From Heterodontus francisci (Eukaryota): 64,000 bases of DNA. A model generated the notes under the pieces. That model had not been told where the DNA came from and ran no database searches. It worked only from the letters and a program-made list of their open reading frames with translations. Position numbers and translations under genes: made by a program. Below are positions 1 through 64,000 of the stretch, in pieces. Position 1 is the stretch's first letter; each line of letters begins with the position of its first letter. The stretch lies in assembly GCF_036365525.1 (NCBI RefSeq), contig NC_090382.1:101862595-101926594 (forward strand), in the 5' to 3' direction.

Positions 1-130
1 TCCAGGGTAAAAACAAGGACCACATTCTGCAGTAAATCCCACAGTGGTTTCTGTGCTCACTGTACTTTGTGTGTAACAGTTTTATATTAGTTATTATTTA
101 ATACCTACTGCAAGGTAGCTCTGGACTTAC

Positions 131-403
131 CCAGATCCACATCAACATTTGTGTTTCCACTGAGAACAATGGAGTCATTTTCATGCACTTCCCATGTATA
201 TAAATTCTGATTCTCTGCTCCAACTTGTCTGACTATCAGATAGACTGTGTTATTCAGATGGATCTCATCAATATTGTTCCTCCTGTTCTGCTGAGATGAG
301 TCTCTTGGTTTCCAGTGAAGACTGACTGTATCTGAGAGTCTGGAGATGGTACAGCTGAGGGTGATGTCACTGCCTATTACAGGCCTCTGTGAATCTGTCT
401 CAA
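131..403 (-). CDS. Ig domain 6 exon (paralog of domain 2; F-strand Cys replaced by Trp)
   Basis: tttacAG|TT GAG ... CTG G|gtaag; 91 codons; GSDITLSCTISRLSDTVSLHW...YTWEV. Confidence 0.85.
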
Positions 404-1099
404 CTGTAAAAAACAGATAAATGAAGCTTAGAATTCTCAATAAGTGTTCTGAACTATTGCATTCAGAACTTTCTTTTTTTTACAAAGACACAGTGGTGGG
501 AATTTTATTTCAATGTGAGGGTGGGAACGGGGCGGATGGTCATTTAACCCGCCCCCCGTGTGGGCATGCTGTTTTCCCGACACAAAACCAACACACTCAA
601 TGTTTAAAAAGCTCCACCAAGAGCCAGAGGAGACAATCCGTCCGAGATCGATGATTGGTCACTTAGACCTCTTAGCAAACTTGTTGTTTGTTGACCATTT
701 TGAATTTTCTTTGTAGGCTCAGGATCCACACAGGGTCTCAAACCACAACAGGGAGGAGAAGTTGCAAACACAATGGAGAGACAACAGCAAGAGGCACCAT
801 TAAAGAGAGAAGGCTCAGAAAAGGCCCTCATTCACAGGCAGTCAGTTTTATAGAGACAGGAGAATTATCTGTCCTGTTACTTCGCTCTTGACAAGGACAT
901 TGGGTGGGAGGCGATTGCTTTAGAGGGTGTGGACGGTCCCTTCTGCTTAGAGGCCTCACGGATTCATGAGTGAGGTGTTCCTGAAGACTACACATTCCAA
1001 CTGAAAAGAAGGAAGGACATAACAGGAAATGGGATCAAGCGATTCTGAGATTGGATCAACTTGCAATGAGGAGCAGCATCCGCTGGAGCAGAGGCAAAC

Positions 1100-2200
1100 C
1101 CCTGGGCACCAGGAGCGAGGAAGGAGGGGCAGGAAGGCAACAAAGACAATACCCTCAACAGAGCATCGACCACCAAAGGAGAAACTACCTGGACATGTAG
1201 GAGTGTCAGTGCTGCAGAAGGCTGTACCTGTCCAATTAGATTGTTGCTGACATGTGTACCCTTGTTAAGGGCCATCTGAGGGTTTGTGGAAACCATCACT
1301 ATAGCCTTCCCATGACTGTAAATGTCACAGTGGCCTTGCATTATTTTGTAACTGGGTCCTTCCAGGGAATGGCAACAGTCATTGGTGGCATCTTGCAGGC
1401 AGCAGCACATCATTGCATCACAGAGGTAACGGACACCGAGAGGTCAGGGGATTCCACTGAATTCCAAATGGATAGTGGCACTCAAGCTCAAAGAGCAGTG
1501 ATATTTGTCTCCATCACTGAATTCCCTCAGGTGCAGGGAATCTTTGATTGCTTGCATGCACCAACTGGGAGATTCCTCAACAGGAAGGGATTCCATTCCC
1601 GAAACATTCAGCTGGTATGCAACCACAACAAGTGCTTTATACAGGTGCGTGAACGCTATCCTGGAAGCTGCCATGAAGCCTTCATCCTTTGTTAATTTCA
1701 GGTCCTGAAGCTCTTCATGGTGCAATGGGAAATCTGTGGATGGCTGTTAGCAGATAAACCTTTTCCAATGAGGAGATGGCTGATGGTTCCAGTGCATAAT
1801 CCTGCCTTGGAGGCTGAGAGACACTACAACAGATGCCACCTGAGCACAAGGGTTATTACTGAGCAGGTCATCGGCCTCATGAAGATGATGTTCAGGTGCC
1901 TTGGCCGGTCACGTGGCTCCTTTCAGTACACTCCCTCAAGGGTCTCACGCATTGTGGTGGCCTGTTGCACAGTTCATAGCATGTCCTTGACAAGGGAGAA
2001 GGGCTAGAACAGCACAGCTCCTGAGAGGAGGAAGATGATGAGGAAGAGGAGGATGAAAATGAGGAGGAGGCTGAAGAAGAACTGGAGAATGGTGCCTATG
2101 CTTTGCAGGGTTGCTGCCACGGTAAACTCAGGGGGTGGAACGTTTATCAGAATGGCAGGGACGCTCGGGACACTCAGATCCAGACACGTTTCACCTGAGT
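1100..2200 (+). pseudogene. HARBI1-like DDE transposase remnant
   Basis: Fragments ALHYFVTGSFQ, GIFDCLH, NRKGFHSRNIQLVC, RYPGSCHEAFIL, WLLADKPFP, YNRCHLSTRVITEQVIGLMKMMFRCL; broken by stops and indels. Confidence 0.8.
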
Positions 2201-4099
2201 GATATTCAGTCTGCAGGACATTTGGAGAGGAGATTCTCCTTCATCCGAGTGAGAGCAAACAGCTGTTAAGAACAAAAATCAGCAACTTTCCAATGACACA
2301 AACACTGCAATGCTCCAGAGTCTCCATCTGACGTACTGCTCCCCAACACAATCCTGTGCTTTGCTCACCCTTATTTTTCATTCTCCAGCCCTTCGCCCTG
2401 ATGAAATGAAAATACACAAGTCTGCCTCAGTGCAACAACATGCCGAGCGATTTATCACACAGCAGTTTGATGTCATGTACAACAAAAACACCCAAGAGAC
2501 CCACAAAGTGATATTACAAACACAGAGGCCTCTGCTCATAACCACTTCTACAACTTGCTCCCCCTGTAGCTGAGGATGAGGCAGCAACAGACTGCTCACT
2601 CATGCCTTTCTGGGACTGAGATGCCCGTGGCAGTCGCCCTCATCATGGAAGTGCCAGGGGACACCTCCAAAGGCAGTTGAACCAGCAACACTGCAGGGCC
2701 AGTCACTGTCACAGGGTGCGACTCTACAGATATTTCATCCATTGGAGGGGCCATGGAGATGGATGATGATGTTGCAACCATGAGGGGTGGCCCTCTCATC
2801 ACTATCTGTCGTCACCTCAGACCTTTCATGGCACCCTAGATGGCTCGCGGGGACCACCAGCTGGGAGACAGTTGGCATCCACTCTATGCTTCTTTGAGCC
2901 ATTTTCACTATTGACCGGTCAATACTACAGACTGTGGCATGCTTTCTGTGCATGTCAGTGTGCTGTTCCTGCATCCACTCTGAGTGATGCTGCATATGGC
3001 TCTCCATGAAGTTAGCCACTCGCTCAATGGAGAAGCTCATGTGCTCAAAGCACTGAGACATTGTGGAGCACACGAGATGAATGGATTCCTCCATTGTCAT
3101 CCCATGACTCCACAGCGCCTCAGGTAAATTGACACGTGGGCACACATCTCATGCTGGTTCTCATGATTCACTAGGCTCTGTATCTCCGCCCTGTTGAGCA
3201 GGGCTGCGCCTGTGCCCCGTCTTCCGAGGGGAATTGGCCACAGCTGAATCTGCCTTCCCCGTCACCTCCTGCTCTGATGTGATGTGCATTTCACCCTGTG
3301 CCACTGTATCTAATAACGAGGAGACACCGAGGTGCGAGGATCTGCGCTGGTGGAGGATGCACTATAAAGATGTGACAGTGCAGGCTCTGAGATGTCTTCC
3401 CCCTCTGATTCCTACAGAACAGGTTGGCAGTGTCTTAACTCCTCCCCCTCTGCAGCTGTCCCCGGGGGAGATGTAAAAGAAGGTCATCATGAGAAATCAG
3501 CACAATCATCAGATGCTTCTGCTGTTTGAAGCAATCAGATGACAGGTTATGAATTGACAGTTCATTTCACGGGGAGGATTGCCATGCATCCTCTGAACCT
3601 GGGCTGTTCAGATCTTTTCACCTTGTCCATGTTTGACTCCCATTTCTCCATCTGCAATATCCTGGTGGGTTGCCACTCTGGCCAGATCAAGGACCAGCTC
3701 CTTGAAATGCATCTCATCCAGGCGGACCCTCTTGCTCTCCCTGTGTTGTTCTCCTATTTGGCCTGTGAGGTGAACAAAGATGTCATTAAGACTCTCTCCC
3801 TCACCACTTGCAGCATTTCATGCGCATAGGATTGTAGATTTCCCCATAACCTACGGTCCAATAGCGCTCAGATAATGAACTACGCTGATGGGTCATCGAT
3901 GATACTGTGCTCACACCTCTCCTATGGTCAGGATGTTCCATGTGGTGCATAAAATGGCAAAGCCAAAAGCCTTTATTTGCATACAATGTCATCAGCGATC
4001 AGATATGTGTGGCAAGCCAAAGTGCACAAAGGTATCTATCTAAATGTCTCCCCTTTCATTGAAGAAATTGCAAATTAATGCACATACATGAGAGTTACT

Positions 4100-6670
4100 T
4101 CATTTGAAAGTTACATTTTGTAATTTCCTGTAGCAATTGAAGAGTTGCATCTCATTGTGTAGTTTGTTTGATCTGAGCAAGATGCTTGTCTGTCAAATTC
4201 AATGTCTCTACCGGGTTGATAACTTCCAGAGCATGTTGTTCTGTTGCTTCTTGTTGAATCTGGAAGATTTCACACTCTGTACTGGCATTATCAACTTCCT
4301 TCAATGGGAGTGCAGCTCTCGACAGCATGTCAGTGATGGACATCTGCTCCCCTTGCTCGTACTTCACTTCCAAGTGATATCTCCGCAAATGAAGTAACAT
4401 CCTTTGCAAATACTTAGGAGCAAATAGAAGCTGTTTGAGAAAGATGCTTTGAAGTGGTTTGTGGTCAGACTCTATCATCACTTTCTCTCTCCCAAACAGG
4501 TGCTTGTTGAAATGCTCAAAAGCAAAGACAATAGTCAGGCAGTCTCCCTCGATTTGTGCACAGCATCATTCACTTTGCGTTAACCCTCTAGATGCAAATG
4601 CAACTGTTGTCCTTGCTGCATGAGGGTTGCTCCAAATCCTGTTTCACTGCATCACACTGTAGGGTGACTTCCGCATTGACGTCATAGTACCTCAGCATTG
4701 GCATTGTCGTCACTGGTTGTTTGATGTGTTTGAAAACTGCTTCTTGTTTTGTGCCCCAATACCACTAAATATCCTTTGCAGTGAACTTGCGTAGAGATTC
4801 ACACTCTGATGACAAATTGGGTAAGAACTTGACTCGGTAGTTCACAAATCCAACAAATCATTGAACTGCCTTCACATCTGTTGGTTGCTGCATCTCTGCT
4901 ACTGCTTGCGCCTTATCTGGATCAGGGCAAAGTCCTTTAGCTGTCAGTACATGACCGATGTACTTGAGTTCAGTCAACACCAGCTGCAACATTTTCTTGT
5001 TCAGCTTTCGGTTCATCTGGCGACCTCTGTCAAGCAGTTTCACTCCATTCCAATCATGGTCCGCGATGGCATCTTCCATTGGATCCGGACATCGCGGACA
5101 TCCATAAACCAGAAGATCATCCACTATCGCTTCCACTACTGGTAAACCATTGACTATCTCATGCTGTCTGCGTTGGTCTTCTGCCGGAGCAGTAAAATTG
5201 CCAAATGGCACATGCAACCATCTGTACCTCCCAAATGGCATCAGAAAGTAGTCAGAAAGATATTGCTTTCACTGAAATTCACTTACCAGTATCCACCTTT
5301 AGCATGTAAGGTAGCAAAGACCTTTACCTTGGCAAGTTGAGGCAAAATCTCTTTGATGGTTGATCTTGGGTAGTGCGATCTCTTTAAAGCTTTATTGAGG
5401 TCATTGGGATCAGAACACACTCTCAATTTTAAAGTTTTTTTTCACTGTTACCATACTGCTAATCCAGTCGACAGCAGTTGTCATTTTCTTGATTGCTCCC
5501 ATCTTTTCAAGTTCCTCTATCTTGTCTTTCAAGCTAGGCTTGAGGGCAATTGGAACTCGCCTCGGAAGATGTTGAGTTGGGCTCACAGTCTCATCTACTT
5601 CAAGATGATATTCACCAGAAAGCCATCCAAGAACTGTGAAAATGTCTTTGTAATCTGTCAAGATTTGTTCAGCAGTCAATGACTTGGTGTCATGCAAAAC
5701 ACTGATACAGGGAGGGTTACCAGTCCAAGCTTTTGATTTGTTTCAGACAAGATGAGGGGAATTTGCTCAGTGTCCACTATCTGGAACTGAAGTTTTTCTT
5801 CATTCCTGTTGGACTCTCAGCTTGGTTTGTCCTCTGGAGTGAGCATCATTCCATCATAGAGTCTCAACTTTACCTTTGACATCTTTGTAATCGAGTCACC
5901 ATCTTGAGCTCTTTCACACAAGTCTGCAAAGCTCATGCTGTTGCACGTGGAACCCGTGTCTATCTGACTCTTCATATCAGTCTTGATGGTCTACTTCTGC
6001 AGTCATCAATCCAATAATCACAAACCACTTCCTACCTCGAGACTTGATGCTGCCCAACACGTTCTAGAGTGATTTGTCTGAATCATCATCAGACATCTCT
6101 CCAGCAACCATCTTTGCAGGCTTGTTTATCTTTGTTTCGCAAAATGTTTATGTGCAAAGTGGTTCATCTTCTTGCAGTTAGAGCACTGCTTTCCCCACAC
6201 TGGACATGCTTCCTTTTCCTTCTTGTGGTATCCTCCTGTATTCATATCCACTCCTCTGGCCTTAATCTTTCTGCTGCTCCTTCTGAACGTTGTCCTTCCT
6301 TTACATCATTGACTTGTGCTTGGAAGACTTGGACTGCCTCTTAGCATAGTGCACAGCCTCATCGGTTCTCCCATCAATACTCTTCAGCTATTGATTAGCC
6401 ACCTCAGAGCTTCTGCACATGTCATTAGCTTTCCTGAGAGTAAGCTTTTCTCCTCTCAGCAGACGTGCTCTCACAGCGGGATCTCTTGTTCCTCAAACAA
6501 TCCTATCTCTGCTGAGATCATCCTTCAGTTGCCAAAATCACAAAATTCAGCTGAAAATCTCAGTACAGGCATAGAATGATCAATATTCACCCTCTCTTCC
6601 TGAGCTCTCGCGTTATTCACATATTTTTCATAAATTATGTTAATAGAGGGTTCAAAGTGGGTCTTCAAGT
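4100..6670 (-). mobile_element. Gypsy LTR-retrotransposon internal fragment (gag-protease-RT-RNaseH), degenerate, no LTRs seen
   Basis: PFGRYRWLHVPFG, IVDDLLVYG (RT), ESDHKPLQSIF (RNaseH), QHLPRRVPIALK. Confidence 0.8.
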
Positions 6671-6816
6671 CCTCCAAAATCTCACAGGACTTGCATATAA
6701 TGACACCAGAGGTCACAAGTGTACAGCAAGCCAAAGTGTAAGAAGGTGTTTATCCAAACACAGGAGAACTCTATTCTCCCTCGGGATGCCCCTCTCTTTT
6801 GCATTCTGGTGACTGC

Positions 6817-7133
6817 TGACCTGGGGGAATGTCATCTGGGTCTATCTTTGAACTCACCTTGCCAGACCCAAGCAGATCATTGAAACATTTCCTGCACTGG
6901 ACCCAGTTCCTTCTCACCACTCCTCTGCTGCTGACCTCATGAGCCACCTCCAGACAGGCCTTCTCAGTCATCCTTGTCGGCTTCTTCTGGTGCAGACATG
7001 GAATGCGATGCTTCTCTGGGCCGTCACCAGCACCAGAAGTACCTCAAGTAAGGCACGCGAAAAACAGAGGGTTACCCTGGCACGCGGGCCCTCCCTACAC
7101 ACTGCCCTCTGCTCAGCTTCTCCTTGCAACATG
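6817..7133 (-). pseudogene. Harbinger Myb/SANT (MSANTD/NAIF1-like) first coding exon remnant; downstream remnants at ~2600-3770
   Basis: FSRALLEVL...EVAHEVSSRGVVRRNWVQCRKCFNDLLGSGK|gtgag. Confidence 0.7.
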
Positions 7134-7461
7134 GAGATGAACAGTGACCACATCAATGGCTGCCGCTCATCGTTTAAATCAGGCCTGCTCATCCCTGTGT
7201 CCCGCCTCATTCCTGCGTCCGCCGCTGCTAATTTGGTGGCGAATGTGATGCCAGGCTAATTAACTGGCTTTCCAGTTAAAACTGCAACATGTGCACATTG
7301 CCAATGCGGTGCAGGGTCGGGACCCGGAAATAAACGCGATGTTGAGGTCCTGACCCCGGAATTGAAATCCCACAAAGTCAGAGAAATACTGAGCAGCTGT
7401 GCTTAGTGCTGACAATTAACATTTCCCAGATAATGTTCACTTGTTGCCATTAGCCCCCTCC

Positions 7462-7658
7462 TGTTAATTCTGTATCTATTGTTTAGTGTTATGCAGGTGG
7501 AGGGTGTTAACTGGGGTCTTACTTCAACGCTTCTGAGGAGAGTCTTACTGAGACAAGTGAAGGAGTTGAGTGAGGAGCGACATGTTTGTACTCCTTTTAC
7601 TCTGTACGATAAATGTGAAACTGAGTAAAGATTGGCTCTCGCATTATCCTTCAACAAC
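7462..7658 (+). repeat. Short solo-LTR-like repeat; related copy at ~25701-25907
   Basis: TG...ACA ends; shares the block tttactctgtacRataaatgtgaaactgagtaaagat with the 25.8-kb copy. Confidence 0.5.
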
Positions 7659-8203
7659 AACCTCCTCCCTCCTCTTCCTCCTGTACATCTGATCCATGGC
7701 AGTATCATTCAAAGACGTATATTCACATGCAAATTCCTGACACCCAAATCTATCTCTACACTATCTCTCTCACACCTTCCATTGCCTCTGTGTTGTCTGA
7801 TTGCTTATCCAACATCATGTCTTGGATGAGCCACAATTTCCTCCAGTTCAAGATCTGGAAGACTAAAGTCATCATCTTCGGCTCTTACCAGCAACTCCAT
7901 ACTGTCACCATCAGCTCCATCACCCTCCATGGCCATTGTCTCAGGAATTTTACGAGAATGGACAAAAGATTGGGAAAAAATACAAATGTTACCAATCAAA
8001 ACTACTCACCCTTTGTGCATCCACTAATTCTAATGCACAGAGGATTTTCACTGATCTGTCTGTTTCCAGTGAGAGATTCATTCTGGGCTGGGTGATAGAA
8101 CTGAAGGATCATGACATGATCCCAACATTCTGTTAGGAATATTAGTGGAATTGCTCACAGAAAATCATATTATTGAACCCTTTCTAGTCCTTGTCCTACT
8201 TAC

Positions 8204-8548
8204 CTTTGATCCCAAATACTTCAAACTGTTTCAGGATTTTTTTACTGGGTTGTGTCTGAGTCCAGGTGAACAAGCCCGCAAGTTCAAAGGTGGGCTTTCT
8301 GATTCTCAGATTAAGGGTACCCCAGTCCTCACGTATCCTCTGAGAAATGCCTGGTATATTATTGTACTTATCGCTCCATTGTACAGCCCATCGCTGATCT
8401 TCGCTGTGAAAGGTACCCAATTGATATGTAGTTTGTTGCCCTGAGTGTGGTCTCCATTCCAACACAATGGGACCATTTCCAGGATTTTCTGGTCCTTTCA
8501 ATACAAAGTTCCCTTCCTGATGTAAAAGATAAATATAACTTGGGAATC
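8204..8548 (-). CDS. Ig domain 5 exon (paralog of domain 1, Cys-less V-like)
   Basis: ccttgcAG|GA TTC CCA ... ATC AAA G|gtaag; 115 codons; about half of residues identical to domain 1 (LKGPxNPGNGP, EWxPHSGQ, IRKPTFxLAG). Confidence 0.85.
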
Positions 8549-8904
8549 CTGCAAGGAAAGAATAACAAACATTTTAGAATCAGACAGCAAATTTTTAATC
8601 TGACCTGTGTAATTATTCATCCTGTAGACAATTTGTTTTCAGTAAATTGTTATTGATGATACAGTTCAGACATGCTACAGCACATACACACCAGAGTAAA
8701 ATGCTGTATAGCTGAAAGAGCAAAGGTCACCTTCCTAAAGATACACTTATTAGAATGGATTGTGATTTCTCCCAGCTCCCAAAGTTTAAAAAAAAAGAAT
8801 TCCCCCACATTTATATAGCAATTTTAATAGAAAATAACTTTACAACACTTTACAAACTGTGGAAAAATATAAAAGGATTTAGAGAGAATAAACACAACAA
8901 CTTG

Positions 8905-11245
8905 AAATGTACCGCATCATTAACATGTTAAAATGCCTCATGCTGCTTCCCAGGAGTGTTATCACTCAAAACCTGAAACCGAGTGACATCGAGAGATATT
9001 AGCGCAGACGAACTAAAGCTTGATCAAAGAAGTCGGTTTTACAGAGGGTCTTAAAGGGCAAAAACTAGGTAAAGAGGCAGAGAAGTTTAGAGAGGGAATT
9101 CTAGAGCTCAGGGTTTCGGCAGCTGAAAACACAGCCACCAATGGTGGAGCAATTTAAATCGGGGCAGTTCAAGAGGCCGGAATTAGATGTGAGCAGATCA
9201 AGCGGACGGTTGTGGGGCAGGTGGAGATTAATTAGAAAGGGAGCAGCAAAGCTATGGAGACATTTGAAAACTTTAATATCAAGGTGCTGCTTAACCTGTA
9301 GCCAGATCAAAGAGCACAGGGGTGATTGGATGAACGGCATTTGTTGTGAGTTAGGACACAGGCAGCAGAGTTTGGATGGCCTGAAGTTTACAAAGGGAAG
9401 AATGTGGAAGGCCGATCAGGAGTGCATTGGAATAGACAAGTCTATGAGGTAGCAAAGGCTTTCATGAGGGTTTCAGCAGCAGATGAGATGAGGCAAGGAC
9501 AGCGTCAGGTGATGTTCCGGAAGATGAAAAGACCATCTTAGTGATGGTGTGGATGTGTAGGCGGCAGCTCAGCTCAGGGTCAAATATGAAACCAAAGTTG
9601 CAAAGAGTCTGCTTCAGCGTCAGACAGTTGCCAGGGAGATAGATGGAGTTGGTACCTATGGAATGGAGTTTGTTGCGGGACCAAAGACAATGACCAGTAC
9701 TGGATGTTGGACAAGAAGTCTGATAACTTAACAACCATGAAGGAGTCAAGATTTATAGTCGTAAGATAGAGCTGGGTGAAAAACTGAGTTTTCGGATAAT
9801 GGCGCCAAAGGGCTGTACGTTGATGAGAAATAGAAGGGGGGGGGGGGGGGTCAAGGATAAATCCTTTGGGGACACAGGAGGTAAAGGTACGGGAGTGGGA
9901 TAGGAAGCCACTGCTGATGATACCCAGGCTCTGATTAGATCAATAAGAATGGAACCAGCTGAGAACAGGCCAACCCAGCTGGATGACTGTGAAGTGACAC
10001 TAGAAGAGGATAGAGTAGTCAATGGTGTCAATGGCTCCAGACCAATTGAGAAGGATCAGGACGGATAGTTTTCCTTTATCACAAACACAGAGGATACCAT
10101 TCCATTTCAGTGTTGTGGCAGGGGCGGAAACCTGATAGGAGGGATTCAAACACAGAGTTTCAGGAAAGATGGGCACGGATTCAAGGACTTTAAAGAGGAA
10201 AGGGAGGTTGGTGATTGGGCAGTAGTTTACAGGGACAGAAGGGTCAAGGGGTAGATTTTGAGGAGAAGGGTGATCCCGGCAGTTTTGAAGGAGAAAAGAA
10301 CCTGAAGGAGGAGAATGATTAACAGTATCAGCGAACATGGGGGCCAGGATGTGAAGTTAGGTGGTCAGCAGTTTAGTGAGAATAGGGTCAAGGGAGCAGG
10401 AGGTGGGTCTCAGGGACAAGATAAGCTTGGAGAAGGCATGTGGGGAGATAGGGGAGAAATTATAGGAAGATGCAAGTTCAGGGCTAGGGCAGGTTGGAGC
10501 CTTAGAGCATGTTTGTCCAGATGGGCTAATATATGGGAGGGACGCATCAGATTGTCTTAATCTTAGTGACAAAGGAGTCCATGAGCTTCTCGCACTTATT
10601 GTTGGAGATGAGGTTGGAGGAGACTGTAGGGGAGTCGAAGAAGATGGCTTGCAGTTGAGAAAAGTAGCTGGTGTTATTTCAGGATGATCCTGGAATAGTG
10701 AGCAGTTTCAACAGACAAGAGCAGGATCTGATCATGCTTTATGTGTTGCTGCCAGATTTGGCGGTGAATGGCTCAACCAGTTGTCCACCACATCCTTTCA
10801 AGTCTGCTTCTCTTGGACTTAAGTTAGCGGAGATGAGAGCTGTACCAGGGGAATGGCCAGGGTGAGAGAGAGTAATGGTTTTATTGGGGACTAGAGCATC
10901 AAAGGTGGAAGTGATGTGTGGTTGTGCAAATCCGTAGCTGCAGAAATGCGCTGGTGATTGGAGAGCAAAAGGCTAGAAAGTTGGAATTTTGCAAGTGCAA
11001 TTGCAAGGGAATTGGGAAGATTTTTTTCCCGGGGTGAACACAGAAGGAGGTAGGGTAAGGGTATAGAAGGGGGATCTGGATGGTAAGTGGTACAAGGAAG
11101 TGATCAGAGATCACTTATCTGTAATTGATACAAAAGGGTATCGAGGCCACATGAGATGGGAAGGTCAACAGGGTGACTGCGAATATGGGTTGGGGAGTTT
11201 ACATGGAGGGAGAAATTAAGGGAGCACAGTGATCGCAGAGAACAG
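8905..11245 (-). mobile_element. L2/CR1-clade LINE fragment (degenerate RT)
   Basis: NYCPITNLPFLFKVLE, LILLNWSGAIDTID, WLQVKQHLDIKVFKCLH, SCSLDPILTKLL. Confidence 0.75.
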
Positions 11246-11247
11246 AG

Positions 11248-12200
11248 TTCTACGACCAAGGCGGGAATAATGCACTGTTAAGTCAGTCCCACTTCTCTGC
11301 AGGTCACAGCATATTAGTAAAATTTCTCACCAACCAGAAAATAGCCAAATTAAATACTTTATTTATGCCACAGAATAAAGGACACCAAACTAGGTTTCTT
11401 TAAACAACAACAAAATTAACTAGTTATTAATAAACTAAATCTAAAACAATAATGAGATGTATCTATATATGAAAAGATTTTATAACTTCTTATTCTTCCT
11501 AACCCTCATGCACACACACATACATTCAAAAACTGGTTAACTGGGGTAAATGGGATGTTTTGATTTCGAACGGTTTTTTTGGAATAATAAAATAATTGGT
11601 TGTTACGGTCTGGTATGATATTGCCAGATCTGTGAGGTGTCCCAGAGTCGTCTAGTCAGATGCCACTGAAAGACTCTCCAGGTGAGATTGATGAGCAGTC
11701 TGTGATGGGTAGGCATTCAAGGCAATTTGTCTGCAGCAGGCGTCACACAAGGTCTTCCATCAGGGTTGCAGCAAAAGGTGTCCGTTCTCTCACTCAATGC
11801 AAAGGCCCCATTTTAAAAAATGAAAGATTTCTGCCAATTCAGGACTTCTTCAAACACAGGAGGCAGTTTGAAATATAGATTCTTCAGAGACCTGAGGCAA
11901 CAGTAATCTGCCACACCCAAAATACAAGACTTCCTCTCTCCAGGAAGACACACCCACAAGGGTGTGGCTCCCATACATTTGACTTGCAAATCCTTCAAAG
12001 TTCATTTAACGTCTTGAGAAAATTGGAAATTACACTTGATGCAAAAATTCTTTTCAAGAGAAAGAAATCTTCGGCTGTCTTTCTGACAGGTCTAGCAGCA
12101 ACTGACTTTTCAACTCAAAAGTGAAACTAACTTTTTAACAGTCAAGTCACATGACAGTCATAAATCTTACTGGTTGCTTGGAAACAGGTGCCTTGCAGTG
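11248..12200 (-). mobile_element. Solo LTR-like element
   Basis: Left end is reverse complement of the ...gccttggtcgtaaca terminus also seen at 51772. Confidence 0.5.
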
Positions 12201-12217
12201 TACACATTTCAAACACC

Positions 12218-12915
12218 GAGAGTTGAATTTTACCAGCCCCTCGATGTCAGTGGTCGTGGTAGGGAGGGGCCAGTAAAATGCTTGCGGGAATGGCCCGCCA
12301 TGACCCCCAATGCTGAGAAGGTCCCCCCGCCACATTTTACCAGCGGTGGTGAAGCCTCAGTGCAGCCTTTGGAATTATGTATAGAGTTACGAGGCGAGAC
12401 ACTGGAGGGGACGGCAGGGGGAGGAGTGAAATCATTAGAGGGGGGAGCGGGAAAAATCCTTTCTATTGATTGTGGGGACGGTGAGAAGGGGTTGCGTGTC
12501 AAAGGTCATTAAGTTTGGGGGTAAAGTTTAGAAGCTGAAGAAAACGTTTTTTGTGAGGGGGGGAGAATTAGACTTTTATTACTCATTGCAGGTGTGGGAT
12601 AGGGAATTGAAAATGTGAATAAATGTATATCTGCATTTTTAACCATTCTGCTACTTTAAAACGTTTAATGAGGCCCAAGTGCCTGAAGCCCTTTAAAAAT
12701 GGCGCTGGTGCCTGCGCGGTGGCACCAAATGGCATTGCCAGAGATGGAGCGGCTGCCTCTCTACGTCATTGGGGGCGGCCACTGCACCCCCTCCATTTAA
12801 ATGAATCCCCGCGCGAAATATCATGGGGGCTCAGCGACTGCACTTCCGGGTCTGAAGGCCGCCATTTTAAATGTGTGCTGCCGCGATGTGCAGTGAGCCT
12901 ACAAAATTCAGCCCC
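12218..12915. mobile_element. Non-autonomous Harbinger-type MITE
   Basis: Ends GAGTTGAATTTTAC / ACAAAATTCAGCCCC; GC-rich subterminal regions shared with elements at 27.6-29.2 kb and 48.7-49.3 kb. Confidence 0.6.
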
Positions 12916-13715
12916 AAGTTTCAGCATTCAATGTTCACAGAAAATCCTTTTCTCAGTTTCTAAAAGTACACAGAATTCTTAGCTTTCATCTTCAGACCTC
13001 TCGTCTCACTGTCTTCATTGTGATCTTTGATAACAAATGCAAACCCTAACCCAAAATCAAGGCAGCCTCTGCCTCCTGTGCTCACTCACGTCCCCCATCT
13101 TACACGCTTCTTTGTAATCCAAGGAGTAGATGAGGAAGACATTTGTTGATCTCCAAAGGGTTACTAAGGTAAGTGGGTTCACACTTTGCCTTCATTTACA
13201 ATCTTAACCTTCGAATGTGGATGATCAGCCTTCACTGCAAACTTGATGGAGCATCAAGGTGGGAAAATCAGACAACTTTTCACACACTTTCCAAATGCAT
13301 ATTAACATTGTAAAATCTAGCAGACTGTCAGCACAAGATATTCTGTAGACTGCTTGTTCACACATTCATGTAAGCAGGATGCTTGGCTTGGCTCTCGAGT
13401 AATATTGTCTCTGCTTCTCCCAATTCTAACTGATGTGGCTTTTATAACTGCTTACAGGAGGCTGCACGTGCGAACAGATTTGTATCTGAAGGGGACCTCC
13501 CAACCACTGCTCACTGACTCTGAGTAAATTCAGCAATTCTGTGCTTCCAGTAACAGCATAACGGGAAGAAGGAAAATCATTTGATCTGAAACCCCGTGAA
13601 CATTTTTATCCTTCCCATGATCTGCCTGTGGATTTCCCAAGTGAGCTAATTTACAGATATTATAATGAGTGCTCATGGCTCTGCAGCCTCGCGTTCCCTG
13701 CTTTTGTAAAAAAAG

Positions 13716-14095
13716 AAAGATTTGCATTTATATCGCACCTTTCATTACCACTGGATGTCTCAATGCACTTTACAGTCAACAAAGCACAAATGAAGTTTAG
13801 TACTGTAGGAAACGTGGCAGCCAAATTGCGCACAGCAAGCTCCCACAGATGACAATGTGATAATGACCAGATGATCTGTTTCTGTGATGTTGATTGTTTG
13901 ATAAATACTGGCCGGAATACTGTGGATAGCCCACTTGCTCTTCTTCGAAATAGTGCTATGGGATCTTTTACGTCCACCTGAGAGGGCAGACTGGGCCTTG
14001 GTTTGACATCTCATCTGAAAGACAGCGCCTCTGACAGTGCAGCTCTCCCTCAGTATTGGACTGGGGTGTCAGCCTTGATTTTTGTGCTCAAGTTG
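13716..14095 (-). mobile_element. Deu-domain-type SINE (SacSINE1-like); related copies at ~34010-34450, 45020-45160, 47700-48690
   Basis: Shared core gcagccaaWttgcRcacagcaagctcccaca and ctgacagtgcagc...ctcagta. Confidence 0.55.
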
Positions 14096-14569
14096 TAGTG
14101 TGTGTTACACTCACAATACACGAGCCTTCAGTTAGAATGAGAGTTATGAGGTACAGATGTTTCTGTTGGGTTGTTGGGTTTGTATTAGTCATGATGTAGA
14201 GCATTCTAGAGAAAGTCTTAGACTCAGGTAAACGTTCACTGACAATTCTTTATCATTTACAGTTACTATATATATTCACCATAAGCCACATAAGATAACA
14301 TCTTTCGTGCTGCTATACCTTCTTCTTCTCAAGCTTATCTCCTGTGAATTACATCATCACTCGAACAATGGGAAGGATCTCTCTCACTGTCTTTGGTATT
14401 AACCCTTTACATCCTTATACTACAGTGTCCAGGATCAGCTGAGGCAGACAGAGAGGTTTCTCAGAATGAAGAATGGAGACTTCCAATTCCAATGTTTGCA
14501 GCTGGCAATTATTTTTTACTGTGGTTATTTTGGGCATTTTGTCTTGGAATTCTGATTTTATTTTTATTT

Positions 14570-15645
14570 GTTTCATGTGATGTGGGTGTCGCTGGCTAGC
14601 GCAGCATTCATTGCCCATCCCTAATTGCCCTTGAGAAGGTGGTGCTGAGCTGCCTTCTTGAACTGCTGCAGTCCTTGTAGTTACACCAACAGTGCTGTTA
14701 AGAAGGGAGTTCAGGATTTTGACCCAGCGATAGTGAAGAATGGAGATATAGTTCCAAGTCAGGATGGTGTGCGGCTTGGAGGGGATAATGCAGGTGCTGG
14801 TGTTCCCATGCATCTGCTGCCCTTGACCTCTTAGGTGGTAGAGGTCGCGGGTTTGGAAGGTGCTGTCGAAGGAGCTTTGGTGAGTAGCTCCAGTGCACCT
14901 TGCAGATGGTACACACTACTGCCACTGTGCGTTGGTGGTGGAGCTCATGAAGGTTGAAGATGATGGATCTGGTGCCAATCAAGGGAGCTGCTTTGTCCTG
15001 GATGGTGTTGAGCTTCTTGAGTGTTGTTGGAGCTGCAGCCTTCCAGGCAAGTGGAGAGTATTCCATCACACTCCTGACTTGTGCCTTGTAGCTGGTGGAC
15101 AGGCTTTGGGGAGTCAGGAGGTGAGTTACTCACCACAGGATTTCTAGCATCTGACCTGCTCTTGTCGCCAGAGTATTTATGCAGCTGGTCCAGTTCAGCT
15201 TCTGGCCAATGGAACTCCCAGGAAGTTGATAGTGGGGGATTCAGCAGTGATAATCAAGGGGACATGGTTTTCTCTTGTTTGAGACAGTCATCGCTTCGCT
15301 TGGCACTTGTGTGGTGCAAATGTTACTTGCCATTTATTAGCCCAAGCGTGGAGGTTGTCCAGGTATTGCTGCATATGGACATGGGCTGTTTCAGCATCTG
15401 AGGACTTGTGAATGGTGCTGAACATTGTGCAATCATAAGTGAACATCCCTACTCCTGACCTTATGATGAAGGGAAGGTGATTTATGAAGCAGTTGAAGAT
15501 GGTTGGACCTCGGACACTGCCCTGAGGAATTCCTGCAATGATGTCCTGCAATGGAGATGATTGACGTCCAAAAACCACAACCATCTTCCTTTGTGCTAGG
15601 TATGATTCCAACCAGCAGCATGTTTTCCCTCGGATTCCCATTTCC
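14570..15645 (-). mobile_element. CR1 LINE 3' fragment
   Basis: GIPQGSVRGPTIFNCFIN, MFTYDCT (degenerate FADD), WANKWQVTFAPHKCQ, MEYSPLAW. Confidence 0.8.
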
Positions 15646-15925
15646 TCCATTTTTATGGTCAGAAAAGAATGGAACTGGTTCCATTTTTCTGTCAAACATA
15701 AATGCTTGCTCTGTCTCAGTGAGTTTACCAACAGTCCAGTTGAGAAATACAGACCAGGAATTTCATAGCTCGCTCCAGGCTGCGCTGAATTATCTCAGGG
15801 TCAATTTTCTGAGGCTCTTTCCCACTGTAGAACCTCACACACAGGATATAAAGGAAGGCCTTAACTCCGGCAACAGGAATAATCAATGGTGACAGAACAT
15901 AAAGAGCAAACCCTGAGGCACTTAC

Positions 15926-16195
15926 CACTCGGCTCCTGATAATATGGGACTAAAACCTGGGGCCTGTTTTGATATAACAAAGCACATATCCAGTTCTCTT
16001 TGCCTCTGTCAGCTTTCTGAATAATCAGTCTCAATGATTTCTCTTCCCCATTCCATCCATTCAATGGTTTTTCTTCAACAGTTTTGCCATCACTGTTAAT
16101 CCAAACAAGTCTCATTGATTCAGTGACATCAGAGACAGAGCAGGTCAGGGTAACAGTGTCTCCCTCAGTCACTGCATCAGGTGGTTCAGCTGTGA
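15926..16195 (-). CDS. Ig domain 4 exon (C2 with WxC motif)
   Basis: ccacAG|TC ACA GCT ... AGT G|gtaag; EGDTVTLTCSV...LVW...ENWICAL; 78-bp intron to the preceding exon. Confidence 0.88.
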
Positions 16196-16273
16196 CTGTG
16201 GAAACAAGAAAATCATTTAGATTTTAAACAATAACATGATCATTGAAAACCATGGAAACATTCTGTCTCCTAC

Positions 16274-16618
16274 CTTTAACTGTGATTAGTTTAATGGTCA
16301 CATATTTATTTGATCCCAGAGAACATGTGTAAATTCCTGAATCTTCAAACAATACAGGGACAATCCTCACATTGAAGTTCTTGCCATTAAAATTTGCCAT
16401 TGTGAGAACCAGTCGACTCCTGAAGTAAGTCCTGTTTATATTGATGAGCTGAGATTTCCCTGCATTTGCTATTTGATTCTCCTGATTTTGACGATGATGT
16501 GACCTCCAGCTCCATGCAGCAGAGTTGATAGAGTAAACAGAATAAAAATAACAAATCAGGTTGAGTTCACTGTGATCTGTGCCTGACCGATAAATTGTGT
16601 AACTCTTCCCATATAAAT
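16274..16618 (-). CDS. Ig domain 3 exon (canonical V-set)
   Basis: Manual translation (absent from ORF track): LYGKSYTIYRSGTDHSELNLICYFYSVYSINSAAWSWRSHHRQNQENQIANAGKSQLININRTYFRSRLVLTMANFNGKNFNVRIVPVLFEDSGIYTCSLGSNKYVTIKLITVK; C...W...DSGIYTC; ccacAG acceptor, G|gtagg donor; 115 codons. Confidence 0.88.
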
Positions 16619-17705
16619 CTGTGGCAGAAAGACAGAGAACAATGTGTTAGAATTTTAAAATGACTGATATAAAGAAAGAGGGCAAAATAATGAATGGCCT
16701 TAACTAGATGAAATTATTTTGTGTTTTAATCATCAAACCTTGCTTCATCAAGTTTTTGTCAAAGCTATGAGTTGTTTAAACATTGAAAACCTCATTGAAT
16801 TCAATACCCAAAAGCAACATAATTTTGTGAAAATAAAATCTTTTTGAGTTTTAATATGATGTTGTCTGTGAGCCAGGAATAATACTATGACATCACATAT
16901 CCTATATTGTTCGGCTCGGCCAGTAACACGGAGTCCTGCTAATGGCGACTGCAGTTTTGTCCAAATACGGTTTCCTTCAGTCAGTGCAAGTGCAATCTAC
17001 ATTTATGTGGAATAATTATTCAAAAATGGTCCCATGCTGACAAAATTCTGCCACCAGTTCTCATCTCACCCATGTAAAATGGGTACATCCCTGCTCCATG
17101 GGCCTGACCCACTTTAACACAATCCATAAAACATGGTCGCTGCTGTTGGAGTTGGGGAAACTTGTAGGTTCTTTCCACACTGAACCCTGACTCCTCTTAC
17201 ATTTAATATTTTGCACAGACTTTATACCTGTGCACATTTTGCACATTATTTATTTATTTCTTTTTCTCTATTTCTACTACAGCTTTCAAATCTCCTCAGC
17301 CAGACTAACCCAGAGTTGGTTTAATTGTTGCTGAAATACAACTTCACAGCTGACAAAATTGGAAGGTTGGAAATCCTTTACTTATCGTCCAGGGAACAAT
17401 CATGATGCTTTCTGACAGAAACATGGGGTAATTTGTCTTTGTGCGATAGTGTAAATGGGTAATAATAAATTGGCAGCACGTTTCACATCTCACAAAGGTG
17501 ACTCATTATTGCACATGGTTACAATTACCTGTCCACATTCTGTCCCACACTATATCCTCCGCCCCCATCCTTACTGACATACACAGACTCCCCGTCCCTC
17601 AAAATATCAAATTTAAAATCCTCATCATTGTTGACAAATCACTTCACAGCCTCACGCCAATTTACCCCTGCAACTTCCTGCAGGATAATCTTTTAGATTT
17701 TTTTT

Positions 17706-17901
17706 TAGATTAGAGATACAGCACTGAAACAGGCCCTTCGGCCCACCGAGTCTGTGCCGAACATCAACCACCCATTTATACTAATCCTACACTAATCCCA
17801 TATTCCTACCAAACATCCCCACCTGTCCCTATATTTCCCTACCACCTACCTATACTAGTGACAATTTATAATGGCCAATTTACCTATCAACCTGCAAGTC
17901 T
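17706..17901 (-). mobile_element. 5'-truncated HE1/V-SINE-type SINE inserted in an L2 fragment (~17520-18010, +)
   Basis: Near-identical to 3' half of the SINE at 35184-35533. Confidence 0.75.
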
Positions 17902-18416
17902 TCTTTCACATTCCCTGTTGTCTTCTCACTGTGTCCTCTCTCTATTCCAACATTGGTGGCAATACCTTCTGTTTCCTCAGCCCTAACCTCTGCAACTCCC
18001 TCCTTGAACCTCTCACTTTTAGCTTTTCCCCTCTTCCTCCTTCAAAGCCCCACTCCCAGCCTCTGTCATTTCTCTATCCCACCATCTCTACTCTACATTG
18101 CCATCATTTGTATCCTTCCCTCTCCCATCCATGACCATTGATTCCCTATCCTTCCCTCTTCCCTTAGTCCTGCTCCCAGCTCAATGCTAATTTGAAGGCT
18201 AAGAGTGTGCAGCAGCTGGAATCACTTCAAATAACAGCAGAACTCATTAGATGTGACATTGAGAGGAGAATGGCCAGTTATTTGTTCAATGTTGATATGT
18301 GCATCATGTTGACTGAATGCATAAAGTTGTGATGATTGACATGTATGACCCACTCTATATTTAACAGTTTTATATTAGTAACTTTTTAATATCCACTGTG
18401 AGAAAACTGCACTTAC

Positions 18417-18686
18417 ATTCGGTCACAGAAAAATCTCCTTCTCCTGTGAGAATAATGGATCCATTTTCCTGCACTTCACAAACATACGACTTCTCATCCT
18501 TAACTGCAACATGTTTGATTATCTGATAGACTGTGTTATTTAGTTGGATCTGATCAGTTTTCCTCCTGTTCTGCTCAGATGAGTCTCTCTGTTTCCAATG
18601 AAGACTGACCTTATCTGAGAGTTTGGAGATGGTACAGCTGAGAGTAACATCACTGCCCACCTCAGGCTGCTGTAAACTTGACTCAA
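18417..18686 (-). CDS. Ig domain 2 exon (C2-like)
   Basis: ccacAG|TT GAG ... GAA T|gtaag; GSDVTLSCTIS...SLHW...YVCEV with both Cys; 90 codons. Confidence 0.88.
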
Positions 18687-18799
18687 CTGTGGAAAACAGA
18701 TCAATGTGATTTAGTGTCAGTAGTGATGTGTACAATCCAATGATCATCATCAGCACCTGTCACTTGCTGCATTAATGATTAGACCGAATTACATCAAAC

Positions 18800-21700
18800 C
18801 ACAGAACCACAGAAACATTACGGCACAGAAGGAGGCCATTCAGTACATCATGTCCGTGCCGGCTTAAAAAACTAGCTGTCCTATCTAGTCCCACTTTCCA
18901 GCACCTGGTCTATAGCCTTGCTGATTACAGCTCTTCAGGTGCATGTCCAGGTACCTTTTCAAAGAATTAAGGGTTTTTGTCCCCACCACCATTCCTGGCA
19001 GTGAATTCTAGACACCCACCACCCTCTGATTGAAAAAGGTTTTCCTCATGTTCCCTCTAATCCTTCTACCAATCACTTTAAATCTGTGCCCCCTGGTAAT
19101 TGCCCTCTCCGTTAGGGGAAACAGCTCCTTCCTGTCTACTCTATCTAGGCCCCTCATAATTTTGTACACCTCGATTAAGTCATCCTCAGCCACCTCTGTT
19201 CTAAGGAAAACAACACTAACCTATCCAATCTTTCCTCACAGCTGCAAATTTCGAGCCCTGGCAACATTCTTGTAAATCTCCTCTGTACTCGCTCCAGAGC
19301 AATTATGTCTTTTCTGTAATGCGGTGACCAGAACTGTACGCAATACACCAACTGTGGCCTAACCAGGGTTTTATACAGTTCCAGCAATACATCATTGTTT
19401 TTGAATTCTATACCTCGGCCAATAAAGGAAAACATTCCATGTGCCTTCTTCACCACTCAATCTACCTATCCTCTCACCTTTAGGGACCTGTGGACATGCA
19501 CTCCAAGGTCTCTCACTTCTTCTACCCCTCTCAATATCCTCCTGTTTATTGTATATTCCCTCACTTTATTTGCCCTTCCCAAATGCATTACTTCAAAATT
19601 ATCTGGATTGAATTCCATTTGCCACTTTTACACCCACTCAACCAAACCATTGATATTTTTCTGCAGTGTACGGCTATCCTCTTCACTATCAAGTACATGG
19701 CCATTTTTGTGTCATCAGCAAATTTCACAAACATTCCTCCCACTTTTAAGTTCAAATCATTAATATATACCACAAACAGCAAGGGACCCAACACTACGCC
19801 CTGTGGAATGCTACTGGGAACATCCGTTGACTACTACCCTTTGGTTTCTGTCCCTGAGGCAATTCTGGATCTCACCTGCCACATTTCCCTGAATCCCATG
19901 GGCTTTCATTTTACTGACCAGTCTGCCATGCAGGACCTTGTCAAATGCCTTACTAAAATCCACGTAGACCCCATCTGCTGCACTTCCCTCATCAATCCTT
20001 CTTGTTACTTCCTCAAAAAATTCAATTAAGTTAGTAAGACATGACCTTCCCTGAACAAATCCATGCTGACTATCCCTGATTAATCTATGCCTTTCGAAGT
20101 GGCAGCTTATCCTGTCCCTCAGAATAGATTCTAACAATTTACCCACCACCAATGTGAGAATGAAAGCCCTATAATTATTTAGCCTATCCCTCGCATCCTT
20201 TTTAAACAATGGTACAAGGTTCGCAGAACTCCAATCGTCTGGTACCTCCCCTGTATTCAGTGAGGATTTGAAGATGATCCTCAGCGCATCCGTTATTTCC
20301 TTCCTGGTTTCTTTTAACAACCTGGGATGCAATCCATCGAGCCCTGGTGACTTATCCACTTTCAAGGAACCTGTCATAGCCGCTAAGCGCATTGCACTTT
20401 TGAACTACAAGAAAGCCCCCAGCGATTTAACATCCGCAGCACTTAAAGCAGCCAGAAGTACTGCACAAAGAACAGCTAGGCGTTGCGCAAACGACTACTG
20501 GCAACACCTATGCAGTCATATTCAGCTGGCCTCAGACACCGGAAACATCAGAGGAATGTATGATGGCATGAAGAGAGCTCTTGGGCCAACCATCAAGAAG
20601 ATCACCCCCCTCAAATCTAAATCGGGGGACATAATCACTGACCAACGCAAACAGATGGACCGCTGGGTTGAGCACTACCTAGAACTGTACTCCAGGGAGA
20701 ATGCTGTCACTGAGACTGCCCTCAATGCAGCCCAGCCTCTACCAGTCATGGATGAGCTGGACATACAGCCAACCAAATCGGAACTCAGTGATGCCATTGA
20801 TTCCCTAGCCAGCGGAAAAGCCCCTGGGAAGGACAGCATTACCCCTGAAATAATCAAGAGTGCCAAGCCTGCTATACTCTCAGCACTACATGAACTGCTA
20901 TGCCTGTGCTGGGACGAGGGAGCAGTACCCCAGGACATGCGCGATGCCAACATCATCACCCTCTATAAAAACAAAGGTGACCGCGGTGACTGCAACAACT
21001 ACCGTGGAATCTCCCTGCTCAGCATAGTGGGGAAAGTCTTTGCTCGATTCGCTCTGAACAGGCTCCAGAAGCTGGCCGAGCGCGTCTACCCTGAGGCACA
21101 GTGTGGCTTTCGTGCAGAGAGATCGACTATTGACATGCTGTTCTCCCTTCGTCAGATACAGGAGAAATGCCGTGAACAACAGATGCCCCTCTACATTGCT
21201 TTCATTGATCTCACCAAAGCCTTTGACCTCGTCAGCAGACGTGGTCTCTTCAGACTACTAGAAAAGATCGGATGTCCACCAAAGCTACTAAGTATCATCA
21301 CCTCATTCCATGACAATATGAAAGGCACAATTCAACATGGTGGCTCCTCATCAGAGCCCTTTCCTATCCTGAGTGGTGTGAAACAGGGCTGTGTTCTCGC
21401 ACCCACACTTTTTGGGATTTTCTTCTCCCTGCTGCTTTCACATGCGTTCAAATCCTCTGAAGAAGGAATTTTCCTCCACACAAGATCAGGGGGCAGGTTG
21501 TTCAACCTTGCCCGTCTAAGAGCGAAGTCCAAAGTACGGAAAGTCCTCATCAGAGAACTCCTCTTTGCTGACGATGCTGCTTTAACATCTCACACTGAAG
21601 AATGCCTGCAGAGTCTCATCGACAGGTTTGCGTCTGCCTGCAATGAATTTGGCCTAACCATCAGCCTCAAGAAAACGAACATCATGGGGCAGGATGTCAG

Positions 21701-23880
21701 AAATGCTCCATCCATCAATATTGGCGACCACGCTCTGGAAGTGGTTCAAGAGTTCACCTACCTAGGCTCAACTATCACCAGTAACCTGTCTCTAGATGCA
21801 GAAATCAACAAGCGCATGGGTAAGGCTTCCACTGCTATGTCCAGACTGGCCAAGAGAGTGTGGGAAAATGGCGCACTGACACGGAACACAAAAGTCCGAG
21901 TGTATCAGGCCTGTGTCCTCAGTACCTTGCTCTACGGCAGCGAGGCCTGGACAACGTATGCCAGCCAAGAGCGTCGTCTCAATTCATTCCATCTTTGCTG
22001 CCTTCGGAGAATACTTGGCATCAGGTGGCAGGACTATATCTCCAACACAGAAGTCCTTGAAGCGGCCAACACCCCCAGCTTATACACACTACTGAGTCAG
22101 CGGCGCTTGAGATGGCTTGGCCATGTGAGCCGCATGGAAGATGGCAGGATCCCCAAAGACACATTGTACAGCGAGCTCGCCACTGGTATCAGACCCACCG
22201 GCCGTCCATGTCTCCGTTATAAAGACGTCTGCAAACGTGACATGAAATCGTGTGACATTGATCACAAGTCGTGGGAGTCAGTTGCCAGCATTCGCCAGAG
22301 CTGGCGGGCAGCCATAAAGACAGGGCTAAATTGTGGCGAGTCGAAGAGACTTAGTAGTTGGCAGGAAAAAAGACAGAGGCGCAAGGGGAGAGCCAACTGT
22401 GCAACAGCCCCAACAAACAAATTTCTCTGCAGCACATGTGGAAGAGCCTGTCACTCCAGAATTGGCCTTTATAGCCACTCCAGGCGCTGCTTCACAAACC
22501 ACTGACCACCTCCAGGCGCGTATCCATTGTCTCTCGAGATAAGGAGGCCCAAAAGAAAGAAAGACTCTTTAGCACATCCTCTCTCATTATGCTTATCGTA
22601 TCTAATATTTCACACTCCTCCTCTTTAACTACAATGTCTACATCAACCCTCTCCTTTGTGAAAACAGACATAAAACTCATTTCGAACCCCGCACACATCT
22701 TGTGCATTCATGCATACGTTCCCTTGTACATCTCTGATCGGCCCTACTCTTTCCTTATTTATCCTGTTGCTCTTAATGTACTGATAAAACATCTTTGGAT
22801 TTTCCTTGATTTTATCTGCCAATAATTTTTCATGTCCTCTCTTCGCTTTTCTAATTTCATTTTCTACTTCACCCCTGCACTTTCTATACTCCTTTAGGCT
22901 TTCAAAAGTCTTAAAATGTTTGTGATTGTCATAATCTTTCTTTTTCTGCTTTAGCTTACCCTGTAAGTTTCTAGATAACCAGGGGTCTCTAGATTTGGCA
23001 GTACCACCCTTTATCTTTGTGGGAACATGCCTACACTGTGCCTGTAGAATCTTGCTTTTGAATGCCTCCCACTGGTTTGCCACTGATTTTCATTCAAGTA
23101 GCTGTATCCAGTCCACATTCGCCAGGTCACCTCTCAGCTTCTTAAATTTACCTTCCCCCAATTTAGAACTCTAAGTCCTATTATATCTTTGTCTGTTTCC
23201 ATGATTATGCTAAACTAACTGCATTATGGTCACTATCTCCAAAATGGTCACCCACTGTTACTTCCTCCACTTGCCCAGCTTCATTACTGAAGACTAAATC
23301 TAGTATTGAGCCCCCTCTCATTGGGCTTGTTACATGCTGGCTAAAAAAAGTTCTCTTGAATGCAGTTCAATAATTTTGTCCCCTCTCTGCCCATCACACT
23401 GTTTGTATCCCAGTTGATATTTTGGGGTAGTTGAAATTCCCAACCGTTATTGCCCTATAGTTTTGCACTCATATGTTTGCCTACATATTTGTTCTTCTAT
23501 CTCCCTCTCACTATTTGGGGGTCTATAGTACACTCCTAGTCATGTGGCTGCCCCTTTTTTATTTCTCAGCTCCATCCATATGGCTTCATTTGATGATTCA
23601 TTTAACATATCATCCCTCCACAAAGCTGTTATTGTTTTCTTAACTAAAAATGTTACACCTCCTCCTTTTTTATCTCCCTCTCTATTCCGCCTGAAAACTC
23701 TATATCCAGGGATGCTGAGTTCCCATTCTTGCCCCTCCTTAAGCCAAGTTTCCGCTATAGCAACGATATCATATTGCCATGTGTCTATCTGTGCCCTCAG
23801 CTCATCAGCTTTATTGGCTATACTCATTGCATTTAAATAAATACAGTTTAACACTGCCACATTCCTGTGCTGCACACTTT
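18800..23880 (-). mobile_element. Near full-length CR1 LINE ORF2 (endonuclease + RT), degenerate, interrupted by an RTE insertion
   Basis: CIYLNAMSIANK...AETWL (APE), KSPGLDGLHPR, VDFSKAFDKV, KFADDTK, LVRPQLVYCVQFWSP. Confidence 0.85.
20366..22562 (+). mobile_element. 5'-truncated RTE-clade LINE with intact RT and C-terminal zinc-finger frame
   Basis: Open frame to 22505: NYRGISLL, FIDLTKAFD, GVKQGCVLAP, LFADDAA, CSTCGRACHSRIGLYSH; short (AAAG)n tail; highly similar to 52893-55083. Confidence 0.92.
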
Positions 23881-24274
23881 TTAATCTTTTATCAATAGAA
23901 TAACACAGTGGGGACGAAAATTCTTGGTTCTCCTCCACCTCCTGGAGTGTCCAGGGTCAGGTCAAGCTTACATAGTTTGGATGGTATTTGTGGATGTCTG
24001 TACCATAATGGACAGGGGGTGGAAACTCACCAGAATCGGGTGTGATGTAAATGTGGTCCCCATGTTATCTGACATGGGGAAGGTTCCAGTCCTACCCTGT
24101 ACTCAATTGGCCTAGAACATTTCAGTAGGACCACACACCATATGCACTGGGAACCTGGACAGAAAATCCACAGCAAAGGTCATCACAACCCAAGAATTTA
24201 TTTAAGTTAGTGGGTTTATAAAATGTACCTGAGAAAGGCTCCAACCATTGAGCCTCCATGAAGAATGGTACTTC

Positions 24275-27085
24275 ATAGAGTCATAGAGTCACTTAAGGCT
24301 TAAAAGGAAGCCAGTTGGCCCATCAAATCCATGCTGGCTCTCCACAGAGCAATCCAATCAGTCCCACTCTTCTGCTCGATCCCTGTAACCCCGCATGTTT
24401 GTTTCCTTCAAATGCCCATCCTGTTTCCTTTTGAAATCATTGATTCCGCCAACCTCATGGGCAGTGGGTTCCAGGTCATTGCCACTCGCTGTATAAAAAA
24501 ATTCTTCCTCATATTCCCCTTGCATCTCTTACCCAAAACCTTCAAGCTGTGTCCCCTAGAGCCTGTCATAATCTTGTACAACTCTATCAAATCTCCCCTC
24601 TATCTCCTTTTCTCCAAGGAGAACAACCCCAGCTTTTCTAACCTAACCTCGAAGCTAAAATTCCTCCATCCCTGGATCCATCCTGGTAAATCTCCTTTGC
24701 ACCCTCCCAAGGACTCTCACATCTTTCCTTACGTGTGCTGAAACAACTGGATGCAATACTCCAGTTGCGGCCTTACCAGAGCTTTACAAAGGTTCAGCAT
24801 AAACTCCCTGCTTCTGTACTCTAGGCCCCTATTTATGAAGCCCAGGATCCATACGCTTTGCTAACCACTCTCTCAATATGTCCTGCCGCCTTCAAAGATC
24901 GACATTCATGTACCCCCAAGTTCCTCTTTTACTGCACACTCTTTTGAACTGCATCATTATGTCTGTATTGCCTCACCCTATCCCTTTTGCCAAAATGCAT
25001 CACTCCACACTTGTCAGTATTAAATTCCACCTGCCACTTGTCTACCCATTCTGCTAGCGTATCTAGGTCCTGCTGCAGCCGATTCGTATCATCCTCACTG
25101 TTTGCCACTCTTCCAAGTTTGATATCATTGGGAAATTTTGAAATTCTACTCTGTATTCCAAAATCCAAGTCATTTATATATAGCAAAAAAAACAGTGGTA
25201 CTCACATTGACCCTTGGGGAACACCACTGTACACATCTTTCCCTGCATTACCTTCATCAACCTTCTTTGTTACTTCATCAAAGCATTCAATTCGATTCGT
25301 CAAGCATGATCTGTGTTTTACAAATCCAAGCTAGCTATCCTTAATTAACTCAAACCTCTCCAAGTGCCTGTTGATTTTTTTCCTGATTATTGTTTCTAAA
25401 AACTTACCCACTATGGATGTTAAAATAACTGGCCAGTAGCTACTAGGAATGTCCTTACACTTGCTTGAATAAGGGTTTCATATTTGCCACTCTCCAATCC
25501 TCAGGCACCTCCCCCATAGCCAGGGAAGATTGGAAGATTATGACAAGCCCTTTCATTATCTCCACCCCCATTTCCTTTTGCAAACCGGGGTGCAAGACAT
25601 CCGGACCAGGTGATGTATCGATCCTAAGCAAAGCCAGCCATTCCAGTGCCTCCTCCCTCTCAATGTTTATGCTATCCATTACCTCTACTCGCTTTGTCTC
25701 TGTTAATCTCTTAATTGTGTATCAATTGTTTAATTATAAAAGGTGGAGGGTGTTTATTGGGATCTTACTTGAGCACTGATAAGCAGACACTTACTGAGAC
25801 TGGTGGAGGGTTTTTGAGTGATGAACCACATGTTTGTAATCCTTTTACTCTGTACAATAAATGTGAAACTGAGTAAAGATAGGCTCCGGCATCATCCTTC
25901 CACAACATGTTTTCTGGAATTTAACAGCCTCTACTGATATTTCGTCAGATTCCTCTTCCTTAGTAAACACTGATACAAAGTACTCATTACGTATTCTAGC
26001 CTTGCCTTATGCCGCTAAACATATTTTACCCTCTTTGTTCCAAATAGGCCCCACTCCACCTCTTATTACTGTTTACTGTTGACATGCTGGTGGAAGATTT
26101 TTGGGTTCTCTTTTATGTTGACTGCCATTCTATTCTTATTCTAGTCTTATTTTCCTCTTCACCTACCCTCTCATCTTATTGTAATTGGCCTGTTTCTCAA
26201 GAACACAAGAAATAGGAGCAAAAGTAGAAAATATGGTCCATCGAGCCTGCTCCGCCAAACAATATGATCATGACTGATCTTGGGCTTCAATTCCATTTTC
26301 CTGCCCGCTCCCCATATCCCTTGATTCCCCATGAGATCAAAAATCTACCTATCCCAGTCTTAAATGCATTCAAGATGGAGCATCCACAACCCTCTGGGGT
26401 AGAGAATTCCAAAGATTCACAACTCTTAGAGTGGAGTAATTTCTCCTCATCTCAGTCCTAAGTGATTGGCCCCTTATCCTCAAACTGTGTCCCCGTGTTC
26501 TATTTTCCCTGACATCGGAATCAATCTCTCAGCTTCTCCCCTATCAAGCCCTTTCAGAATCTTGTATGTCTCAATTGGATCGCCTCTCATTCTTCTAAAC
26601 TTCAGAGAATATAGGCCCAATTTACTCAGCCTTCATTATAGGACAACCCCCTCATCTGAAGGACCAATTTAGCAAATCTTCGCTGCTCTGCCTCCAGTGC
26701 AAATATATCCTTTCTTAAATGTGGAGACCCAAACAGCACACAGTATTCCAGCTGTGGTCTCACCAAAGCCCTGTACAATTTTAGGAAGACTTCTTTATTC
26801 CTGTACTCCAATTCCCTTGCAATAAAGCTCACTTGACGAATTCACTGACGTACATCATACACATTCTTTTTTGTTTCATCATAGTCTTTATCTCCCTTGT
26901 CATCCAAGGAGACCTGTTTTTGGTTCCCCTACCTTTCACCCTTATTGGAATGTACCTAGCATGTATCTGAAGTGTCTCTTCCTTAAAGATAATCCATTGT
27001 TCCATTACAGTTTTTCCTGTCAGTCTTTTGTTCCATTTTATCCTGGCTCGATCCCTTCTCAATGCATTGAAATTAGCCCTCTTCA
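24275..27085 (-). mobile_element. Stack of CR1 LINE fragments
   Basis: KNFFIQRVAMTWN, YINDL...[25 protein letters not shown]; catagagt and aagaa tails. Confidence 0.75.
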
Positions 27086-27598
27086 AAGAAGAGGCTTGTT
27101 CTAAAAATTCCCACCCTGACTTGCAGTCCCACCTGACAACATGACAAGTAATAATCAAATCTTGAACAGGTACTTTATTTCCAATGCCAGGCTAAATAAA
27201 CGATAGCATCCATTAGTTGCAGGAAAACAACAATCTGGTACATGACTCATGTGACATTCCCTATGGACCATCCTTTGTACCATGAGCACCACTAAAAATG
27301 TAAATGAGTTGACTTTCTATTCTGGTCAATTTATTTTGGTTCAGTTTGGGCCAAACACCTGAAGACAAATGGCCCAGAGCTGCTACAGTCAGGATCAAAT
27401 TCTGGCCATTATGACATTTCAGGATTGGATGCTATTTTGTTTCAAGTTCCTTTGACAGTAACCTTATTCTCATTTAGATTGTTACACACATCGACCAACC
27501 GAGTTGTACAGCTGTTAACAACATCCTTAGTTGGTAAAATCTTTTACATTTGATTTCCTTACAGTAAAGATTTTAAATATTATTGATCTGACACTATC

Positions 27599-29224
27599 GG
27601 CTGGATTCTATAGAGCCCTCGATGTCGGGATCTGTGGCCGGGTGGGGGGGGTGGCATGAAAATGGACCTGGATCCAGCCCGCCATGGACATTGACGCCAG
27701 CAGGGCCCAGCCCGACATCGCCGGTGGCAGCAAGGCCTCATGGTGGCCCCCATCCAGCTCCCCCCCCGCTCCTCAGCAATGGGACCGCAATTTAAATATA
27801 TAAATAAATTACATTACCTGAATTAATTAATCCTTTGTAGCCTCCTAATGTCCCGCTGCAATCTCCACCCTGGCGGCCGGCACTGCCGTACCTTCAGATC
27901 CCTGTCCGGGGAAACAAGCCGCAACACTAGTGGGGAGGAGGGAGGAGATGAGTCTCTCAGAGCAGTACGGGGTCAAATTAGAGTCATGGGAGTAGGGGAT
28001 GTTGGGAAGGGTTACAGTTTGAAGTTTGTGCAGTTGAGGGGGGATGGTCATCGAGTCATAGAGTTATACAGCACAGAAACAGGCCCTTCGGCCCATCGTG
28101 TCTATGCTGGCCATCAAGCACCTAACTATTCTAGTTCCATTTTCCGGCACTTGGCCCATAGCCTTGGATGCTATGGTGTTTCAAGTGCTCATCTAAAATA
28201 CTTCCGAAATGTTGTGAGAGTTCCTGCCTCTACCACCCCTTCAGGCAGTGTATTCCAGATTCCAACCAGACTCTGCGTGAAAAAAAGGTTTCCTCAAATC
28301 CCCTCTGGACCTCCTGCCCTTGACCTTAAATCAATGCCCCCCATTTTTGACCCCTCCACTAAGGGAAAAAGTCTCTTCCTATCTAACCTATCAATGCCCT
28401 TCATAATTTTCTATACCTCAATCGTGTCCCCCTGCATCCTTCCCTGCTCAAAGGAAAACAACCCTAGCCTTTTCAGTCTCTCTTCATGGCTGAAATGCTT
28501 CAGCTTAGGCAACATCCTGGTGAATCTCCTCTTCACCCTCTCCAGTGCAATCACATCCTTCCTATAGTGCGGTGCCCAGAACTGTACACAGTACTCCAGC
28601 TGTTGCCTCACTAGCGTTTTATACATCTCCATCATAACCTCCCTGCTCTTCTATTCCATGCCTCGGCTAATAAAGGCAAGTATCCCGTATGCCTTCCTAA
28701 CCACCTTATCTACCTGTGCTGCTGCCTTCAATGACCTATGGACAAGTACACCAAGGTCCCTCTGACCTTCTGTACTTCCTCGGGTCCTACCATCCATTGT
28801 ATATTCCCTTGCCTTGTTAGTCCTCCCAAAATGCATCACCTCGCACTTCTCAAAAAGTGCTGGAAATACTCAGCAGGTCTGGCAGCATCTGGTCAAATGG
28901 CAAAGGTTAGTGTCTTATGAGGGAAGGGCAAATAATTAATTTAATAGTTATTGCAGGGTGGGAGAGGGGAAAAAAAGAGATGTTTTTCTTTTCAACAACT
29001 CTTTATTAAAAAATTTAATTCGCCAGTAATGCGAACAACCCTTTAAAAATGGTGTCAGCGCCTGCACTCAGGCAACTGACGTCATTGCCAGGGATTGACA
29101 ACCCACCCCCTCCATGTGATTGGTGGGGGGGTGGTGGGGGGCGACCCGCCCGGCTCTTTAAATGAGTGGCCGCACATGGAATCGCCACCATTTTTTTCAC
29201 GGTGGACTTGATACAATTCAGCAC
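27599..29224. mobile_element. Harbinger-type MITE interrupted by a CR1 3' fragment (~28052-28850, -)
   Basis: Ends GGCTGGATTCT / ACAATTCAGC; similarity to 12218-12915; CR1 LVRQQLEYCVQFWAP inside. Confidence 0.55.
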
Positions 29225-29226
29225 AA

Positions 29227-30032
29227 TGGGGTTAATTTTAACATTGGGACCTGTTGGGACTGAGGAGGCCTGAGAGCATGTGGGAAACCTGGAAATCGTG
29301 GTTCTCCACATGCTATGGAGTTTTAAATCCACAGCATGTGATTGGCATCACAACAAGATCCCTGCAGGGATGTCTGTCTGATTGACAGGCTTTGCCTCCA
29401 GTTGGGCAGGGAACACTTTAGAAGATGCTGCAGTCCAGGTAGATCTGAGCTCCGACCTTGGGCTGGGGTAGGTGAGGGGTAGAAGGATTTGATCCCCAGC
29501 CCTGAGGGGCCGGGGGGGTTCAACCACAAGAGTTGGGGTCCGTTCACCAGTCCTGTGGTGGGCTGGGGTGTCTGGCCTGGAGTGGTGATTGGGGGTGTGG
29601 GGTCAGTGTTTCACCACCAATCCGGGGGAGGAATTTTGATTGCAGGGAAGGAGAGGGTGGTGGGCAGTCTGATTACAGAGTGTGGGTATCCAATTGTAGG
29701 GGATGCTCTGATCTGAAGGTGGGGGTGTTTTGTATGGAGTTTTTCTACTGGTGGATGAAGGGTGCTTGGGAGGTCTGGAATAAAGCACTCCTTCTGCTCC
29801 TGGAATACAAGGACTGCTCACAAAGGTTGTCCTCACGTTGCTGCATCTGCTGGGTTCACCAGGGCTTGGAAAGTATCGACAGCCACTGTTAAACCTGCAA
29901 AGTGGGTTAAATCTGAGTCTTCCCAACTCATTAACATATTTGAATTGCTAACCCGTTCCTGTCCTACAAAAGGTCAGCGGGTTGGAGTTAGGTTCCTGAC
30001 ACACTTCCATTCTTGGGGAGGAATTTAACCAC
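29227..30032. mobile_element. MITE-like element
   Basis: Ends GGGGTTAATTTT / GAATTTAACCAC. Confidence 0.4.
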
Positions 30033-30321
30033 TCACTCATCCACCCTCCCACCCACTCCCCCATGTTAACATTCTTTGCCATGTTTCTACTGCTCTCCTG
30101 AAGGTGTTAACTCTTTGGCAGAGTCCAGGTTCCACGGACACACACCATCTTCTGGAACTGCAAACAAGTGACACAATAAAAAGGTTAACTGTATGACAGG
30201 GGCAATAATACTGATCAATCTTATTGCTACACGTGATCAATTGGTTTTGGTAACAGAATTCAGTACATCTCACAGAGACTGTGCCAGATTATGTACAGAT
30301 CATAATACTCTCTGCGGAGTA

Positions 30322-33279
30322 TGTAGTATAAGGGTCTAAAAGGGTTAATATTTGAGGCAGTGAGAGTACTATCTCCCATCGGGGTGGTGATGATATAAGA
30401 GTCACATGGGTAATAGGCTTGACAGAAGCAAGAAGCATCATGAGAGGTGCTAGCTAGACATATTTAAGGAGAGTGTATATAGTTGTGCAAATACAATAAA
30501 TGAGTTACTATTTAGACGTCCAAAGAAGCCGAGATCATGGTATATAAAGCTCGATCGAGCATCTTAAATGCTAGCAACAATATATAACATGGTGGCAGTG
30601 GTGAACACACCCAGAGAATATTAAGAAACATAACCTGGTACAGTAGCACCAAGAAGACTGCAGATCTCATGAGGAGACTAGGAGGAGGTCCAGAGCTGCT
30701 CTGTAGATGAAGGAAGACATGGATATTCAATGAGTCAGCCGCACAGGCATCCAAACTGCACCACAGAAGCGTGGTGGGCTGTGAGAAGATTCCAGGTCCA
30801 GCGATCGCAGCCTACGAGTCTCAGATCCGAGCATCGGTTAAGTATCGGGTGAGAAACATTTATAAAAGGGTAGAAACTTTGTCGAACAGGGCACTGGCAG
30901 GCAAGATGGAGAGAAAAGCCGATCCCACATGAAGGGTGGATCTGGAGTTGGTGGTCATTACCCGAACAGACTGCGAAGCTGAAGTACAGGAAACATCAAA
31001 AAAGCGTGGGATGACCCGAAAAGTGTAGGAAACCTCCAAAAAGAGTGGGAACACCTCCACTAAAACAACAAGAATTTCTAAAAAGAAAGGGAACAATGCG
31101 TGAAAGCTTCCAGAATTTGGAAGAGCCCAATCAGGACAGAATTGGTCTATGTGGTGAAAAAGATTTCTATGATATCGAATACTTTCTCAGCTACACCCCA
31201 AATCTGAGTCTGAGTAAATAAATACCCAATTGTACTTCATGGGTGCAAATACTGATGATGTGATCGTAAGGCAAGACATCAATGAGGCTTCAGACAAGTT
31301 TAATGATGCTTTTGATAAACCTTGGATAAATACTTTAATTTAAGAAGCAATAAGATTTTTAGAAAGAGCAAAGTTTAATAAAAGGATCCAGAAGCTGGGT
31401 GAATCGGTGGATGCTTTCATTAATGATTTGTACAGATTGGCTGAGGGATGTGAGTATGGAGAACTGAAGTCTGAGTTGATAAGGGACCGAATAACAGTGG
31501 GAATAGCTGACGAGTCTTTATCAGATCACTTACAGTCAAAAGAGGACCTTACGCTCAAGAAATTGATTCAGATGGTGGGACAGACAGAGGTCTGAAGACA
31601 AAATAGAGCCATCCTGCAGCTGAAGAGAAGCCTTGGGTCAGGAGAACTCAGCTGACTGCTCAAATCCTGAAGCCCAGGATGGGAAAGCAATCTCCAGATA
31701 AGAAGATACACTCAGGAGGGAAGGTGCATGATGCTGTGAAACCCTGCTAGCACTGTGGCACCAAAAAGACCCACAGATGTGAACAGTATGTTGCTAATAA
31801 AGCAGAATGTTTTAATTGCAAAACGACGAGCCATTTCGGAAAGATGTGCTAGAGCAAAACCTCTTCTACAAATACGCCAAAGAAAAATTCTTCACACAAA
31901 GAGCTGTGAATGAAGTGGAACAACTTCCACTGGAAGATAAACCAGGAGACTTCTGAGGGGAGATTTGTGACCCCAATCGGGCATTCTGGACTATAGACAT
32001 TTATGTCAATGGTCATATTACTAATTTAAAATTAGACACAGGTACAACTGTCACAGTTTTGTCACACCAAGAGTAGTGGTTGTTGATGCATTGCTTGTAA
32101 CCAACAGACACTCCGTTACACCGTCCAGGAGAGATTGAACTGAAAGTCAAAGGAAAGTTACAGGCAACACTCCAGTACAGGGGAAGGCAGATAATGGAAA
32201 TGCTGTACATTCTCTGTTAAGCAGAAAAGCGTGCTTAGACTTGACACCTAATTAAAAAAGTAGATGAAATTGCACATCTCACGAGTTCCTCTAGTAATCC
32301 TCAATCTAATGGTGAAGCTGAAAGAGGAGTCAGAATTATTAAATCATTGTTGAAGAAGAAGGAGGATCTTCCAACTGCACTCTTAAACTTTAGATCTACT
32401 CCACGGTTATGTGGATTCGCACCTGTTGATGGGGAGGAAGCTAAACCTCAACTTCCTATTCTTTTTCCAGGGCCATAAGTCCAGGTTTATCAGAGAGTTC
32501 AAGACAGAGAGAAGTCTTAGAGGAAACAACAAACTCACAATTATAATAAAAGATTTCATACCAGAAACCTACCCAAGTTGAAGGAAGGAGAAAAGGTATC
32601 AATATGAGTCCTCGGAAGCAAAGGTGTAGTTATCCAGAGAGATGAAAATCATCAGATATCTTATTTAGTACATAATTCAGAAGGTACAATAAGATGAAAT
32701 AGGAGAAACCTTATCCCTATTCCTCAGAAATAACAATCAGTTCCATATTTGGATGAACCAGATGGTGATTCAGAAACCCAGAGACAACCGGATACGACAA
32801 ACCTGAGTCAAGGCCATCCAAATCATCGAACGTGACTTTCGAGAAAGATTACTGATCTTCCGAGTCCAACAAAAACATGATCAGAGAGAGCTATGAAGCC
32901 TCCTGACAGATTGAATCTGTGATGTCAGAGACATGGGGAAGATGGAGCAATATGTAAAGTCAAAATATATATATATAAAAAATATATATGCACCAAGACC
33001 TTAGAGGGGTGGGGAGCGGTGGGGGGATGTAGCATAAGGATCTGAAAGGGTTAATATTTGAGACAGTGAGAGTAATACCTCCCACTGTAGTGATGATGAT
33101 GTAAGAGTCACATGGCTTAGCGAGAAGCAAGAAGCATCATGAGAAGTGCTAGCTAGACATGCTTAAGGAGAGTGTATGCAGTTGTGTAAATACAATAAGC
33201 ATGTTACTATTTAGACATACAAAGACTCTGAGATCTCCGTAAAGAAAGCTCAATCTAGCATCTTAACTAATATACAACA
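30322..33279 (+). mobile_element. Gypsy LTR retrotransposon, internally deleted (RT/RNaseH missing)
   Basis: LTRs 30322-30589 and 33028-33279 (TG...CA); 5-bp TSD GAGTA; PBS TGGTGGCAGTGGT (tRNA-Leu-like); purine tract before 3' LTR; gag FINDLYRLAEGCEYG...IRDRITVGI, protease KLDTG, integrase PQSNGEAERGV. Confidence 0.9.
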
Positions 33280-33512
33280 GAGTAGATTCCTCAGTTTCCT
33301 CTTTCTCGTGGGATTGCCAAAATGTACAGTTGTGTTGACTATTTTAGGAGAAATAATGAACAAAATCTTTCCCCTGGTTGTTTTAATGTGGGATATACTC
33401 TGCAATGGGTGATATAAAACTCTCATGATCCTGGCAATTACTTATTATTACATATCAAATTATTCATATATAATCATGTTATTGAACTTTTTTGAATCTT
33501 TGTTTCACTCAC

Positions 33513-33851
33513 CGTTGAGGCCGAATATTTCATACCATTTCAGGATTTTATTTCTTGGATGTGTTTGAGTCAAGATGAATGATCCCGCAAGTTTAAATGT
33601 GGGTTTTCTAATTTGCAGATTAATGGTACCATGATCCCGGATTATATTCTGATACAAGTAATTGTTTCTATATCGAGTCCATTGTGCGTCCCAGTTACCC
33701 CAGTAATCTTTCGCAAAAGTAACCAGCTGCTGAATTTCTTGCCCTGAGTGTGGTTTCCATTCCCAGACAACAGGCCCATTTCCAGGATTGTTTGGTCCTT
33801 TTAATGAAATGTCACCTCTCTCATGCAAAAAATAAATATGATTTGGGTTTC
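33513..33851 (-). CDS. Ig domain 1 exon (V-like, lacks both canonical cysteines)
   Basis: ctaacAG|GA AAC CCA ... CTC AAC G|gtgag; 113 codons; VVWEW C-strand, NLQIRKPTFKLAGSFIL E-F region; paralogous to exon 8204-8548. Confidence 0.85.
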
Positions 33852-35067
33852 CTGTTAGAAAGAGGAACAACATAAGTATTTATCAAATCACAATTTCTTA
33901 ATCCAATATTTCGAATGATTAGCAATGTTAATCCATTTAGAGTCATATTTTTAGATTCAACTGATCATGTTGCCTTCATTACAATCACTATTAAAAAATA
34001 GACATGTTTTTAGATAGTACCTTTCACAACCGCTGGACGTCCCAAAGGTTTACATTCAATGACGTACTTTTGAAATGTAGTTACTGTTGTAATGCAGGAA
34101 ATGCGGCAGCCAATTTGCACACAGCAAGCTCCCACAAACAATAATGTGATAATGGCCAGTTAATCTGTTCTTGTGATGTTGATTGATGGATAAATATTGG
34201 CCAGGACACCAGGGGTAACTCCCCTGCGGCTCTTCAAAATAATGCTGTAGATTTTTAACGTCCACTTGAACGAACAGGTGGATTCTCGGTTTAACCCCTC
34301 ATCTAAACAGTAACATCTCTGACAATGCAGCATTTTCTCAGTACTGCAATGACTGTCGTTCTTCATTGTTGTGTTCAAGTCCTGGTGCAGAGCTTGAATC
34401 TACAACTTTCTGACTCAGAGGTAAGAATGCTTCCCACTGATCCACCACAGCAATTCCATTATACATTCAATGTATCAATTACTAGAGTTATCTGAATATA
34501 CATCATCACTACAAAAAATAATCAAAAAGAAAAGAGAGGACATGGTTAATTCCATGTTCCAGAAAATGAAAGCTCCAAAATTTCATTGTGGTTCCTGATT
34601 GGAAGGGGGCATTATCAGATTGGACATGAGTTAACGGGAGAAGAATTAATGCAGGATAATATTATGTCAGGTCTCCACCCATTTGTCCTCTACCGGGATT
34701 TCTCAAATTAGGAGGAGATCATGTGGTTCCTGTGTTCACTCTTCACTGTGTCTGAAGCATGACAGAGATAAAGCAGCTCTTGAAACCTGACCCACAGCCT
34801 CTTTCCTCCAAGTGCTTTGCCTTATCTATGAAGGTGATATTTAACCTTAATGCATTCAGATACTTCCAGGTGGCCTTTGGTGACATTGGTCACGCAATTC
34901 AGTCAGAAGTTCATCACTACCATTCACTGGACTGTATTTCCACCTTCAAATCACCATCTACCTTCATTTCAAGGATAACAGTAAAGTAATAAAACCCTCA
35001 TTATAACCAATATTGTATTTACATTTTCATCTGGGAAGTTTTCCAAAGCAGTAAATCCCGGCAGGCA

Positions 35068-36133
35068 TGGGGTGGAATTTTATTATGGGGGCTGGGGTCC
35101 TGACATCTGGAGAACTGATGCCGAGATCCCCACGTCACCTCTTCTACAGAAGGCCTGCTGAATTTAGTGCCAATCAAGCACTTAGATTAGATTAGAGATA
35201 CAGCACTGAAACAGGCCCTTCGGCCCACCGAGTCTGTGCCGAACATCAACCACCCATTTATACTAATCCTACACTAATCCCATATTCCTACCAAAAACAT
35301 CCCCACCTGTCCCTATATTTCCCTACCACCTACCTATACTAGTGACAATTTATAATGGCCAATTTACCTTTCAACCTGCAAGTCTTTTGGCTTGTAGGAG
35401 GAAACCAGAGCACCCGGAGAAAACCCAGGCAGACACAGGGAGAACTTGCAAACTCCACACAGGCAGTACCCAGAATCGAACCCGGGTCGCTGGAGCTGTG
35501 AGGCTGCGGTGCTAACCACTGCGCCACTGTGCCACCCTTAAGTGGACAGCAGCAGGCCTTCTACGGGATCAGGGACCCTGGCGGGGGAAGTCCTGCCCTT
35601 GCAATGCTATCAGCCAATCAGAGGCCGGCAGCTGCATTGCCACCGCAGAGGTGGTGGCTGCCGCTGCAAGTGCACCTGCCGGAGGCCCAGGAGCGTTGCT
35701 GGAACCAGGCCTTAGATAGGTCAGGGCGGGAGGGGTCTCACAGGGGAGGGGGGGGCTAGGTGGTCGGCAGCAAGTGCAGGGGGTTGGCCCTCAGCGGACA
35801 CCCCTTCCCGATGCCAGGTCCCTCATTCAGACACTAAGTGCCTTTGAACGAGGGCCACCCCGACCCCAACACCGAGCAAAGCGCATGGTTTTCGGTGCCA
35901 TGTTTCCTGTGCACCAACAGGACTCACCTGCTGCACAGCTAATTGCAGCTGCAACGGGAAGAGGCCATTAATTGGGTATTTATTGCCCAGGTAAGGGCTT
36001 AAGTTGGCAGCAGGGAATGAAGGCCATTCAAAAGCTTTCTGCCCCAGGAAACCCCCTTCACCACCATCCCACCCAATTTAATGCTCACACTACCTCCAAA
36101 CCCGCCACGGGGGAGAGCATAAAAATCCCCCCC
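35068..36133. mobile_element. Harbinger-type MITE hosting a SINE
   Basis: Ends GGGGTGGAATTTTAT / ATAAAAATCCCCCC. Confidence 0.55.
35184..35533 (-). mobile_element. Full-length HE1/V-SINE-type tRNA-derived SINE
   Basis: Box A GTGGCGCAGTGG and box B GGTTCGATTC, V-domain-like tgtgtggagtttgca...ctccctgtg, CR1-like tail with (TCTAA)n. Confidence 0.85.
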
Positions 36134-36304
36134 TTGTGTCTGTGTGACTTGATAAAATAGCAACTCACATCACAATTAGCAAGAACACAATGGCTCTGTA
36201 CACACTGTATTCACAGTTTGGACACTAGATCAAAGTGGGGCCTAAAATGAGGATCAGCGACAAACTCTTTCAGACGATGTTTAAACTAAACTATAACATT
36301 TATA

Positions 36305-36430
36305 ACAAAAGCAAAATACTGCAGATGTTGGAAATCTGAAATATAAACAGAAAATTCTGGAAATACTCAGGACGTCTGGCAACATCTGTGGAGAGAGAAG
36401 CAGAGTTAATGTTTCAGGTCTGTGACCTTG
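36305..36430 (-). repeat. Penelope-type short repeat fragment
   Basis: Reverse-complement similarity to 58560-58672. Confidence 0.6.
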
Positions 36431-36605
36431 CAAAGCCTTGGATATATTCAATGACCCAGACTCCACTGCTCTCTGCGGGGGGAGAGAAATCTGGGAAATG
36501 ATAATAAAAACCATATTTCCTTTTTGATTATTGGTGCGTGAATTCATTGAACTCAATAATAAAATAAAACCAGATGAACTTATTTGGTGGGAATAAGGCA
36601 CTTAC

Positions 36606-36666
36606 TTAGTGTGAAAACAGATGGAAGGAGAAACACAAGGAAACTGAACGTCAAACCTGTTGGCAT
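36606..36666 (-). CDS. Signal-peptide exon MPTGLTFSFLVFLLPSVFTL(R)
   Basis: Acceptor ttttctgcAG|CAAA-ATG (A at -3), 20 mostly hydrophobic codons, phase-1 donor A|gtaagt; joins in frame to the exon at 33851. Too short for the ORF track. Confidence 0.8.
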
Positions 36667-37259
36667 TTTGCTGCAGAAAAGTCGTAGACTCATTTCACAG
36701 ATTCAGTCTCTTTCCCTGCAAGAAATATACAGACAGATAGATACATTCAGAAAACCACCTGAAGTTAAACAGAAACATATTTCTTCAATATGTTTAACAA
36801 CTAAGATTGCGAAGATAAAGAAATCAGCTAAAACAACTTGTTAAGTTATTTCCTCATTCTAATTTAGAACTGTCAAATGTATAATAAACTTTTTCAGGAA
36901 AGTGCTCCATCTCATCTCGTGATAAATGTAATTACATTTACTCATCCTATTATTATAATGGACTATGCAGAATCCATCTCTTATCCACCAGTCACTTACA
37001 GTTTCCTACGGAAAATAAAGTAATTGAAATAGGAATAAAACAAGAAATGTAATTCCCTACGATAGGGAGAGGAGACAAAAAATACAATTGCAAAAGATTT
37101 CTCCACCAAAATTTTCACTGACACATAGCTCAATAAAACTGATTTGTAAACTGATGAATTTTACATAACAGAGTATGAATTAACAGCAATCAGCATTTTC
37201 TTATTTTCTGCTGTCACACTTATTGAAAATATTTGTGTAATAATGTGCTTTCAATGGCA

Positions 37260-37685
37260 ATATCATTGCTGATCATGCACCATTAACATCCAGGGGGAGT
37301 CGCCATTGGCCAGAAAGACAATGTACCAGGTGTATAAATGTCATGGCTGTTGGAGAAGTTCAGAGGTTGGGTACACTGTGACAAGTGTCTCTCCAATACC
37401 TCTCCACTATCTATAAGTCTAAAGTCAGGAATGTGATGGAATACTCTCCACTTGCAAGGATTGGTGCATCTGCAACAACAAGAAACTCGACACTATACAG
37501 GACAAAGCTTGATTGGAAACCCATCCAACACCTTAAGCATTCATTCTTTCCACCACTGGCACCATTGCTGCAATGGGTCCTATCTACAGGATGTACAACA
37601 CGACACAACAAGGCTTTATTTGCAGCACCTTCAAAATCTGTAACCTCCTAGAAGGACAAGGGCAGCAAGTGCATGGGACATCAAT
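37260..37685 (+). mobile_element. CR1 3' fragment
   Basis: IYKSKVRNVMEYSPLA; same family as 14570-15645. Confidence 0.65.
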
Positions 37686-37789
37686 GTTTTTTTGAGCTCT
37701 ATGAGTGCCCTTTGAGTTCCAAAATTGCATGTGCGACATGCATGCACACTTGTGGAGTGAATTGTACCACACACCATATTGGTGAGGGC

Positions 37790-39900
37790 ATTAGCAGTGG
37801 GCAGAGCAGGTAGATTATGCCTGCAACTCTGATTTGACATTAGCTGTGTCATTTTGGAGCTCACCCCTCCAGCGAATGCCTGCAAAGCGATGTTCATGCA
37901 CATAATGGCACAAGGGGCCATGGAGTCACCTGCAATCCTAGAGAGCCGCATGTTCCCTCTGACTGCTTGTTCCTGGCAAGAGAGAATGAATATGGTTAGC
38001 TCTCTTTGAATAGAGAGCTTCAGTGACCACCCTTACACAAAAGCGGACGGCAAACTGTGAGAAGTTGCAGATATCTCCAGATCAAGCCCACACAGAGCCA
38101 GGTACGTAAAAGGTTCATCGCTTTAGCAGCCACTGGAAATGTGGTCCTCACCCTGTTCTGACGCTGCATTTATGGCTGCAGTAGTTGGCAGATTTCAGAG
38201 GCAGCTGAGAGGGGAAACTGTGCACAGAGGGATGAGGAGGAGGGCTCTCAACATGAGGCCTGACACAACTGGGGTATTCAGAGAGCATTTTTCCTGCCTC
38301 CACCTCAGCCAGGAGCAGTGTCTCTCGAAGCTGTGATTCACCAATTAGCTGGTCACTGATCTGTGCAGCTGCTCAAACCAGACTTGCAGCCATAGAGCAG
38401 GACGGCACTGCCATTGGCTGTCAATGTGACTGACAGCCTCAATTTCTATGCCAGAGAGTCTTCCAACCAACAGTTCTCACTTTGCCATGCATTTCTGCAT
38501 CAGGGAGGACACTGAGGCCCTGAATTCAAGGAAAGAGGATTTCATTATTTTGTCTCTAATTAGACAGCAGCAGAGGAGTGGGCACATGGTTTTTCCAGGA
38601 TAGCAGGATTCCCAATGCTACTGGGAGCCACTGATTCTGCAAACTCTGTGAGCTCCACATTGCAATGGGGACATGTACCCCAATCGCTAAGGGTTCCACT
38701 CCCTTAACATGTAGTTTGTGTGTGAGTATTCATAGACCTTCATGTTGGTGAATGTCCGTTATCCTGGCAGCAGCCATGATTCTTGCATTCTGCAGCACTC
38801 AGACATCCCATCAACTTTGAGCTATCATATCAATCCAGAGGGTGGTTGCTTAGCAGCAAGGACTATTCGCTCTACACATGACTAATGACTTCTGCCCACC
38901 ACCCAATCACACAAGGGCAGTGGTCCTACAGTGACAGCCATGCTGAGACAAGGAATGTCATGGAGCAGTTCATCAGCGCCCTGAAACAATGGTTCGGGGG
39001 GAGCCCTCTCCTACTGGCTGGAGCGTGTCTCGTGACACATGGTCTGCTGCCTCCTCCAAAAGCTGGCAACCATGAGGATGCAGCCACCACCACCAGGCCT
39101 TAGTGACCGCATCAGGAGGGGGAGAAAGAGGAGGAGGTGGAAGAGGAGTAAGAGGAGGAAGCAGAGAAGGATGGGGCGGAGGAGGCAAAGCAGGAGGACC
39201 AGGAGGAAGGAAGGAGGCATCCGAAACATCATCTCTCCAGACCGGCTGTCCATGAACATCTCATCAGACTCCAGTTCCCCTGAAAAAATCCTCAGATCAC
39301 TGTTGCTCCAAACTTCCCCACCTTTCTATCGCTCTGATACGGACCATCACAGTGTCCTCTTGGCCAAAAGACTGAAATAAAAGACCAACAATTCCACACT
39401 AACTTTGTCCAACATCACTTCCAGTGATAATTACAGAATTCAACTATTCACCGTTGTGCTTTCCCTTCGTGCCTGTCTTTCAGGAGCCTTTGCATGGCCT
39501 TGTGCACCCATGCAGTTTCTCCCCCAGTGGTTACAACATGGCTAGTGGAGGGCTGTTGATTTTCAGTGGGGGAGACGGCAGATGGCCTCACAGGAAGTCC
39601 TTGAGCAGCTCTGGGCCTTGAGCTCCTGGCTTCAGACTGCACCATCCCACTATGGCTGACAGTGTTCAGGGCTGAGTGGCTGACAGGCAACTGTAAGGGC
39701 ACTGGTGGAGTGGCAGTGACTGGAGTACGAATGCTGTCATCCTGAGAAAGGACATCAGGTTTGTGCTCCACGGAGCCATTGCCACTCGCCCAGGGTGACA
39801 CCTCACCAATCCGAGTAATGTGTCACGGGAATCTGCATGTGCCTTTGAGCACTGGCATCTGCAGCCTTGATGACAGTAGTCTGAGCCTGCCTGAAAACAG
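37790..39900 (+). mobile_element. Degenerate Harbinger (HARBI1-like transposase + convergent Myb-gene 3' remnant)
   Basis: Remnants GFHSLN, RYPGSSHDSCIL, HAETRNVMEQFISALKQWF; purine-rich acidic tail at ~39115-39220. Confidence 0.7.
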
Positions 39901-40217
39901 CTGGGCTTGCATGGCAACAGACAGAGATGTAAGATTATTAAGCTACAAAAAGTTACTAACTAGAATACTAATTGTTAAAATCCAGCTATTATAAACTAAC
40001 AACTAACTTATTATCAAAAACTAACAATTGGCTTGATTAGAATCCTTCCTTCTAGTATGGTTAAAGTGGAAAACTGAGGAAATATGGCACAATATAGACA
40101 AGATGTCAAGGTAGAAGGATTCTGGGAGATTATGTCAAGTTTTCAAATGCCTACTTGCAGTAAAAGGGTGAGACTTTGAGAGCAGCCAGTAAAAACAGCT
40201 TCTGTGATGATTTGCCA

Positions 40218-41061
40218 TGTAATGAGATAAGGAACCTCGGAATATAAAAGCATTTTGTCGGGCAAACCCCAAGACTGCGGCACACATTATTTCACCACAT
40301 GAATATTAAAAGTTAAATTTGCAAGCCCTGACCGGAAAGACATTTCCATGGTAACAGACAATGTTTAAACAATGGGGGTCCAGCAGTTGCTTCCCCAATA
40401 CACAGAAGTGAACGGGCCAGTTTTGGTCACATGACCAGCTGGCTGGGGTTCTTGAATTTGAACTTCCATCAAAAGGATTTGAACTGAGACAAACCCGTGC
40501 GCTCATGGATTAAATACCTCTCTTGGAACTGAAGCAAGAATTACTGCCTCTCCTGTCTGCCTGCCTTCATCTCTTCCCATGGAACTGAATCATTTGAAAA
40601 CACATGAAGCTCAAAGAGAGAAGGGTTTACCACGTGAACAACGTTTTAAGAAGATTACTGGGCCCCAACGAATCGCATGACCATATCTTCAATAAAGGAC
40701 TACAGCGAGCTTGAGAAACAGTAGCAAGATATTGCCTCAAACTGTTCTACTTATCTTTTCTTCTGCTCTTTTCTATTCCTATCTGCATGCTTATATCGCG
40801 TTTACATGCTAGCGTGAGCGCGTCATATATTTGCAGACATGAACCGTATTAGAGTTTAAGTTTTAATACATTTCCTCTTTCTGCTTCAAACCAAAGAAAG
40901 CCTGTTTGTGCATAATTATTTGCCTTATATTTGGAAACTGTGAAAAGGAGTCACATAAAGCAGAGCTCAAAACACAGTATGTTTAAAAATTAAACCCTGT
41001 TATAATAAGACCAGGTAAAGTTAGCAAAAGACACCTAGACATTGCTCACCTGGTCGTAACA
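40218..41061 (+). mobile_element. Solo LTR-like element
   Basis: TGTAA...GGTCGTAACA ends; end motif shared with other solo LTRs in the window. Confidence 0.55.
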
Positions 41062-41118
41062 ATTGAGATAAAATTAACAACACAAAGGGGTACTACTTAC
41101 GTAAATCCAAAAGGTTAG

Positions 41119-41535
41119 CAACCATCACAAAATGATCCTTGGTTGGTTAAGAAAGACATCCTTTAAAACGAGACTAATCACTGATTGGGAGAAGGGATGG
41201 TTAATTGGAAAGCTGCCAGGATAAAATAAATCCTATCTTTGATACTGTACAGAAGAGAATTTTCAAACAACAAGAGACAAGAGAGAGAGCGACCAAAAGC
41301 TTGAAGACCAAAAGCAGCAAGAGAGTTGTGCGCTCTGCTGTCCAGTCTCTAACATGGATAATATCTGTATTAGACTGTTACTCACTGCCTGAGTTTCTAA
41401 CTAATAGTTTATCTGAAAAGTTAACAAACCTATCCTGTCCTTTATCTCAATAAAGTTGATTCATAACTAGCTTTGCGCTGTCAAGTCTGTTCCCACCTTA
41501 GAAAGGGGCATAAAGCACCCCTATCTTATCAAATC
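41119..41535 (+). repeat. Direct repeat unit A1 (~420 bp; second copy 43058-43483)
   Basis: Sequence and paired ORFs 41205/43144 align; AATAAA near 3' end, LTR-like. Confidence 0.85.
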
Positions 41536-42390
41536 ACATTTTAAAGATTCAAATGACTATAAAGAGGCCGTAATACTTCTATATATAGATTTCCAAACAG
41601 AATTCTTTAAGGGTAGTGTATCTAATATAATGTTGTTCACAGTAGGTCAGAGGCTAGTTTCTCTGGGCAGGACCATTGTACCATCCCACACACATTATAT
41701 TACTGTGCTGATAAAGGAAAACCATGATAACTCAATGTGATGATTTAAGACTACAAGGTGTAATTGCTGTGCTTTCCAAACTCAATTAGAAGGCAATGGG
41801 GTTCGGACAGATCCTTCGGTCAGTTAGAGTTTCTGCTTTTTCCTGTATCATAGTCAGTGGAGAAGCTGAACTAAAAGTAGAGGCAGTCATCAAACTCTCA
41901 CTAAGGGCTGTCAATCAAGTTTAGAAAAAGTGGTTCGTTCATTCTATTACTTTATATTTTTTGATCTTTTTACTTCCTATTTTTCTGTGAGAAATTTTCA
42001 ACTAAATTGGACATCAGTAATTAGTAAAACAACTGAAAGGCCAACAAAACACTGAAGGACAATGGAAACCTCAAACAGAACCAGAGCATCACTTGGAAAA
42101 CCAGAAAAAACAAAACAAATTCAAGATAAGAAAAAAATATATCGACCAGGCAACCGGCAGGAAAGTTAAAATATGTAAAATAGCAGATGGCAGTCATTGA
42201 ATTATAAAAGTCCTCCTTTTGGAGTTTTCTGAAAAAGATGAAACCTTGTTTGGTCTAAAGAGGAACAGGGTGCAGCAGAAGAACGGATTTGAAAGAGTAA
42301 AAGATCAGAAAGTACAAGATCTTTCAGCAATGTGTTCAGTAACTCAAACCACATTTAAACAAATCCTTTAAAAAGATTATGATTGCAGTA
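41536..42390 (+). repeat. Duplicated unit B1 (near-identical copy 45540-46390; diverged partial copy ~62730-63140)
   Basis: About 9 mismatches counted by eye over ~850 bp versus 45540-46390. Confidence 0.9.
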
Positions 42391-42401
42391 AGATTGCCCA
42401 C

Positions 42402-42560
42402 CTTGTTGGAAGAGACTGATGAAGAAGTCCAGAGACAAATCAGCAAAGCTGCCAGCACAGAGAAACACAACAAACTGAGGTTCTCTGTCGTTAAGTCGCA
42501 CAAAGTAATTGACGTAGTCTCTTGTGAAACTATAACACATGCGAGCTTCCTCTTCCTATT
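42402..42560 (-). promoter_or_regulatory. Candidate promoter/first exon (tandem GGAA ETS/PU.1-like sites, donor AAG|GTGGGC); paralog at 63160-63318
   Basis: ATAGGAAGAGGAAG on the - strand; the signal exon has an acceptor 4 nt before its ATG, so an upstream exon is required. Confidence 0.35.
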
Positions 42561-43483
42561 CAGCTCAAGGTACAGACATCATTTACATTGTGCACATTTG
42601 AACTGAGATAGAAAATGGTTCAAAATAGAAACCACAGGGTAGCTCAAAGTGAGAAATTAACAGGAAGAAAAGCATTTCGTGATCAATAGCAAAGGGATCA
42701 GTTTTGGTATTTGTTAATTTACATGTACTGGTGCATCTCAAATGGCAGAGCTCATGGTTAATCAGACATTCTGCTGTTTTAGGCTGCAAAGATTGTTCAA
42801 CCCTGAAGTGTCAGGGTCTATATTCTGGAGCTCCAGGTCCACTGCAGAATTGGGGCAAAGTGGGACTCCTTGCTGCCTCTGATTGTGAATGCTAACACAA
42901 TCCCAAATCCCAGGGATGGGTTCCTTGGCATGTTTGAGTCATTGCATCACATCCATAAGGTTAATCTGTGATGCCCCGTTCCACCCCAGGAGCAAGGATC
43001 GGGAGCAAACTGCACCAGATGACAAGATGAGACAGAGCAAACCAGGAATAATATAGCCAACCATCACAAAATGATCCTGGGTTGGTTAAGAAAGACATCC
43101 TTTAATACAAGACTAATCACTGATTGGGAGAAGGGATGGTTAATTGGAAAGCTGCCAGGATAAAATAAGTCCTATCTTTGATACTGTACAGAAGAGAATT
43201 TTCAAACAAGAGACAAGAGAGAGAGAGAGAGACCGACAAAAAACTCGAAGACCAAAAACGGCAAGAGAAAGAGTCGTGCGCTCTGCTGTCCAGTCTCTAA
43301 CATGGATAATATCTGTATTAGACTGTTACTCACTGCCTGAGTTTGTAACTAATAGTTTATCTGAAAAGTTAACAAACCTATCCTGTCCTTTATCTCAATA
43401 AAGTTGATTCATAACTAGCTTTGCGCTTTCAAGTCTGTTCCCACCTTAGAAAGGAGCATAAAGCACCCCTATCTTATCAAATC

Positions 43484-45020
43484 TTACAGAGACGTCATGA
43501 CCTCAGTCTGAGCTTCCACTGCAACACTCAGACATTGGGTGACATCTTCCTGTGCTGCATTGGAAGCTGATACATCAGCCATCAGACACTGCATCACAGC
43601 TGGGTCCTCAAGTGCTGTGCTCTGCAACATAACTTGTCTATAACTCCACCCTCTGGGGATCTGGAACACAGGTTATCCTTTCAACCAGTTCTTGGGTCTC
43701 TGAAAGCAAAAACGCATGAAGAAAGAGTTGAGGTGAGACAATGGGGGATGGGTATAAAGTAGAAGGTGCATGGTTACCCCATGAGGATGAAGGTGTATAA
43801 GACAGGAACATTAGAGCTTGGCTACCTGATTCGAACCCGACGGGACCCGACGACATGTGTCAGGTTCGGGTCGGGTCGGGTTGCACTTCCGGGTCTGGCC
43901 TTCGGGCTCGGGTCAGGTCGGGTCAGGCAGGTGGGACACACTCGATCACCACTTCCGGTAGGTGGCTCCAATGTTAATGTACTTTTTGGAATAGGAAGGT
44001 TGTTTAGTTACAGTTTTTTTAAGCTTGGTGAGATAAGTAACAAAGTGAAAAATGGAAGATCGGTTAACTGATGGTTGGGTCGGGTTGGGTCGAGCGAGGG
44101 AAAAAATGAAAGGACTTGGGCCGTGTCGGGCTCGGGTCGGATGTGCTTCTGCCGGGCTCGGGTCGGGTTACATTTTCAGACACGAGCCGGCCTTTAAGGA
44201 ACATCCCATCATGCTGGTTAGTTTCAACGATGTCGGTTGTCACAGACTCAGTGATGGCTGCACCAACAATGCCGAGCACAATCCCCTCCAAGAGGGTGAG
44301 TCCATGCGGCCATGTCTGTCCCCGACCAGTTCTTTGCGGCTCCCTCCTGTTAAGGACCATCTTGCAAGAGAGAGAGAAGACCGTCGGTGAGTGTGTTCCA
44401 ATGCGTTTGCCTGTGGTAGCTGAATAGCTGGAAGAATGTAGTAACTGCAAGATATGGATGAGGCCAGCATGTGAGGCTGAGGTGGAGCATATGAATGTTA
44501 GATCTGAGTCCTGAGATTATTGAGATTATTTGAGATTATTGATGGGGCTGTGCTGCATTGATTAGTGTGTGAGGTTGGTGATGAGATTGTACAAGATAGC
44601 ATTGAAAGATACATTCACCCACCTTAACCACTTTTGTGTATTTTTCTGCACTGTGCCCAGGTCCTCGGGGTCAGACATCGACCTCCGTGACTATCTGCTG
44701 CCAGTACTTTTGCAACACATATCGGGGACCTCCTGGCCCTTGGCAGTAAGATGACCTCTCTCTTCCTTTCCACCTCCTTCAGTAAGACCTCCAGCATTGT
44801 ATCTGAGAACCTGGGAGCGCTTTCTCTAGCCTGCTGCTCCATTACTCGAATTTCATCACAGTGAAAAAGACTGTTCCACCCACTTCCGGAACCTGCTGCA
44901 GCCAGAATGCATCTCCACTTTAAGAGTTGCAGGCTGGCTTTAAGAAATGCAGTTTGGCTTTGATTGGGACGAGCCTCACACAGACTTGGATCTCCTGATA
45001 AGCGGCAGCCACAGTGCATC
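43484..45020 (-). mobile_element. Harbinger Myb/SANT gene remnant
   Basis: MEQQARESAPRFSDTMLEVLLKEVERKREVI...RTWAQCRK. Confidence 0.7.
43812..44196. mobile_element. hAT-type MITE nested in the Harbinger remnant
   Basis: 8-bp TSD AGGAACAT (43804-43811, 44197-44204); imperfect TIRs TAGAGCTTGGCT / AGCCGGCCTTTA; subterminal CGGGT repeats. Confidence 0.8.
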
Positions 45021-45302
45021 AGTTTAATGTCTCATTCAAATGATCACACCTCCATCCCTTCCAAAGTGTCCACCTAGGTTAAGTACCCATGTCTCTAGAG
45101 TGGGACTCAAAATTCTGACTCAGTTGTGAGAGTGCTGCAAATGAGCCACAGTTGACACTTTGTAATTTGAACTTTATGTCTGAAAGTTACATGTAACTGG
45201 TGCTTTTAAAATGTGGAATTACAAATAAAACATATCATACCAACTCTGGAACGAAAGCTAAATTAATTTATTTTCATATCTTTAAAAAGCTGCACAAAAT
45301 CA

Positions 45303-45522
45303 TCATGGGTTTGTTTAACTGGTCCTGACTTTGGTCACATGACTAACACAATGCAGCAGATGGTTATCTTAGTGTCACAGTTTTATATTAACCGCTTCTA
45401 CATCCTTCAATGATCTGTCCATGGCCCAAGTGCTGTTGATCAAAAACTGTAACAAAGATAATCATCTACTGCTTTCAGTTACTCACATGATCAAAGTCAG
45501 GACCAGTTAGACAAACCCATGA
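45303..45522. repeat. ~220-bp imperfect inverted repeat (foldback); paralog at 62482-62703
   Basis: tcatgggtttgtttaactggtcctgactttggtca pairs with tgatcaaagtcaggaccagttagacaaacccatga. Confidence 0.9.
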
Positions 45523-46389
45523 CAATTCATTGTTGTCGGACATTTTAAAGATTCAAATGACTATAAAGAGGCCGTAATACTTCTTTATATAGATTTCCAA
45601 ACAGAATTCTTTAAGGGTAGTGTATCTAATATAATGTTGTTCACAGTAGGTCAGAGGCTAGATTCTCTGGGCAGGACCATTGTACCATCCCACACACATT
45701 ATATTACTGTGCTGATAAAGGAAAGCCATGATAACTCAATGTGATGATTTAAGACTACAAGGTGTAATTGCTGTGCTTTCCAAACTCAATTAAAAGGCAA
45801 TGGGGTTCGGACAGATCCTTCGGTCAGTTAGAGTTTCTGCTTTTCCCTGTATCATAGTCAGTGGAGAAGCTGAACTAAAAGTAGAGGCAGTCATCAAACT
45901 CTCACTAAGGGCTGTCAATCAAGTTTAGAAAAAGTGGTTCATTCATTCTATTACTTTATATTTTTTGATCTTTTTACTTCCTATTTTTCTGTGAGAAATT
46001 TTCAACTAAATTGGACATCAGTAATTAGTAAAACAACTGAAAGGCCAACAAAACACTGAAGGACAATGGAAACCTCAAACAGAACCAGAGCATCACTTGG
46101 AAAACCAGAAAAAACAAAACAAATTCAAGATAAGAAAAAAATATATCGTCCAGGCAACCGGCAGGAAAGTTAAAATATGTAAAATAGCAGATGGCAGTCA
46201 TTGAATTATAAAAGTCCTTCTTTTGGAGTTTTCTGAAAAAGATGAAACCTTGTTTGGTCTAAAGAGGAACAGGGTGCAGCAGAAGAACTGATTTGAAAGA
46301 GTAAAAGATCAGAAAGTACAAGATCTTTCAGCAATGTGTTCAGTAACTCAAACCACATTTAAACAAATCCTTTAAAAAGATTATGATTG

Positions 46390-47600
46390 CCCTGCACCAA
46401 TGCTATTTAAAGAACTACTCATTAGGTTGCAGGTGAAGTGCTTTTGAGTTTGCAGTTTACCCTGAGTTTGCAGAAGCATTGTGCTGAGCTTCTGGAGTTT
46501 GTTTTTGGCAGTTGGCATTTCCCATCAGGGAGGACAGAGGAATACCTGGTGCAGGAATGGGGGCTGTGGTGGCAGTGCCTCTTGGTTTGCAAAATAACGA
46601 GGACATGGAGCAGAGGATGCATAGAGGAGAAGCGCTGTGAAGGGGGGGAAGAAGCAGGAGGTATTTCTACAGAAAATCCTAGCTACCATGGGTTTTCAGA
46701 GAGCATTTCTCCTACTTCCCCCTCACTCTGCAGCACTTCCTGAGGTGAATCAGGTTCAACAAGGAGGTGGTCACTGAGCTGTGCCACATCCTGCAATCTA
46801 ACCTGGAGCCTCACACCAGGGTAAGGGCTGCCTCACAAGTGGCCATGAAGGTCACTGTCGCTTTCAAATGTTATACCTCTGGGTCCTTCCAGGTGGAATT
46901 GGGAAACATTGCCAAGGTTTCTCAATACTCCAACCATCGCAGAACCCGGAGATGATGGAGACCATATTCATAAAGCAATTGTCTTCTTGCTCAGGATGAC
47001 ATGTGGCTTTGGCAGGGCAGGGCTCCATCGACTGCACCCACCTGGATCTGCACCCCCTCCACCTCATATCAATCTGGAGAGTTACAGGAACCACAAGGAC
47101 TTCAATAAATGTGCAGCTGGTGTGCGACCATGCCAAGATCATCATCTGGCTGAATGCCCGCTATCCTGGCAGCAGCCACGATGAAATTGTCTTGCGTCAG
47201 TCAGCTCTATCCACCATCTTCGGGCCTCCAAGAGAAACCAGAGGCTGGCTGCTGAAGGACAAGGGCTCCTCCCCTCTACCTCTTGCTGATGACCATCTTC
47301 TGCCAGACCATCATGCGAGGAAAGTGGGCCTTCAATAAGAGCCACCAAGCCAGTCGGAAGGTTGTTCCTCAAACAATGGTTTCACTGCTTTGACCACTCG
47401 GTGGGGGCACTGAGTACAGGCTGGGGAGGGTCTCGAAGTTTGGAGTGGTCTTCTGCGTTCTCCAAAACCTTGTCATGATGATGGTGCAGCCATTACCTCC
47501 AGGAGTCGAGAAACCATGTAGAGAGGAGGAGGATGAAGTGGATCTAATTGAATGGTGCTCGAACTGTCTTGACTGATTGACATACTCCTGTTCTATCTTT
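46390..47600 (+). pseudogene. HARBI1-like Harbinger transposase remnant
   Basis: VTELCHILQ...YTSGSFQ, QGSIDCTH, INVQLVCDH...ARYPGSSHDEIVLRQS...GWLLKDKG. Confidence 0.8.
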
Positions 47601-47852
47601 CTAACATCAGGTAGTGACAATTCATTTGTGTATTCTAAAACTTATCAAATAAAGCTCTGATATCTGGGATAAAATATTTCAGGTAAGGTCTGTAAGTGAA
47701 AATCTAGACTTAGTGGTGTGGCTGTCACCTCAGATATAGGTGGTCAAAGGTTCAAGACTCCCTCCAAAGCTTGTGCACATCATCTAAGCTGTCAATCAAT
47801 ACATTACTGAAGGAGGACAGCATTGTTGGAGTTGCCATTTTTCAGAGGAGAC

Positions 47853-48431
47853 TGTGAGAACAGAATTTTCGAGAACACAATAATATGGGGACATTTAAGA
47901 TGAAATAATTAATCAATCATCTATTACTAACAAACTAACCTCGGAGCTGCACAGACAGCTTATCGGAAATAACTTCACAGCTTCAGGCTGCACAGACAGC
48001 TTATCAGTAGAAATAGACTAACAAGCTAAAAGCTAACAGGACAGCTGCAGCCTGCTGAAGAGTAGCCTATTGTACAACAATCAGCCCAACGTTCCAAGGA
48101 GATAGGGGAATAAGAAACTGCTTGAGGAGAGGGTGACAAGGCAGTACCCCAATCAGGCCCTGAAACCAAGAAACTGCAAAGTTTGTAAACCAATTGGGAA
48201 CATAAAGGGGGTGTCACTGATGTGTATGAAGAACTGTAAGGAAAGGCTTGGTTTCCCTACTCAGGCAGGAGAGGGCAGGAGGAGACAAGGGAGAGAAAAG
48301 CAGAGGAGAGAAGAGCCCAGGTGTTGTTGCTGTTTGCTTTGCTGATGATGTAACCAAGGAGTACTGCAATACAGTTTCTTAAAGCTACAGTCAGACTTCG
48401 TCTCTCTTTGTGTAACTAATGGGATCCAACA
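47853..48431 (+). mobile_element. Solo LTR
   Basis: TG...CA ends with 5-bp TSD GAGAC; inserted into a SINE. Confidence 0.75.
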
Positions 48432-48689
48432 GAGACGTTAAACTGAGGTCCTACCTGCTGCTCAGGTGGATGTAAATGTTTCCGTGCTGTGATTTGAAGA
48501 GGAGCAGAGGAGTTCTCCCAGTGACCCGACCAATATGTATCTTTCAACCAACATCACCAAAAACAGGTTAACTGGTTATTTATCTGATTGTTGTTTGTGG
48601 ACGCTCACTGTGGGCCAATCAGCTGCCTCATGTATCCACAAAAAGCAAAAAGTAGCAACAGTACAAAAATAAATCATTGGCTGTAAAGT

Positions 48690-49300
48690 GCCGGCATTGG
48701 CGTCAGCTGACTGTGCACTGGCACTGGCGCCATTTTGAATTTTTAAAGTGAATCCCCCAAAATTTACAAAATAAAATTGTAATGCCCCTTTTCCAGCACC
48801 CCAATAAAAAGTACAGTAAGTATTTGCCCTTCCCCCCAAACACTTATTTTTGAATTCTGACCTTATCCCCTCCCAAGACTGCACAAAGTTGAAAGTTCAC
48901 CCCTTCCCACCATCCTCTACAATGATGCTTATTTGACCCTGTCCCCACCCTCCCGTGGTATAAATCTTTGCTCCACCCCCGCTCCCCTCCAGTCGCACCT
49001 GCTTTCCCCAGACAAGGAATAGAAGGCACAGGGAGTGCTGGCTGCCGCACCCAAGATCATGGCAGGCCTGGACGATTCAAGATAAATTGATTTAAATTTA
49101 TTCATCTTATTAATTTAAATATTAAAATTGAGGTGCAGTTGCCCAGCGGTAGTGAGGGCCGCCACAGAGCCTCGCCGCTGCCTGGAGGATCAGACTGGGC
49201 CCTCCCAGAGTCGAGCTCCGTGGCGGGCCTCTGCCGCAACCATCTTCTGGTCATCCCCGCCACGGAGCCTGACATTGTGGGCTTGTTAAAATCCACCCCT
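48690..49300. mobile_element. Harbinger-type MITE fragment
   Basis: Right end GTTAAAATCCACCCC; inverted similarity to 27599-27900. Confidence 0.5.
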
Positions 49301-49499
49301 ATATAAATAAAAGTTCCCAAAGGGAGGGGAATACAGACTTCATCATGGGCTGCTCTTAATGCCCTGGATAGGCCACATAATCGGTTGATATGAAGTTATT
49401 GTTCTATTGCTCCTGTTTTGGATCAGGCCCTGCTGCATCCACTGCAATTTGACCAAAGTCCATAATTAGCTGAACTAGACTGTATACATTTCAGAATCA

Positions 49500-50790
49500 C
49501 ACAGGATTGGAACAGAGGAACAGGAGGAGCCATTCAGCCCTTTGAGCTTGTTCAGCCAATCAATGGTCACTCATCACTTCCTTCCAATTCGAGTAACCAC
49601 CCATCATCCCTATTCTCTATCTTCTACCATCTAACTAATCACCGAAGCATGTCAATAATTTGTCTTTACTTCCATGAGCTTTCACTTCAGCTAACATGGT
49701 CTTATGTAGAACCTTATCGATTGCCTGCTGGAATTCTATGTAAACTACACCCATCGACATTCCCTGTCCACCACTTTAGTTACTTGCTCAAAAAATTCAA
49801 TTAGCTTTGTTAGACATGACCTACAATTTACAAATCTATGTTGTTTCTCTCGAATCAGCTCCACTTCCTCTCTGTGCTCAGTCACTCTGTCCTTTATTAT
49901 AGATTTCAATTCCCAACAACAGATGCTAAACTCATGATTATTTCCTGGATTCTCTCTCTCAACATACTAAAATAACGGAATTATGTTTGCAATTTCCAAT
50001 CTAAAGGGAGAATTCCTCAATCCAGAGAAGATTATGGAAGATTATGGTTAAAGCATCTGTAATTTGTCCCCTACTTCCTTTAAAACCCAAGGGTGGAAAC
50101 CATCAGGTCCTGGGGATTTGTCAGTCTTTAGCAACATTATTTTTAATACTATTTTCTTGCTTTTGTTTCCTTTATTCAGTTCCAATCCTTTACTTATTAT
50201 TTGTTTCACTGGAATGTCAGGTAAATTATCCTCTTCCTCTACTCTGAAGATTTAAACTATGTAATTATTCAACAAGTCTGCCATTTCCATATTTTCATTT
50301 ACATTGCCCACATCTGTTTTTAAGGGCCACATCATCTTTGACTACACTTTATGTTCAAATATAATTTTTGCAAATGTGAAGGAATCCTTCACCGAATATA
50401 ATTTTATAAACCTTTTGTACTAAACTTGATATCTCTTGCATCTTTCTTTTCATATTCTCCTTTTGCAGCTCTTATGATCTTTCTTGTTTTCCTTTGCTAT
50501 TCTTTATATCTCTCCCAGTTTCCTGGATCTACAATATTCTTTTCTTATTTGCATTGGTACATTGAGCTCTTGCCTCTGAGGGTTATACACTGACCCTGTA
50601 ATAAGCTATATTCTTTCCTAAAAATCTATTGCTGTTCATCTATACTTTTACCCAATAATAGTTTTGACCAGTTTGCTATTGTCAGTTTCTATCTCATCCT
50701 GTTAAAGTCTGCTTAACCAAAATCTAAAATCTTAGCAACTGTATTATGCTTCTTTTGAAGCCTAACATTGAATTTTAACATAATACTGTC
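49500..50790 (-). mobile_element. Old CR1 fragment
   Basis: Antisense of the SPGPDGFHP and RSCLTKLIEFF regions. Confidence 0.6.
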
Positions 50791-51772
50791 CTGGTACTAC
50801 TTTTTCTCTCCTCGTTTAAAATAATGTGCCTTTAAGACTCTTTCTAAAAGCAGTGTACATTTAAGGCAGAGAGAATTTTTAGATTCTTTGAGAACAGTAT
50901 GCTGGCAACAAACCTGTTTCCTTGGCAACAGCAGGAGACAGAAGCCACATTCTGTAACTGTATCAATTTGACTGTGTAGGGACTGGCTGAAACAAGTTTT
51001 ATCTGGAGCCCAACAAAGTATGCTGACTAAAAAGAAAGTTGACTATATCTGAGCAAAAAAAATCTACATTGAGCTCAGACTGTGATTGCCTAAGGAGGAA
51101 AAATGCTGGCAAGAACATTTTCATTGTTGGTGGTAGTAAATTCCTTTACTTTGAAACTCTAAGAAGTCTCTGCTACAGAAGTGACTCTCTCTATTGCCTG
51201 TTCATGTTTGCTGAAATTCTGAATAACGTTCCCACCAAAAATTTAAAAATCCAGATATGCCAGTTGTTATACCCCTCTTTGAAAGAAATGTGTGACGCCG
51301 GCTACAGCTGAAGTACTTCGAATGCTAATTGCTCAAAGATTGTTCATCAAATTCGCTTGGAGACTTAGTGTGTCATTTGATTATTCTACTCTGAGATTCC
51401 TCATCAACCAGGAATATTACCCACCAGGACATACAACACAGCTTCTTATTTTATTCTTAAGAAACACCATTCTTAAAATTGCTTAACCAGTGGTTTTTGA
51501 ATGTGTGTGTGCATGGGGGTTAAGATAAATATGAAGTTCTAAATTCTTTTTGACATACTTTTATCTTAAGAGTATTTAAGATTTAGTTTATTCATAAATA
51601 GTTAGTTTGTTGTTGTTGAAAGATACCTGCTTTGGTGTATTTTATTCTTAGGGTTAATAAAGTGTTTAATCTGGCTGTTTTCTAGTAGGTGGGAAAACTT
51701 TTATAGTACGCTATGACCTGTAGAGTGTTGGGACTGAATTGTCAGTTCATTGCTCCTGCCTTGGTCGTAACA
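50790..51772 (+). mobile_element. Solo LTR-like element
   Basis: Ends ...GCCTTGGTCGTAACA; left boundary uncertain. Confidence 0.5.
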
Positions 51773-51853
51773 ATACGATTATTGTTAGTTCACAACCTAA
51801 CATTGAGGGAACATTAATCTAAGTCTAGCTCGTTACTCATTATTAAACCTAGT

Positions 51854-51926
51854 CTTCTTCTTCTCTTCTTTGGCCTCCTTATCTCGAGAGACAATGGGTC
51901 TCTCGAGATAAGGAGACAAGCGCCTG
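51854..51926 (-). mobile_element. 73-bp RTE 3'-end insertion with internal foldback
   Basis: 8-bp TSD AACCTAGT; matches the RTE 3' UTR at 52893-52936. Confidence 0.85.
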
Positions 51927-51939
51927 AACCTAGTAATTA

Positions 51940-52578
51940 AAATGTAATTAGGAATGTTATCGTTTATCGCGAGGGGAATTGAATACAAAAGTAGGGAGTT
52001 ATGCTTCAGCTATACAGGACGTTGGTGAGACCACATCTGGAGTCCTGTGTACTGGTCTCCTTATTTAAGGAAGGATGTAAATGCATTGGAGGCAGTACAG
52101 AGAAGGTGTACTAGACTGATACCTGGAATAGGAGGGCTGTCTGATGAGGAAGATTGGAGGGGCTAGGCTTGTATCTGCTGGAATTCAGAAGATTTTATTG
52201 AAACATAGAAGATCCTGAGGAGTCTTGACAGGGAGGATGTGGAAAGGATGTTTCCCCTTGTGGGAGAATCTCAAACTAGAGGTCACTGTTTAAAAATAAG
52301 GGGTCTCCCATTTAAGACAGAGATGAGGAGAAATTTTTTCTCTCAAAGGTTCATGAGTCTTTGGAATTCTCTGCCTCAAAAGGCAGTGGAAGCAAAGTCT
52401 TGATATATTTTTAAGGCAGAGGTAGACAGATTGTTGTTAAGCAAGGGGCTGGATGGTTATCAGGGGTAGGTGGAAATGTGGAGTAATCAGTTCAGCCATG
52501 AACTTATTGAATGGCAGAGCAGGCTTGAAGGGCCGAGTGGCCTATCCTGCTCCTAATTTGTATGTTCGTATGTATGTT
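51940..52578 (+). mobile_element. CR1 3' fragment; same family copy at ~59915-60322
   Basis: LVRPHLE, RGHCLKIRG, (TATG)n tail. Confidence 0.75.
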
Positions 52579-52892
52579 AGTATAGCCTGGCGTCTTGTTG
52601 GTTCCAGAACATATTGCTCCAAAAAACTATACAAATGCAAACAAGAAATTCACTACCTTTCTAACCTGAATTACTCTGTTTTTCCCAACTTACATGAAAA
52701 TTAAAGTTTCCAATTAAAACAACTCTGCTTTGTCCATAAACCCCTGCAATCTCTGAATTAATACAATCTGCCAGTAAATGACTGCTATCAGGAGGTCTGT
52801 GGACAGTGCTCATTACAGTTTTAACTCAACTCTTCTTGTTCAATTCTAATCATAGAGTAACCGCTGATTGCTTTCACTTAACAATATCCTAT

Positions 52893-55800
52893 CTTCTTTG
52901 GCCTCCTTATCTCGAGAGACAATGGATAAGCGCCTGGAGGTGGTCAGTGGTTTGTGAAGCAGCGCCTGGAGTGGCTATCAAGGCCAATTCTAGAGTGACA
53001 GGCTCTTCCACAGGTGCTGCAGAGAAAATTGGTTCTCGGGGCTGTTACACAGTTGGCTCTCCCCTTGCGCCTCTGTCTTTTTTCCTGCCAACTACTAAGT
53101 CTCTTCGACTCGCCACACTTTAGCCCCGTCTTTATGGCTGCCCGCCAGATCTGGCGAACGCTGGCAACTGATTCCCACAACTTGTGATCAATGTCACAGG
53201 ATTTCATGTCGTGTTTGCAGACGTCTTTAAAGCGGAGACACGGACAGCCGGTGGGTCTGATACCAGTGCCGAGCTCCCTGTACAATGTGTCTTTGGGGAT
53301 CCTGCCATCTTCCATACGGCTCACATGGCCAAGCCATCTCAAGCGCCGCTGACTCAGTAGTGTGTATCAGCTGGGGATGTTGGCCGCCTCGAGGACTTCT
53401 GTGTTGGAGATACGGTCCTGCCACCTGATGCCAAGGATTATCCGGAGGCAGCAAAGATGGAATGAATTGAGACGTCGCTCTTGGCTGACATACGTTGTCC
53501 AGGCCTCGCTGCCATAGAGCAAGGTACTGAGGACACAGGCCTGATACACTCAGACTTTTGTGTTCCGTGTCAGTGTGCCATTTTCCCACACTCTCTTGGC
53601 CAGTCTGGATATAGCAGTGGAAGCCTTTCCCATGCGCTTGTTGATTTCTGCATCTGGAGACAGGTTACTGGTGATAGTTGAGCCGAGGTAGGTGAACTCT
53701 TGAACCACTTCCAGAGCGTGGTCGCCAATATTGATGGATGGAGCATTTCTGATGTCCTGTCTCATGATGTTCGTTTTCTTGAGGCTGATGGTTAGGCCAA
53801 ATTCATTGCAGGCAGCCGCAAACCTGTCGATGAGACTCTGCAGGCACTCTTCAGTGTGAGATGTTAAAGCAGCATCGTCAGCAAAGAGGAGTTCCCTGAT
53901 GAGGACTTTCCGTACTTTGGACTTCGCTCTTGGACGGGCAAGGTTGAACAACCTTCCCCCTGATCTTGTGTGGAGGAAAATTCCTTCTTCCAAGGACTTG
54001 AACGCATGTGAAAGCAGTAGGGAGAAGAAAATCCCAAAAAGTGTGGGTGCAAGAACACAGCCCTGTTTCACGCCACTCAGGATAGGAAAGGGCTCTGATG
54101 AGGAGCCACCATGTTGAATTGTGCCTTTCATATTGTCATGGAATGAGGTGATGATACTTAGTAGCTTTGGTGGGCATCCAATCTTTTCTAGTAGTCTGAA
54201 GAGACCACGTCTGCTGACGAGGTCAAAGGCTTTGGTGAGATCAATGAAAGCAATGTAGAGGGGCATCTGTTGTTCACGGCATTTCTCCTGTATCTGACGA
54301 AGGGAGAACAGCATGTCAACGGTCGATCTCTCTGCACGAAAGCCACACTGTGCCTCAGGGTAGACACGCTCAGCCAGCTTCTGGAGCCTGTTTAGAGCGA
54401 CTCGAGTGAAGACTTTCCCCACTATGCTGAGCAGGGAGATTCCACGGTAGTTGTTGCAGTCACCGCGGTCACCTTTGTTTTTATAGAGGGTGATGATATT
54501 GGCATCGGGCATGTCCTGTGGTACTGCTCCCTCGTCCCAGCACAGGCATAGCAGTTCATGTAGTGCTGAGAGTATAGCAGGCTTGGCACTCTTGATTATT
54601 TCAGGGGTAATGCTGTCCTTCCCAGGGGCTTTTCCGCTGGCTAGAGAATCAATGGCATCACTGAGTTCTGATTTTGTTGGCTGTATGTCCAGCTCATCCA
54701 TGACTGGTAGAGGCTGGGCTGCATTGAGGGCAGTCTCAGTGACAACATTCTCCCTGGAGTCCAGTTCTAGTTAGTGCTCAACCCAGCGGTCCATTTGTTT
54801 GCGTTGGTCAGTGATTATGTCCCCTGATTTCGATTTGAGGGGGGCAATCTTCTTGATGGTTGGCCCAAGAGCTCTCTTAATGCCATCATGCATTCCTCTG
54901 ATGTTTCCGGTGTCTGAGGCCAGCTGAATAAAACTGCATAGGTGTTGCCAGTAGTCGTTTGCGCAGCGCCTGACTGTTCTTTGTGCAGTGCTTCTGGCTG
55001 CTTTAAGTGCTGTGGTTGTTAAATCGCTGGGGGCTTTCTTGTAGTTCAACAGTGCAATGTGCTTAGCGGCTATGACAGGTTCCAGCTCTTCAATGTGAGA
55101 TTGAAACCAGTCTGCATTCCGCTTCACACGTTTGCCATAGGTGGTCATTGCTGAGCCATAGATGGCATTTCTGATGTGGGCCCACTTGGTCTCAGCATCC
55201 CCTGTGGGAGTGTTTTGAAGGGCTGTTACAAGTGAATTTAGAAATTTTTATAACAGCTGTGGGTGAGAAATTCTGCTCATGTTGATGCGCGGGTGGCCCT
55301 TCTGCTTGGAATGATGCAACTTCTTTGGTCTGAGTCTAACCTTGCTGCACACCAGGGAGTGATCAGTGTCGCAGTCCGCACTGTGGAAGCTGCGTGTGAT
55401 TTGAACACTGTTTAAGGCGGCTCGCCTTGTGACAATGAGGTCTAGCTGGTGCCAACGACACGATCTTGGGTGCCTCCATGAAACCTGGTGACAGGGTTTA
55501 GTGTGAAAGAACGAGTTGGTAATGCAGAGGTTATGATAGGTACACAACTCAAGCAGTCTCTGCCCGTTCTCATTCATCCTTCCAATGCCATAGCGCCCAA
55601 GGCAGGAGGGCCATGAGTCATGGTCGGCCCCAACCCTGGCATTAAAGTCCCCCAGCAGGAATAGGTGTTCGGTGTTGGGGATGCTGCTAATGATGCTATG
55701 GAGTTCCTCGTAGAACTGATCTTTAGCTTCAGGTGGGGAGCAGAGTGTTGGAGCATAGATGCTGAGTAGGTGTACTGGACCAGAGGTAGTGAGCAGTCGG

Positions 55801-56700
55801 ATGGACAGTATGCGTTCCGAGCCATTTGAGGGAGGCTCTATCATGCTGAGCAAGGAGTTTCTGATGGCGAAGCCCACTCCATGCTGTCTTGGTTCTTCAG
55901 GATCCCTGACCTGCCAGAAGAAGGTGTAGTCTTGCTCTGCTAGAGATCCACTCGCGGGGAGGCGAGTCTCCTGAAGTGCTGCAATGTCTACATTGAGTCT
56001 ACTGAGCTCATTGTTAATGATGGCGGTCTTCCGAGAATCGTTGATTTGTGTAAAATCTTCCAACAGGCCAGGACACATAGTTCTGACGTTCCAGCTTGCA
56101 AAGCGAAGGGCTGGTACCTTCTTTCCTTTATTCATGTTGTTTGGTGCGGTGTATCAGTCCACCTTTCGGGCAATGACCCTGAGCTCCAAGCACCCATTGA
56201 AGCAGGTAGACTGTGGCGGGACAGAACCTTCTTGACCGGGGACTGCCCGGTTTGAGGCGGGTGGTAGCTGTCCAGTGAGGTGCGATGACCTCTCCCACCG
56301 ACAAAGGCAACCCGTGGCGCCCAGTTTCTACGCCAATTTATCTGGACATAACCCGTAACTGCTGCCTTCCGTGTTGTTTCAGTCGCTGTGAGGCAACTAT
56401 GGAGTGACCACTCCATGGCGCATGCCTGGGCAAATGTATGGAGGTTGAGAGTTGCCCAATCGTCAAAACCCCCCTCTCGGCCTTTCTGGTGGGGTCCAAA
56501 GGAGTGCAGAGCACGACGTTTGGCACCGGTATGGCTGCAGGAACTGCCGGAAACATACCAAAGGTGACACATGACCGCCTACGGGGTTCCGCTCCGGATT
56601 ATCTGTTTGGGTTTACTCCCTTAGCCTTGGTCTCTCCCGAGACGCCCACAAGGCAGTGGGGTTGTTAGGGCCCCTACACAGGTGTAGGATGATGCCGGTG
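52893..56700 (-). mobile_element. Full-length RTE-clade LINE; single APE-RT-ZnF frame 56135-52944 (~1063 aa) with four in-frame stops
   Basis: ASWNVRT, LQETR, LLGDFNARVG, TDHSLV (APE); RT motifs; ORF pieces are all in one frame, stops at 55248, 54771, 53550, 53367; 5' end uncertain (may extend to ~57290). Confidence 0.92.
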
Positions 56701-56938
56701 GGAGGAGGGGATGCGAGGGGGAGGGGTGGAGGGAGGGGGGTGCGAGGGGGAGCTGGGAAGGGGGCTGTAAGGGGGTGGGGGAGTGCAGGGGAAGGGGGTG
56801 TGGGGGGAAGATGGTGCTAGGGGGGTTGCTGGGACGGGGTTGTGAGGGGGTGAGCTGAGAAGGTGGAGCAGGGAAGGGGACGGGGGGGGGTGCGTGGAAG
56901 GGGGGGAAGGGGGAGGGGAAGGGGGGGGAGAGCGGGTG
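56697..56938 (+). repeat. G-rich low-complexity tract (G-quadruplex potential)
   Basis: Many G4-G9 runs. Confidence 0.8.
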
Positions 56939-58107
56939 CAGGTAATAAGCCATTTCCTCAGTGCCCACCATCGACGTCCGGATAGCTCATCCACGTCCTT
57001 TGGGAGGTGAAGCATCTTTTGGCAGACTTACAAAGGTGATTATATTCACGAAGGGTTTTTTGATGTGGTTTATATAAAGGCATGCAGCATTGCCGACAGT
57101 GCGCTGCAGATGCTCTCCGAGCCATCTCCCGTGGGCGCTTTGAAGTTGCGGCCAGGGAGCCGTTCGTGGATTTTTTGGGTGTTCGTGGCACCTTTTCTCA
57201 AGTGCTGTACTCTTCAGTTTCGTCCGGATCAATTTCGTTGAGAAAACACAGAGCAGGTGTGGCTGGGGGAGGGCAGTGGGCCCAGGTAACATAAACTAAA
57301 CTAACTGTTAGCTTTTAGTTAGGGCTAAAATGAACTGATATAAAGAGCCAGGGGAGTTTAAACAGTTTAAGAGGGTAGATTGGATAACATTGTATTAGTA
57401 TCTTTCATCAATAAACCTTCCCCACCTCCTCTTCCAGTTTCCCTGTCCTTTCGAGAGATGGAAATTGCACAATGAAATTATAAGAAATGATTTTCAATGT
57501 AGTCAGGCTTTGCAGGTTTTTATTTTTAAACAGTCTGTGTACTAATGAAAGTGCGAACTGGTTAAAATTGGTAACTTCTGCACAGACTCAGGAAGGATCA
57601 ATAACACAATGAATGTTCCCTTCTGGTCATGTCAAAGTCCAGTGAGTGACAGATGGAGATATTTTCACCAGAGAAGACTGAGGGGGACAAGTTACATAAT
57701 CCAAATCTTTAAAATGATGGGAGTGACGGACAATTTAGGTGTGAGCAGATAGTTTAATTTGAATTATGAATATAAAACTAGAGGATCTGGGTAGAAATAT
57801 GAAACCTGAGATGAAAAGGAACTTTATTTCCCTGCAGAATGCAGGTGGTGTGGAGGAAATTCCCAGAAAATACATAGTTAAATAGGATCCTTTTTAAATT
57901 TCTTCTCAGGATGGGGGCAACACTGACACCTGAGGTGGTGATGGTCCGTCCCCCTCCCAATTACCTCCTCCCACATAGACTTATATTTAGCCACTCATCT
58001 CCCACAGACTCTCCTTAGTCTGGAACAGACAATGGATGAGAAGGGAATCTCAGAACTTGGATTAAGAGATGTCAACTCAGCAACCAGATTGTAATGAGTT
58101 CTATTCA

Positions 58108-58340
58108 TGTTGTCTGATGCAACATAAATGAGATGCATGGTGTCCAGTTGGTTGAATATCTCAAAAAGGTTTATTACAGCTAAACTATTACACAGTACAG
58201 AACTATTTACAAAACCTTACTGTGGGTGTTACAGTTGCAGAGTGAATCTGGCTTGTAGTCACATGACTACATCCTGCTACTTGGCTCATTAGCATACTAA
58301 TATCTTAAAGGGACATCACTCTTAAAGGCAATCATGCAAC
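58108..58340. mobile_element. Short solo-LTR-like element
   Basis: TGTTG...CAACA ends. Confidence 0.45.
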
Positions 58341-58545
58341 ACAGATCACATGTCACTTCGGCTGAGGGAATCTCTCTTGATCTCATTTCCATTCACTGTT
58401 ATACCTCTCTAAATATTGATGAACTATTTGTGATCCCGAAAGTAGGGAGTGGATCCAGGTTTATAATAAAGAGGAGCAGATCACAGGTCTGAAAGTTTCA
58501 CACAGAACAATATCAGGATTTTGCTCGGCCATCTTGTCATGTACA

Positions 58546-58672
58546 AGGTTCTGAAGAAGAGTCATTTTCAACTCGAAACATCAACTCTGTTTCTCTCTCC
58601 ACAGATGCTGCCAGACCTGCTGAGTATTTCCAACACTTACTGTTTTAATTTCAGATTTCCAGTATTTGCTTT
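58546..58672 (+). mobile_element. Penelope-type non-autonomous element beginning with a minimal hammerhead motif
   Basis: 14-bp direct repeat TCTTGTCATGTACA at 58532-58545 and 58673-58686. Confidence 0.75.
58547..58586 (+). ncRNA. Minimal type-I hammerhead ribozyme-like motif
   Basis: GGUU-CUGAAGA-A-GAGU(cauuuuca)ACUC-GAAA-CA-UC-AACU. Confidence 0.6.
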
Positions 58673-58832
58673 TCTTGTCATGTACAGAACTGGAGCTGTG
58701 CTGGATTCAAAGGGGTTTATCATCTACACAGATCCATTACCTTGGATGCATTCCAATGAATGTTTAACAGAGTGGATTCAAAAGGAATGGGAAATGTACT
58801 CACCCCATTATTGCAACATGGTTAAAGAGAAA

Positions 58833-59050
58833 TAAAAATAGAAAATGCTAGAAAACACTCAGCAGATCAGGCAGCATCTGTGGAGAGGGAAATATATTTA
58901 ATGTTTCCGGTTGATGACCTTTAATCAGAACTGGAAGATGTTCAAGATTTAACAGATTTTAAGCAAGTATAGAGCCAGGGAAAAGGGGGCAGGAAAGAAC
59001 AAAGGGGAAGGTCTGTGATCGGGCGGAGGGCAGGAGTGATTCAATGAGAA
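58833..59050 (-). repeat. Penelope-type repeat, inverted, with degenerate hammerhead core (CUGAUUA)
   Basis: Reverse complement ccagttctgattaaaggtcatcaaccggaaacatt...ctctccacagatgctgcc. Confidence 0.6.
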
Positions 59051-60329
59051 AAGGAAATACTTTCCCATTCCATTCTGAATCAATCTCTTTATCACAATCG
59101 ATCAGTACAATCAGCAAACGCTTGAATGTCGAGTTTTTAAACGATTGTTAAGGATAAATTAATAAAATATTCCCAAAGCTGTGATCATTCCCATTGAATT
59201 TGCATATTGTCTTTTCTACAACTTTTATTATGATGAGTATTTTGCTGTTAATCTTGTAGTCGTGTTCTGCTGCAAACCATTCCCTGTATGAGAGCGTGGA
59301 GACAACCTTCTCCTGAGATTCCACTATCTATCTCATTGTGTGAACAGGTGCTGGGAGGTGAATGGGTGATACCCATATTTACTGAGCCGAGTTTCATTCC
59401 TGCTCATTTATCACAGCTCAGCTCCATTCAGCTCCTCTGCAGAGAGAGTCCAGCTGACTGGGACCACACAGTTACAAATCCACATCCCAACATTACAAAC
59501 AACACACAGGCTGCTTCACTATGTCACCGCCAATCCCTACAGTTATAAAACTGTGAGCCCAGAGTGGAGCCTCACCGGCCACGAGTGGAGATCAGGAATT
59601 CAGCCCAACGTCTGCATGCATTTCCATCCATTGCAATTTCATAGTGACCTGGAAAGTTAGCACTTGTAAAGTAAAATAACAGATACTGAAACTGGGAATT
59701 ATTGAAACACACTTTGGGAGATAAACGAATCCAGCTCAATAAAAATATTACCAGAAAATAAATGCAGAATAAAACCACCTAAAGTTTCTAAGTTGGATTG
59801 ATCTAGTTTCCAGAGACTGCAGATCTCCATGGTCACAGACATGATGGGCTGAATGGCCTCTTTCTGTGCTGTAAATGCTGTGTAATTCTATATAAATATC
59901 CTGAACAATCCCCACTGGGGTTTAGAAGAGTAAGACGCAACTTGATTGAAACATATAAGATCCTGAGAGGTCTTGACAGGGTAGATGTGGAAAGGATGTT
60001 TCCTCTTGTGAGAGAATCTAGAACTCGGGGTCACAGTTTAAAAATAAACCATTTAAGACAGAGATGAGGAGAATTTTTTTTCTCTCAGAGGGTCATGAGT
60101 CTTTGGAGCTCTTTTCCTCAAAAGGCCGTGGAAGCAGAGTTTTGAATATTTTTAAGGCAGATGTAGATGGATTGTTGATAAGCGAGAGCGTGAAACGTTA
60201 TTGGGAGTAAGCAGGAATGTGGAGTTGAGGTGACTATCAGATCAGCCATGATCTTATTGAATGGCGGAGCAGGCTTGAGGGGCCGAGTGACCTACTCCTG
60301 CTCCTAATTTGTATGTTCATATGCTCGCA

Positions 60330-61091
60330 TGTAAGATATAATGTGGAAACATCATAACTGGATTATTCTCATCCTGAATATATCAAGAGACACTTTTGAA
60401 TTGAATGGTTTCTTCTGAAACAAAGACAATGTGAAGAAACCACATCTTAGGTCAGTGTTGGTCACCACAGGGAGGGAGATCCACATCTCCCCACAGAGAC
60501 AAACCATTTTTTGCCTTAAAGGGAGCTTCCTGAAGAGAAAGAGAGAGGGAGACACCCAGAAAGAAGCATCACCAAGAAGCTTGTTTCCAGCTAAAGGACT
60601 GGGAGAAATCCAGCAAGTCAGAAGGGAAGTGACCTGCTGTAAACTTCTACCTCTTTACTGATGCAACAGTGAATGAGAAGTGATCCACTGTCTTCAACTG
60701 AGCTTTTCAACCAATAGAGAATCCTACAAACACCTCAGGCCTACAACCAACAAGAAGTTGACTTCCGAGAGAGTTCAACAAGATTCCCCTGATCCTGAAA
60801 ACTACCCCACTTCAAACCACCTACTCCTTTTCCTCTCTATCTGGCTCTCCTTGTGTGTGAGCGCGAGTGAATGCAGAGTGGATGTGGTTACGACAGTTTC
60901 AGGATAAGGCATATTGTTCAATAAATAATTAATCTACTGTTTTAAACCTACAAAAACACCTGTTGCTATCTATTTATTTGACAAACAAAACACAAAGGGA
61001 TTAAACACTAATAACAAAAAAACACTTGCTGCTTTCAGGTGGGAGTTGAACAGTGGGAACCACTCACACCCCTCACCATGTGACCGTAACA
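60330..61091 (+). mobile_element. Solo LTR-like element
   Basis: TGTAA...CGTAACA ends, AATAAA inside. Confidence 0.5.
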
Positions 61092-61199
61092 GTACACAGA
61101 CTGTAGTGCAGTAGTGGTTGATGTGGTATTGTGGTTATATATGTATACATACACATAAACAATATCGATCCTAAATCATTTTGGGATAATTTAACAATA

Positions 61200-62375
61200 T
61201 AACAGAAGGGTATTCCAGAGCTTGGGGCCAAGGCAATGGAAGGCACAGCCACCAATGGTGGAATGATTAAAATCAGGGATGCTTGAGGCCAGAATTAACG
61301 GAGTGCAGATATCTTGGAGGGTTTTGGGGCTGGAGGAGATTACAGAGATAGTGAGGACAAGGCCATGGAGACATTTGAAAATAAGGAAGAGAATTTTAAA
61401 ATCACAATGTTGCTTGATTGGGAGCCAATGTAGGTCAGTGAGCACAGGGGTGATCGGGGAATGGGACTTGGTACGAGTTGAGACATGGTGTTACAGAGGG
61501 ACAAATAGGTGGTCTCAATGATGGCACAAATATGAGGTCAGAGGCTCATCCTAGGGTCAAATGTGACACCAAGGTTGTCAACAGACTGGTTTAATCACAA
61601 ACTGTTGCCTGGGAGAGAGATGGAGTCAGTTGCTAGAGAACAGAGTATGGAGCAGGGACCAAAAACAATGGCTTCAGTGTTCCCAATATTTAATTGGAGG
61701 AAATTTCTGCTCATTCAGTACTGGATGTAGGATAAGCAACAGTGAAGGAGTCGAGAGATGTTAGGTACAGTGGTTAGGTGCAGCATACATATAAAATCTA
61801 ACACTGTGCTTTCAAATAATGTCACCGAGGAGCTGCATGCAGATCAGAATTAGGAGGGAGCCAAGGATAGATCCTTGGGGGACACCAGAGGTAATGACAT
61901 TGCAGTAGGAAGAGAAGCCATTGCAAGTAATTCTCTGGCTATGATTAATTAAATAAGAATGGAACCAGTGAGACCAGTCCCACCCAGCTGTCGGAGAGTG
62001 GACAGGTCTTGGAGGAGGATGGTGTGGTCAACCATGTCAAAGGCTGCAGCCAGTCGAGAAGGATGAGGAGGGAAAGTTTACCTTTGTAAGAGTCAGTCAC
62101 ATAGGATGTCATTTGTGGCTTTGATAAGGGCTGTTTTGGTCCTGAGGCAGGGGCACAAACCTCATTGGAGGAATTCAAAAATGGAGGTCCTGGAAAGATG
62201 GCAATGGATTCGGGAGGCGACAACACAGTCAAAGACTTTGGAGAGGAAAAGGAGGATGGAAATGGGACAGCTTGAAAGGGCATTGGTGTTAAGTGTTAGT
62301 TTTGTGAGGAGAGGGGTGATGATGGCAGATATAAAGGAGAGAGGGACAACACCTGAAGAGAAAGAAACATTTATA
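61200..62375 (-). mobile_element. L2-clade LINE fragment
   Basis: LTDLHWLPIKQHCDFKIL, KGKLSLLILLD. Confidence 0.75.
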
Positions 62376-62389
62376 GTATCGATGATTTT

Positions 62390-63807
62390 TAAATGTGAAA
62401 TTACAAATCACACATATCATACCAACTCTGGAACACAAAATACATTTTTTGTTTTCAGATCTTAAGTTTTGCACAAAATCATCATGAATTTCTTTAACTG
62501 GTCCCGACTTTGGTCACATGACTAACCGATTGCAGTAGATGTTTATCTTATGGTCACAGTTTTAGATGAACCACATCTACATCCTTCCACCATCCGCCCA
62601 AGGCCAAAATGTGGTTCACCTAAAACTGTGACCATAAGATAAACATCTACTGCTTTGGGTTACTAACAAGACCAAAGTCAAAAGCAGTTAGGCAAACCTA
62701 TGACAATGCTATTATTTTCCAACACTTTTAGTCCTGATTTTTCTGCAAGAAAATTTTAATTAAATTAAGCATCACTTATTAGTGAAACAACTGAATTGCC
62801 AACAGAACTTTGAAGGACAATGAAAACCTCAAACAGAACCAGAGCATCACTTGGGAAACCAGAAAAACCAAATTGAGTTCAAGATGAATCATTTTATATT
62901 GACCAGGCAACCAGCAAGAAATCTTAAAATATGTAAAATAGCAGATGGCAGTCATTGAATTGTAAAAATCCTTCTTTTGGAGTTTTATGAAAAAGATGAA
63001 AACTTGTTTTGTCTAAAGAGGAACAGGGTGCAGCAGAAGAACTGATTTGAAAGAGTAAAAGATCAGAAAGTACAAGATCTTTCAGCAATGTGTTCAGTAA
63101 CTCAAACCACATTTAAACAAATCCTTTAAAAAGAGTATGATTGCAGTAAGATTGCCCACCTTGTCGGAAGAGACTGGTGAAGAAGTCCAGAGACGAATCA
63201 GCAAAGCTCCCAACACAGAGATACACAACAAACTGAGGTTCTCTGTCATTAAGTCGCACAAAGTCATTGACGTAGTCTCTTGTGAAACTAGAAGACAGGC
63301 GAGCTTCCTCTTCCTATTCAGCTCAGGGTTCAGACATCATTAACGTTGTGCATGTTCAAGCTGAGATAGAAAATGGCTCAAAATAGAAACCATAGGGTAG
63401 CTCAAAATGGCAACTTAACAGGAACAAAAAAACTGTTGTCTTGGGCAAACGATTCAGTTTTGGGATAAGTTATTTGACATTTCCTGGAGCATCTCAAATG
63501 CCAGAGCCTGGAGTTAATCAGAGAATCTATTGTTTTATACTAAAAGGATTGTTAAACCATGAAGTACCAGGGTCAATATACTGGAGCTCCAGCTCCACTG
63601 CAGAATTGAGGCATCGTGGGACTCCTTGCTGCCTCTGATCATGAATGCTGGCACAATCCCAAATCCCAGGGATGGGTTGATGTTTGGGCGATTGCTTCAC
63701 AGCCGTAAGATAATCAGTGATGCCCCTGATCCACTCCAGGAGCAACATTTGGGAGACGACCAATCCAGAGAACCAATGATGAGAGCAAACCAGGAATAAT
63801 ATAGCCA
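62390..63807 (+). repeat. Diverged paralog of 45205-45525 (foldback) plus 41970-43058 (units B/C)
   Basis: Colinear similarity, near-identical at ~63010-63135. Confidence 0.85.
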
Positions 63808-63906
63808 CATTCTGAAGTACTTAAATCTTATAGCCACAAATTTATAAAACACAGGGTGGAATCCTTTCTGCGCTATTGAGCACAGATTCACAGAAGATTT
63901 TATTTA

Positions 63907-64000
63907 GAACATAGAACATAGAACATTACAGCGCAGTACAGGCCCTTCAGCCCTCGATGTTGCGCCGACCTGTGAAACCATCTGACCTACACTATTCCAT
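63907..64000 (-). mobile_element. CR1/SINE 3' tail
   Basis: (AGAACAT)n followed by acaggcccttcagccc. Confidence 0.6.

Follow-up and report, generated by a model that had tools for sequence, protein, structure and literature searches.

The window, i.e., the 64,000 nucleotides of Heterodontus francisci contig NC_090382.1 analysed here, very probably holds the 5' part of one expressed gene for a type I ITIM receptor with eight Ig domains, arranged as a doubled four-domain cassette. The gene belongs to an extensive, unnamed receptor family of fishes which comprises paired ITIM and charged-span forms and bears a remote likeness at most to CD4 and LAG-3. The gene model as such is already public (XP_067900054 to XP_067900060, 'uncharacterized protein'); the advance lies in recognising a family, how it is built and how old it is, rather than in a new gene. 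A literature search returned no published description of the family, and public records say 'uncharacterized'. Among living vertebrates whose immunity is based on antibodies and T cells, sharks and rays are the oldest. To our knowledge, little has been described of their innate-type Ig receptor families.

On the minus strand a leader exon and six Ig exons were reproduced at the coordinates of the initial annotation (Table 1). Every exon is bordered by AG/GT, and the Ig exons are all of phase 1-1. The exons join in frame as had been claimed, with borders 15926, 8548 and 131 exact. Of the quoted borders solely the start, 36670, is off; it falls between the ATG at 36693 and a second one at 36666. 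The leader contributes 29 residues, which equal residues 1-29 of the database protein P0155. The alternative first coding exon belongs to a predicted isoform only; the N-terminus of P0181 matches it with 12/12 identical residues (tblastn). Pfam calls a V-set domain in D3 (28.8 bits against a cut-off of 26, E 1.4e-6). The 'ig' cut-off is exceeded by D2 and D4; D6 scores under every Pfam cut-off, and D1 and D5 have no Pfam match at E up to 1. All 29 PDB matches of a profile of 18 V0 domains are Ig-superfamily chains; these weak matches, the best with E 0.015, suggest that D1 may be an Ig-like domain. The other content of the window consists of LINE open reading frames; no other gene was noted.

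Table 1. Features of the receptor gene in the window (all on the minus strand).
Feature	Position	Strand	Remark
Leader (signal peptide) exon	36606..36693	-	ATG at 36693; phase-1 donor after 36606
D1 exon, Cys-less V-like domain ('V0')	33513..33851	-	equals P0155 31-142
Alternative first coding exon of predicted isoform X5, 12 residues, without signal peptide	25796..25831	-	in D1-D2 intron
D2 exon, C2/I-type Ig domain with standard Cys...YxC pair ('Ca')	18417..18686	-	equals P0155 144-232
Intron flank 3' of D2, aligns with flank after D6	18362..18416	-	self-blastn
D3 exon, canonical V-set domain	16274..16618	-	Pfam; equals P0155 234-347
D4 exon, C2 domain with W-I-C in F strand ('Cb')	15926..16195	-	equals P0155 349-437
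D5 exon, second Cys-less V-like domain, D1 paralog	8204..8548	-	equals P0155 439-552
Intron flank 3' of D5, aligns with flank after D1 (33458-33512)	8149..8203	-	self-blastn
D6 exon, D2 paralog, F-strand Cys replaced by Trp (YTWEV)	131..403	-	equals P0155 554-643
Intron flank 3' of D6, aligns with flank after D2	74..130	-	self-blastn

All seven exons align at 100% and in order with XP_067900056.1 (Heterodontus francisci, "uncharacterized protein"), and P0155 contains each exon translation unaltered and in the same order. The initial annotation had expected one gene with more than six, perhaps eight, Ig domains. Eight are found, as attested by P0155, the isoforms and the contigs across D4-D5. 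D7, D8, the membrane span and the tail, which were to be sought left of the window, are encoded there according to the database protein.

Spliced contigs stem from four public runs, all of one sample, whose RNA nature is a guess ('RNA?'). As the runs consist of contigs they carry neither strand nor expression level nor full-length molecules. In all four runs contigs join 16195 to 16274 (D3-D4) and 16618 to 18417 (D2-D3). The spliced introns show CT..AC ends on the plus strand, and depth is 0-10 in introns versus hundreds to thousands in exons. The junction 15926 to 8548 is crossed directly by contigs from two runs: at the D4 donor, X3 (255 letters) and X4 (55 letters) have loose contig ends that correspond to window positions 8518-8547, the start of D5. 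This pattern has one match in the window and none in 100 shuffles. The leader-D1, D1-D2 and D5-D6 junctions are taken from the predicted database gene model.

These data bear on the possibility of two tandem genes, a four-Ig gene (leader, D1-D4) and a second gene starting at D5. D5 indeed retains the acceptor and the N-terminal motif of the leader-following D1, and four-Ig family members are known in the same species, e.g., P0020. However, contigs pass from D4 straight into D5, and D2 through D6 are contiguous, the D4-D5 joint included, in 6/6 isoforms examined. Tblastn detected in the window neither a second leader copy (best other match E 0.087) nor a membrane-span or tail exon (best match E 0.099, on the opposite strand), in agreement with the earlier reading that no such exon separates D4 and D5. 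Further, the eight-domain order is also modelled in rays and other sharks. Two genes are thus extremely unlikely.

The cassette of the single receptor gene has the order V0-Ca-V-Cb, i.e., Cys-less V-like, C2, canonical V and C2 with WxC, and is present twice. As initially proposed, D5 and D6 are paralogs of D1 and D2. The amino acid identities are 55% (D1 versus D5) and 56% (D2 versus D6), and self-blastn pairs 8149-8568 with 33458-33870 (71% over 428 bases) and 74-423 with 18362-18706 (76% over 350 bases). The flanking introns align as well, for about 55 bases. Over the first 60 intron bases 45/62 aligned columns are identical for the D2/D6 flanks (73%) and 40/60 for the D1/D5 flanks (67%); beyond these, identity drops to 48-56%. 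In the second cassette D7 shares 66% identity with D3, and D8 75% with D4. The F strands read WIC in D4 and WTC in D8, YVC in D2 and YTW in D6. A doubled V-C2-V-C2 cassette in an uncharacterised immune-type receptor is borne out by the database protein and the spliced contigs.

Were D5-D6 a decaying partial duplicate, i.e., pseudo-exons, the lost F-strand Cys and the subthreshold Pfam scores of D6 would be signs of decay. Yet in 192 Ca-type domains this position is occupied by Cys in 129 and by Trp in 62. The Trp domains are nearly all second-cassette Ca domains of sharks and rays, with Trp at the same position in eight-Ig proteins of many species. Compared to other sharks and a paralog, D5 is 82-92% and D6 87-96% identical; both rank with the best-conserved domains. 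Reading frames are open and splice sites intact, and spliced contigs include D5. A decaying duplicate is exceedingly improbable. Across species and paralogs domain identity is highest for D4-D6 and lowest for D1 (45-71%), which is, judged by these alignments, the fastest-evolving domain.

The membrane span, VVIFGSLALLLIIILALVLSL, is uncharged. The longest isoform has a tail of some 120 residues, in which one YxN and two ITIM-consensus sites occur; in isoform X1 the ITIMs are IHYGSV and VIYAQI, accompanied by YSN and no ITAM. By sequence, the gene thus combines the features of an ITIM receptor: signal peptide, Ig ectodomain, uncharged span and at least one (S/I/V/L)xYxx(I/V/L). Of course, ITIM-consensus sites arise by chance in tails. 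From these features we infer ligand binding, ITIM phosphorylation and phosphatase recruitment. Ligand contact would be made by the membrane-distal domains, which evolve fast, and chiefly by D1; phosphorylated ITIMs would recruit SH2 phosphatases, and the cell would be damped. Relatives with a charged span and a short tail may signal oppositely via an adaptor chain. The most conserved domains, D4-D6, may serve as a stalk or as a contact site with other chains. A role in adhesion, exemplified by PECAM-1 and CEACAM1, is conceivable as well.

The family census comprises 184 proteins, 125 of which have a membrane-span-like segment. The span is uncharged in 86 of the 125; at least one ITIM is present in 69 of these tails, an ITAM in none. 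The remaining 39 carry K or R in the span core; 36 of them are without ITIM, and the median tail has 41 residues. Charged-span relatives with short tails and without ITIM, as expected of paired receptors, thus exist, among them P0003 (Lys) and P0185 (Arg) of the same species. Many family copies reside on one 122-Mb record. Members are also found in chimaera, bichir, sturgeon, paddlefish, eel and bonefish. In a tree of V0 domains a D5-type clade (39 rows, SH-aLRT 97) and a D1-type clade (40 rows, SH-aLRT 98) each contain sharks and rays, and the D5 of the window sits in the former with second-cassette V0 domains of sharks and rays. Consequently, the doubling predates the shark-ray split. The initial notion of a lineage-specific receptor has to be abandoned: the doubling is common to sharks and rays, and the four-domain family extends to chimaera and basal ray-finned fishes.

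Paired inhibitory/activating Ig families include LILR, KIR, SIRP, the fish NITR, LITR and DICP, and skate MDIR; long ITIM receptors include CD22 and PECAM-1. The family shares with the paired families the clustered multigene organization, ITIM tails in some members next to a Lys/Arg span with a short tail in others, and a fast-evolving membrane-distal domain. It differs by its V0-C2-V-C2 make-up with WxC, and no sequence match to any of them emerged. Another difference concerns a near-identical neighbour gene, 97-100% identical to the window gene over D3-D8 and 64% in D1, which diverges mainly in D1 and tail, not in the tail alone.

The N-terminal V domain of CEACAM and CD2/SLAM proteins has no disulfide, and the Cys-less V-like domain followed by C2 domains is reminiscent of these groups. 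One Heptranchias isoform is auto-named CEACAM5-like, CEA comes first in the whole-protein PDB profile search by summed weak matches, and the tail motifs presumably resemble those of CEACAM1. On the other hand, none of the 29 V0-profile PDB matches (E up to 10) is a CEACAM, CD2 or SLAM chain, and CEA has no stretch which passes alone. We know of no cassette with a canonical V and a WxC C2 domain in either family. Membership in the CEACAM or CD2/SLAM group is accordingly very unlikely.

The evidence for a kinship to CD4, LAG-3 and G6F, as the initial annotation supposed, is no more than suggestive. The V-C2-V-C2 unit is thought to derive from a doubled V-C2 pair. This four-domain ectodomain is common to CD4, LAG-3 and the present family, as is the F-strand WxC in the C2 domain following the canonical V. 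In a whole-protein profile search of 177,635 distinct PDB sequences LAG-3 takes ranks 2-4 and 7; it is also the solved structure that matches best over four domains. Alignments cover both its D1-end to D2 and its D3-end to D4, WxC included, and among the best 60 solved-structure matches only LAG-3 has two stretches passing alone. With a Cb profile LAG-3 D2 is aligned over the whole profile (E 1.1e-4). The Atlas neighbours of a sturgeon member include CD4, CD4-1 and LAG-3, and the inhibitory tail logic resembles that of LAG-3.

Other data speak against the kinship. LAG-3 is outscored by DIP-alpha, CEA, neurotrimin and others if the Cb profile is used alone, and single-sequence searches are unspecific. 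In Pfam at E up to 1 four proteins yield generic Ig families only and no CD4-specific family; the first cassette of the window protein has generic Ig Atlas neighbours only. The similarities, E 1e-4 to 1e-12, stand among those to many other Ig proteins. In CD4 the Cys-less V domain is D3, whereas the cassette here begins with it, which is the reverse order. The initially perceived echo of CD4 D1-D4 in D3-D6 is not supported in that form: D3-D6 spans two cassettes, and the natural unit begins with the Cys-less V after the leader.

According to PMC10768021, both C2 domains of CD4 and LAG-3, D2 and D4, carry an F-strand WxC. Here it occurs in one of two C2 types; D2 and D6 are without it. Likewise, the classical ITIMs and YxN differ from the tail motifs of CD4 and LAG-3, and a regular-expression scan of the isoform X1 tail detected neither Cx(C/H) nor (F/Y)xxL(D/E). 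So of the supposed kinship the LAG-3 structure rank and the sturgeon neighbours speak in favour, the absent tail motifs and the restriction of WxC to one C2 type against. The unsplit V exon, initially taken as a distinction, does not separate the groups, since D1 of shark CD4 and LAG-3 is intronless as well (PMC10768021); one phase-1 exon per Ig domain is in fact a likeness to the shark genes. A shark ortholog of CD4 or LAG-3, or a true member of that family, was considered because of the domain order, the WxC in D4 and D8, and the LAG-3 and Atlas matches. It is disfavoured by the lacking motifs and generic matches, and because shark CD4 and LAG-3 are separate, already identified genes, by default one each per haploid genome (PMC10768021). 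In contrast to these single-copy co-receptors, the present family has many copies, charged-span partners and a cassette doubled to eight domains. An ortholog or true member is very improbable.

The sturgeon member P0032 leads to G6F: both of its nearest Atlas clusters bear the name g6f-like (0.97), and G6F appears in the list too, these being feature neighbours without alignment. No such neighbours were retrieved for the first cassette of the window protein, and none of the family proteins listed bears 'G6F' in its database name. G6fL is described in PMC3528668 with four Ig-like domains, one membrane span, a short tail, YxN and an ITAM split over two exons. YxN is shared by four-Ig family members and by isoform X1 (YSN). 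Yet G6fL signals via an ITAM, whereas 0/86 uncharged-span tails here have one, and the window gene has eight Ig domains and two ITIMs.

Tentatively, and with the odds rather against it, we consider that the family represents a surviving sister or ancestral pool of CD4, LAG-3 and G6F. On this view, an old, many-copy set of paired inhibitory and activating receptors of the V0-C2-V-C2(WxC) type would have persisted in cartilaginous and basal ray-finned fishes, and in tetrapods and most teleosts it would have disappeared or changed beyond recognition. Exchange of the N-terminal V0 exon on a near-unchanged stalk would create new specificities, as may hold for the window gene and its neighbour. CD4 and LAG-3, as single-copy co-receptors, would in that case trace back to a family of paired receptors of innate type. 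As the cassette includes a C2 domain with WxC, a rare motif by which CD4 and LAG-3 are otherwise defined, the origin of CD4, LAG-3 and G6F-like proteins becomes testable with a concrete outgroup.

The six Ig exons of this minus-strand receptor gene are all of phase 1-1, are preceded by AG and followed by GT, and carry uninterrupted reading frames; the window contains zero N bases. The borders 15926, 8548 and 131 of the initial annotation coincide exactly with exon ends. The domains are designated here V0 (Cys-less V-like; D1, D5), Ca (C2; D2, D6), V (canonical V; D3) and Cb (C2 with WxC; D4). D3 is a Pfam V-set domain above cut-off (E 1.4e-6), D2 and D4 pass the cut-off of Pfam 'ig', D6 scores under every cut-off, and D1 and D5 have zero Pfam matches at E up to 1. 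By tblastn against the window, D2 and D4 gave weak matches at 29381-29521 (E 0.015 to 0.06). The part from 36.7 to 64 kb shows no further cellular gene, and the LINE reading frames of the window belong to Pfam RVT_1 and Exo_endo_phos.

Features of the receptor gene and its surroundings (window positions)
Feature	Position	Strand	Remark
Leader exon	ATG 36693, second ATG 36666, donor after 36606	minus	
D1 exon	33851-33513	minus	V0, Cys-less V-like
D2 exon	18686-18417	minus	Ca
D3 exon	16618-16274	minus	V
D4 exon	16195-15926	minus	Cb
D5 exon	8548-8204	minus	V0
D6 exon	403-131	minus	Ca
Aligned intron flanks after duplicated exons	74-130 with 18362-18416; 8149-8203 with 33458-33512	minus	
Alternative first coding exon (isoform X5, predicted)	25796-25831	minus	12 residues; inside the 25708-25907 stretch
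LINE ORF, reverse transcriptase	20268-22505	plus	745 residues; inside the D1-D2 intron; Pfam
LINE ORFs, reverse-transcriptase frame and endonuclease frame	53550-54701, 55248-56135	minus	upstream of the gene; Pfam

The window exons were searched individually; the full-length protein is the database's own record with its isoforms. A D1 plus D5 profile yielded only 38 matches at E up to 0.001 among 1.84 billion representative proteins. A follow-up search gave P0155 (XP_067900056.1), an 'uncharacterized protein' of 965 residues from Heterodontus francisci, in which the seven exon translations stand unchanged and in order (residues 1-29, 31-142, 144-232, 234-347, 349-437, 439-552 and 554-643). Beyond D6, P0155 has two more Ig domains, D7 (66% identical to D3) and D8 (75% identical to D4; its F strand reads WTC), followed by a membrane span and a tail. 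The initial guess of six or more, perhaps eight, Ig domains holds, with D7 and D8 encoded left of the window. Within the window, tblastn located no exons of D7 and D8 themselves, only the paralogous D3 and D4; the membrane span and tail reached a best E of 0.099, on the opposite strand, and a second leader was not found. This agrees with the initial observation that no transmembrane, cytoplasmic or second leader exon lies between D4 and D5. A segment at 36321-36429, considered as a second promoter or leader, is a repeat with copies at 58575-58921. All six isoforms of the gene that were compared have D2 through D6 contiguous. Left of the window, predicted isoform X6 (P0183) reads on past D8 into a short different end devoid of a membrane span; as modeled, it may be a secreted form.

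Transcript evidence comes from contigs of four runs of one sample, coded X1-X4 and presumed, by guess, to be RNA. Of the words sampled from 15900-16650, the runs contain 70-74%, and their contigs were aligned to 15850-18750. Joints from 16195 to 16274 (78 bases skipped) and from 16618 to 18417 (1798 bases skipped) occur in all four runs, and the skipped segments end in CT..AC on the plus strand, i.e., GT..AG for the gene. Summed contig depth is hundreds to thousands in exon bins and 0-10 in intron bins, except for a repeat at 17693-17983. Past the D4 donor, one contig of run X3 (255 loose letters) and one of run X4 (55) continue into sequence matching 8518-8547, adjoining the D5 acceptor; this is the single match of the loose letters in the window, and none of 100 shuffles matched. 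The continuation corresponds to the 15926>8548 junction proposed initially. With contigs spanning D2-D3, D3-D4 and D4-D5, we therefore conclude that processed transcripts contain D2, D3, D4 and D5 spliced together, the runs being presumed RNA; leader-D1, D1-D2 and D5-D6 follow the predicted database model. Two tandem genes, one ending after D4, are rejected because D4 runs into D5 in the contigs, the window lacks a second leader and all six isoforms have D4 joined to D5. The repeat at 17693-17983, in the D2-D3 intron, has summed depths of 100,000 to 2.4 million, and in each of the four runs numerous contigs end loosely there; it is a highly repeated and, apparently, transcribed element.

When the six domains were used as probes on the retrieved family proteins, a repeating order V0, Ca, V, Cb emerged. 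Four-domain members are present in horn shark, Heptranchias, Pristiophorus, chimaera, bichir, reedfish, sturgeons and paddlefish, eight-domain members in many sharks and rays; the gene models of catshark and eel have longer arrays, and a bonefish record is truncated to three domains. One database search listed 103 proteins, from cartilaginous fishes throughout except for two loach proteins, which are made of repeats of another V domain and were rejected as members. The gene model is already in public annotation, where the family itself is unnamed: its proteins are 'uncharacterized', 'hypothetical' or 'Ig-like domain-containing', and a few bear automatic names (obscurin-like, VCAM1-like, CD276 homolog, CEACAM5-like). 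No published description of the family was found in the literature searched, the coverage of which excludes most subscription journals. A 'CEACAM homolog' is mentioned for little-skate ESTs in PMC3628338 and might be a member of the family.

A V0 tree was calculated by a quick method from 103 segments (97 different) of those 54 of 173 proteins which had a species recorded. Matches of fewer than 85 profile positions were dropped, four rows are cross-matches to V domains, and P0155 was left out because it represents the same gene as the window. The elasmobranch domains segregate into two clades, one with D5 (39 rows, SH-aLRT 97) and one with D1 (40 rows, SH-aLRT 98). Each contains sharks and rays, which on this tree places the cassette doubling before the shark-ray split. 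The elongation is common to sharks and rays and not lineage-specific as initially supposed. End branches are far longer in the D1-type than in the D5-type clade. D6 carries Trp in place of the F-strand Cys but retains its B-strand Cys. Of 192 Ca-type segments, 62 share this Trp, likewise with the B-strand Cys retained; almost all of the 62 are Ca domains from the second cassette in sharks and rays. Judged by this recurrence it is a conserved trait and not decay, and the view of D5-D6 as a decaying duplicate is rejected. The conserved unpaired Cys of D6 might form an inter-chain bond.

Amino-acid identity is 55% between D1 and D5 and 56% between D2 and D6. At the DNA level 74-423 matches 18362-18706 (76%) and 8149-8568 matches 33458-33870 (71%). 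Both comparisons uphold the initial claim that D5-D6 are paralogs of D1-D2 with aligning flanking introns. The first 60 intron bases after the paired exons are 73% and 67% identical, the exons themselves 76% and 72%; over a further 70-100 intron bases identity is down to 48-56%. One run of 17 bases in the flanks is identical. Given a duplication from before sharks and rays diverged, flanks (67-73%) about as alike as the exons suggest that splicing signals are under constraint or that the cassettes have undergone conversion with each other. A match of 33993-34380 with 13711-14093 (71%) was rejected as a relic of the duplication; it is a repeat, because a third, inverted copy exists at 48493-48687. 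Another pair of about 200 bases, 25708-25907 and 7461-7659, is 81% identical in the same orientation, i.e., more alike than the duplicated exons. It resides in equivalent introns (D1-D2 and D5-D6), has only these two copies within the window, and may represent either a repeat or an intron element that was retained.

Is the family related to CD4 and LAG-3? According to PMC10768021, shark CD4 and LAG-3 are separate genes, D1 is devoid of an intron in both, the most telling family motif is an F-strand WxC present in D2 as well as D4, and the tails carry Cx(C/H) or (F/Y)xxL(D/E). In the window gene these tail motifs are absent, and WxC is restricted to the Cb type whereas in CD4/LAG-3 both C2 domains possess it. 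A profile built from 11 four-domain members was run on 177,635 distinct PDB sequences. Carcinoembryonic antigen ranked first (E 4.4e-13) with zero stretches passing alone; places two to four went to human LAG-3 (E 2.5e-12 to 4.8e-12) and place seven to mouse LAG-3, and D1 of CD4 followed at about E 1e-6. Among the best 60 matches LAG-3 is the only molecule with two stretches each passing alone, in which V end plus Cb align with D1-end to D2 and D3-end to D4, WxC included. A Cb-only profile aligned LAG-3 D2 end to end (E 1.1e-4), with several multi-Ig adhesion proteins scoring above it. Matches of the Ca profile were all weak: antibody light chains, and CD4 D1 over its E-F strands. The V0 profile had 29 matches at E up to 10 (best 0.015), all to Ig-superfamily chains, including Fc-epsilon receptor alpha, sodium channel beta-4, CD79b and CD200R. 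A kinship of the Cys-less V with CEACAM or CD2/SLAM, an initial guess, is rejected because none of these chains is among the 29; CD4 and LAG-3 are likewise not among them. Single-sequence PDB searches gave nothing Ig-like for D1 and were unspecific for D4 and D3 (PD-1, KIT, MXRA8, pIgR, antibodies); Pfam on four full-length members gave generic Ig families only.

Atlas neighbours of the sturgeon member P0032, at 0.95-0.97 and as a lead without alignment, are 'putative g6f-like', 'g6f-like', contactin-2, CD4, LAG-3, CD4-1 and G6F, the nearest of which, 'putative g6f-like', may be the cluster of P0032 itself. Residues 1-440 of the window protein met generic Ig clusters only (0.91-0.93). G6fL is described in PMC3528668 as a four-Ig receptor with YxN and ITAM; the family shares YxN, but not the ITAM. 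The proposed CD4/LAG-3/G6F kinship is suggestive only, favored by the cassette build, the WxC of Cb and the LAG-3 profile rank, and opposed by the missing tail motifs, the Ca domains lacking WxC and the missing ITAM. We conclude that the gene is built like a doubled CD4/LAG-3-type cassette and do not assign it to the CD4/LAG-3 or G6F-like families.

The tail of isoform X1 carries YSN at 905 and the ITIMs IHYGSV at 948 and VIYAQI at 987; a scan of it found no ITAM, Cx(C/H) or (F/Y)xxL(D/E). A crude census covered 184 family proteins, four non-family rows (two loach, two bacterial or metagenome) having been dropped first. A membrane-span-like segment is present in 125, and in 86 of these the span is uncharged. 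ITIM-consensus sites number one or more in 69 of the 86 and two or more in 54; 57 of the 86 have a YxN and none an ITAM. In the remaining 39 the span core holds Lys or Arg; 36 of these have no ITIM, and their median tail length is 41 residues. On sequence grounds, uncharged-span forms with ITIM beside charged-span forms without it are what a paired family with inhibitory and activating members looks like. A GYLLVKL-like motif is common to family proteins from sharks to sturgeons. Compared with other proteins, the window gene product is least conserved in D1 (45-71% identity) and most conserved in D4-D6. A ligand would be bound at the membrane-distal end and inhibitory signals would be transmitted via the tail ITIMs; the probable mode of action of the gene product is that of an ITIM receptor from a paired family.

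A neighbouring horn-shark gene outside the window (proteins P0185, P0188, P0180 and P0186) is 97-100% identical to the window gene product in D3-D8 and 91% in D2, whereas identity is only 64% for D1 and 52% for the leader. The neighbour's protein has an Arg in the membrane span and Ser in place of the last ITIM Tyr. A near-identical stalk with a differing N-terminal domain and tail suggests that the D1 exon was exchanged or that the remainder was converted.
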